Part shown: positions 1 through 64,000 of the stretch, one piece after another | How the letters are laid out: each line of letters opens with the position of its first letter | Position numbering within the stretch: the stretch's first letter is position 1 | Assembly: GCF_964204865.1 (NCBI RefSeq) | Contig: NC_135259.1 | Span: 10,850,001-10,914,000, forward strand | Direction of reading: 5' to 3' | Source: Styela clava | Lineage: Eukaryota | Length of the DNA stretch: 64,000 nucleotides | The notes under the pieces: model-generated | The model's database searches: none | What the model saw: only the letters and a program-made list of their open reading frames with translations | Told to the model about the DNA's origin: nothing | Translations under genes and position numbers: made by a program

Positions 1-472
1 GAGGAGTACCAAACGAGGTCACTATTATACGTATATCTTGGAATATGACTTAGTGCACGCTTACCCACCAACCTATTGCGTCTGTGGGTGTAACATAGCA
101 ACACGCTGAATACAACGTTTTATATAGCAAAAAGAAGTCAGTGTTCTTTGTACAAGGTTAAATTATAATGCATATTCTCAACGCCACGGCGGGTAATATA
201 ACTAAAACATTTGTACGCGATCTTGGTTGTTGTTTATCAGGATAACTTGCCAATCATACAATATTGTAGATGTTATTGGGTACGATATTTTAATATTTTA
301 TTTGTAAAAATTCGTTCAATTTCCAGTAGAAACTTCAAATCGTCGTAATGGGAAGAATACTATGATTAAAGCACGTGTATTATAATATATATTTTACTAG
401 CAATTGGAAGTATATACTTCTACTACAATTTCATTTCAGAAAACGTCTGCACAATAATTATTCATGTATCTT

Positions 473-1222
473 TCAGGCCACGTCCCTCTCGCATATATAT
501 CTGTAAATTCTTGAACATGGCGCGTCGTCGAGGTCTGTCGGCCAATCGTATTGGATCGTCCCGCAGTCTTGATTTCCGTAATTATTAGGTTCTCCGGCTC
601 TCCAAGGGGTGTTAGATTTTGTTGACGTCTGCCCATCAGACCAAATGAAACTACCTTCATTTTGAATATCATTTAAGCCTACCCAGAGACGAAGCCTTGA
701 TGTCCGTACTGCATCAAATATTGTTTTCTGTGCTGACGAGTCGCGAATACTTTTTGCAACTAATCGTGCGTGCCTAGATTTACAATCTTCGTCAGCAACT
801 TGCCATGTTGTAGCTTGTTGACTAATCCAGTATTTGTATCGATTTTGTATAGTTACCCATCCTTCTAATTCTTCGATTCTTGTTCTTAGTTTTTCCAATT
901 CAATTATTGCTTCTGACGATGCGTCACCTTTCGGTCCAGTGTAACCACGCAGACCCCTTTCACCATTCTCGCCAGGGGGCCCCTGGGGTCCAACTACACC
1001 ACTGTCTCCTTTCACTCCGACACTCCCTTTGTCTCCTTTTGGGCCACTTGGCCCGATGGCCCCTCTTTTACCAGGTCTACCTATTCTATTATTCGCATTT
1101 TCCCAATCAATATCGAATATCAATCTAGATCGAGAACTGTCGTGTTGTACCGAACATGTCGAATCCAGAATGACTTTGGGCAAAGATACGATAAGTAGTA
1201 TCAGTGAAACTGAAAACATCAT
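473..1222 (-). CDS. Collectin-like secreted C-type lectin (signal peptide, collagen, coiled-coil neck, CRD), single coding exon, ~249 aa
   Basis: First plausible ATG at 1222 (MMFSVSLILLIVSL, hydrophobic signal), preceded by a pyrimidine-rich TGCAG acceptor. N-terminal Cys, 18 uninterrupted Gly-X-Y triplets (GRPGKRGAI...GPKGDA), heptad neck (IIELEKLRTRIEEL), and a C-type lectin domain with WVGL, EPN, LDD and four CRD cysteines. The ORF-track start at 1282 is a non-ATG extension. Confidence 0.93.
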   Translation of the reverse strand: MMFSVSLILLIVSLPKVILDSTCSVQHDSSRSRLIFDIDWENANNRIGRPGKRGAIGPSGPKGDKGSVGVKGDSGVVGPQGPPGENGERGLRGYTGPKGDASSEAIIELEKLRTRIEELEGWVTIQNRYKYWISQQATTWQVADEDCKSRHARLVAKSIRDSSAQKTIFDAVRTSRLRLWVGLNDIQNEGSFIWSDGQTSTKSNTPWRAGEPNNYGNQDCGTIQYDWPTDLDDAPCSRIYRYICERDVA

Positions 1223-4034
1223 TATTTTTCTACAACTGCAAAAAAACAGAAACAAAGAGCACATACTTTTAATGACAATCACTTTATTGGTTGGTCTGAA
1301 ACAGCGAAGTGCACTGCTGCCTAATATTTACGAAGATTAATATAACACTAAACATGTTCCATACGCCTTTTCATTAGAAGAACAGGAATATGGGTAGCTC
1401 ATGATATCAAGAATTAACGATTAACGAAACCAAAGTTTTGAAAGTGATTGTCGACAGCCCTTATAACTACTGGTATATATAAACTATTTAGCCACCTACG
1501 TATTGCATGTCAAAATTATCAAATAACAAAATTTGACGAGGTCTGACCAAGATCTTAATTAAACACAATGCAGGCATTCGGAACATTGTCTATTAGTAAA
1601 GACAAATATTGACATACATACATAATACAAAGGGAGCATTGAACCTTTCAGCGAGTTACCAAATAGCTAACTGTATATGGACTAATATTACAGCTACTCA
1701 ATTGTTCTGATATTTTAGTTTGGATGCCACATCAAACTAGCAACAGTTAGTTTCACGAAAAAGAGAAAATGATATTCATTATTGGTTGAAGCTTATTTTG
1801 ACAAAAAAAGTTTAACAAACACTAAATAACAGTTATGTTTACGTATTAGATATTTTTATCTTACAACTAACTGGGGCAGGCAAAGCTTGATCAAATATGA
1901 CAAATTATAACATCACGCATATTTATCGGATCTTCCATTTTATGCATTCCACTTCCAGAATATTTTTTGATTCAACCATGTGAGAATATGTTCTCCAGCT
2001 TTTCGAATTTTAGCCAAACCTGTACAATTAGTGATATTCACCAATTTTTTATATTTGATGAATTTTTGTTTGTCTTTAAGGCGAGAAGATCTTCGAAGGT
2101 CGTTTGGCCGTTATCGATCGCGACTTTCGTGTCCGTGTATTTGACAATAGCTAGATTGTTCTATTGGGATTTGAGAAGAAAATAATGTTCATTCCACTAG
2201 GGGCGGCAACTTTGTAAGGCATTACTCGAACTATCGCTGTCATATCTACAATTAATTAACGCCATGTACAACTACAACAAGGCTGATAACACGCTGGCAA
2301 AACGGAGCGTCGTTTTTAAAACGATGCAGACTCAGGTATCATAGGATATTCTCACAAGGTAAATAAGATAAACAGTTTACACGTTTCACTTATATTATCT
2401 AAATATTTAGCTAAAAACGAGTTATATCTGGTTATAATTACGCTTCCGCGTACTTCAACAGTCACGAGGCAATCCTTACTTATTTAAGCCACTGAGCGTA
2501 CTTACATTATTTTAGATAATTTGCATTAAAATGCCAAAAAAACAGACAATTTATACGTCATAATGACGCCGTCATAAAATAAACGCCAAGAGGAAGTCGT
2601 GACTTGTCAAAAATAAATGCTGAATAGGTAAACGTAAGAATCAGCTTCACCGTTTAGCTTTATGATAATAACTATAATCGTATTTCAAGTGAGTCTCAAT
2701 GAAGGAAAGTAAATACTTCGGGAGAATGTTTGATTGACAAGATCTCTTATCGCTGAAAATGAATGAATTCATGATATTATAGACGTTGATGCTGACTTTT
2801 CGTGTTCCAGTGTATACTTGCTTTCAGCATAGTATGAAGGCCGAGTTAAACAGCTATTGATTAAATAATTTTCACCCAAACTAAATAAAAATTAGCGGTT
2901 GGAAACATATCACCATAATTTACCACAAGCGATTAATCGCATCGTGCATTTCAGTTGAAAAAAATTGAAACCGAACAGCATTTTTGTATAAACAACCTAT
3001 TATTTTATCCTGACCAGAATTTTTGCTTGTGTCGTACTACCGAATCTAATCAAGATTGAACAAATAACCGCAAAAATTGCAAAATTGCATAATTGCAAAA
3101 ATTACCTAATAAACTAATAATCAATAGCCACCTAATTTGTATTTTTTATCCGTCTAGTTACATCAACTTGCCAAATAGCTTCGGGGCTTCAAATGAATAT
3201 TTAGTCTTCGGAACAAAAGATGTGATTCGGTCCAAACCTCAAATAGGGTACAATAAAGTGTAATTATGGGTTGACGCGTAATTAATAACAGATTATTATT
3301 AGCGAACATATTTTATATTAACGTAACACAAAATATACTGGTTTTCATGATAACTCATATACATATGTATAATTTTTTAAATGTTCAAAAAATGTTGTTT
3401 ATTGTTTCATTGTTTGCGATGGCAATAAGAAAAATACAAAAGCTATACAATAGACTTATATTGCAAAAAACGAGCAATCAAAATAACCCAAAATATAACA
3501 GTATTTGGAACACATTTCATTTTGTCGTGAAGTATCAATTGTCGAAATTATTGCCACCATCGAGATCCGGATTATGACCTCAATTGAACATGTTGTTATT
3601 TAATCCCATAATTTCCACTTGATCCGCAAATGTTCAATTGTTAAAGTTGTTGATGCATTATATCTGTGTCCATATTTTTTAATTTGGTTTAATTACGCAA
3701 TTTGAGCCGATCTGAGCTATATCCCTGGGGCTTTGACCTTACGAAATCGTATTGGACACATGCTGCTATAAAAATTCATGAATTTAATTGGCAATTCAGA
3801 GAACTTATTTTGAATAGAACACTGCGTACTTTTATTTTAGCTTTAGTATTCGATAAATTATATCATTGAAACACGAGTTATCAATAACTTGAACTTAATG
3901 AAGTACTAATATTTCATAATGTATACAATTTCGAATCCAAATTGAAATTTACGGATTTGATTGTACTCTTTAATTAGGCAATTAATAAGGATTTATACAA
4001 ACATATACGTCATTTAATTGAAATTGGGACCCTT

Positions 4035-4042
4035 TATAAAAG
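4035..4042 (+). promoter_or_regulatory. Candidate TATA box of DOMON gene A
   Basis: TATAAAAG 456 nt upstream of the ATG at 4491; the same octamer lies 420-422 nt upstream of the ATGs of paralogs B and C. Confidence 0.45.
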
Positions 4043-4490
4043 CTGTCTTATCTCTCATGAGGCCCATTCATTTTATTGTACATAAAGAAATATAGGAATG
4101 TACGGTTGTATTTTAAAAGATACCGTAAACGGGTTTCCGAGCAAATCTGCATCGTTTTTTTTAATAAGCTTGGCTCGTGTGAATTCTCATAGTTGTAGAT
4201 AAATTCAAAATCTTAATATTTCATGTAGAAAATGGGTATTATTTATTTCCAATTTTAAACGAACTCGGCTCTAAACAAGCAATAAAAAGTATTAAAAGAT
4301 AATGGATTTATTTAGTAATCAAATGGTAGTCGCAGTTGGTAATAATAGAGCTTTGAAGATTTAGTTCGCTAAATTGCGAAAACGAACATAATCTAATAGG
4401 AACATCTGATTAAAATTCGCCTTTGCCTCGGTCATTGTTATAAAAATTTCGTTTTACATTTTCAATTAGATATCTAACATCTTTATCAAT

Positions 4491-7400
4491 ATGAGAGTCA
4501 CAAAAGTACTAGTCATATTGATGGTGTCAATTTATGGAGTTCTTGGGGCAGTTCTGCCAGATTCGTCAGAATCTGTTTATGATGGATCAATGGAATTGGC
4601 CACGGATGTATATTTAAAATGGAAAGTAGAAGGAGACTTTATACTTTTAAGGGTTAGTAGTAAAAATTTTAAAATTGTTTAATGTAAATAAATGAATATC
4701 TTTAATCAAACGATATTCTGTTGTGTTCTATGCTGTCCTCGTTTTGTATAAAACCAGTTAAAAAATGTAATATTTAAAATGGGCAATAAAAATTATACCT
4801 TATGCATAATTCACATATATTACTATGAATTTTATTTAAATATATACAGAATCAATCAATTTTTAAACCCCTTTCCAATATCTAATTTACATTTAAATTA
4901 TAAGCGATCTTCTAAATATGATTTTTGAAATTAGTACGCGTAATCCCGTCGAAAGGCTTCCGGGATTAAATCAAATTATCTAAATCAATATATTGTGCAC
5001 CGATTTTGAAACACGGAACCGTGCTCAGTTTTTTCAATATTACAAAAGTTTTATTATATTTTAAACTTGTTATATCGTTTCAGCTCGACTACATGACGAC
5101 AGGATGGATTGGCATTGGATTTCCTAAAACTACGAAGGCACACGGCATGAAAGACTCTGATATCATAATGGGATGGGTGAATAACAATAAAGGATATGTT
5201 TTGGTAAGTGCAGTGAGCATACTGGGACACTACTTGCAAAGTTTCTTAGTAGTATAAGTTGAATTGGTTAGTCAAACGTAATTTGTTATCGACGTTATGT
5301 CTCATTTCACTATGGCAGCTTTCTTTATTACAAGATTTGTATCATTTTATTTTGATGCAATTTACATTGAATTGAAAATGTCTATGTTTGGGCTATGTAG
5401 CAAAAGTGTTGTGTTTTTAAAGGACGCATACGCAAAGAAGAACGGAGTTCCAGAAGTAGATTCCGCCTCAGATGTTGAGATCATCAGTGCAAAAGAAGAA
5501 GGGGGTTTCACAACCATGGTTTTCAAGAGACCAATCGTTGCAATAAATAAAGATGACGTCACAATTGAGGTATAATTATTCAAACAATTTGCGCAAATTC
5601 TGTTTCAATTAAAAATCCCATACAAATCAAATGTAAGATGATAAGAGTTGTACTCGATTATATTGTAACGGACTTTAAATGAGGAATTTAAATGTTTAAA
5701 TGAGGGGTGTTTTAAAATTTTTTAACGAATTAGATCTTCAGTTTCCTATATTCCCAAATATAATTTTAGATAACAATAGATTATAGGTTATTTGGTAAAC
5801 TCCATTTGTAAATTACAGGTTTAGTTTACATAGATCTTAAAATAATGAATATATTACCACAGCAATATTGCTATTTTATTTGCTGGTAAAAAACCTTGTT
5901 ATACCATTTTGGAAGAGATTAGTCATAAAACTTATAGCTTGCCTGTATGCATTAAGTTCCAATATGCAACTTGTTCTCAGAATCTCAGATTTTTTTGGAG
6001 ATGCGAGAAAAATATACACTGTATTGTTGGTAGTCAAGAAACTCGATATATTTGAATATGTGATTCCAAACTTGATACGATAATCATCCTTGTAGCAAAA
6101 ATTTATTTCATTTGAATTATCCAAAGGACCCGCATTTAGTTGCAATGTATTAAATTTTTGTGGCAAATATGGTTCATTCTAAATTATTTTTAAATTTTGC
6201 AGAAAGGAGAAATTGCAATTATTTGGGCGTATGGAAACATAGGTAGTTTGAGTGAAACTATTTCGGGCGCTGAACACCACTCACAAAGAGGTAAGAAAAT
6301 CAAATTACCAACTTCAAAGGTTGGATAATTTCTAAAATAAGCACTTTACGATCAATTACACGGTAAAAAATTTTATATACATACACTTGGACAATATTTT
6401 ATCTGAAATGTGTGCATATATATGTTTTATGCAAATTTTATTCTAAATTAAACACCTGAAACGATTTATTATTGAGCAATTCAATTCTGAAATAGAACAT
6501 TGACCATAAATTTTTTTTATTTTTTTTTTTGCATTCGAACAATAACATTTCATTATTGTCAGGTCAGGCAAGAATAGCTTTGATACCTGCGGAGAACAAA
6601 GTACGTCCTCGAGGCAAAATACGTAAGTTTAGTTACGGCTTTCTAATCTTAAAACAATTTTAAGCAATTTTTGTCAGATTGAATAATCTTTAAACAAAGA
6701 CGTATTTGACGGGTATTTGAAGTGGTTGAATAAACTCAAAAATTATATCAGGGGATATTTTTGCATTGCGAACCACTTGGTTTTGCCAAAGCCGTCCCAA
6801 TTATAAAAAGAAAAAATTTCTTTTTAAATGTCCTAATATTAATAAAGTTGAAGACTTGGAGGTATGACACTTTTCTTTTTGTGTACGCGATAGTATATCC
6901 GTGTTCCCAGCAAAAACAAACTGAATTTGAATTTAATTTTGTCCATTGATGGCAGATAATACTAGTATTATTGAAATTAAATGAATAATAATGCTTAATT
7001 TTATTTGCTTTTGAAGCGATAATTGAAACTCCCCTTGATCCAAATACTCCAACAAGCGTCCAGAAGCAAGAAAGTGTGACACCAAATGAACACGGTAAGG
7101 TCAACACACCAGTGTCCCCAAATAAACCTAGCAAACCTATGTCCCCAATTACCCCAGGAGAACCAAAGACACGAGGAGGAATTGCGAGACGCAGCAAAAA
7201 TATATATATAACTACCCCAAATGAGGAGAGCATACAAGAAAAAGACACAGCTGAAAATCAAGAAAAGAAGAATGCCACTGAAATTATTCCAAGTGAGTCA
7301 GATAATGTCAATTCTCCAACAACACCCGGTGGATATGACAAGCCAGTAAGTCCACGCAAACCCAACATACATTCCTCGAGTAAAACAAGCACTCCCGTAT

Positions 7401-10400
7401 TATCAGAAATCCAAACCAAAACTGCTAAAGGAAAGTCAAACAAACCTAAATCACCGATGCCGCCAAATAAAACCGACAAACACAAATCACATAAAAGTCC
7501 CGGAAAAGCTGCCAAATCGCCAATGACACCAAGCAACAAAGATGCTTTGAAAGGTAAACCAGAATCGGCAATGACTCCAATTGATCTCGACAAACCCAAA
7601 TCCCCAATGACTCCGGATGGACCCACCAAATCTAAATCAAAGAAGACACCAAGAAACAAAGATGCTTCAAAAGGTAAACCAGAATCAGCAATGACTCCAA
7701 CTGATCTTGACACGCCCAAATCCCCAATGACTCCCGGTAAACCCACAAAAACAAATTCGCCATTGTCCTCAAGTGAATCATCAACCCCGGGTGTACCCAC
7801 CAAATCTAAATCGAAGAAGACACCAAGAAACAAAGATGCTTTAACAGGTAAACCAGAATCAGCAATGACTCCAACTGATCTCGACAAACCCAAATCCCCA
7901 ATGACTCCGGATGGATCCACCAAATCTAAATCGAAGAAGACACCAAGAAACAAAGATGCTTCAAATGGTAAAACAGAATCAGCAATGACTCCAACAGATC
8001 TCGACACGCTCAAATCCCCAATGACTCCCGGTAAACCCACAAAAACAAATTCGCCATTGCCCTCAAGTGAATCATCAACCCCGGGTGTACCCACCAAATC
8101 TAAATCGAAGAAGACACCAAGAAACAAAGATGCTTCAAAAAGTGAACCAGAATCAGCAATGACTCCAACAGATCCAGTTGAGCCTGAATCACCAATACCC
8201 CCGAGTGAACCAATTGAATCTGAATTGCCAGTGACACCAAATGAATCCGTTGAAAGCGAATCTCAAACATATCCAAGTGATTCCCAACTCGAAGAATCGC
8301 GATCGCCAGCACAATCAGGCGGGTATTTCAGATCTAAAAAACTGGAAACACCAAAACCCCAGATACAACGTCACATGATACTCAGGGGAGGATATAGAGG
8401 TCTTGATCAAATGTATGATGACGCAATGTCAAAATCTACCATTTTAGACGTCGAACGAAATATAAAGTTTAGTTGGAATTACAATGATGAATATATTGTA
8501 TTCGAGGTAAGGTTTTGTTATATATTGTATCCTTAGTTGACATCGATGGTTAGGAATCCCCGTCCCACCATTTTACCCAGTCTGTAATCGATTGACCCAA
8601 CCGAAAAAATACCGGTTTTTCAAAAAATATTATCTCTTTTCATATCAGAGAAAATTTGTCATGAGATCCCGCTAATGATTAGTATACGACACTCAACGTT
8701 ATATGACATAACTCGCGCTGACAGATTCAATAAACTTTTAAATAGTGATAATTCATTGTTTTTGTTCGTTACTTACAGGTCTCGATACCAACTCGCGGTT
8801 GGATAGGTGTAGGTTTCGCGCCAGGACCGAATATGGCGGGTGCAGACATCTTTATTGCGGGAATAAGAAGAAATGGAGTATACGCTTCGGTATAGTATTG
8901 AGAATTAAATGATTCGTCAGAACTCTCTCCCATCATATTTATGAATAAATAAGAATTGCAAATTAAAGAATGTTGAATTTAATTGAGAATATATTTTGTA
9001 TTAGTCTTTTGTACTTTTTTCTAATTGGTTAATTTTTGTAACTACACTTTTCCGTTTGCCAAATTTCGTTTTTATACAATTGAAAATATCAGCATCAAAT
9101 TGTCCCAAATACTCGATTGAGACGCTATATTTAAATCACTGCTGATATAATGCTTCTACTCGTGAAATTTTACAAAAAAATTAAATTAAAATGATATACT
9201 AAAACTTTTTTATCGTAATTTTACAAAAAAAAAATTTAAATTAGAATTATATACTAAAACCTTTTCGTCGTAAAGTGCATATTTTTGTCAGTATTTAAAA
9301 ATTTTCTAAGGTTGTCAACGATGAAGGCATAATTTTTATTTTTATTCAATCCCGAAAAGTAAGATATATAAAAGTATTTGATTTCGAATATTCTTTTTTC
9401 AGATTAAAAAAATCTTCAGTAATGATTCAGATAGTTTTAGTTGTATAATCATAGGTTATTTTTTCATAACAGTTCAAAATTTGTAGGTCAGGCATTCTGC
9501 TTCTGTCTATGTTTTGGTAATAGAACTGATGATAAAAAATATTTCAGTGAATGTGTTCGATATAGTCAAAATTAATGATTGGAATGATATGTTACATAAG
9601 AATTTTGTATTTCTAAAGTCTACTGTAGATATAGGGAGAAATGACATAGATCGCGAACTAGTTCTATGCACCGTTCCGTAATACAACTATACAAATGGAC
9701 GCTGTTTATATTTCATATGATTTCGCAGAGTTTTTGATGTTATGATTAAGTTTGTCAAGTAATATACATCGGCAAAATTTGAGAGTAAATGCAAAGTTTA
9801 GATGTCAATTTTGTTTTTACAGGACGCGTTCGCGTATAGAAATGGGAAACCGTCGATTGACGAATCTCAAGATGTCCAAGTTTTGAGATATCTGGAGAAA
9901 GAAGGATTCACCACTGTTATGTTTGCAAGGAAAATTGATACTACCGATGAAATGGATTTAAAGGTGAATACTCGACATAGTTTTCTCTGTGTATATATTG
10001 GATAATATAGAGTCCTACTTCAATAGCTCCTAAGGTTGAGATCTAAGCAGTAATCATAGGGCAAATTGACAAACATAATAGGTAAAATTTTATCTTATCC
10101 TCAAAAATAGCGCAGCACTCTTTGAGTGCAAGATAGCTGGAAAGTATTGAGCAAATTCAAAAAATTAATAGCCTCGTTCGTCGTTTATATATTCATGGCA
10201 TTTATAATTCAAAAACAATGGCTTTGATCAAATGAAATATATTGTCTATTTTCAGATTGATGGCACAAGCAAATATGTTATTTGGGCTTACGGGCGAGCT
10301 GATATGGCGCTAAAGCCTAGGGAATTTTACCACGGTATGAATAGAGGTAAGTCAAACAGTTTTATGTTATACTCGTATGTGGTAATATCATCCCATACCA

Positions 10401-11042
10401 TCCATCAAATATTTGTAAGATTATGTGTGGCATTCAATATTACCGTTATCTCGGTAGTATATTTATTTTCATATCACTCCATATTCATCTGGGTGATGCC
10501 CATTCCCAATGTACGTATTTTTAAATCTTATCCACCATCATCTGCTTTCAGGTGCAAAAATGCTGAATCTCATTGATGGGTCTGGTAAGTTGTTAATATA
10601 TTTGCACTTTAGTCTTTTCTACTTCTTATTTAAAGAGATTCTGTTTAATCAGGAGTCGGAATGACCCTCGTTCGACTAAATATGAAATGCATAAATTTTG
10701 ATGAATCATAAATATAAAAGCAATTTCAATGTATCAATTTTCAATTGTCATGGTTTGTTACTCAACCTCTTAAGGTCATCTGTGACCAGCGGCAAATAAT
10801 TATATATAATCTTACACCACGAGAAGAGACAGAAATTAAAATGTGAAAAAACTTTGATTTCATCTTTATTTAAATATAAACAAAAGTTATTAGTGTTTAT
10901 TTTCTCACGAGTGTATCTGAATCCATTTTGCGTATAAAATAATTAATTATTATAAATGAAAACTTGATATTTCATCACAGGCGGACTTCCGACAAACTTT
11001 CCAATGGCGCCACTGTCTACCGTTCCAGGAAGAATAAAATGA
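4491..11042 (+). CDS. Gene A: secreted 2x DOMON (DOH-type) protein with a long Pro/Ser/Thr/Lys repeat linker, ~834 aa
   Basis: Coding exons 4491-4652, 5084-5203, 5423-5569, 6203-6290, 6563-6622, 7017-8506, 8779-8889, 9823-9963, 10256-10346, 10552-10584, 10981-11042; all GT-AG, total 2505 nt, in frame. Signal peptide MRVTKVLVILMVSIYGVLG. DOMON motifs GWIGIGF..GMKDSD/DAY/WAYG..HHSQRG and GWIGVGF..NMAGAD/DAF/WAYG..FYHGMNRG. Ends TVPGRIK*. Confidence 0.9.
7535..8175 (+). repeat. Coding higher-order tandem repeat in gene A exon 6: alternating 120-nt and 174-nt units (294-nt superunit x2 plus a partial unit)
   Basis: The anchor AACAAAGATGCT (NKDA) recurs at 7535, 7655, 7829, 7949 and 8123 (spacings 120, 174, 120, 174). 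Units encode NKDAxKGKPESAMTPxDLDxPKSPMTP...TKSKSKKTPR. Confidence 0.95.
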
Positions 11043-11688
11043 ATTTAAATTTGAAACGCATTACTGTACTATAGTGTGATTTTTAATCGCAATGTAAATA
11101 TAAATCGTTTTTTTAGTAAAAAAATATATTATTGCTAAATCAAACATGTACAAAGTCGATATCTATTATCTAACGAGTGATAATTGGGGGTCGGTTTGTA
11201 ACCAGTGATTATATTACCCATTTGCCAGAAGAACAATTGTTAATGTCCTGTTAGTTCTGTTTTAGTGCGAACATGCACTTCGTTGAGTGAGTATTAGAGC
11301 ATTGAGCAAGTGTTATACGCATTATGCATTGAAAGTAAAATAAGTTAGAGTAAATCATATTTTGTCGGTCAGTAGCCAGCCTATTAGTAGTAAATTGCAG
11401 CCTAAGAAGTCTTTGCAGTTTGTTATTCACGTCGCAGCTGATGCATTTTTAAAGGAAGGCCAATTTTTTGGAATTGTGCAAAAATTCAAAACAAGTAATG
11501 ATTACGATCTTTAAAGTATGTCATTAAAGTGACTCTTGTGCTATCGTTCTAGCTGAAATTTATTTTTTCCCCCACGTCAACTATGGGCCATGCATTTATG
11601 GCGCGTGATTAAGAAACTGAATATGAAAGACGAAATCATTGGTCCTTTATATTCCTATTAATTTTATTCAGGCATGTCGTAGGACCAG

Positions 11689-11720
11689 TATAAAAGCCTG
11701 GGGCGTACATTGACTCGACG
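11689..11720 (+). promoter_or_regulatory. Candidate core promoter (TATA box) of DOMON gene B
   Basis: TATAAAAGCCTGGGGCGTACATTGACTCGAC, nearly identical to the block at 33146 upstream of gene C although the flanks have diverged. Confidence 0.6.
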
Positions 11721-12110
11721 AAAAAAAAAACGAGATATCTGCGCAAACTTTTAAAAAAAAAAAAAATTTTTTACAGAACTTGCTTCTGAAAGAAACACAT
11801 CTGATGGTTTTGAAAGTAGTTCAGCTTAATTGATTTGTCACTGTGTAAGTGATCCACGTACATAGTTTTTTAAGTATGTCAGTTTAATGATGTTTTCTTT
11901 GTCAAAGTTTTACAGCAGTTCAAGTTGAAGTTGTTAATCTATTGACACTATCTGCAAATTAAATCAGGTTGTATAAAATTATTTCTCAGATCATAGTTTT
12001 ACAAGTAATATCTTAGAAAAGACAAAAAGGGCTCACGAATAGTTGTTACTAAAAGAAAATAAATATAATTTGTAATTTTGCTCCAGGGTCAACTCCGCTA
12101 AATAGCTAAT

Positions 12111-15100
12111 ATGGCAATGGATTATAAAATGTTAATTATATTTCCATTGTTCTTTTCTGTGGTTTGGGGAGGAAGAGGCGCACCATCACAGGAAATAACA
12201 TATGACGGATCTAAAGATTTGTCCTCTGGTATAAATGTTATGTGGAAAGTAGAAGAAAAGAGTATAGTTTTAAAGGTAAAATGCCGCAAGGGCGAAATGT
12301 TTTCAAATATTTCTATTTTTAATTGCAATTGCGTTGATGAGTTGAGGTAAATTTAAGCCTTCACTCTGACTGTATTAAGTTAGGCATACAGCGAACCAAA
12401 AAGTGTCTAATAATTCCAAATATAGTAGATAAGGCATTTGCTTTTCTCTGATTGAATGTGTGTAAACACAACAAAAAAGTAAAGGCACTGTAATGAATTT
12501 TTTAGAACTGATACACGATTAATAGTGGTTAGAAATCACACCAGAGTTATCCCTGTTTTCATACTTTTATGTCTCACTTTCACATTTTGCTAAAATTATA
12601 GACAATCATACTATTCCGTACAACCCTTCAAATTGGAAATTTCCAAATATGTTAAAATGCTGTTTCTTAAGAGCTACAAATCTCCAGAAAAATCTGTTTA
12701 CAGTATGTATATGTTAATTCCAACATTTTCTTAAAGAGATGGTGTTTTGATTGTTAGATAAATTACTTCAATTTTCTTTACGGGATGTGGTAAATTCGAT
12801 TTTCAATTTATTGAAAGAAGTTTTTTATTTATTTTTTCCTCTCACGACCACTTTTTTACAACAGTTGAAATACAGAGCAACAGGATGGGTTGGCATTGGA
12901 TTTTCAAAATCAAAACATCCACAGAGTATGGCTGATTCTGATATCACAATAGGCTGGGTTACTATGGGCAAAGCGTCTGTGTGGGTAAGACAAAATAAAA
13001 ATTATTTTTGCATGATAATCCCATATAATAATAGCCTTGAAGTCACATAATCGACGATAAAGACAAATAGGAAATGCAAAACTTGCTACAAAATACACGA
13101 GAACTTTGAACAGCAAGTTATTAATTTTTTGACAACTTCGATACTACGTTAATCGACAATAATGCGACAAATACACACAGTGAACAACACAAACTCTTTT
13201 TATAAACCTAGAAATATCCACTTACAGGTATTTATGTGTGTGTGATGTTGCGTGTGCAAATAGAATGAGATTTTGACAACAGTTTTTGGATAAATGAAAC
13301 ATATTACAAAAGCTGAGCCTATTTTGACATTTAATATAATTTCAACTAAAATATTTAATCAGGACGCTTACGCCAAGACAAACGGAGTTCCAGATGTTGA
13401 TAAAAAATCAGAAGTGGAATTGATTAGTGGAAAGGAAGAATCTGGTTTCACTACAATTGTTTTCAGGAGACCAATCATTGCAATGAATGATGATGACGTC
13501 ACAATTCATGTGGGTTGCAAAACGTTAATACAGTCATAAAAAAACAATGGCGAATAAACATTGTGATATGACTCACTTTGATTGGTCAAAGTCATAAATA
13601 TTTTATTTAAATACTCGCAAATATGTAATTTAAAATTAAAATATTTACAGAAAGGTGAAATTGGAATTCTTTGGGCCTATGGAAGATCAGATGTTACAGG
13701 AGGAACTTTGAGCGTTGTAGATTATCATGCGAGAAGAGGTAAAAATCAAGTTATCTATCATAATCCACTTCATCGAATAAAGAATTAATTTTAATTGAAT
13801 ACCATAGTTTTGTATTGCGTTACCCATGATTTATGTCCTTGCAGTCCAAGCGATTGTTTATTTTTGCAATATACAATATTTTTTGAGACTTATAAAAATT
13901 TTAGGAACCATTCAAGGAAAATTTCTCAGTGTTGGCACATTAAAACCTCTCGTCAGTTCATTTTTTGGCTCTTTATTTTATCATCAAAAAGTATTAAACA
14001 CAGTGGTAAAGTTAATAAAGTTACCATCACTCCTACTGCACATGGGCTACTACAGTCAATAAAGTAATACAGTACTCCATAAAACATTCTTGTGATTTTT
14101 ACTAGTAAAAGGATTATACTCTCAAGGTATTTCGTGTGAAGACGAGAAACTAAAATCAAAAGTATCATTTCAGGTTATACAACTCTAACATTAATCCCCA
14201 CAGAAGAAATCGCTAGTGAACCAAGTCTTCCAGGTAAACTATGCTAGAAATTTTATTTGATTGCTTTCAACAGTTTTTGGTAATAGATCCCAATAGACTT
14301 ACCTTAAAGGCATTTATAAACTCCAAAGTTGGAAAAGCCCAATCGCCGTGTTATAACAGTAGTGGATATATATGAACGAATACTAACTATTGCATAAAAT
14401 AACAACAACAGTACAATTATTTATTGCTAGACCCAGCTAAACCAGAAAGTCCAAAAGATGTTGAAGATCATGATGACGCCGATGATGATGACGACAAACA
14501 AGCTCATGAACATGATGATAAAGATTTGAATCATTTCATTTATCTGGATGCAGACAAGAAACTTTTCCTTCGATGGGGAGTCAAAGGTCAAGAAATAACT
14601 TTCAAGGTACGGAACATGCTTTGTTTTCAACGAAGTTTTATCTGTAATAGTTCTCTTTGTAGTTGTTTGTGAACTTAGTATATTTCAAAAACATATCTAT
14701 ACATTTCTAAGCATGTATAACTTTTCTAATATGTAAACTTCATCAAACCTACAAACTGACTGAACTTCATTGAGATTTCAACACTCTGAATGACATAAAC
14801 GACATATAATTTTTACTAATTCGCTATTGTTATGGAAATGTTATTATTAAGAGCGCCTGTGGCGCAACACTAGTTGAAATGCAAAAATCATTTTATTGTC
14901 ATTTTCAGTTGAAAGGAGAAACTCTGGGATGGATGGGAATAGGATTATCGCCCGGACATGGGATGACAAATTCAGACCTAATGATTGTTGGAGTTAACAG
15001 AGAAGGAAAAGCATATGCATATGTAAATAATATTATAAACTATTCAGCAAAAGAGTGTCAAACGTATTCTGGTTGCTGATTACGCACACATGTCGATTAC

Positions 15101-18100
15101 GTATTTAAAAGATCACGTTAGCAAGATTAGGTCCAAATAGCAATAAGTACATAATACATAACGGCTAAATATTACAACGTTACATTCCTCAAGTCGGATG
15201 CAACTACTAGTTAATAAAATCATTTACATATAATATATATAAAACATATTGGATATATTTACAAAATTTACTTATAGATCAGGGTGGTCCAAGGTTGCGA
15301 GGTTGGCAGGCCGCAAAAACTTCTGAGGATGTCTCGCGGGCCGCTGTCGGAGAGAACCCAATAGTCATCACAACATCGGGAGTTTACTCACTTTACATAT
15401 ATTTAGAAATGAGAGTTTACCGTTCTAATCAGTTTAAGGAAGATATGTAAAGCCTTTAGTTATTTTAAAATTGCATCCCGAGAAATCTCGTGGTATTTTC
15501 GGTAGCTTTTCTCGTGTTTGGTTTTGTAATGGCGCTTCAAATTATATTCCCTCGTGACAGATATTACTTGAAAACACACCAGACACTGCAGTTTAACGTT
15601 GTTGTGGGTTAGGAAATACGTTTCCTCAGTTCACCTCGGTCAATCATTTTACCTCATTGTATGATGAATTGTTATATTTGACTAATTTTATTACCTATAT
15701 CGTGAGCAGGCCTAGTGATATCGTCAAAGAACAACCAAGTCCGTCCAAGTTAGGATTCCGGACCCAGCTAAAAAAAAAACTGGATTGCGTGGCGCTAAGT
15801 CAGCTCACATGGCCAACGCTTAAAAATAGAGGGGTGTTTTTGCTAAAATAATAGCGAAAACTGACTTGACGCGAGCTTAAGGTACAACGTTTAGATAAAA
15901 AGTGCGACCCATCTCATCGCCTTGATTCTGTCTGCACAAGACAATCCATTCTCCTTGTACCGATCGCTGGACGTCATTCCAATATTGGCACCGTCTTGAC
16001 GTTTAAAGATACAACTTTGAAATTCCGTGATTTCAACAAACATTAATCCCGATATTGGGGTTGAGAAAAGGGCTATTCGCAGTGGGAATAGTTTTAAAAT
16101 AACTCAAATGTCGCGCTAATGATTTAGTGCACGCTCACTTAATGAAACTATTCGAAATTCGATGATTACAATTAAATTTTACCTTCTTAGGATTGTTTCG
16201 CTCCTGAAAATACTACTCCTTCGGTTGACAAAACCCAGAACGTTGAAATCATTGAATATGATCAGACTGATACTCATACAACAGTCACATTCAAAAGAGC
16301 TCTTGTTACAGATGATGAAAGCGGGAACGATCGATCAATACAGGTTGAATAACTTCTAATTGTTGAATGGAGAAAACAGATATAGATAAAATGTACGATA
16401 AAAACACTCCGTATTGTTACCGCTACATTGATTTGCTAACAACAAAAGACAAACAAATATTTTGACTGGCTTAAAATATAAAAAATATGAGTTTTTTGAA
16501 TTGGTATTTATATACTCATATCTATTTCTTTTGTAAGCCAAAAGTTGTATAACAAAATTGAAAAATATTGTGCAAAGAATTGCATCTTGAAAAAAACTAT
16601 AATCCTGATCGCAAATCACAAATCGTAAACTTCAGTCATCATAGAACTCATCGTTGCAAATCCTATTTTATAAGACTAAAAATGCTCGCTATAAACAGAA
16701 TGCTGATACGTATTTCCTTTGGGCTTATGGATTGTATGACGTATTAGGAGCACCAGGTATCGTCAACTATCATTTTGGACGACGAGGTAATAGAAATATC
16801 ATACATATTATGCTATGATTTAATTAAACAAACTTTTTAATGCAAAATATTGCATGTATGTTTGAGCAAAATACATTGATTAATACTAGTACAAAAATGA
16901 TAAATGTGAAATGTCGTGAGATATTTAATCCGGCAATTAAACAGCCATATTTGATCTTATGAGGGCTATTTCATATACACGCCAGCCTGACATTCCGACC
17001 ATCGTCAAAAATTATTTTACTGTCTATCTATAAAGTGTGGTGTGGTAGCGTGTGCAACATTTTAACTATAATGGACCGTCAACGATATAGTTTTTCCTTT
17101 CATTGCACTAGGTAATTTTTTACCATATCACACCTAAGCTATCTTTTGTCACCAACAATGTAATGAGGTTGTAAAGCTTCAGTTAAACTTGATTTTATTT
17201 TGTTTAGGATACTTGAAATTGAATCTGCTTCATGGGGTGGGAGGTAAAAAATTTTTTTTTTGGTTTTCTTACGAAATAATAAAAACTATCAATTTAGTCT
17301 ATATGGGACGTTCAGAAATTATGTTCCGGGTATTAAATAAAAATAAAATTGCTCATTAGAGGATTAATGTAGAGCAACAAAATTTACAACACTATTGAGC
17401 TATTTTTTCAAAGTTTCGATAAATCTCAAAATATTCAAGATATTTTCAATTATATTGTATATAGACGGCGTAATATTATTGTTAATGTTTAATCATCTAT
17501 TCACAGAGGCAATGAAACCAGCTGAAAGCCCGAAATCACCAGAAGGTAAATCTTATTGTACTTAAATGCATATATACAGTATATATATATATTTTTGCCA
17601 TTCGGATTTAATTTAAAAATTCTAAACTACAAGCTTAGCATAATGATATATAAAAACGTTAGATCGTTTGATAATTTTTCGTTTCTTCGTAAACTAGGCA
17701 ACGTATACTAAATCAATCGGTAACTGAATGTCACGGTGCGAAATAACTAGCCCGCAACTTTATACAGTTATTGAAGTTATTAAATAATATAGTGTGGATT
17801 TTCAATTGGTTTCCGCTGCACATCGCTTTTGTTCAAATGTTAAAATGAACCCTCTGGTATCTTTTCATTTTCATAATTGCGTTCATTTTCTATTTTCAGG
17901 TGTTGAAATGGAAGAGAGTGAAGTACCAGAAGGTGAATATTTCTATAGGAACTCTATACAGAATGTTTTCTGCTTCCCCAACACTTTTCCCAATTGTATG
18001 GATCTCAATAGGTCCACTCAGTGTTCAATAATTTATATAACAAGAGAGCGATACTCAAATATATAGACACGAAAACCAAAACAAAGTAGAAAGTGTATGC

Positions 18101-21100
18101 AATTTATTACAAAAGACTACCGGTACCGAATGACCTTCAGATCGCTCACGCTAAGACGGAACCGCCACAACGTTTACAATTTTTATTTTTAATGACGTCT
18201 CGAACAACAAAATAGAACGATTTCTTTAGAGCCCGCGGAAATTTTTGTAAAAAAATTACCAAAAAATACAATATTTAACCACTGAAAATTTCGAAGCAAT
18301 TCTTCCAGTATTTAGAGAGAAAAACGATTTTTTTTTTTTTTTTTTATAACGATAATACGAAAAATACTAACAACATGAACAAGAACAACAAAATAACAAC
18401 AAAACGATACATATTTACATTTCGTGTTCAACACGAATTACAACAACAACATAATACCAACAGGATCCTTATGTCCACTTGCCCAATAATATCATTATGA
18501 TAATTAACGCTCCCCGTCGACATATACCTAATTGTTATACTACTAGTTAATAACATTCAGGTAGTCAATGATTACATCAATTACAAACATATCACGTACG
18601 AATTACCTTTTTTCTTGTTATTTTGTAGGCTTCATTTCCGTTAAAGGATACAAGAAACTTGATGAAGCCGGAGATGTTGTTCTACAATGGAGTACTGCTT
18701 ATACTTCTGAAGCAGTAATTTTTATACAGGTAAACAATCAATATTATTCCAAATATATAAAGAACTTGAGTTAACTTGAACTGAAGTTTTGTATGTGAAA
18801 TGAAAAGCCAACGATCGGACCACGTTTTATTGTTTTATTAGACCGTTTTGTTAAACTTGAGGATACATAAAAAAATGGAAGCAATGCTCAATGGACACGA
18901 AAGCCAAAACGAATTTTTTTAGCCCAAAAATCATATCTTGAATAGAAGTTGAAATTGTGGAACAGGTACCGTAAATTACCAGTACCGGTACAGGGGTACC
19001 GATAACCGGACTGTCTCAGCTTCCCCAAGTTCCGTTACGATGATACTTATGAATTGAGTCCAACGGCAATTGAAATACCAACTTATTCGAGTCACAAATG
19101 TAGTATCAAATCTTTTACAGTATCGGTAGTCTGGTAGTCTTCTTAGCTGACAAGGAGATCGGTGCCACATGGTCCTTTAGCCACTACAAGTAGTTTTCAG
19201 TTTTGGTGACGTCATTACACAACATTTTAAAGTGAAGAGCAAACGCTATAGAGACAAACGAAATTTTAAAATCCAATTAAAGTAATATCCTTTTTTCACA
19301 ACAACATCAACAAGCAAAATTCTAATAACAACAAAAATATTTAACAAATCCATAGGTTCATTTTGTATTAAATGAGGTATCAAACCTTTTTCTGATCGTA
19401 GCTTTCAGCCCCAACAACAGGATGGGTTGGACTTGGGTTTTCTCCTGGTAATACTATGAAGGATGCTGATTTAATTGTGGCAGGAATAAAAGATGGAACT
19501 CCTTACATTTTTGTGAGTTTGAAGACGTTTAATTAATTTTCTCTTTTCAATTTTTAAATACTGTAAAAAATAGTTATGTCTCATATCATAAACTTTTAAG
19601 TAAATGGATTTTTTAACTTTTATGTAATTTCCTGATGACATTTAATATTGATTTATTGTGAAATGCACTTCATACTTAATTATATTTAACTATTCCTCTG
19701 TAAAATTTTCTGATTGATTGATTGAATGGAATGTAGTATGCGCATCGCTCCAGCTTAACTTCATTGTAGTAATAAATTGGCGTTGAATTGAGATTTTTGA
19801 TATTTAAAAGGACTTACATGCTACAAGAAATACTTTACCACTGGTGGACGCAAATCAGGACGTGCTCTTATTTCAAGCGGTTGAAGATGGGCCAAGAGCA
19901 ATCGTTATGATGTTGAAGAAATACAAAAGCGGAGACACAGAAAATGATATCGATATTATGGTATGAATATAGTTTATTTCAGTGAACTCAATATGGAAAC
20001 TTTTTAATAGATTGAAATCATTTTAGATGACATATAATCAAATTACTTATGATGTGGCCACGAGTCAAATATAAAACGTTTTGACCTGGGCATCCCAATA
20101 TTTAGGCTATAAGGGCTAGTTGGTTGAAGTTTTTATAAAATAAAAATCCACAATTATGGTTTATCTCTAAATAATGGTAAAATTTTTAATTCCGGGATAG
20201 CGCCACTTTTTGTATTGAAATTTCTAGGCAGGAAAAATGAATGTGCTTTGGGCATATGGAGAAACAGATGTCGATGAAAAGTTGACTCGAATGAATTACC
20301 ACGGGCGAAATAGAGGTAAGGTATTTCATGCCCGTTTGTGATACCAAAGCAACAAGAAATTTCGTAATCTTGTAATTACTAGTCTCACAAACTTTTGTTG
20401 TAACATTTACGTAAACCTGCTATGAACCTGCTGGTAAAACAAATAATTGTGACAGATGCAAAATTTTTTAAAAAATAACAAATTGCGAAAGCAAATTATT
20501 TCGTTGTTGCGCATTTGATGGAGCTCACAATATACCTTTGGAATTTTATAGCAAGATCATAAACGTGTAATTAAGTCAATTACTTGGTCATATTGTTGAG
20601 TACTATACAAAAAATAGTACTATTTGCAATATTTATACAATACAACAACTTTCAATAACAACGTTATATTCAATAATACCGTTAACGCTTTGCGCATATT
20701 GATATGTACCTTTTAAAAGGTAATGGTTTTAAACGTCTATTCTATATCAAGGGCACGTTGAAGTAGAATTCATACCGAGTGATACTAGCGCCATTGCAGG
20801 TAAGTCCATATTTTCATTTTGTGTATATTGCTCAATATTTCAAAGTCGTTCATTTTCGATCGATATATAACATTTATAAATCAATTATATTATTTATTAC
20901 TTCACTTTATAACCAATCCTATTTGAGAGTTGCCCTTGGGAAAAGGTTTTGATATTTTTTATTAGCACACTGGTATTCTATAATATAAGGACCGTTATAA
21001 ATGACAAATCAAAATTGGAAACGCATATACCTCGTGTTCATAACTCTAGTTGGTAGATAATTATAAATAATAATAATTACTATTGCACAAAACAACAACT

Positions 21101-24100
21101 CTAAAAGATATTGAAGATCATGATGATCACGATGATGATCACGATGATGATGATGATGATGATGATGACAAACAAGCTCATGAACATGATGATAAGGAGT
21201 TGAAGCATTTCATTTATCTTGATGCAGACGAGAAACTTTTCCTTCGATGGGGAGTCAAAGGTCAAGAAATTACTTTCAAGGTACGAAACATACATACTTT
21301 TGTTTTCAACGAAGTTCTAACTCGAAAAGTTCTTTTTTAAGTTTTTTGTAAACTTAGTATATGTATATTGATAAGCATTGTATACATCTTAACTTTCAAC
21401 AGCCTTTGATGCAGGACTATTTAAAAATGCATAAATCATTTTGTTGTCATTTTTAGTTGAAAGGTGAAACTATGGGATGGATGGGAATTGGATTATCGTC
21501 CGGCCCTGGGATGACAAATTCAGATCTAATGATTGTTGGAGTTAACAGAGAAGGAAAAGCATATGCATATGTAAATAATATTACACTGTAAATTATTTAG
21601 CAAAAAAAAAGAGTGTTAAACGTATTCTGGTGAGTCACATAATAATAAATAAATACAACTGTCGCTTACGTGTATATTTAAAAGATCACATTTGCAAGTT
21701 TAAGTCAAAATAGCAATTGGTACATAATACACAACGGCTAAATAATGTAACGATACATTCTCCGCAGGCCGGATGCAATAACTAGTTAATAAAATACATT
21801 TACAACTTTATAGTTGATATTTTATATATGTTATTGTATATTCATATGCGGGACTTAATGAAAGTGTTTAAAACTTAATGAAATTCGATAATTGGTAATT
21901 GAATGTTAACCTTCTTAGGATTGTTTCGCTCCTGAGAATACTACTCCTTCGGTTGACAAAACCCAAAACGTTGAAATCATTGAATATGATCAGACTGATA
22001 CTCATACAACAGTCACATTCAAAAGAGCTCTTGTTACAAATGATGAAAGCGGAGAAGATCGATCCATACAGGTTGAATGACTTTTAATGGGTGAATCCAA
22101 AAAATAGTTACACATAAAATGTACGATAAAAAATACTTCAATTTATTCTGTCATCTACATCTATTGAAAGCCAAAGGTTGTACAACAAAATTGAAAGAAC
22201 ATGTTGCAAGAATTTACAATTTGAAAAAATTTACTGCAAATCAAAATTTGTAAACTTCAGTCAACATAGAACTAACTCATCGCTGCAAATCAAATTTTAT
22301 AAGACTGTCAATGCTCGTTATTTACAGAATGCTGATACTTATTTCCTATGGGCTTATGGATTGTATGACGTATTAGGAGCACCAGGAATCGTCAACTATC
22401 ATTTTGGACGAAGAGGTATGAGAAATATCATACAAATTATACTACAATTTAATCATTAACTTTTTTGATGCAGAAATATTCACGTATGTTAGAGCAAAAA
22501 ACATTGATTGAAACCGGTACAAAAATGATGAATGCTGTAAAATCAGTCAGTACTTAAACAGTCATATTTGATTTCATGACGATTATTTTTCATACACATC
22601 AGTCTGAGATTTAGACAGAATACCATCTTCGAAATTTATTTTATCATCTAAATTCTAAACATTATCATGTGGTCGGATAACAAATACAAGCTTTCACCCA
22701 TGAATGTACTGTTAACGTCATTTTCTTTTATTGTACAATTTAATTTTATACCATATCATATCCAAACTATCGTATGCCACCAGCAATGCAATGAGATTGT
22801 AAGCTTAGTAGAATCTTGATTTTGTTTTGTTTAGGATACTTGAGATTGAATCTGCTTCGTGGAATGGGAGGTGACATTTTTTTTTTCTTTGTTTTTTGGA
22901 CGGAATAATAAAAGCTTTGTTTCAGCCATAGTTTATACATTTTATCTACTGTCAACCTATTTAAAATAGGGCGTTCATGATTTATGTTCAAGGTATTGAA
23001 TAAATATAAATTTACCCATTTGCGGATGTACGAAAAGCGACAAAATTTACAACACTATTGAGCTCTTTTTTCAAAGTTTTGTTGAATCGTCAAAGCTTTG
23101 AGATATTTCAAAGTATATTGTATACGAACGGGCTTACTATTATTGTTTAACAATGTATTTATAGAGGCAATGAAACCAGCTGAAATTCCGAAATCACCAG
23201 AAGGTAAATCCTATTGTAATAAATAGCATATTTTTGGTTTGGTATTCGGAGTTAATTTAAAATTCTAATCGTTAGCATAACGATATTTATAAAAGTACGT
23301 TAGATTTTTTTTAATTCTACGTTTTTCTGTAAACTAGGAAACATATTCTAAATTATTCGGTAACTGAATGTCCTGCGCCGCTTCTCAACATAAATATATA
23401 TCATGTTAGTGCGGCATAACTAGCACGCAACGCGTTCCCGACGACTTCACACAGTCATTGGAGTATGTATTATTTTTGCATCTCCAATTGGATTCGTTGT
23501 ACTTCGCTTACAGATTTTATAGAAACATTGTTGATTTTCTATTTCCAGGTGTGGAAACGGGAACGCCCAAAGGTCCAGAAGGTAAATAATTTTATAAGAG
23601 AATACGAAGTGTCTCGAAAATGTTGTCTTCCACTTGTCCCACTTCTCTAACACTTGTCCTAATCGCTTGAATCTCACTTCATGCAAATACTGTTGCGTAC
23701 ATTTTGCTTGAATGAATGCCTGAGTACGCTAATATAATATATTATGGAAGTAATAATACCAATATGATAATGAACACCGTACCCCGTCGACACATACTTA
23801 ATTGCCATACATTAGTCAATGATTACATCAATCACAAACTTATCACAGATCTGTCGTGCAAATTACCTTTTTTCTTGTTATTTTGTAGGCTTCATTTCCG
23901 TTAAGGGATACAAAAAACTTAATGAAGCCGGAGATGTCGCTCTGCAATGGAGTACTGCTTATACTTCTGAGGCAGTAATGTTTACACAGGTAAAGAATCA
24001 ATAATATTCCATTTACAGGGTGTTAAAAAAGTTACGCAATAATTAAGGCAAATATTTTCGTTTTGGCTAGGTTAAAAAAGTAACTGTTAGGAAACGTCAG

Positions 24101-27100
24101 TCGTGAAATGTTCAAATGGCAGGTCACCGTAATTTAATACTGCTAAAAGGTGTTAGTCGTTAAAAGTTTAAAGTAGCATTTCATCTCAATTTCTGTTAAT
24201 TTTGCGTTACCTTTTTAACACCCTGTATATGAATAAACCGAGTACTGTACTGAAGTTTCGTATGTGAAATAAGACGCAGGTATGGTAAATTACCAGTACC
24301 GACACCCGTTCTGTCCTAGCTTTCCCATGTGACGATAATGACAATGCTTCCAGTCTCGAAGCAAATAGCAATACCAAATGATTCAAGTTATCAAATATTT
24401 TACCGGTAGTCTGGTAGCTTATCAAAAACTCCCGTCTTCGCTGACCAAGAGATCGGTGACAAATGACCGGGAAACCGCTACGAGTAGTTTTTAATTTTGC
24501 TGAAGACAAAAAACACACATAAAACTTCAAACGGAAAAATAAATGCCATAGAGTCAAATATAAATTTGTAAAATTAATAAAAGAACATTCCTTTTTCACA
24601 ACATCATCGAGAAGAAAAATTCTAACAACAAAATTCTGTTTGTAGCTTTCAGCCCCAACAACAGGATGGGTTGGACTTGGGTTTTCCCCTGGTAATACTA
24701 TGAAGGATGCTGATTTAATTGTGGCAGGAATAAAAGATGGAACTCCTTACATTTTTGTGAGTTTGACGACTTTTGTTCATGTTTTTCTCTTAAGAATATT
24801 AAATAATGTAAGACATAATTATGAGTTACACCATCAACTTTAGAGCATGTTTGTTATTTAACTTTCATGCAATTTTTTGACTGTATTTATATATTGATTT
24901 ATTATGAAATGCACTTTACATTTATCGTTTTTCATCCCTATTGCCTTATTTTTATGTCATATTTTCTAATTGAATTCTAAATAAAATTTAGTATGTGTAT
25001 CGTTTTAGCTTACCTTCAGTGTAGTAAAAAATTGACGTTGAATTGAGATTTTTGATATTTAAAAGGACTTACATGCTACAAGAAATACTTTACCAATGAT
25101 GGACGCCAAACAAGACGTTCTCCTATTTCAAGCAGTTGAAGATGGGCCAAAAACAATCGTTATGATGTTGAAGAAATACAAAAGTGGAGACACAGAAAAT
25201 GATATTGATATCAAGGTACAAATATCGTTTATTTGGTTAAATCATTATGAAAACTTTTTATTAGATTGAAAATTATTTTGGATGAGAATTAATCAAAAAG
25301 TACTTATTCCATGTCCACGTAGCAAAAATAAAACGTTTAGGCGTGGACTTCCCAATATTTAGGCTGCAAACGCCACGTCGGGTGGAATTTTTAATTCAAT
25401 ATATGGTTAATTCTTAATATTGGTTTATCTCTTTAGCAATAGGAAAGTATTAATTCATAAATAATGCCACTTTTTGTATCGAAAATACTAGGCAGGAAAA
25501 CTAAATGTGCTTTGGGCATATGGAGAAACAGATGTCGATGAAAAACTAACTCGAATGAATTATCACGGACGAAATAGAGGTAAGTTATTTCCGAACCGTT
25601 CGTAGTTCCAAAACAACAAAAATGTCCGTAAATCTGTAATTACAAGTCTCATAAAGTTTTCTTGTAACATTCACGTAAATCTGCCACGAACCTTTTATTA
25701 AAGTACAATAATCGGGACAGGTGCAAAATTATTTAAAAAATATCAAATTACAATTATATTATTGCAAATTTGATAGAGACCAAAATATACCTTCGGTATT
25801 TTATAGCAAGAAGACATATTGTTAACGGTGATAAAAAATAGTATATATGCATTATTTCAATAATTTTATACAAAAGAACGAAATTAATTTAAATAACAAC
25901 GTTAACGCTTTGCGCATATTGATGTTGGGCCTATTGAAAATACGTTTTTAATGATTTGTTTCATATTAAGGACACGTTGAAGTAGAATTCATACCGAGTG
26001 ATACTAGCGCCATTCCGAGTAAGTCCATATTTTCATTCTTTGTTATTGCTTAGTATTTCAGAGTCGTTTTTTTTTAGATCAATATATATATAAGGTTTAT
26101 CAAATCCATCATAATATTCATTACTTCACTTTGTAACCAAGCCAATATCAGAGTTGCTCTTGAGAAAATATTTTGATATTTTCTGATGCCAAGCTAGTAT
26201 TCTGTGACTCATCGTACTGAAAACTTTTCATAATGGTAAATAGTGCCATCATTTTCTTAAATCTCTTTTGCATATTATTTTTAATCCTTGTATATTGATG
26301 ATTTAATATGTAAGCAAAATCTATATTGATTATTGTTATTATATGCTTATGAATATATATGTTTTTAATATTTTACCAAAGCCGATGTACATTCGCCTGG
26401 AAGTCCAAAGTCACCTAAATTAGGAACAGACAGTCCCGTTTCTGTAAAACCGCCAAAGGTACCAGATGTGACTGGAATGTCACCACCAAGCCAGTCAGGA
26501 CCAGACATGGCAAAATCTCCATTGAGTCCGGTAACTCCGGAAGATACAAATAACGTTGGATCACCGATGAGTCCCGATACTCCTGAGGATGGTAAGTCTC
26601 CGCCGAGTCCGGAGAGTCCAAAGAAACCTCCTCAGAAAATTCAGCCCGTTCGACGTGGAAGAATTTTTCAGGGTGGCTCTAATAATATTGACAAACTATT
26701 CGATGACGACAAAATGTATAAACAAGCAGTTTTAAATGTTGCACATAAAGTGAATCTCAAATGGGCTTATAATATGGACTACATCGTGATTCAGGTTAGT
26801 TAAATTCTTAGTAATTCACATTTTTTCAACTACATTGTTTATTTCAACGATAGTTTATTAATTAGGTTGTAAAGCATACCAAACTTTTGTAATTTTTTTA
26901 AAATATTCTTGATGTGAAAATCCATTTAAAATTTAGATATCGATCCCCACGCAAGGATGGGTTGGAGTTGGATTTTCTCCGGGACCGAATATGGCCAGAG
27001 CTGATATTGTTATTACAGGAGTAAGACGGGACGGAGTTTATGCAGTGGTGAGTATTTAACGAGGCAAACTCAGCTAATACACGCTAACAATACTACGATC

Positions 27101-28993
27101 TAGGACAGGGTTTCACAAACTATTTTGGCCGCTGACACCTTTTTGTCAATCCTATTTTTCATGGACCCTCACCCTATGCCATATCAATTTATGTGCCTGG
27201 CAAACGCGAAAGGATAATGTTTCATTTACAACACAACAACACAAACGACATTAATGTGATGGACTAGGTTACTTTCCACTGAACAATTATTCGATTCTCG
27301 GAGCAATTTGTGACAAGCAAATTCGTATATCCGACTCTACGGAAAGTGTCGACCTGTATTTTGTCATCCCATTGTAAGAGCTGAAAAAGATTCCCTCACA
27401 CAAGTAGGTCATTGCAAAAAGCAATAAAGTTTTAATTTTTCTTCTGATAGCAATGGATATTTGGCCGCAAAATAATGCATTGGCTTTTTAATAAAAATCA
27501 ATCATTAAATATTGATCGAAATATCGATATCGACTCTTTTCATATCGTTGCGAACCCCAAGTGTAGTAGTCATCGAGGACTACCAGGGGTCCGCGGACCC
27601 ATGTTTGAATAACCCTAATCTAGGAATACATTCCAGGTGTTTAACGTCCTCGAAATGAATAAAGATAAAATCTTTGATTTCATTAAGCTGCAAAACTACT
27701 TTTTCAAGAAACACATGCAGTGCTAAACTTGATAATATATTATTTGTCTCTATAGGACGCATTTGCGAGCAGAAATGGTAAACCGCATATTGACTCGTCA
27801 CAAGATATCAAGGTTCTCAGATACGTAGAAACCGCAGGCGTAACGACAGTTACTTTTGCAAGGAAACTGGATACAATGGATACTTTGGATAACAAGGTTT
27901 AATTGCGAATTGATATCAATTATTTATTTTCATTTCGGAACAATTAAAAAGAGTACTATACTGTGTATATTGTACATGCACATAAAGAGTAAAACAATGC
28001 TCTAAATAGGATGTTATTGATACGATTTGCTGCACGAATATGAATTCAACAAATTTTTGTCACTGCACTAGGCATCCTGGAAATAGGTCATACAGATCTG
28101 ATAATGACCCGATGCCAGAAGACTATAATATTTAATTCCTTGGGTCTAATAAGAATGCTAATTATTTTCCATCATACACAACCAACAATTTTGTCAACTT
28201 TTTAACAAAGATTCAATTATAATTTTCGCTTTGCTTAACGTCTTGATGAGGTCTTTATAAACTCACGTGTTGTAATGTTCTGATATTCAAACCATGTTGT
28301 CTAACTCTAAGGGCTCAGCGTGAATAAATTTACATAGAATTCTAGGCATAAAACACTCAAAAATGCTTTGAAATACACGCGTGCCATTTGAACCAATAAT
28401 CGAAGCAATATAACTCATTTATTCATATATGTTGATAAAAGATTGGTGATATCAAATACGTGATATGGGCATATGGAAGAGCTGATTTTGCAAAGAAGCC
28501 AAGAAACTTTTACCATGGATCCAATAGAGGTAGTGCAAATTGTAGCACATTTCTATTTACGTACTAGGCATCTGAATGTGTTTAATAATAGCCGTTGCTT
28601 TGACTTCACTCTCTGAGATTTGGCAAGTCAAAATATGGCGATACAGCAACAAAAACTTTTACATAGTCGCAATTCTGTAGTCTCTTTGTACGTATTTTGT
28701 TTATATATTGGAATGAAGCACGTAACAAAAATTTTCTTCACTTCAATTCAGGAGCAAAAATGCTGACTCTTATTGACGGACCAGGTGAGCCATTTTTCAG
28801 CTACTGCGACAAAGCTAATACCTGCTAATTCAGTTTTAATAAAATTGTTATACGTAAAACAAATGCACGATCGCATGTTTACAATGCATGTTTGAAATTT
28901 AATATTTCATTCTCATGTTTATATTTTACAGGTGGTTTGTCGGCAGATTTTAAAATGAATCCATTAGTGCTTGTACCAGGAAATTTGAGGTAA
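12111..28993 (+). CDS. Gene B: secreted 6x DOMON protein (D1-[HD-D2-D3]x2-linker-D4), 35 coding exons, ~1232 aa
   Basis: D1 exons 12111-12275, 12865-12984, 13363-13509, 13651-13738, 14174-14233. Cassette 1: 14431-14606, 14909-15022, 16191-16343, 16699-16786, 17208-17243, 17507-17545, 17900-17932, 18629-18729, 19402-19512, 19811-19960, 20228-20315, 20752-20799. Cassette 2: 21108-21280, 21457-21570, 21919-22071, 22328-22415, 22835-22870, 23165-23203, 23549-23581, 23889-23989, 24646-24756, 25066-25215, 25492-25579, 25971-26018. Tail: 26382-26794, 26937-27047, 27756-27896, 28442-28529, 28752-28784, 28932-28993. Total 3699 nt, in frame. Signal peptide MAMDYKMLIIFPLFFSVVWG; six GW(V/M)GxG..M..(S/A)D and WAYG..YH...RG motif sets; ends LVPGNLR*. 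Confidence 0.87.
15280..15345. mobile_element. hAT-type MITE end at the start of an insertion in gene B intron 7 (other end not found)
   Basis: CAGGGTGGTCCAAGGTTG...GCGGGCC matches the reverse complement of the right end of the complete element at 51939-52416. The ~0.85 kb segment starting here is absent from the duplicated intron 21571-21918. Confidence 0.65.
18100..18490 (+). repeat. Dispersed repeat family copy (ACCACTGAAAATTTC..GAGAAAA.CGATTT..(AAC)n)
   Basis: Core at ~18277-18330 followed by an AAC-rich tract. Related pieces at ~18895-19370, 24285-24635, 30330-30510, 31475-31830, 45290-45410, 55250-55355 (plus) and 58740-59000, 60140-60365 (minus). Class not determinable. Confidence 0.7.
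24016..24225. mobile_element. Tc1/mariner-type MITE, 210 bp, in a gene B cassette-2 intron
   Basis: TA|CAGGGTGTTAAAAAAGTTACGCAATAATTAA ... TTAATTTTGCGTTACCTTTTTAACACCCTG|TA: ~30-bp TIRs with TA on both sides. The paralogous cassette-1 site near 18750 is empty. Confidence 0.9.
27106..27617. mobile_element. hAT (Charlie-like) MITE, 512 bp, in a gene B intron
   Basis: 8-bp TSD ATCTAGGA at 27098-27105 and 27618-27625; imperfect TIRs CAGGGTTTCACAAAC / GTTTGAATAACCCTA. Confidence 0.88.
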
Positions 28994-29280
28994 ACAAAGA
29001 CAAGAATGAAGTTTATTCGTCAGAAGGAAAGAAAGAGACTTATGCTAGTATATACCAATGCCTCATCATTTTTGTGCATTTAGATTTAGACAGTACTTTG
29101 ATACTTTGGAGCCAAACATGTCGTATGATTTTGGCGTGATGAGTTAGTTATACGCCAAATGATACAGATGGAATGTATTATTAACAAACCAGCAAAAGGA
29201 ACTAGTTGGAATGACCAATGTTTTTTGTTGGAATGTCTGCATTACATGCATCATCCAATTTTTAATTATAATCCTTTTTA

Positions 29281-29286
29281 AATAAA
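29281..29286 (+). terminator. Candidate polyadenylation signal of gene B
   Basis: AATAAA ~290 nt after the stop codon; a homologous AATAAA lies at 44014-44019 in the alignable 3' UTR of gene C. Confidence 0.55.
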
Positions 29287-30780
29287 GTGAAACATAATCG
29301 AACAATCTTTTGCAATGTCATAACTATATTGGCAGCACTAGAGAAAGATTTGTTAGAAAATTCAAAATTCCTGAAAGACGTGATTTTTCCGTGACGACAA
29401 CATGGTTGTGGTAACATATGTATGGTTAGTATGATTTAAAAATTTCAAATCGAAAGGACGCTCAAGAATTTACCACATCACATGATGTACATTAGAACGG
29501 ATTATCATTAAATTTAAAGTAGCGTTGGCAGTTTATACAAGAATGTTATTATGAATGATGCAGAGCAACATTTTCTGTCTACGTTTTCTGCCTTCAAAAT
29601 ATCTGTAGCGGACCAGGGTCATTGATACATCGACACATTCTAACAAAAGTGCAGTGATCAGATACATGTACACGAACGTCAAACTAAAGTACTATCAAAT
29701 ATTTTACACTACCGTTAGTCTTCTTTGAATTTTAAAGTACTTCCGTGCTTTCGTTATTTTTTTGTCCTTCAAGACAATGAAAAAGTAAATATACCTCTGT
29801 GATACAATGTGATAATCGGTAAAATAGTTGATCAAAATTTAAGACAAGTGCAAATAGAATAAAACGGAACAGATTGTCTAAAAAAAGAGCTGGAAGCGCT
29901 GCACCTGAAATCCTACTGTAGTCATTTGACATGCTCGACATTTACCTTCATAGCAGCTGTCTAGTAGTAGTTCACTATCAGACTTTACACAGTGTGCTGT
30001 GTCGTGGTGACAAATATCGTCGTGATTAATAAAATTCCTACAAAATTCATATCCTGAAGCTGGAACTGTGGAACAACTACATGTGATGTACCTACCTTAC
30101 CAATCAGCCAGTACCGCTACTCGGACAGTTCGAGTTCTAGTCACAAATATTTAACAGTACAGGTACAGGGAAGTCCGTCTACTTTTACAGCTTATCGAAA
30201 AAAACGACTTTCACTGAGCAGGATTTTCTCTGATTGCGACTGCGGCTCCTCCATACGGTGCGCAATTTTTAGCTTTGATGGCGTAATCAAACAAAACTTC
30301 GAAGTGACAAACGAATTCCATAGAGACCACAGAATTTTCTGAAATATATAAAAGTAATAGCCTTCTAGCAACAAAACAATCTTCAATCACTAAAAGTTTC
30401 AAAGCCGATAATCCAATAATTAAAGCAAAAAGGGAATTTTTTCACAACAACAACAAGAAGAAGAATACAAACAGCAACAACATAACAACAAAACGATCGA
30501 ATGATCACTTTGTCGACAAGTATATTTTGTATTTTCTTATACCAATCATACTAATCGTCAATTATTTTTTTTATCAGAGGTTACGTAGCATTCTTCACCG
30601 TGATTCATTTATGATACGTCCCTTCATTACAAGATAGGTAACATGGTTGGCAGACGATTGTTCTGATACCTTTTGGCTTCCACTGTGTTAAACCAATCTT
30701 ATTTGTCCCAAATGACTAATTAAAAGATGCTTGTGATCTTGTTGGCATATGTTTCTTTGCAAGAATAGTTAATGAACTAC

Positions 30781-32653
30781 ACGATTGGAACATGCAAACG
30801 TAGGTGTTCTGAGTGAAACTATTACAGGCAATGATTGTCATTACAAAAGAGGTAAGAAAATGTAATTGTGAACTTATTGAATTATTGCCAAATGTGTTAC
30901 TTGACGATCAAGTGTAAGTTAGAAAATTCTCTATACATTCACTTGTACAATATTTCATGTTTTATTCATATTTTATTATATATTGAACACATATATGTAA
31001 ACTATTCAATTCTGAAATAGAATATGTGCTTTATTTTTATTTCTGCATTCAATAACATTTTATTTTTGCCAGTTCATGCTAGATTAACTTTGATTCTTGT
31101 GGAAAATAATTCCCCGAGGCAAAACACGTAAATTCAGTTACAGCTTTATAGGTTTAAAACAATTTGAAGGAAATTTCGTAAAGAATTTGTCAAAGTAAGA
31201 AAATATTCTGCGGATACGTGAACATTTAAATAAATCAAAAAATCTCATTAGTTTTTTCACTATCACGACCTAAAATTTTTTTAAAGTAGTTACTGTTTTA
31301 ACATAGATGAGGCGGAAGAATTTTTAAAAAGTCAAAGCGTGACTTTCCCCTCGTATACGTAGTTATATATCAAAGTTTCTAGCAAAAGCACGCTTCACTT
31401 TGGATTGAGAAGTTTTGTGGTCATGAATAATAGACAATATTTAAATTGGAACAAGAGTTTAAGGCTCAAATATATGGACCCAAAAGTCAAAACGAATTTT
31501 TTACCCACAATTCTCCCAAAAAGCATATCCTGAACGAAGCTGTAAATGTGGAACAGGTTCTGTAACTTACCCGGACTGTCCTATATTTCCCTGTTCGGTG
31601 ACGGTGATATTCATGAACCCAGTCTCAAGATGAATCGAAATACCAAATAATTCGAATCCAATATAGACCACAGAAATCTTTAAACTAAATAAAAGTACCC
31701 TTGCGACAACAACAATCTTTAACCATCTAAAATTTCTAAGAGATTGGTCTTGTATTTAAAAAGAAAAGCGAATTTTTTCAGAATTACAACAAGTTGAATA
31801 AAAAGACTACTAACAACAACAACAACAATCCATCAACTTCCTGTCTAATATTCACTAAATAATTCGTACAATTTGGCTTGAGGCTTATAGAAATTTCTTT
31901 CGATCCATAAACTCCGAGTAATTTCCAAAATAATCTAATTTAATCTTGTTGATAAACTTTCCCAAAATATGTTTATCTGACAATGCGTATCATCTTCTTT
32001 CAATAGCAAAAATGCTAAATCTTATTGGTAAGTCTGGCACAGTATGATCGAGTCATTTCTTCTAAATGCTTCTCATTTCAGTACAAAACAACTCATTCAA
32101 TTGGAAATCGAAATTATCCCTTTTCGATTTAATATAAAATATATGACCTTAGAACAGACTAGTTGGGCAAATTTTTTTGGCCCCTGGTTCAAAAACCTTG
32201 CCCACACCTGACTTAGACTATTCATAGTTAAAAATCGATTTTATTTGATTTCAATGTATTCATTTTCACTTTTTGTGGTTCGTGGCTCCAACTGCTAGGT
32301 CCCCTATGGCCAGCGGTATATAAATTTATAAAATTCGAAACCATGAGAGTAATTAAGAACTTAGGGTGTGGCAAAACTTTCTTTTCATTAATCTTTTTAA
32401 AAAAAAGAAATTCGAATTTATCTTGTACATGATTGATGCCGCAGGGGATGTGTAGTTCTATATAACTCTAGACAGGAGCAAAAAATACCATAAAAATCTT
32501 TATACTTATATCTCTGAAGAAATGAAAATATAAAAGTTTCTGCTTTATTGCATCGCACTATTGCTTCATAATCTATTTATATATTTTGATGTTTTATACA
32601 GGTGGACAAACAAACTTCACGATGACGTCCTTATCTATAAAAAAATAAAATAG
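30781..32653 (+). pseudogene. Decayed duplicate of DOMON gene A (A-psi)
   Basis: 30781-30851 matches A exon 4 (AGTGAAACTATT...AAAGAG|GTAAGAAAAT); 31073-31127 matches A exon 5; flanking introns align to ~6290-6980; 32290-32400 matches A's last intron; 32602-32653 matches A's last exon with indels. Exons 1-3 and 6-10 are not detectable. Confidence 0.82.
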
Positions 32654-33145
32654 ATTTAACTTGTAACCGCGATCAATTACTGTTCCACAATCTGTTTTCA
32701 ATTGCGATATAAATTTTAAAACAAAAATTATTTTATTGCATAATCAAACGTTGAGATGTGATATGTGTCGATAAATGTAGTCAAAAGGAATATAGCACAG
32801 ATTTGGGATATTAGAGTAAATCTATATCACATAACAACTGACAGTAAATTTGCAGTCAGCAGTTACATTACTTTGCCTGTGGCTTGTTGTTCAAGTCACA
32901 GCTGTACAATAACAAAGATTGATTTATTGGAATCGCGAAGAAATTAAAAACAAGTAATAATTAAAAGCTTCAAAATATGTCATTAAAGTTACTAAGTTAC
33001 TATTGCGATATCTTTCAGTGAAATTTCTTTTATGTTCACCATGGGTCATACATGGAGCGTGTTTAAGAAACTGAATATTAAAATGCAAGGTCAAAACCGT
33101 TGGTTTCCTTTTTTATTATTTTATTTGATTACGTCGCAAAAACAG

Positions 33146-33177
33146 TATAAAAGCCTGCGGCGTACATTGACTCGACA
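33146..33177 (+). promoter_or_regulatory. Candidate core promoter (TATA box) of DOMON gene C
   Basis: TATAAAAGCCTGCGGCGTACATTGACTCGAC, conserved with the gene B block at 11689. Confidence 0.6.
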
Positions 33178-33565
33178 AAAATCGATTAATCTGCAAAAGT
33201 TGAAAAGTATCTTATTATTAACTTGTTTTTGAAAAAGACACATGTAGTGCTTTTGAACGTGTATCAGTTTACAGTATACGTGACTGTTTAATAGTTTCGT
33301 AGTCAGTTTCGTCAGCTGTATAGTTTTGTGTATGTGTATTTTTCCGCGTTCTACAGCATTGAGAACAAAAATCAAAAGTTCGAAGTTTGATAAATCGTTG
33401 CCTTATATACATGCGAATCATGCCAGGGTTTGAGTAGAAAATAGGAAAAGATCACGAATAGTAGTTGCAGTGATAAAATAAATAAATAGTATATATAATA
33501 AATAACTACATGGAATTAATGAATATTTGATCAATTTAAAGCAGATTCGTCTTAACTTTGCCAAT

Positions 33566-36500
33566 ATGGCAACGGGATATAAAATATTAATTATATTTCC
33601 ATTGTTATTCACTGTGGTTTGGGGAGGAAATGGCACGTCTTCGAAGGAAATAACATACGACGGATCTAAAGATTTGTCTGCTGGTATAAATGTCATGTGG
33701 AAAGTAGAAGAAAAGAGTATTGTTCTGAAGGTAAAATACCGCTAGGACAAAAAAGATTTCTTATTATTACCATCTCTGTTTGAAAGTGTGTTTAGTTAAT
33801 ATTAAGTCTTCTCCCAGGCTAATAATAAGTTGTATTAAGTTGGACAATGTCGAATTGACGAAAGAGAAAGTTTTGATTACTTCCAAATACAGTAGCTTCA
33901 GAGGTATCAAAGACTTTTTGTTTAAAGCTTTCTGAGAATCAATGTGTTAAAACAATTGATAAGAAGTAATTAAATAATATTTAAAAAATTAGAATTTTTT
34001 TTACCAATTTCAGATCAATTTACTAGAAATTAAAATATACCTTTTCACAAAACTGGTGTAACCCAACTTTTGTTTGTATTTATGTCTCATTTAGACATTT
34101 TTGCTAACATTATCAGTAGTCATACTGCTCCGTAGGTTTTTTTAATAGAAAATTTTCAAACTTGGCAAATAATTCAATATTACATAATTGAAGAGATCAA
34201 ATCTGCGGAAAAAATTAAACAGTATGTATATGATAATTTCAACTACTTTTCGACTAAATTGCGTCTAAATAATTTGTCATATGAATGACTTTAATTATTT
34301 TTTTACGAAACGTGGTGAATTCGGTTTCTGATTTATTGCAAGTTATTTATATTTGAACATTTTTTTCACAACAGTTGAAATACAGAGCAACAGGATGGGT
34401 TGGCATTGGATTTTCGAAATCAAAACATCCACAGAGTATGGCTGATTCTGATATCATAATAGGCTGGGTTACTATGGACAACGCGTTTGTGTTGGTAAGA
34501 CTAAAAATAAAGTAAATATAGACAATCTTTAATCATGCTGATCGTTAGCAATTTCAAATAACGATACAATTGTTTAAAGCTTGCCATAATTACCATATTT
34601 GTATCGTTGTAATATGCCCCGTTAAGTCTTCAGACAATGCCTCTGAGATTGTCCATATTAGGGCTTTCAGCTCTCATTTCCCATCATTACATCGCAGCTA
34701 TTTTATAAGTCGCGTACTGTCCATGCAAACGAGACCCCTCAAGTCATAAAATTTGTTTGAAAAACTTTTATATAAATGACGACAATTCTAGCAAAGCGAC
34801 TTAGTTAAAACGAAGCAGTTTAACTCATAATAAAGCTCATCAACCCCCGTACGCAGTCTTTGATTACTTCGATATCTCCTGGAAAATGAATCAAAACACA
34901 GTGCCCGAATCTTTCGATTCAAGCTGCATAAAAATTTTATTACTAGCTCGGTTTGTAGAATTTATTTTTTTAGAAGCCTCCAATAAATGAGCATAGTTGA
35001 ACTAATTTATATGCAGCAAGTCACTTTGTATAACCAACAATCTAACCCTCTCTCCTATAGCAAGTGTGTGTATGCCTGGGTATGTGAGTGGAATGAGAGT
35101 TTGACAACAAATCGCAGAATACGTAAGCATAATTCTAAAGATATAGCACACTATCACATATAATATAATTTTCAACTAAAATTTTATCAGGACGCTTACT
35201 CCAAGGAAAATGGCGTTCCGGATGTTGATGAAAAATCCGAAGTAGATCTGATTAGTGGAAAGGAAGAATCTGGCTACACCACAATTGTTTTCAGAAGACC
35301 AATCGTTGCGATGAATGATGACGACGTTACCATTGAAGTAGGACAGAAAAAATAAAAATTGGTTGTCATATGGGAGCTATAACAGTTATATTGTTGGGTG
35401 CAAGAAGTATGAAAACAAGGAGTACAGTAACAAAGAATATAGTAAATACTTATACAAGCAAAAGTTTGAATCTTTTTTAATGTAAACTTGTAAAACGTGT
35501 TCGTATTTAATACGAAATATTCCAATATTCAATCCGAATCATATACTGCATTAGATGTGACACGTGTCGAAACTAAATTCAATCTTTTAAAAAGTCATGC
35601 TGAGTTAAAGTCTATGACATTAAAATTAATTTCTTTTTATAGAAAGGAGAAATTGGAATTCTTTGGGCGTATGGTAGATCGGATGGTACAGGAAAAACTT
35701 TGAGCTCTGCAAATTACCATGCAAGAAGAGGTAGGAATCATGTTCTTCAGCACAAACCTCCTGCAACGATCAATAATAACATTTTTTATCCATTTCTTGT
35801 TTTGCATTGAGTTACTAGTATTATTTTTTTCTAAATACGTTTTTGTCATATTGGTAATTCTAAATATGTTTGTAGGACAAATATTGTTTCCACACAATTC
35901 TAAAACGCATGGTTATGATCATAGTTAAGTTTCTCAAATTTGACACATTTCTTGCTTCTAATCCTCTGATAAAAAAAAAGCTAATTGAGAACAGTGTTAT
36001 GTATTTTTAACTAATAATCCAATATAACTCACTGCAGTCAATAAAACAATAATAAATGGAATATAATGATAATGTTACTGGTAATAGATCTTCCCCCCTT
36101 AATGCATTTTATGTAACAAAGAGAAATAAAACTTAATATTCCAGGTCATACAAGTCTAACATTAATACCCGCAGACGAAAGTGGTAGTGAACCAAGTGTT
36201 CCAGGTAAACTATTTTGTAAATTTATTTGATTGCTTTCAAAGTCTTTTTATGTTGAATCTCAAAAACGCTGTGTGTTTTGTAAGAATCTATCAAGAATAA
36301 TAAAAAAAAATATGAAACGCCCAATTGGTGTATATTGGTATAAACTATTAAACGAATAATAAACGCAAAATAACAACAACAACCACAATAATGTGTTGCC
36401 AGGTCCAGTTAGACTCGGTTCTCCAAAAGGTGTTGAAGATCATGATGACGACGATGATGATGACCACGAAGAATCTCATGAACATGATGATGAGGAGCTA

Positions 36501-39500
36501 AATCATTTCATTTATCTTGATGCAGACAAGAAACTTTTTCTCCGGTGGGGAGTCAAAGATCAAGAAATTACTTTCAAGGTACGAGACATTTTTAGTTTTC
36601 AATTAATCTGTAACTGTAATGTTTTTTCTGTGAACATAGTATCGTAAAGATATGTTATATAAATTTTGAATTTCAACATCCGTATCATTAACATTGAATT
36701 TTCATTGCGAATTGCGAAATATCATAAGCAAAAATGAATAAATCATTTGTTTGTAATTTTTAGTTGAAAGGAGAAACTCTGGGATGGATGGGAATAGGAC
36801 TATCACCCGACCATGAAATGCACAATGCCGATATCACTATGGTTGGAGTTAACCGAGCAGGAGAAGCATATGCATACGTAAATAACTTTATTAATGCTCT
36901 AACATATAGACTCTAAATTAGTCAGTTTGTTAAAGCTACGCTCAGCTGTTTAATTTTACCCCCAAATCAATATTTTTTAAATAATATATGGTGTTGAACG
37001 CACTGATCCAAAAACATACTTGAATATATCTTCCATATCGCTTTTGTGTCAATTCAAAACCTGACATAAACGGTTCAAATATCACTTATAACCATAAACA
37101 TGCAGACGTATGTAACCACTGCATTAATTCAAAGTAATGAGCATCAATACCAAATTGTATTTTTGAAGATGTATTATGCAACTCTACTAATAGCAATATC
37201 GTTCTATTGAAACTGAACTGCTGCTACTGACCACTCACCCAAGGGTGAATTGTACATGGCGATTTACAAACTATTATTTTACACCCTGCAAAAAGAAACT
37301 GAATAGTTAGCAAAATACATTTACTGTGACTACAATGTCAAATATGGAAAATCCAAATGTAGAAGTTTATGATATTTACTCTCAAAAAAGAAAAAAAAAG
37401 TAAAATAGTTTTCATTTTCGTCCAAAAAAGTCCACAATTATTTGTTACCTCTATCAGGATTGTTTCGCAACTGAGAATACTGTTCCTGCGGTTGACAAAA
37501 CTCAGAACGTTGAAATCCTTGAATATGATCAGACTGATACTCATACAACCGTCGCATTCAAAAGAGCTCTTGTTACAAATGATGAAAACGGAGAAGATCG
37601 GTCGATCCAGGTTGAAAAGCTTTTAATTGGCGACATAGATAACAAGTTATAAGATAAATGTACAAAAAAATTAGATAATAAATGCTTCAATACGTGAAGC
37701 AACCGTTACCCATTTTCCTAATGAGGACGGAAGATAAACTGCCAAATCAAATATGTATTGGGAATTTTTGTATATACATTTATATACTCATAATTATATT
37801 TTTAAAATCCAGGAGTTTTATGACAATTTTAAAGAGATGAATGCTATTATAAAATTTGCACGATAAAAAAACAAAAATATTGCAATCTCGAATCAAAAGT
37901 AAAACTCATGCATAGAATCGTTGCAAATCAAATTTTATAATACTATCTATGCTCGTTATACACAGAATGCTGATACGTATTTCATATGGGCTTATGGATT
38001 GTATGACGTAGTAGGAGCACCGGGTACTATCAACTATCATTTTAGACGAAGAGGTATGAGATATATCATACGCATTATGTTGTATTAAATTAATCATGCT
38101 TTTTAATACCTAATACTCGTTTTCTAATGCTAAGTCTTTTACTTGGAAGTGTGTGATACTGAGAACATTCAGTGAAAGTGAAAACAGTGTCACTATTTTT
38201 CTAACTATTCCTAAATAATTCCTTACTATATTGAAAGAACGAAAGACGAGTAAACTAAAATGTATAACGTCAGATCGAAAGAAATTAATTATAGTGCAAA
38301 AATGCGACAATCAGGTAACAATCAAACAACCAAATTAAACCTTATGATGACTGTTTCATTCCATACGTTTTTCCATCAGTTTAGCACTGCGAAACATTAA
38401 AAGACTTTATTTTATTTTATTTCGTTAAAATGTGTACTTTTAAACCTTGCCACCTTCAAGCCTTAGTATATCATTAACGAAGGGATGATGAGGTTCCGGT
38501 TATAACACTTTGATACAAACTTGATTTTCTTCATTCTTCCAGGATACCTAAAATTGAATCTGCTTCATGGAATGGGAGGTGAGATATTTATGTTTTCCTT
38601 TTTTACCTGTAAAAAGCCCAAAAATATTTTAATGAATCATTGTAATATAAACGGTTTAACTACAACACAATCGAAATGGCAATTTTAGACGGTTTATAAA
38701 ATTTATACAGAGCTGTACGTTTGTAATTATGACATGTTATATTATAAATGAACTTGCCTGTATAAAATGCACTAAAAAGACCAAATTTTGAAAACTACTT
38801 TTAAATTTCTTTTTATTTAAAGTACTGAAAAATCTTAAAAAAAAGATTAATGACATTCATAATTATAAGGTATATGGACAGCGTACTATAATTATTTAAC
38901 CAATTATTTATAGAAGAAATGAAACCAGTCGAAAGTCCGAAATCGCCAGAAGGTAAAATATTCTGTACTTTGATTAACAACCTACTTTTCTTTAGAATTA
39001 AGAGTTTACTTTGAACTCTAAAGTGTAATCGTAAACATTTGATATTTGAAATTTTGTCACAATATTTCATAATAGACAAAATCATTAAAGTTGTAAAAAC
39101 TGTATTAAGCATTTATAATGATTTTATGCAACCTTGTAAAGCGATTTAACATGTCTTATAACGTGAGCTAGGTAAAGTTGGTTTGCAAAGATGACACAGC
39201 AACAGCAATAAGATTGCAAAGCATATGATAAGGATAATACTAAAAACATTCATTTTACATTCCCAGGTGTGGAAACGGGAACGCCAGAACTACCAGAAGG
39301 TAAATAATTCTAGTGAATACAAGGTGTCTGAAATGTTGACTGTTTTCCATTTGTCCCATAATTATCACACTTGCCCCAATTGTACGAATCTCACCTCATA
39401 TAAATACTATAGCCGTCTGACAAAGTATTCCAAGTGTAACAAATGTGATAAATAGAACAGACATGGGACACGTGGTACCTGAAATTATTGATAAACTGGA

Positions 39501-42500
39501 GAAAATATTGTTTCATGCGATTCCACCCAACACAAATCACAAACATTAAAATATCACATATAAATTACTTTTCTATGTAGGATTCATGTACGTTCGAGGA
39601 TACCAAAAACTTGATGAAGCCGGAGAAGTGGTTCTTCAATGGGGTTCTGCTTATTATTCGGAAGCATTGATGTATATACAGGTACAGCGATAGTATTCTT
39701 GATATGTGTATATGTTACGAAACAGGAAAACTGGTGTTGAACTTTCGGTTGTGAAATGATCAGACCGCGTTTCACTTGTTTATTTAACCGTCTCACAACA
39801 TTAATACAACAATAAGAGGCTTGAGCAGAATATATATCTAATTCATTTGTTTGTAACACTTTTGCCGCGATTTCATGAATAATGATTAGGCTGTAAGCAG
39901 TAATATGAAACGTTTCTATTTATACCGGATGTGTGTACTTGACAACGAACTGAAAAAATCCTGATTTATCGTGTATCCAAAAATAAATATCTCAAAGTTC
40001 TTATAGGTTTTGTATAAGTGGATGTATTTGAAGTATATATGCTGGAGTACGTTTCATACTTACTTTTATAGACAATATTACGATATATACGCAATATTTT
40101 TAACATTTTAAAGTACTTTACTATTTACTTTGTAGATTTCCGCCCCAACAACAGGGTGGGTTGGATTTGGACTATCACCTGGCGATTCTATGAAGGATTC
40201 TGATTTAGCTGTGGCAGGAATAAAAGATGGAACCTCGTACATTTTTGTGAGTTTGAAGACGTTTTATAATTTTTTTTTCTCGAAGATATAGGGCTACTCT
40301 AAGACTTAGTTTTATGTTATACTATCAACTTCCTTGTGCAAAATGTGCATTCATTGTTCTTCTTTCTTATAACTTTTTTGTTCAGATTTTTCTGATTGAA
40401 TTACTAAAAGCATAATATTGGATGATTTAATGTATAAGTCCGAAAACTGGTTATGCGCGCCGTTTATTTCGAGTTTTTTAATAATATTAAATTGAATATG
40501 GATTTTTTTTAAGGACTTATATGCTACAAAAAATACTTTGCCAATGGTTGATGCAAAACAAGATATCACGCTAATTCAAGCCGTTGAAGATGGGCCAAGA
40601 ACCATCGTTATGCTATTGAAAAAATACAAAAGCGAGGACACAGAAAATGACATTAACATCGTGGTACGAATATCGTTTATTTTTCATTTTACTCATTTCA
40701 ACGATTTATTGAACAAATTCGTTACTATACGTTATTATTCGGTGAACAACCGAGGGGCTGCAAACTACGTTGCGTTTAAGTTTTTGCTAGAATAAAAAAA
40801 ATAATAATAAAAAAGGGTTCATCTTTATAGGAATACAAAAGTTTTAATTTATAAATATTGATAGTTTTTGTATCAAACACACTAGGTAGGAAAAATGAAT
40901 GTACTTTGGGCTTATGGACAAACAGATGTCGATGGAACGCTGACTGGAATGAATTATCACGGACGAAACAGAGGTATGTGACTTTAATGCACATACGCGG
41001 TACAGAACCAACAACGAAAATGATCATAACTCTAAAATTTTGTTTTAAAATTTTGTTGTAACATTTACGTAAGCCATAATTCATCGACTTTCTCATAATA
41101 TTAAAGATGACAAAAAACATTATTTTATGCAAAACAACAAAATGTACTTTTAGTAACAACGTTAACCCATCGTGCATATAGTTGTTGTGAATATCAAAAA
41201 GTGTATAAATAATTGTTCCATATTAAGGGCACGCTGAAGTGGAATTTATACCGAGTGATCCTAGCCTTATTCCAAGTAAGTTCAATTTTTACTGCTTTGT
41301 TCGTTGTCTAATATTTCAGAGCCGTTTTTTTCGACCAATGCAATATTTATGATTTAGCTTCATGACCATTACTACATAAGTGCAGTTGCTAACGAGGAAA
41401 TATTTTAATAAATTTTGAAGGCACGGTAGTATTCTGCGTATAAATGAAAACTCTTAGTAATGTTATATAATGAACGTTTCAAATGCCAATTTTAAACTTT
41501 GTATATTGATGAATTAAAATTAAAACCAAATCGGTGGTGATTAATTTTATTTGATCCGTATAAATATATATTTTTTCAAAGTGGATGGACATTCACCCGG
41601 AAGTCCGAAGTCACCAAAATTAGGAACTGGAACAGACAGTCCCGACTCTATAAAATCGCCAAAGACCCTAGGTGTGACTGGAATGTCACCACCAAGCCAG
41701 TCAGGACCTGGTATAGCAAAATCTCCAATTAGTCCGGATAGTCCAGATACTGGTACGTCTCATACTCCTGTGGGTCCAAATAACATTAGATCGCCGATGA
41801 GTCCTAATACTGGCAAGTCTCCACAAAGTCCGGAAAGTTCAAAGAAACCTCCTCAGATAAGCAGACCGGTTCGACGTAAAAGAATTTTCCAGGGTGGCGC
41901 TACGGATATTGACAAATTGTTTGATGACGATAAAATGTATAAACAGGCAGTTTTAAATGAGGCTCATAAAGTGAATCTCAAATGGGCTTATAATAAGGAC
42001 TACATTGTGTTTCAGGTTAGTTAAATTCTAAGTAATTCGCCGTACAAATCTTATTGCAACTGTAATGACTAATGAGCATACCAAACTTTCGTACATTTTA
42101 AAAAACATGTTTGATGCAGATATCCAATTGAAATTTAGATATCGATTCTCACAAATGGATGGATTGGAGTGGGCTTCTCACCAGGACCGAATATGGCCAA
42201 GGCAGATATTGTTATTTCAGGAGTACGAAGGGACGGAGTATATGCACTAGTAAGTATTTAACGAAGCAACACGGTAACATGTATGCTATACAGTCCGACT
42301 TTCTAGAAATAAATCAGTTGCATCAACAACTTTCTTAGGAATACGATTGAACAACTATACTGTGACCCTATAACACTGCATTTGGACACCGGAACGTAGT
42401 ATTTGTACCAGGTTAGGGTTAGGCCATAATTTCAGATACAAATACTGCGGGAGTCACTTGGCTAGTCCCCGAACTCGTAATGGAACTAAAATAAGGAAAA

Positions 42501-43845
42501 TTGGAATAAAATTATGGCCTAATTCTAACCTGGTACATTTACTACGTTCCGGTGTCCTCCATCTTGGTTCACATACTTCAGGAGTACCCATTTTGGCTCT
42601 TTTAACTCGCAGGACGCATACGCATCCAGAAATGGTAAACCACAGATTGATTTGTCACAAGATATAAAGGTTCTCAGATACGTAGAAACTGAAGGCGTAA
42701 CGACAGTTACGTTTGCAAGGAAACTGGATACAACGGATTCTATGGATAACAAGGTAAAAGCATAATATAGAATAATTTAGGGCTCTACTACTCTAAACAA
42801 AAAAACTAGTATAATATATATTGTACAAATTGCAAAAATTAGGAAACATGATCTAAATAGGCAGTTATGGAAGCGAGCAGGCACACATATGCATTTCATC
42901 AAGTCCGACAATGAACCGAGATCATTATATCAACACATATAGGGTCCAATAAAAAAGCCAAATATTTCAGTATCAAATACAATATAAAAATATTTATACA
43001 AGCCAAAATAATTTTTGATGTGAAAAATTTTAAATACCTAATGCCAATTGTTCTGTTGTCGACTTTTCATAAAAGATTTAATTCTAACGTGCGTTTTGTT
43101 CAGCACTTTTGACTATAGGTCTAACAAACTCATATACACTGTGTTATTATATCTTTTTTCTTTTAGAATCACGTTTTTACATAAATATAAGGTGACAGTA
43201 ATGCTGTCATAATGCTTCGTATGAAAACCTGTTTATAGAATTTTTGGTATAAAACACTGTTATACAACCGCACCCTGTAACAATACTATTCTTTCATATA
43301 TGTTGATTAAAGATTGGTGACAGTAAGTACGTGATATGGGCATATGGAAGAGCTGATTTTGCAAAAAAGCCAAGAAACTTCTATCATGGATCCAACAGAG
43401 GTAGTGCAAATTCAGTACATTCCAGTCTACGTATTAATCATTTAAATGAGTTTATCAATATATGGTTATCAGTAACTTTATATTCTAAGAAATTTGCCAA
43501 GTATAAATAAAACTAGTAAGTATATTCATTTTTGTATTCTCCTGATGGGTACCAAACTTGTGTTCGGAATGAAACACGAAAATCTTACAAAATCTGTTCC
43601 AAGAGTATTTTTTATTGAGACAATTAGGCTCCAATAAATTTATCTTTTTTTTCAATTCAGGATCAAAAATGCTGACTCTGATTGATGGTTCAGGTAAGCA
43701 ACTTTTTCTAAGTTAATAAACACTTTGCATGTTTGTGATACGTGATTAAAAATTTCCTATTTAACGTTGTGAATATTTTACAGGTGGCTTGGCGGCAGAT
43801 TTCGAAATGAATTCACTAGTTCTTGTACCAGGAAAGTTGAAGTAG
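33566..43845 (+). CDS. Gene C: secreted 4x DOMON protein (D1-[HD-D2-D3]-linker-D4), 23 coding exons, ~861 aa
   Basis: Exons 33566-33730, 34375-34494, 35191-35337, 35643-35730, 36145-36204, 36403-36578, 36764-36877, 37458-37610, 37966-38053, 38543-38578, 38914-38952, 39267-39299, 39581-39681, 40136-40246, 40514-40663, 40886-40973, 41228-41275, 41582-42015, 42139-42249, 42613-42753, 43313-43400, 43661-43693, 43784-43845. Total 2586 nt, in frame; exon sizes equal those of gene B (cassette 1) except the linker exon. Ends LVPGKLK*. Confidence 0.9.
42384..42584. mobile_element. Fold-back/MITE-like element with ~50-bp inverted arms containing GGTTAGGGTTAGG
   Basis: GGACACCGGAACGTAGTATTTGTACCAGGTTAGGGTTAGGCCATAATTT from 42384 is mirrored by AAATTATGGCCTAATTCTAACCTGGTACATTTACTACGTTCCGGTGTCC ending at 42557. 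The following CATCTTGGTTCACATACTTC resembles the arm of the element at 50954-51048. Confidence 0.78.
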
Positions 43846-44013
43846 AGAAAGAGAATGTATTCAATTCATCAGAAAGACAAAAACTCATGCTAGTATATAG
43901 TGCCTCATCATTTTTACATTGGATAGCTACTAATGAACCGCTAGTAGGAACTAGGCGAAATGATTGTAGAACGTTAGTTACGTCATTGAGTTTTCAGTTA
44001 TACTCTCTTATTA

Positions 44014-44019
44014 AATAAA
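44014..44019 (+). terminator. Candidate polyadenylation signal of gene C
   Basis: AATAAA ~170 nt after the stop, at the position homologous to gene B's signal. Confidence 0.55.
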
Positions 44020-44599
44020 GTAAAAAATTATGAAAACACACCAATGCAATGTTACAGTTGTATTGGCAGCATCAGATGAAGATGTGTTGGAGGACACAAC
44101 GCCCAGTACTGGTAGATTATGCGACTTGCAATCATTTAAAAGCTCAAGTCCAATTTGTAAGTCTTGCCCCGCGCCAATACCAATGAAGTCCCCAACTGGG
44201 CAAGAACACTGGCGAATGGATATTGTAGACTGCTTTGATATGATGTCACGAGGAGGCTGAAAATTTTGAATATATTGGTCCATCAGTTACAGAGAGAGGG
44301 TTTTCCTAACAACAAAATAAATTCCAACGACGAGAGTAACAAAATTTAGGAATAACTTTATATTCACACTTCATGTCCAATTAAGATGAGTACATTCTTG
44401 TGGCCGTTCGCAAAACCTGATAAAAGCAAGGTTATCAGCACATAGCTATGTTTCTCGAAAACAAGAAAGCTATGCTCAAATATATGGACACTCAAAATAA
44501 AACGAAATATTTTATCATCACTTGACCGAAAACCATAGGGTACCCTACGCCTGCACAAGCTGAACAGTGAAACAGCTACATGGCTATGGTAACTGACTT

Positions 44600-45410
44600 A
44601 CTAATACTTGGATACAAATACCGGTACAAGGACTGTCATAGCTCTTCCATGTCCTGTGGTAATGATCTATTCTTCTTCATCCAATTTCAACGTGAAGTGA
44701 AATACCAAGTGATCCGAGTCACTTCTTCATTACGGTATGCGGTACGGTAACTTACCAGGGTCTGATATTCGTTCGCGGAACGGTTCTTCCTTGTCATATA
44801 AGAACTGAATTCATTTCCTCTTATCAAATAAAAAAATTATGTAGGCTACAAAATTTATGTTGTTTACATCAGAACTGTAACGAAAAGATGAGAGCGTAAT
44901 TCACAGAGGTACCGGTACCTTACCAGTACCTGTTGCTGTACTGTAGGCCTGCTATTCGATCGTGGAACGGTTCTTCTCTGGCATATCAAAACTCAATCCA
45001 ATTTGCTCTAATCAAAATTAACAAATTTTAGTTTAGGTAGGCTAGATATGCTAGAAAACTTACATTTGACATTACTGCAATAGCAAGGTCGCAAAATTAA
45101 TAAGTCAATTTCACTGTGCTACGGTATCTGAGCAGTACCGAATCTGCAGGCTTGATCCCGCAACCGCTTGAAATAAGTTTCAAAACAGTGTTCCTATGAG
45201 TAAATTTTAAAACAGCGAAATTTGAATGAAATATCAGATCTCATAGGATTCATAGAAAATAGCCTTCTGGAAATAAAATCAAACTTTGGACCACTGATAA
45301 TTCCAAGGCAATTGGTCCGGTATTCGAAGAGAAAAGCGATTTTATAATGATGGTGACGAAGAAGAACAATAACAACAACAAAATATTGAAACGATCGTTA
45401 TTTCCACTAA
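44600..45410. repeat. Cluster of dispersed-repeat fragments (ACCGGTAC-rich part and AAC-tailed part)
   Basis: Similar to 18895-19370, 24285-24480 and 31475-31830. 45290-45345 (CCACTGATAATTCCAAGGCAATTGGTCCGGTATTCGAAGAGAAAAGCGATTT) is close to the reverse complement of 60210-60265. Confidence 0.65.
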
Positions 45411-46803
45411 AGTGTCTAACATTGTCTATCAATGGTTTATTACTCAGCGTTTCACTTGTTTCCGCCGGCCGCCCCGGCATGCTAAGCCTATGCTTTCATG
45501 ATAAATAGCAAATGTAACACAGCTTTTCGCGGGAAGTTTGGTGCTTTACTAACACGTTAAATATTAACGATGTTTGGCGAATGAACCTTTGATCTTTCAA
45601 TGATCGTAACGTTCTTGTGACAACATACGTGAGAAAATTATATTAATTCAACTCATTCGAATGCACGTGGTAGACTAACAGAGATATTATTAAATTTGAA
45701 GTGAGCGGATTTTACGACAATATAATTTTAGTTGGTAGAGACCCAGGTTTCGTGCCTACGATATACACCCGCAGCTTCGAGTATCTGTAAAAAATCAAGG
45801 TCATCGTTGTACAAACAATTGACATATATATCAAGATACCATTATGTCTCGTGCTTAAATCACGCATGCTACCTGTCAATTATTTTTGCACGAGGCGCCT
45901 TGCGTGAGATTTCTTGCTATGACGCGTTTATCTATGATGTGACGCAATCTTGACAGATACGTAACGCGGTTGTGCCACAGATCGTGATAACTTTAGCATT
46001 CGTTACGTTAAACCAATTTTATGTATCAGAAATACTTTATTCAAAAATGCCGTTTGGTTTTAATGACATGTATCTCTCCCAAAATGCTTTATTTTTTTAT
46101 TATTGGTGATTATCATATATTACATCGGTAGATTTTGTACGAGTAAAACAAAAATCAGTGATTGATGTATTCCTGGCGAATTAAAGTAAGAGTATTCAAA
46201 TTTAACTTTACAAGCAAACAAAAAGAGCAATAATTGTCCTGGCATCAATATGAAGCATTGACTGTATAAGAAATACTATATTATGGTTTTCAAGCAATGC
46301 ATCAAACACAAGAACTAAATCATATATTATTTCAAACAAAGCATTCTCTTTCAGTATGCAACCGAAATAAACTCGACTCAATCAAAATTATTGAATTTAA
46401 ATCAGATGTTCCATAGAATGGAGTGACGTGACTCGTACAATAAAAACCTGATTTTAATTTGCATGAGGAAAAACACTTTGGCGTCGTTGGTTTACAAGAA
46501 AACTTTCTTGATATACCCAATCTTCTTACAAAATTTTGAAACACATTTTTCAAAAGTATAGTAATATATACATTGTGCACGCCTGTGAATAATGTATACA
46601 AGGTTTAGCGAGAGCATTCAAGCAATAATACTAATCAGCTGCGTTTCGAAAAACTTGATATTTCCTGTTTCACGTCATATACTCACTAATATGCAGTTTT
46701 CATCAACACATATTCGAATATGTTTGGAAATAGTCCAAAGAACATCAGTAGGCTACGCATAACCCTCATACATGAGTTCGCATTAGACTTGTTTGTGGTA
46801 AAG

Positions 46804-47823
46804 TTAATACAATCTGAATAAGGCTGTAAAGATACCAAGACGATTACCGAAAGTAATCAGAATACAGATGAGATCTATAAATATACTCGTGTTATAAAGT
46901 GTGTCAGTCATAGTTCGGGGTATCGTCGGTGGGATTATCAAAGACACCACAGCTGTGGCTAGGATGTCGGTTATCAACATTATTGTGCCACTGACCACTG
47001 AACTTCGTATATTGCGAGCTACCGGATTAGTTTCCAATGCTTTGTTCTTGTTACCGAATATCATGCGGTGCCATATGGATGTCAGATTGTTATTTTTTCT
47101 TGAGGCCATATTTGTAGATTCTGATGTTTCAGAGCTGATTTTAGTCCATGCTATATTTGTGCGAATCATGATGTATGTGAACAAGCTGACGATAAGTACT
47201 TGAACAAGAAAGAGTAGCATCACTGCCATTGTAGCGTAGGATACATTCGATTCTAGTGAAGGAACCTTGGTACAGCCGAGAGCAGTTGGACGATATTTCG
47301 TACTGATCACGTAGTAACAAAATGTTCCCAACGAAATAAGAGTCAGACCAACGAACGTAATCCAGCTCAAGGCATTCACACATAATCCCATCAAATCCCG
47401 GACGGCTGGATGTCCAAAAATAATTCTCTGACGCAACCAAAGGAACAAATAGATGGAATACATAGATGCAAAATATGTGGTACTTCCCAACTTGCCCATC
47501 AGTTCACAATGTTCCAATCCATATTCAATTCGAGGAAGCTGAAATTTCACTGCAGTGTACACAAATCTCAAAAACACAATGATACCAACGACAAAACATA
47601 AATCAAACACGATTCCGCTGTTATAACTCGAATTTCCGGATTTTTTCGTCCAGCATCCAGTTTTTCTTCCGTATACGAATAAACTTATTAAAATCCAAAT
47701 TGTTAACAATATCAATAATCCGTTAAAGGCTTCACAAAATAGTAGCAAAATTTTCATCGATTCGTTGATCTCGTCGCTATTCAATGTCATTGTCGAGTTT
47801 ATGTCGGTTTTATTGCCTTCCAT
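46804..47823 (-). CDS. Intronless orphan 7-transmembrane (GPCR-like) receptor, 339 aa
   Basis: Single ORF with N-terminal N-glycosylation sequons (NKT, NST), seven hydrophobic segments, Cys at the top of TM3 (EHCE) and in ECL2 (LGCT), and a long Ser/Thr/Asn-rich ICL3. TM3 ends FLWLRQR instead of DRY. Confidence 0.88.
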   Translation of the reverse strand: MEGNKTDINSTMTLNSDEINESMKILLLFCEAFNGLLILLTIWILISLFVYGRKTGCWTKKSGNSSYNSGIVFDLCFVVGIIVFLRFVYTAVKFQLPRIEYGLEHCELMGKLGSTTYFASMYSIYLFLWLRQRIIFGHPAVRDLMGLCVNALSWITFVGLTLISLGTFCYYVISTKYRPTALGCTKVPSLESNVSYATMAVMLLFLVQVLIVSLFTYIMIRTNIAWTKISSETSESTNMASRKNNNLTSIWHRMIFGNKNKALETNPVARNIRSSVVSGTIMLITDILATAVVSLIIPPTIPRTMTDTLYNTSIFIDLICILITFGNRLGIFTALFRLY

Positions 47824-50800
47824 CCTAACTATTCAAGCTGCACAATGATAGAAACACATAAATAACAGCTGTATTTCATGCAAAGAAAAAGTTTCGCAAA
47901 TTATAGAGACTGTGACTCACGCCTTAACATCTCCAACACGAACAAGCCACACCGCGTAGAAATGTTTTGGCTGTGTCGTACGTTCTATTCTTACTTATAC
48001 TATTGTGTTAATTTCATGATCTAACGATTGTTGCGCAATTATTGTCACGAGGTTTTTCTATATTATTGTTTAATCCGTGTTCTTAGTAAGATATTTCGTG
48101 CACATCGATAGACTTGTAAAATAATTACTAATTTCATGTACAGATCTTTTAAAGAACAAGATTAAAAAACTAATGTCATTCATTAAGTACAAAATGAAGG
48201 TGAGATACGCCAAACAAAATATACTCACACTACTAATAGGCTTTCAAAATAGCAGAAACGAACTGAAGCGTAAACATATTACATTTTCTACGAATGGCTT
48301 GCAATTCCTCTTCATTGGAGGAAGGTATCAATTAAATGAAACGCCCTACTAATTTATTTATATTCTAACTCTTACTAACGCTAGACATAGCATACGTACT
48401 TCCCCTGCACATGAGTTACATTATTTAATATTGTTTCAAGAATTACTCAGTGCCACATTTGCATTATTGAAAAGTTCGAAACTAGAAATGAATGAGTAAT
48501 AAAAGTACAGGAAAGGCACCGGTCATATATTTTATTATTATAACAAACCTGTATGCTGGATATACTAGGTAACTTTTACATTCTCACGTGTAGTTACAAA
48601 GCAAATCGCCTAACATGGATGAAAAATAGTGAGGCCTTATGAAGATTACTCATCATGGACAAATATGCAACAAATTAAAAAAACAATATTTTTTTCCCGA
48701 AAATGTTGACTAATTTGATCAAGTATTTAATTTATTATCTATACAATATATATATAGTGGAAATAGATGAAATACGCAAAAGCGGAAAATATATTAATTC
48801 TTTCACACTATATTCCTTTGTATACGTCGCTCATATGATATTTGGCGACGAATGAACTGGGGAGTTCTTAACGCTAGGTAGAATACGCGCACCGTCGATA
48901 CGAACATTTTTGCAAGATTTTTCCATTTTTGAAAGGATACAAAATCAACATGCCGAATAATATAAATCTCATCCTTTTAAAATCATTATAATATTCTGTA
49001 TTTTATTCATTGCCTACTAGTACCACACTCCACCTCTTGATCACTTCCAGGAAATTTAAATTCACAGTAATGTAGTCAATTGTCTATTGGTGTTATATAC
49101 AGTGGTAAACCAGCACGATTCAACAAGGGTTACGAACTCGCAAATGCTGTATTCCATCGTCTCACTTAAATATTACTAGTTGACTGCCATACGTAGCACA
49201 AAAATAAATCCGTCCGTGTTGTTTTCAAAACATGACAATATTTTTTGATTTATGAAACATCACGTGGCAATCATCAATGATATTGTGAAACATTTAACTT
49301 CACTTTGTCTTCCGTAGATTCAATGCTAAAATATATAACACTAAGTCATCTATGCTCCAACCCGGATGAAAGAAGTAAAATTTCATTACACACAGACATA
49401 GTGTAACTAGGCTTTAAACTTGAAAAAAATTAATTTGTATTACGTCATATCTGGTGACGTCATTGGAACATAATAATATTGAATATCTGATGTATGCCAA
49501 AAGACCGTGTTTAGGGCGCATAAATATTTAATTGGAATTTGCAAAAATATTTTTTTCTGCTAAAATTAATGCAGTCGGTCACAAAATTTTCGTCGAAATA
49601 TATTATGCACCGTGATATATGTCGGGGAAGAACATTGGTAACAGCACGAGAGTCAATAATACAACAGACTTATTATCACCTGCTGCACAGTACACAATTG
49701 TATTACGATTTGGTGGGTGCGAAATCTGGCTATCTTTTTTAACATCGCATTAGTTTATATATATTGCACCCTTGAAGTATCATAACGTCATTAACAAGTT
49801 TTGCGGCAATATTTGGCAGTCGTGAGACCACCCGTGTTTTCTGATAAACAATAGCATCAACGAAAGCCACGCTGAAAAGATTTAATAATGTGGAATTGAA
49901 ATGTCTTATTTGAATAAAGTAAAACGGAACAAAGGTCGAAACTACAATTATTTTATGAACAGTTAGCAAATTTTTATTCAATGTTAATGTACGCCCAAGT
50001 ATGGGTTGCCAATTGTTATATAGCTATTTTTGTGATCAGATAGCAAAACATTTTGTAAAGGTTTGCAATTTACGAACAGAGATAAAACGTGTTGGTCGTC
50101 TATTTGTATGTCCTACACTCCTACAGCGAGCAGAAAATATGTTTGTCTAAAACATTTGGCCATCGTTAAAATAGGTCAACTGAAAGATTTTTACCTCCGT
50201 GCCAATCTTCGTTTAACTTTGATTGGCTCATTAACCTATCTTAGTATTCGATGATAAGTTGTGTGTTTTGTATGTTCGTGTTTGTATATGGAGCTGGCGT
50301 TATGGATGACCGGCGCCCGTTGCGGAAAGAAATGTAGTAACAGAATTAATGGGTGACTAAACAAAACTCAGGGCCGTTACTCAATCCGTACATGATTGAT
50401 TAAGTATGATCTACACATAGAAACCACATTCATAGGGTATTGTATGAGCAAAATTTGCCTCCTTGTGGTTACACGAATCGAGAGCGATATAGAAACATCG
50501 AAATAGTGATGAAAGTACATCACAAGAGATATGTTTGAACACAGAGTTCATACTGTACTTTTGCCGATTGTATTTGATAGGTTAGTACACAAATGATAGT
50601 CATTGCAAACTTTTAGAAGTTGCGAAAGCATAAGGAAAGCCAACTTTGCGATGTGAGTGGAATAATGATCAGAAGTTTGAAGTTAGATCAATTTGAAGAA
50701 AGTATTGAGTCAATTGCACTTTTGGAAATAAAATTGAATAGAAATGGTGAGAATTGCAAAAGGTGCAGCTCCATTAGTTAGAGTTAGAAGAAGGTTTTGA

Positions 50801-50953
50801 AATTGTTAGCATAAAACTTGATATGGCAGCCCCATTGCAAGAGTTTATTCATAAAAAAAAAACAGAATAAAATTTTCGCATGTGGTATACATTATGAATG
50901 TATATATTGTACATAAAATTGAACATATTTCGGAGTCATATTTTGGTCGTCCC

Positions 50954-51048
50954 GAAGTATTCGTACCAAGATGGCGTACAACCTGAATATAGTATGTTTA
51001 CCAGGTTAGATTTGTTCAGGTTGTGCGTCATCTTGGTATGAATACTTC
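50954..51048. mobile_element. Internally deleted fold-back element (95-bp hairpin)
   Basis: GAAGTATTCGTACCAAGATGGCGTACAACCTGAA ... TTCAGGTTGTGCGTCATCTTGGTATGAATACTTC; the loop contains AGTATGTTTACCAGGTTAG, resembling the 42384 element. Confidence 0.7.
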
Positions 51049-51139
51049 CAGAGCGCCCATATTTTTGCGATACAATTTACCTGTTATGCATTACTTTTTT
51101 ATTGTTCGATATAGGGATAGAAGTTTTGGAGCACTAATT

Positions 51140-51450
51140 AGGATAGGATTCACAAATTTATCCCAGGGGAGAGGAAAGCCGGCAAGATGGCTTAACTACA
51201 TGGAGAACCACGGCCTCTCCTTCGGTTATCCATGTCCATGTCTGATATGAGATTAGTTAGTCAGTCATTTATTTCAGATGCATGGGCTTGATGGTGGATG
51301 ACCGACCAGCGATCATGTGAACCACCCTACCATACACCGACGAGTAGTCCAGCAATCCTCTAACACATAATTACCGCCTCGCGCAGAGTAATCAGTGGTG
51401 ATGGTGGCAAGCGTATTTCTAACGTTTCGCACGATGCGCACACCACCGAG
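51140..51450 (-). mobile_element. Probable degenerate SINE
   Basis: GC-richer ~310-bp non-coding island that on the minus strand starts with an A-box-like head and ends in a simple ATCCT-type tail (AATCCTATCCT). No clear B box and only one copy in the window. Confidence 0.5.
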
Positions 51451-51505
51451 TTAATTGGACCAAGAATTAGCAATTAAAAAAAGTTCAGTTTTTATTCCAC
51501 TAGAG

Positions 51506-51923
51506 CAGGGGCTCCCAAACCAGGGGTCGCGACCCCAAATTGGGTCGGAGTGATAAATAGGTAGGTAGAGTCGCAACCAGGTCATGGGGTCGGTGGGGTC
51601 GCTGAGGTATGGTAGAGGATGGATGTACAACTCATCTTAGATTTGACAAACCATGTTAAATTTAGCAGTTTGTACCATGACCCAATGTAAAACAGGCCCA
51701 TAGGCATCACTCTATGCTTTTGTTATTGAAAATGTAAGTGTTTATTGTGACATCACTGTTGGGTTTTAGCTTATTTTACTTAATACCACCACATGACCAA
51801 ACTCAAAAGTCCAGTGAAAGAAGCTCCAAAGTTTCATGAAAAATATATATATTGACCTGGGTTCGCGCTGGACACTTGAGAGTTGTCTTTGGGGTTGTCC
51901 TGAAAAAAGCTTTGGAACCCCTG
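51506..51923. mobile_element. hAT (Charlie-like) MITE, 418 bp
   Basis: TIRs CAGGGGCTCCCAAA / TTTGGAACCCCTG; 8-bp TSD CACTAGAG at 51498-51505 and 51924-51931. Confidence 0.92.
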
Positions 51924-51938
51924 CACTAGAGTCTAGAA

Positions 51939-52416
51939 CAGGGTGGTCCAAACCCAGGCCAGCGGGCCACATGTGGCCCGCCGCTTCATTATCTGTGGCC
52001 CGCGTCACATTCGGAAAGTAATCAAAAAATTATATTTTGTGTTGTTTCGTAATAAAATTGATCAGAAAAAGCTTTTGACATATTGTTACATCAATAATGT
52101 CACTGAATTGACTAGTGTTATGGCTAGCGGAGGCAAATAGCGACGTTGAATGATGTGCTTGGCAGTCTAAATTATTATCTGGCTCTCTATCTTTTTGGTC
52201 GGGAATATAAGCTAACAATATGGGCATCATAGAAAACTAAAAGTCGAATGCGGATTCTATTAGCCTGGTATGGCCATGTCTGATAACTATGTGTTTCAAC
52301 AATAAAACGGTGTGTTTTGTATTGCACTGTTTACCTATTCTTGGCACTATTGTGGCCCACGAACAATGCAAAAATAATTTTGTGACCCGCGAAGCCGACA
52401 ACCTTGGACCACCCTG
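51939..52416. mobile_element. hAT (Charlie-like) MITE, 478 bp
   Basis: Perfect TIRs CAGGGTGGTCCAA / TTGGACCACCCTG; 8-bp TSD GTCTAGAA at 51931-51938 and 52417-52424; subterminal GCGGGCC/GGCCCGC motifs. Confidence 0.93.
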
Positions 52417-53222
52417 GTCTAGAAGCACGATAACGACCGACTGGCAGTTCAGGAAACAGCAGTCCCTACCGGCTAATATGACTAAAAGATATGATGTTAT
52501 TTGGAAAGCAAACACAACTGAAAGGCTATGATAAGTTTCTTCATAAATTGATATTTAAAGAAAAGACTCGCATTGCGATATATGTAACACCAGTGTTATA
52601 TAACTGAGCCTTCATGAATGATATAGATCATATATTGCATTATCTTCAGGGTAACATTTAAGTTCGTGATTGATGACAACATATTATTAATTTTATTTAA
52701 CCTTGTTTTCCGGCATTTCATCGCCAGTCTTTGTATAAACGGAATGTCAAAAATTGTTAAAAATTACGGAGTACAAACTAGATCTTTTACGAGAAATGTT
52801 TTTAAGTTTTTATTGTTGAATTTTGATATTAATCCAATAAATTTATATATATGTTCGTTATTTCAATCACAAATTGTAACACCTAATATATATATTTCCT
52901 GAGGGCATTGTTGAGTTTAGATACGTTTAATAATATGAAGGATTAACAGAATGATTAAAGCTATGAATCGTTTTAAAAATCGGTTATGACAGTTAAAACA
53001 TACGAGGTAACATAATTAGACTTAAAAGTCAAGAAGGGGTTACGGAGTTGTTTTCGCAAATCGAGCAACTATGGCAAAGAAAAATTATCTACAAAACTCG
53101 AGTTTATTTGAAAAGTGGGTCACGATGGGTGTCATATTAGTATGTAACATCTCTAATTTTTTGTACCGTTACTTTTGTTTGCATCTTGCGATTTAAGTAG
53201 TTTAATTTAAAAAGAGACCGTC

Positions 53223-56200
53223 ATGGATTTTCAAAATATTCTTGTGATTTTGGCAAGTTTCGTTGCTTTTTTAATAATCACTTGGCAGCTGGTGGATTAT
53301 TTGTGTCCGTGGTTTAAATACGACATTCAATATCTGAAAATAGCCGCCAAAGCATTGCTTTTAATTAGAAAGGCCAGCAAAATGAAACCAACTTTGACTA
53401 TTATTGACAAGTAAGTATATAGCTTAAAAACAGGTTAATTTGTGAATTTTCCCAATAGTAAATAATAAATAGATGAGAAACTGTAGGATAATGTCTACTC
53501 TTGGGGAATTTCCATATTTTGGATTTTCCAATTACCCATAGGGCTTTTTCATTTGAGAGTAGCGTGCATCAAAATAGCAATTCGTTAACGAAAGCTTCAA
53601 TTTATTCTGTAAACTCTAAAAATCGCTACTAAACAATCCAAGCGATCGGTTTTTCTGTTACCTGATTTAGGTGGGACTATGGATAAATTTTCACTTAGTT
53701 ATTTTTCTTTTTGGTTATAATAACAAAATTTGTACTAATTTGAAACAGGTTAATAGACCAGGCTAAAGACAATGCAAGAAAACCCTTTATATACTATGAA
53801 GATGAGGTTTGGTCTTATCAAAGATTAAACGAATACTCAAATCAAGCTGCTAGAGTGATGTATAACGCAGGAATTAGAATGAATAATACGGTTAGTTTTT
53901 AGCGTTCTCTGTTTCAGTTTTGTATAAATACGCCTCATACAACATTGAATTGAAATCTTAGATGTCGAGCGCAAATATGTTTTTGTTTGTTTGTCTCAAG
54001 CCCTGCTGTTTATAGGCAATTTATCCGGTTTTTGTGTTAGATAAAAGTTAAATAAATTAGAATCCCGTTCTGGCCACATAAGACGACTATAATTAGGCGT
54101 TTTGTCACCAAGAACGAAAATGAGGAGCACTAATTTTGTAGACTTTTTTTTGAAAGTCTTTTATTGACCATAACAAATTTGACATTTAATGTTAAAAACA
54201 GTCTTATGCTTAATTAAAAACAGGTCGCTCAGGTTGATTGTTCCCACACTGCGATTAGAATATTTAAATGCCTTTAAAAAATATTATGTTTCATTTAATC
54301 TTTTTGATTGTTCTTGTAAGGTTGCACTCCTAATGAACTCTAGGCCTGAGTTTGTTGGTTTATGGTTTGGAATCGGAAAGACAGGCGGAACTACTGCCTT
54401 TATCAATTATAATATTCGCGGAAATTCTCTTATGCACTGCTTGAAGGTTTCGGAATGTAAAGCAATAGTTGTGTCGAATGATCCGGAACTCATAAAGGTA
54501 AATACCTACTCGAACTAATTATCTTACTATTTCCTCCAGTATCAGTTTGTATATTTTCCCCACAAATCATCTACTTACACAAGCAAAATCCGACATCATA
54601 ATATCTAAGGTGTATTTATATTGTTACTATATACAATACCATTAATTAAATATCAGGCAATCGAAGATATCGGAGAGTTCATCAAAACTGAAGGAATACA
54701 ACTTTATGTTCTTGGCGATCTAAAGGATGGAGTCAAGTTCGATTATGAATCACTGAATCAATTACTTGGTAATTTATACGTTAAAGATATCATGTAAACA
54801 AGAAACGCAAATATTAATGGAATTAGAGAATCTTACAATTTGTGCGCAATGCTGCAACAAAATAGAATTGACAAAACAAGTAAAATGAATTTTACAAAAA
54901 TACCCGATAGTCAATACACTTTCGTTAAAATATTAATCCCGAGTAAATATATTACAAATACTCCTGAAGAACTATAATGGCTAATGCGTTTCAAAAATGT
55001 GAATTGGACGCATAGATAATGCGTTTGCTGCAGTGCAAATTCGTAATCTTTTATAAACATCATAGCTCGTTTGAAATATAGCACCAAATTAATGCAAAGA
55101 ACAATTATATACATAGCTAAGCAGCCGAAAACAGGATCACCAGTCGAATGGAGGAAAGACCTGACAGTTAAAAGTGATTTCTGTTACGTTTACACATCTG
55201 GAACAACAGGTTTGTAATTATTTTATGCAATAAAACTTAAAAAGGATATTTAAAAAAAATGGAAAGTAATATTCTTCTAGCGGATTTTTGCAACAACAAC
55301 AACGACAACAAGAATTCAACAAAATGATCCATAGGTCCAATTCGTGTCCAATAACATTACTAAGAGCAAGCATTACGGGACAATGTATCTTTTTGTTGGA
55401 TGATTGTGTTGTATTATTATCTTCTTTTCTGTATACATCAACGAATGGCCAGAAATCTGAACACCAATGATATAAATAAATGATATAAAAATAATTCATT
55501 TAAATTTTGCTTTCAGGATTGCCAAAAGCAGCTGCAATTAGACACGGTCGAATATTACTTGCTAGTCAAATGATTTTGTGTGGAGGTGCCAGACATGATG
55601 ACATTGTATACTCTCCTCTACCCCTGTATCACGCAGCATCTGGAATAATGGGGGTTCTTGGGGTGCTGCTTTTAGGTAAGTAGAAACATAAATGGTTGGT
55701 TAAAATTTATTCGGTACAGCGTTTTTGTAACAATAATCATATAAATATAACTTTGCAGGCAGGGGCAAACCGCTTTTGCTTGGAATAATTTGATTGATTT
55801 GAATAAGTTTTAAAAAAATGTAGACCTATTTTGATATTCTAGAATCTAGATTCTAGTTTATTTTCTCATGTATATATAAGCTATAACATGGAGATTTCTT
55901 GTTATATTTGTAGGGGCGACTGTAGTTGTCCGAAAGAAATTTTCGGCAAGTCATTTCTGGGAAGAATGCAGAAAATACAATGCTACATTTGTTCAATATA
56001 TCGGGGAGACAATGCGATATGTCTGTGATCAACCTCCGGTAAGTGATAAATGTCTGTATCGTCACAAACACAAAACTATATGGATTCACTGATTGAACGA
56101 TTCACAAGTCTTTTTATTTTTGGTAAAATGCTAATATTTATGTTATTTATTATATTTTTGTTTGGTATTTTTGCGAGACCGCGGTGTAATGCTCTGTAAG

Positions 56201-59200
56201 TAGTGCTGTTTCGACTTGTTAATTGTTTATCATCTTCTTACTTTTATCCTTGAAAATATAAAAAATTTTCCAGCACCCGGACGACAAGAATCATTGTGTT
56301 AGAGCAGCAATGGGTAATGGTTTAAGGCCAGCAGTTTGGAGGAAGTTTCTAGATCGATTCGGAAAAGACATTAAAGTTGTTGAATTATATGCGGCAACAG
56401 AAGGAAACGCAGGGTTTTTGAATTTAGATAATCATTTTGGAAGTGTTGGAAGTTTTAGTCCTCTTATGAACGTGAGTGTTGCATAAAACATATTTTTGTA
56501 CAAAAATATAGGTTGCGTAACAGAGACTGTCAATGATTATGTGTTTAATGATATTACCTTTTTGCTTGACACTCAACTTCCGTGAAAGTATCTTTTTTAC
56601 GAAACATTATTTTGGTGGAAGATGAAACTTTAAACAAAAGTTTTCGTAACTAGTAAAAACTACAAATACCTTCCAGGCATTGGGATTGGTAGCTTTGGTG
56701 AAGTACGATCAAGAAAATGAAGAAGTCTTCCGAGATGCCAACGGGAGGTGTGTAAAATTTTGATTGAATTTTCTGACTTTTTGCATTCGTCTGCTCAGTA
56801 ACAACTGATGACTATACAATCACGAAAGTAAATTTGCAATAGACCACCCGGTACAAGCGCCGCGGAATGAAAGTAAATATATATTTCGGTTGGCGCTAGT
56901 TTAAAACAACTAAACTGATAAAGATTACACGGAGTAACGGATACTAAATTGATACAGCATTCAAAACAATAATTTCAAAATCTGCCATTTAGGTGTGTTT
57001 TGGTTCCATACGGAGCTCCTGGACTTTTGATTTGCAAAATTACGTCATCAACACAATTTCATGGATATCGTGGAAATAAGAAACAAACGGAAAGTAAAAT
57101 TTTACGAAACGTGTTCAAGGTATTGATTTGTTTATATCTGCCACTAGTTTCTTGGCTAGACTACATAAATATAAATATGGTACTTTTTAATACATATATC
57201 ACGAACTATATATATATATAAAGAGTATTAAAGCATCATTCAGGTATCGTTGATTTTTCAGCCCAGTTTCATTTTGATATCATATTTCTTTGTATTCAGG
57301 ATGGAGACTCGTACTTTAATTCTGGAGATTTATTGAGGAGAGAGCGAGATTATCACATGTATTTTGTTGATCGTGTGGGAGATACTTTTCGATGGAAGGG
57401 CGAAAATGTATCCACCAATGAAGTTGCTGATGTAATGGGCAATGCTCCTGGTATCAAAGAAGCAAATGTATATGGGGTTGAGATTCCAGGTAATCATTGT
57501 AACAGGGACTCTTGAAGTTTATTCAAATATTTAATGAGTGAGTATACATACGTTAACATACAATCTGAGCAACTTTATTGGAATCTGAAAATTAGCGTGT
57601 GACGAAATGTGCCTATCGTTACGCTAATAACTGAATTGCGTAAGTCATTTTCCACACTTTTGAGAAAAACGTAAAAAATCTAATGATATTGTTATGCCAT
57701 TGAGAGTCAATAACTTGCCATGATTCAATTTTTTGATCGTAGCCGGATTTAAGTTAATTTGTATGACGCAGTTAAGTGACGACATAATTGCGACTTAGGC
57801 AGAAATGTGTCTATGACTTGGGGACATACGCAATTTTGCAACTTTACTATATGCACCAGTCCTGAAAACTAAACATTCCAAAAACGAATGTAATTCTCAG
57901 TATCTACAATGTCCAATCCCCAAAATAGCTAATCAGTTTCAATTAAATTATTTTTTATGTTTAAAAATTTATATTTCATAAATATATATAACACGTTCTG
58001 CACACCCACCGAAATAAGACTAAGATTAAATATAAAGAATAAAACAGCAATGCACCCAGTATAAAAGCCAACCAAGGTGAATTGGAAAGTGAATATCACA
58101 AGTGCACGCCTTTCTATACTGTAGTATAAATTCAAATTATTACGCGCCAAGCTAGAATCCGAGATGCAAAAACTCGAAAATACTTCAATGAGGTTATTTT
58201 GTTTTTGTGACGTCACAATTGTCCTGCGGTAACAATGATGATTCATTATGACGAAACAATTGCAAAAATGTGCATGTCATACTAAATCTCCATTTTTATG
58301 GGTTTCGGAAGTTTCAAAATAAAATCTGAGTTAACAGACAGGTGCGCAGCATTACATAGATACCTATTTTATGAAAAACTCGAAACCGCCAAAAATGACT
58401 TACGCAATTCGGTTATTAGCGTGACGCTATGCAATTACCCTTTGGCAAACATCGTTAAATATTACGAGCTCCTAAAAAATCGCTGCTCTATGTTGACCGT
58501 TACGATAACAAGATAATGCTTAAAATATTCAGGAAACGAGGGAAGAGCAGGAATGGTCGTTGTTTTGCTCGAAGAAAATACTGAACTTGATTGTATTGAA
58601 GTTTACAAGCACGTGTGTGCATCTTTAGCTTCATACGCACGACCTTTATTTGTGAGGTAAAGTTCAATTGTTGGGATATGATAATTAAATTGTTGCCTTT
58701 CTTATTTATTAGACAAAAAATGAACATGTGAATTGTTTTCTTAAGTTCTTAAAATTCTTTTTTTTCTTCTTATTCTTGTTGTTATGAAAAAATCGCCTTT
58801 CTGTTCAACTGTGAGACCAATTGCTTTGAAAATCTCGGTGGTTAAAATTTGTCGTTGTCCCCATATAAAGCTATTAGTTTCATTTATTTTAAAAAATTCT
58901 GTAGGATTCTCTTTTCATTTTGAAGTTTTGTAAAATGACGTCATCGAAACTGAATATTGTTAATCTGTGATCGCATTTCAGCGATCTGTTGCTTCGGTAC
59001 CGGTACTGTAAAAAATTTGATTGCTACTTCACTTTATCCCCCGCGTTCATATATTTTGCGCTACTCTCTTGTTTGAATATATTCAATTGAATAAATATTT
59101 ATGAAATCTCATATATATACAACAATATAATATTCTGAATATACAACAATATTAATAATATGAATAATATAGGTATATACATGCAAATTAATGAAATTCA

Positions 59201-59463
59201 TTACAGACATATCGAAATGGATATCGATATCAACTACACCATTCCATGATCTATTCTGACACTCTTTATTTCACAGAGTTAAAGAAGAACTCGAGCTCAC
59301 TGGTACGTTCAAACAGAAGAAAGTTAACTTAGTGAAAGAGGGTTGCAATCCAGAAAACATGGCAGGCGATCCGATTTATTTTATGAACCACAAAGAAAAA
59401 TGTTATTCTCTCTTGACGCAAGAGGCCTATCGTGATATACTGAACAACACTATAAGGATGTAA
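53223..59463 (+). CDS. SLC27A: SLC27/FATP family very-long-chain acyl-CoA synthetase (fatty acid transport protein), 13 exons, ~630 aa
   Basis: Exons 53223-53410, 53749-53890, 54321-54497, 54657-54768, 55117-55209, 55517-55675, 55914-56038, 56274-56471, 56677-56747, 56993-57119, 57300-57489, 58533-58656, 59277-59463; total 1893 nt, in frame. N-terminal TM anchor; motifs [82 protein letters not shown]. Exact paralog number is not assignable. Confidence 0.95.
57605..58440. mobile_element. Long-TIR non-autonomous DNA element (~830 bp) in FATP intron 11
   Basis: CGTTACGCTAATAACTGAATTGCGTAAGTCATTTT (57617-57651) is the inverted copy of AAAATGACTTACGCAATTCGGTTATTAGCGTGACG (58392-58426), with 2 mismatches. 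Weaker inverted similarity at ~57822-57843 vs ~58258-58280. TSD not resolved. Confidence 0.72.
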
Positions 59464-62460
59464 CACATTTGTGTGAGAACATGAGCTACTCGTAAAATCA
59501 GAACTAAACATTTCTAGTAAGCGTATCATAATGATTTAAGAAAAGCAAATTTATTGATTTTTATACTGAATTACAGTAACCTAATTCCAGTAATATAATA
59601 AAATGATACGTTAAAAGTTTCAGTGGCATTTTTGTAGAACACAGACAGAAGTATTGTCAGAATTAGACATTCTTGTGGGCTGAAGCCTTTACATTTTCAA
59701 TTAGATAACGACATATGAGGCGGGATGCATGTTTTATATCTGGTAGGGATTATCTGGTGAGCCATGTATAAGCTTGGAATTCACGGAAGATTTCTTGAAG
59801 TCATAATCTTATTGAGTATAAACACAGAAAAAACTTTTAGAAGAAATCCTTGACTGACTTAATTATCCGACTTGTAATTGACGGTGCCTGATCATACCTC
59901 AGAACCTGAAACTACGCTATACTTTCTATTCTACGTAATGGAAACCACGGTCTGTTTACTATAAGCTGATGATCGCCAACACCCAACTTTACATGTTTCG
60001 AAGGGACGAAGGGACTAGAACTACTGGACATTCACATGCGGTCACCACAGCCCTACTTTCATTAATTGTAACCGTTTTTCAGCACTGTGACAGCGTTGTT
60101 GATTTTCTCAACATATGATCACTGTTAATTGAACACGTAGTGGACATAACGATCGTTTCAAAATTTTGTTGTTATTGTTATTATTTGTCTCCGTCAACAC
60201 GTTTTGAAGAAATCGCTTTTCTCTTCGAATACTGGACCAATTACTTTGAAATTTTCAGTGGTTAAAGATAAAAATTTTCTCCAGAAGGCTATAACTTTTT
60301 TTTTTGCTATGACATCATCAAAATTATATGACTATACGTGTCCACATATTTGAGCATAGCTCTCTTGTAAATGTTTTAGATTGTTTCACACTGGAGTGAG
60401 TACGTGGGGGGTGGGGGTGAATCCGGTGAGAGCTATTATACGCAGCCGCAGGAGAAATTGAAGACAATTAAATTAAATTAATAAAGCACGACCTTTTAAA
60501 TATGCCCGTATCGGTCATGGACTGATTACTTTGCACAACTGAAAAATCATGATTCGTTGAAAAGTCAGCTCTTTTAACAAGTGGGATAATCGCGGCGACT
60601 GTTCCGCATGGCTGCGCGACTGATTGAGATCGCAGACATGGTTTGCAAAGATAACGAGGAAGCGAACAGTCCATACTTATTTGTAGCGAGTTTTAGGAGT
60701 TGAAGTAGAAATAGAAACATTTATAAATTTTGTTGCTTCTTGAGAAAATTATTTGTTTTTACGTATTATTAACTTCAAGATTTTGTCGAGCCAGTCAATA
60801 GTAATTGCAGAAAGCTCTATTTGGATTGGGTTAAGTTTTTACACAACGAAGGAATCATTTCTTGGTAATTAAATGTAACATCGGGATGTTTCATGCTAGT
60901 TCTACGACAATCATGCAGTAAAATCAGAATAATAATCACACTATATTTCAGCACTCTCGACAAGGCCGGAAACGATACGTCATCGAATTGGTCGCTTGCA
61001 AAGAAGGCTTTATCGCTGTCGCGAATCATAAAGTGACCTATTTTCAGAGAATGTAACATACTATTAATATGAAGGGGTTAAATAACATTATAATCCATAG
61101 TTACAATCCACATTCGCTACACTGGAACTAACTTGATGTTGTTGATATATATGTATGTTCACTTCCATGTACATAATTTATGTCTTTATATATTATTGTT
61201 TGATTTAATTATTGAATAGTCCTCTTTGCGGAACCATTGAAAAAGACACATATGACAAAGAAATCATATTTATTTTCAAATTTTGAGGTTCGTAATATTA
61301 GGAAAGCAAACACATCCAAAAGCACACAGTTATTTGCTTTATAAATTTCTAATTATATAGACTCGCATTGCGTTGTATTCAACAACAGTGTTATATAATT
61401 GAGCATTCATAAATAATATAGATTATATAATAAATAAATTGTCTTCAGGGTAACAATTAGGTTCGTGATTAATGACAACATATTATTAATTTTATTTAGC
61501 CTTGTTTTCCGGCATTTCATTGCCAGTCTTTGTATAAACGGAATGTCAGAAATTGTTATAAATTGTAAAGTACAAATAAGATCTTTAACGAGAAATGCGT
61601 TAGTTTTGTATCGTTGAACTTTGATATAAATCTAAAAAATTTATTTATGCATTTCTAACTTCAACTTCCAACTGTAACACCTAATGCATATATTTCCTGA
61701 GGGCATTGCTTAGTTTAGATACGCTTAATGATATGGAGGATTAAGAGAGTGATTAGAACTATGAATTGTTTTAAAAATAAATTATGACAGTTAAAACAGA
61801 TATGTTAACATAATTAGACTTACTAGTTACGGAGTTGATTTGGAAAATCGAGCAACTATGGCAAAGAAAAATTATCTACAAAACTGAATTTAGTTTAGTT
61901 TATGAACCGACATTGATTCCATATGTCGATTCTAAAGTATGCATTGATCGGGATTCAACCAGATTATCGTTGAATTGTATTTTTTCATTCGATTTTGTAA
62001 TTTTAGGTTCGATTTTTGTACCATTCACGAGCCCGATATATCCCAGATGTATGTCCGTTACGCACCGATTTATGGAATGTCAACGTATTCAAATAAAATG
62101 TTTTTATATTCGTTAATTTAAGAATATGGATAGATTAACCTCACTTCATTACCGGGTGAGTTATTGCGATGTTTTCAAAAGTAAGTGGTTATAATACAGT
62201 GCACGTTCTGTGCGGCAAGATTGTTCGGTCAGTCGGTTGGGCGTGATACGATCCTGTTATCGCCTTTTGTGACAATAACCTTCCTAGTGACCACTTCTTT
62301 AGCTAAATAACTCGGAATAGATGAATTAGGTATATCACTTGATTAAGTTTTCATTTTAACAGTTTCCACGATGGGTGTCACATTTGTATGTAACATCTTT
62401 AATCTTTGTACGTTGTTTGCATCTTGCTATTCAAGTAATTTAATTTAAAAAAAGGTTACC

Positions 62461-63842
62461 ATGGATTTTCAAAATATTCTTGTGATTTTGGCAAGTTTTG
62501 TTGCCCTTCTATTAATTACTTGGCAACTGGTGGATTATTTGTGTCCGTGGCTGAAATACGACATTCAATATCTGAAAATAGGTGCCAAAGCAGTGCTTTT
62601 AATTAGAAAGGCCAGCAAAATGAAGCCAACGTTCACTATTATTGACAAGTAAGTATATATAAAAACATGTGGATTTGTGAATTTTCTCAATAGTAAATAA
62701 TCAATCAGATAAAAATAATTGTAGATGAATGTAATCGGAGTAAAATTTATCCTTGGATTTTTCAAATACCTTTTTTGTTTGAGTGGAGCCTGCATCAAAA
62801 TAGCAGTTCGTTAACAAAAGCTTTCATGTATTCTGTAAAAATCGGTACCAAACAATCCAAGCGATCTGTTTTCCTGTTACGTGGTTTAGGTGTGACTATG
62901 GATAAATTTTCACTTTGTTATTTGTTGTGATTATGATAACAAAATTTGTTCTAATTTGAAACAGGTTAATAGACCAGGCTAAAGACAATGCAAGAAAACC
63001 CTTTATATACTATGAAGATGAAGTTTGGTCTTATCAAAGATTAAACGAATACTCAAATCAAGCTGCTAGAGTGATGTATAACGCAGGAATTAGGATGAAT
63101 AAGACGGTTAGTTTTGAAGCGTTTTCCAACATTGCAATTTTTGTTTGTCTCAAGCCCTGTTTATAGGCAATTTATCCGGAGTTGACTCCAAAGTCAAGAA
63201 TTGTGGAAAATAATAAACCGAGAATTTTTTAATTATTTTAAAGTCATGAATTTTATCTTAACCCATTGCACTATGACACGTTGAATCACACCAAAACATC
63301 AAATATTGAACCGACGACAAAACCGGTTTTCGTGTTAGATAACACTTATTAAATTAGAATCCCGTTCTGGCCCTCATGCGAAGACTGCGATTAGGTGTTT
63401 TCTCATCAAGAACAAAAACAAGGAGAACTAATTCTTGTAGACTTTCTTCTATGAAAGTCTCATGTTGATCATAACAAATTTGAAGTATTTTGAAACAACA
63501 CATTTGATGTAAAAAACAGCTCATTTTAAAACACTTCGCTCAGGTTGATTTTTCTCACTATGCGATTAGAATATTTTAGTCTTTAGGAAAAAGCATAGTC
63601 ATTCCAGACAAATGTCTTCAAAAAAAATATTATGTTTTTTTTTCAACTTTTTATTTGTTTTTAAGGTTGCACTACTAATGAACTCTAGGCCTGAGTTTGT
63701 TGGTTTATGGTTTGGAATCGGAAAGACAGGCGGAGCCACTGCCTTTATCAATTATAATATTCGCGGAAATTCTCTTATGCACTGCTTGAAGGTTTCGGAA
63801 TGTAAAGCAATAGTTGTGTCAAACGATCCGGAACTCATGAAG
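62461..63842 (+). CDS. SLC27A: Second SLC27/FATP copy, first three exons (gene continues beyond the window)
   Basis: Exons 62461-62648, 62965-63106, 63666-63842 have the same sizes and phases and near-identical sequence to exons 1-3 of the gene at 53223. Upstream 61300-62460 aligns with 52500-53222. Confidence 0.92.
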
Positions 63843-64000
63843 GTAAAACTAGAATTCGGTTGGAAACCGGAAACTTATCGATCGAAGGTTAGGGGATCCC
63901 CCAAAACAGTGGTCTTACTCCATAGTGACACCTTGTGTCCTATCACTAATTTATTAATAACTCGCTAATTATACGACATAATTCATCCAAAATTAATAGA

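Follow-up and report, generated by a model that had tools for sequence, protein, structure and literature searches.

The 64-kb window analysed here (Styela clava contig C13, positions 10,850,001–10,914,000; N count 0) carries three genes which are tandem paralogues within a Styela-specific family of secreted, soluble and almost cysteine-free proteins. Their products, with two, six and four domains, are made up only of DoH-type DOMON beta-sandwich domains and disordered, probably O-glycosylated linkers. The tandem trio of secreted DOMON-only proteins proposed in a first-pass annotation of this DNA is real, as forward-strand gene models, PF03351 matches and signal-like N-termini attest. Also as proposed there, a Met and a His are retained in 12/12 domains of the 12-domain alignment, which makes it probable that the proteins act as extracellular electron carriers, that is, as secreted b-type cytochrome chains that would carry single electrons through two, six and four redox centres. 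Literature searches on DOMON domains with ascidians or Styela gave nothing on the three genes, which represent a variant, as yet uncharacterised, of an established protein family.

Twelve M-x-x-(S/A)-D motifs, all on the + strand, lie at window positions 5144, 8830, 12925, 14960, 19453, 21508, 24697, 26988, 34435, 36815, 40187 and 42190. Gene 1 encodes a signal peptide, a type A DOMON, a 470-aa disordered linker rich in Ser, Thr, Pro, Lys and Met, a type D DOMON and a 19-aa tail, arranged as follows.

4491–11042, + strand: gene 1 (NCBI LOC120337234), 11 exons, 834 aa; P0001 maps exactly when spliced, stop TGA
4491–6622, + strand: domain A, exons 4491–4652, 5084–5203, 5423–5569, 6203–6290 and 6563–6622
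7017–8506, + strand: linker exon of 1490 nt, its 3' end carrying the first strands of domain D
8779–11042, + strand: remainder of domain D and tail, exons 8779–8889, 9823–9963, 10256–10346, 10552–10584 and 10981–11039, then stop

The product is identical to XP_039260892.2. In domain A the Met (GMKDSD) is encoded by exon 5084–5203, the His (EHHSQRG) by exon 6203–6290 and the last strand by exon 6563–6622, while in domain D the Met (NMAGAD) falls in exon 8779–8889, the His (YHGMNRG) in exon 10256–10346, the last strand (AKMLNLIDGSG) in exon 10552–10584 and the tail in exon 10981–11039. The linker exon contains a tandem repeat (294-nt unit, 2.2 copies, 7525–8174), and P0002, an allelic or older gene 1 protein, is shorter by 98 aa, equal to one repeat unit. 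The AF2 model of the protein has pLDDT above 90 and 10 strands in each of the two domains, in line with the 10–11 strands of the Ig-like beta-sandwich in DBH DOMON, and pLDDT below 50 at residues 184–650.

Gene 2 encodes a signal peptide followed by DOMON types A-B-C-B-C-D, and its 1227-aa model reproduces the LOC120337231 isoform X6 without a difference.

12111–28993, + strand: gene 2 (LOC120337231 isoforms X3/X6), 34 exons, 1227–1240 aa; P0004 maps exactly, stop TAA
12111–14233, + strand: domain A, Met 12925 (SMADSD)
14431–17243, + strand: domain B copy 1, Met 14960 (GMTNSD), with an acidic Asp/His-rich stretch ahead of it in the shared exon
18629–20799, + strand: domain C copy 1, Met 19453 (TMKDAD)
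21108–22870, + strand: domain B copy 2, Met 21508, 94% identity to copy 1
23889–26018, + strand: domain C copy 2, Met 24697, 93% identity to copy 1
26382–28993, + strand: Ser/Pro-rich linker, domain D and end, Met 26988 (NMARAD)
28752–28784 and 28932–28990, + strand: last-strand mini-exon and tail exon, then stop

The last two introns of gene 2 (28529>28752 and 28784>28932) are present in spliced RNA contigs of four runs, in which the 3' UTR extends to about 29.2–29.5 kb. None of the runs is recorded as RNA; X1–X4 were counted as such solely because their contigs carry GT-AG joints.

The gene 3 model of this analysis, a signal peptide followed by DOMON types A-B-C-D, contains no stop codons and its introns are all GT-AG.

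33566–43845, + strand: gene 3, 23 exons, 861 aa
33566–36204, + strand: domain A, Met 34435
36403–38578, + strand: domain B with acidic Asp/His-rich lead-in, Met 36815 (EMHNAD); first-exon acceptor ambiguous (36403–36472)
35337>35643 through 37610>37966, + strand: middle junctions, predicted
39581–41275, + strand: domain C, Met 40187 (SMKDSD)
41582–43845, + strand: Ser/Pro-rich linker, domain D and end, Met 42190 (NMAKAD)
43661–43693 and 43784–43842, + strand: last-strand mini-exon and tail exon, then stop

NCBI has no single gene 3. Its exons 1–3 form a 149-aa model, XP_077972848.1 (P0028), which ends after exon 3, and its 3' half, from the exon at 37966 on, is assigned to the chimeric gene 2 isoforms X1, X2, X4 and X5. 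Read literally, these models make genes 2 and 3 one locus (LOC120337231), with the first 20 exons of gene 2 joined to the last 15 of gene 3 (22071>37966), the 5' end of gene 3 left as a truncated 149-aa gene, and products of two, six and six (or one) domains. This arrangement is rather unlikely, given that gene 2 has its own spliced 3' end and UTR in four runs, and that RNA contigs of two runs contain the splice between the first two exons of gene 3 (33730>34375) and continue into exon 3. Furthermore, exons 4–8, missing from the NCBI models, keep frame and GT-AG borders, are 82–88% identical to their gene 2 counterparts without indels and have low dN/dS. The B-type exons are near-identical, so misjoined short-read gene models are likely. 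Across gene 3 as a whole, exons are 82–95% identical to those of gene 2 with no indels, introns are 35–69% identical and dN/dS is 0.15–0.27. A homologue search with P0028 matched P0028 alone, and neither the window nor the 108 kb upstream of it contains the 30 nt that hang loose at the 5' side of this gene's RNA contig.

Domain identity was examined with the database proteins P0001, P0004, P0007 and P0028 in whole-protein searches and with exons searched singly, the joined 861-aa gene 3 model being left out. Against PF03351 (DoH-type DOMON; curated cut-off 32.7 bits) P0001 scored 168.5 bits over two stretches and P0007 476.1 bits over six, so that the Pfam check suggested at first pass places the DOMON assignment above the cut-off; single exons reached 27–35 bits each. 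The CDH-cytochrome family PF16010 was also matched (31 and 111 bits, whole proteins). The domain types share only 26–36% identity, and the residues invariant in the 12-domain alignment are a W, GWxGxG, the M, a D, N..P..D, D..I, WAYG and H...RG. Four Asp, corresponding to the cluster of the putative metal site that lies behind the pocket of DBH, are likewise invariant in 12/12 domains, and in a larger alignment of 60 sequences (A2) M708 and H799 are both invariant. Paralogue dN/dS is 0.14–0.27 in nine of the ten pairs for which it could be estimated, and 0.56 for domain A of gene 1 against that of gene 2; the paralogues are under purifying selection. A pseudogene reading is rejected because the frames are intact, dN/dS is low and the RNA is spliced.

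The only hydrophobic segment is the N-terminal, signal-like one (KD19; no other scan position above 1.6), and the hydropathy scan found no TM helix or GPI tail in genes 1–3, whose C-termini of about 19 aa are non-hydrophobic with the pattern GL..DF.MN.LVLVPG.LK. Neither Cu2_monooxygen (PF01082/PF03712) nor cytochrome b561 (PF03188) was found in P0001 or P0007. On these grounds membership of the DBH/MOXD group is ruled out by the missing PF01082/PF03712, of the CYBDOM group by the missing PF03188 and the lack of a hydrophobic segment past the signal peptide, and of the AIR12 type by short, non-hydrophobic C-termini with no GPI-type segment. The initial claim that partners are missing therefore holds within the three genes, which have no catalytic, TM or GPI part, but fails for the neighbourhood. 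PF01082 exon matches are absent inside C13:10,850,001–10,914,000, the nearest being at 10,757,937–10,758,113. Directly upstream of the trio lie four further DOMON-only genes (31 domains in 114 kb), and beside these, as part of one array, are MOXD1-like copper monooxygenase genes, 95–260 kb upstream. Cytochrome b561 (PF03188) matches in the genome occur on contig C9 only.

With the D domain of gene 1 (P0001) as query only Styela proteins were found, within the length band searched. The architecture is not confined to these three genes: multi-DOMON-only proteins are encoded by further Styela genes and occur in cnidarians, amoebae and ciliates as well; nor is a DOMON-only layout unprecedented, plant AIR12 and the free fungal AA8 proteins being already known DOMON-only cytochromes. 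Among 30 multi-DOMON homologues, Ferric_reduct is present in 10, copper monooxygenase in nine and cytochrome b561 in two; one further multi-DOMON protein carries tyrosinase and another combines seven DOMON domains with b561.

The assignment of the Met and His as haem ligands draws on profiles, structures and published work. Met and His ligate haem b in CDH, HYP1 (M90/H174) and CG8399 (M286/H379), the pair is regarded as ligating haem b in the CYBDOM and AIR12 DOMONs, and AIR12 is a b-cytochrome made of DOMON only (PMC10784544, PMC10691727, PMC4846438), in agreement with the annotation's statement on haem-binding DOMONs. DBH and the sugar-binding DOMONs lack the pair (PMC10691727, PMC4846438). 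A profile of DOMON-only homologues places the Met on haem ligand Met74 of the MtCDH cytochrome 4QI3 (E 6e-4) and likewise on a Met in the cytochrome 6JT6; at this column the residue of human DBH is Glu, and DBH lacks the His in the profile alignment. With the larger profile, A2, the CDH alignment still ends short of the His. Equivalence of the His to CDH His176 is putative, based on its position, on published alignments of related DOMONs and on the span of the structural alignments, which cover CDH residues 11–190 and so include His176. By VIA-align, the AF2 domain matches haem-b cytochrome domains at Z 14.0–14.5, over ranges spanning both ligand positions, and the EB_dh and Nxr haem subunits at Z 13.4 and 12.5. 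The DBH DOMON (4ZEL) gives Z 18.6, with an rmsd of 2.4 Å over 147 residues; this nearest solved relative binds no haem, which counts against a haem reading. Retention of the Met is nothing special, since about 85% of 421–524 DOMON domain hits have it. The pair is the DoH family default and could therefore persist in part through common descent. No animal DOMON-only protein is known to carry haem.

Under the favoured electron-carrier reading, each domain would bind one b-type haem through its Met and His, as do CDH/AA8, AIR12 and CYBDOM DOMONs; one haem per domain would give the two, six and four centres. The haem chains may be reduced by ascorbate or by a membrane reductase and may pass electrons on to acceptors outside the cell, for instance Fe(III)/Cu(II), quinones or the many secreted MOXD1-like copper monooxygenases of the neighbouring genes.

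Alternatively, the proteins could be non-redox matrix or adhesion glycoproteins whose DOMONs bind a sugar, a catechol/DOPA compound, ascorbate or a protein in the tunic or blood, with the Asp cluster binding Ca2+ or another metal and the Met and His persisting as structural leftovers. This is unlikely, though it has a precedent in the DBH DOMON, which is free of haem and combines a pocket for small molecules with a putative metal site (PMC4846438); the four Asp forming this site are those invariant in the 12 Styela domains. Coral DOMON proteins are grouped with ECM proteins and induced at settlement (PMC3204972), and the Ser/Thr/Pro linkers are long and accompanied by Asp/His-rich acidic stretches. 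Set against it are the persistence of Met and His in 12/12 domains despite the low identity between domain types and under purifying selection, with the sugar binders and DBH lacking the pair, and a far weaker fold match to sugar-binding CBM9 (Z 8.0–8.2) than to the cytochromes. In addition, the Met is lost in some Styela paralogues (for example both domains of LOC120338411 and 4/12 of LOC120338002), so losing it is tolerated in domains without the function. The trio's long linkers, mucin-like and acidic, would fit a matrix or adhesive role too.

A bolder form of the electron-carrier reading, at present doubtful, would make the family soluble "b-haem wires", in which 2–12 Met/His haem-b DOMONs relay electrons over tens of nanometres through extracellular matrix (for example tunic or blood plasma), where they might supply the expanded set of secreted MOXD1-like copper monooxygenases or serve to reduce Fe(III). 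If so, they would be an animal counterpart of the bacterial multihaem c-type conduits and a free-standing form of the DOMON arrays which in protists are joined to NOX-like ferric reductases.

Stolidobranch ascidians are iron accumulators, and scavenging, buffering or storage of haem or iron, with the DOMONs holding or carrying haem but transferring no electrons, would account for the same Met/His conservation; with many sites on each polypeptide and with their Asp/His-rich stretches, the proteins could take up metal ions as well. It is nonetheless very unlikely, as six-coordinate haem held by Met and His is characteristic of cytochromes that transfer electrons, such as CDH, AIR12 and CYBDOM, and not of haemophores, and the fusion partners of homologous arrays are reductases and copper oxygenases, not transport modules.

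DOMON is among the most widespread of extracellular domains and, to our knowledge, has no settled function in animals. An expressed, selected and partner-free family with 2–12 ligand-competent DOMONs offers a clean system for two questions, namely whether animal DoH-type DOMONs bind haem b and whether tandem DOMONs relay electrons. Haem binding would suggest a role as built-in cytochrome for the DOMON of MOXD1-like monooxygenases in invertebrates. The electron-carrier reading, if true, would explain why protists attach 3–8 DOMONs to ferric-reductase membrane modules and would point to an extracellular redox system in a tunicate noted for its handling of metals and the oxidative chemistry of its tunic. 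Should no haem be bound, what remains would be an ordinary case of a matrix protein family that expanded within one lineage.

Among known systems, AIR12 resembles the Styela proteins in being extracellular, in having a DOMON without a fused catalytic domain and in its Met/His pair, and it is reducible by ascorbate (PMC10784544). It differs in having one DUF568-subtype domain and a GPI anchor, where the Styela proteins have 2–6 DoH-type domains, long linkers and no anchor. The CDH cytochrome and free fungal AA8 domains (4QI3, 1D7B, 6JT6) share the beta-sandwich fold (Z 14.0–14.5, as above) and, once secreted, shuttle electrons to copper enzymes (LPMOs), also as stand-alone modules (10.1101/2025.09.02.673750, PMC13575373), but identity to Styela is only 11–16%, they belong to PF16010 as opposed to PF03351, and they are single domains. 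The CYBDOM proteins (SDR2/FRRS1, Drosophila CG8399, plant HYP1/CRR) have, like Styela, a DoH-type DOMON with an S-x-D-x-x-M-G-x-D-like motif and a C-terminal His, and in them the outermost haem of a ferric or cupric reductase is believed to sit in the DOMON (PMC10691727, PMC10784544); the CYBDOM DOMON is, however, tethered to a cytochrome b561 membrane domain, of which there is none in genes 1–3 or their contig.

DBH/MOXD1 provides the closest solved structure (4ZEL; profile E 1e-25), and the DOMONs of Styela MOXD1 homologues share a clade with the Styela DOMON-only domains. Genes 1–3 nevertheless lack Cu2_monooxygen, and their domains have a Met, a His and an Arg which are missing from human DBH and which most invertebrate MOXD1-like DOMONs retain. 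The multi-DOMON arrays of other eukaryotes (Arcella, Pyxidicula, Protocruzia, Montipora, Actinostola and metagenomic sequences, up to 20 repeats) likewise consist of tandem DoH DOMONs with the Met mostly kept, and arose independently, because the domains of each lineage cluster together. Often they are fused to ferric reductase, b561, tyrosinase, EGF modules or copper monooxygenase, in contrast to the unfused Styela trio, but some of them are, like the Styela proteins, DOMON-only.

The three tandem genes on the + strand encode expressed, selected, secreted-type proteins, composed of a signal peptide and two, six and four DoH-type DOMON domains (PF03351) respectively, with DOMON as the sole domain class. 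The window contains 0 N, has a G+C content of ca. 33% and lies at C13:10,850,001–10,914,000 of the 377-Mb Styela clava assembly. Models of genes 1 and 2 are NCBI proteins mapped exactly back onto the window; the 23-exon model of gene 3, whose introns are all GT-AG, was built by aligning its DNA to gene 2 and adopting the exon limits of the latter.

4491–11042, + strand: gene 1, 11 exons, 834 aa, exact mapping of the NCBI protein
12111–28993, + strand: gene 2, 34 exons, 1227 aa, corresponding to isoform X6 of LOC120337231
33566–43845, + strand: gene 3, 23 exons, 861 aa, intact frame, predicted model

The first-pass annotation had assigned these domains to the DOMON family, which is borne out by PF03351 being matched by single exons, and all of the Met motifs it listed (12/12) are present on the + strand at the positions it reported. 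Within gene 1, the open frame at 6992–8533 (514 aa) has 100% identity to XP_039260892.2 (LOC120337234), and the linker harbours a tandem repeat of 294 nt (98 aa), present 2.2 times at 7525–8174. Another record of this protein (P0002), either older or allelic, is shorter by exactly one 98-aa unit, which suggests copy-number polymorphism of the repeat.

The domains are grouped into four types, A to D, with 26–36% identity between types and 52–94% within a type. Gene 1 is arranged as A-D, both domains being separated by a 470-aa disordered linker, gene 2 as A-B-C-B-C-D and gene 3 as A-B-C-D. Each domain is encoded by four exons and a mini-exon for the last strand, and 12/12 share an invariant W, GWxGxG, Met, four Asp, WAYG and H...RG. 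The conserved motif 'AKML(N/T)LIDGSG' after each D domain corresponds to this last strand and does not represent a tail signal. The N-terminal segment is the sole hydrophobic one, residues 2–18 forming a helix in the AF2 model, the C-termini (19 aa) show no GPI-like character, and each protein contains 0–2 cysteines. Linkers are rich in Ser/Thr/Pro/Lys, with Met occurring within SPMTP-like motifs. Before each B domain, and in the same exon, lies an acidic Asp/His/Glu run of 20–30 aa, for example DHDDDDDDDHEESHEHDDEE, a candidate cation-binding stretch.

14431–14606: Asp/His/Glu run before a B domain
21108–21280: Asp/His/Glu run before a B domain
36403–36578: Asp/His/Glu run before a B domain

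The public annotation (LOC120337231, XP_077972848.1; 12111–43845) fuses genes 2 and 3. Two of the six NCBI isoforms of LOC120337231, X3 and X6, terminate within gene 2, and the remaining 4/6 (X1, X2, X4 and X5) skip from 22071 to 37966 and terminate within gene 3, a jump that spans 16 kb holding intact exons. Exons 1–3 of gene 3 form a separate NCBI model of 149 aa, reading through into the intron, and exons 4–8 are absent from all NCBI models. The 149-aa model (XP_077972848.1) is titled 'DBH-like monooxygenase protein 2 homolog', yet has no monooxygenase domain.

Contigs from four runs were placed on 28500–34499 and are taken as RNA because of their GT-AG joints. The last two introns of gene 2 are spliced in 4/4 runs, followed by a 3′ UTR to ~29.2–29.5 kb, and the exon 1–exon 2 splice of gene 3 is seen in two of the four, the same contigs continuing into the start of exon 3. 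Exons 4–8 of gene 3 share 82–88% identity with gene 2, with 0 indels, compared with 35–69% in the flanking introns, and dN/dS between paralogous domains is 0.14–0.27. On account of the 3′ end of gene 2 and the 5′ splices of gene 3 in RNA, combined with exon 4–8 conservation and dN/dS, three separate genes are the probable arrangement, the RNA contigs covering 28500–34499. Further on, the gene 3 model predicts the junctions 35337>35643, 35730>36145, 36204>~36403, 36578>36764, 36877>37458 and 37610>37966. Contigs of gene 3 start at 33514–33539 and carry 24–39 unmatched letters upstream, which could represent a remote 5′ exon or a leader added by trans-splicing; a 30-mer of this 5′ end has no match in either the window or the preceding 108 kb. 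The intergenic stretches 30300–30499 and 32100–32299 show high contig depth and numerous loose ends on both sides in 4/4 RNA runs, and look like dispersed repeats.

Other features are also present in the window. The two AMP-binding exons are probably parts of tandem acyl-CoA synthetase or FATP-like genes, and the 342-aa frame may encode a multi-pass membrane protein.

476–1327, − strand: collectin-like single open frame, collagen repeats then a C-type lectin domain (Pfam Lectin_C 1.5e-14, Collagen 9e-10)
46807–47832, − strand: 342-aa open frame, several hydrophobic segments, 0 Pfam matches
54183–54515 and 63570–63965, + strand: two near-identical exons of the AMP-binding enzyme family (PF00501)

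The Pfam DOMON profile scores 168 bits with the gene 1 product (P0001) and 476 bits with a 6-DOMON database protein (P0007), CDH-cyt matches being weaker. Among solved structures, human DBH supplies the nearest relative by sequence, its DOMON. With a profile built from 14 single-DOMON homologues, a match to the CDH cytochrome domain of M. thermophilum (4QI3; E 6e-4) is also obtained, in which the family Met aligns to the haem ligand Met74; the profile likewise aligns it to the Met of the 6JT6 cytochrome. In human DBH the Met column is occupied by Glu, and neither the His nor the Arg is present, consistent with the published statement that DBH is without haem ligands (PMC4846438). Known haem-b ligands are M90/H174 in HYP1, the latter matched to H176 of CDH, and M286/H379 in CG8399; AIR12 is a DOMON-only b-cytochrome, and the Met/His pair is absent from sugar-binding DOMONs and DBH (PMC10784544, PMC10691727). 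In an AF2 model of P0001 (60-row alignment) both domains exceed pLDDT 90 and the linker is disordered. VIA-align gives Z 18.6 against the DBH DOMON, 14.0–14.5 against CDH and PDH cytochrome domains (aligned ranges span both ligand positions, the His matched by range only), 13.4 and 12.5 against ethylbenzene dehydrogenase and Nxr haem subunits, and only ~8 against CBM9. Met occupies the ligand column in ~85% of domain matches, hence the Met/His pair is the family default.

Genome-wide, PF03351 matches 109 exons, mostly at C13 10.59–10.89 Mb. The left part of this array (10.596–10.760 Mb) also contains Cu2_monooxygen exons, in MOXD1/DBH-like genes with two DOMONs each, and the right part (10.780–10.894 Mb) contains DOMON-only genes. 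Four of these directly precede the three window genes, giving 31 domains over ~114 kb.

within C13:10,780,000–10,850,000: LOC120338136, 2 DOMON
within C13:10,780,000–10,850,000: LOC120338410, 3 DOMON
within C13:10,780,000–10,850,000: LOC120338411, 2 DOMON, Met lost in 2/2
within C13:10,780,000–10,850,000: LOC120338002, 12 DOMON, Met lost in 4/12

The earlier claim that these proteins have no partner holds for the window genes themselves but not for their neighbourhood, with MOXD1-like genes in the same array. Cytochrome b561 genes are located on contig C9 only, and Cu2_monooxygen exons at ~26 loci, comprising C13:10.596–10.760 Mb and ~20 others on C1, C3, C5, C10, C14 and C20; MOXD1/DBH-like genes are greatly expanded in Styela clava. 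An unrooted maximum-likelihood tree places 39/39 Styela DOMONs in one clade (support 97/92), including two of a Styela MOXD1 homologue, and pairs types A–D each with one LOC120337511 domain. Given this single clade and pairing, the window family represents a radiation specific to its lineage and akin to the MOXD1-type DOMON. Among ~25 invertebrate DBH/MOXD-like proteins of the 60-sequence alignment, whose rows were picked from Met/His-positive matches so that the share is biased, the consensus is Met, His and Arg, compared with Glu, Ser/Gly and Met in human DBH (4ZEL), and many MOXD-like enzymes may contain a haem-competent DOMON.

An exhaustive HMMER search recovered 1860 relatives, Styela paralogues first, and in the ESM Atlas rotifers, nematodes, ciliates and plants are represented by single-DOMON clusters. 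Multi-DOMON proteins elsewhere include those of testate amoebae, with a tyrosinase and 7 DOMON or with 12 DOMON and EGF modules, a homologue with 7 DOMON and cytochrome b561, a metagenomic protein with 20 DOMON, and DOMON-only proteins with 3–9 repeats in coral, sea anemone and ciliate. Tandem DOMON arrays arose several times over, as the domains of each lineage group together in the tree. Literature searches found no paper on DOMON-only multi-repeat proteins or on these Styela genes; of the possible novelty first proposed, what stands is that the proteins are uncharacterised, while their kind is already known from multi-DOMON arrays in amoebae, coral, sea anemone and ciliate.

From Met/His conservation, the DOMON pockets are putatively ligand-competent, and we lean modestly towards one haem b held per domain. 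With lower confidence, each product may carry electrons outside the cell, using the several centres of its chain. Rival readings are a non-redox role in matrix or ligand binding, and one in haem or metal storage; a redox role gains support from related arrays, which are repeatedly found joined to reductases and copper oxygenases. Across 30 multi-DOMON homologues with large extra regions, these comprise a NOX/FRE-type ferric reductase module (10/30), copper monooxygenase (9/30) and cytochrome b561 (2/30). As proposed electron carriers, the Styela proteins would resemble AIR12 and free AA8 modules, differing from them by several centres per chain.
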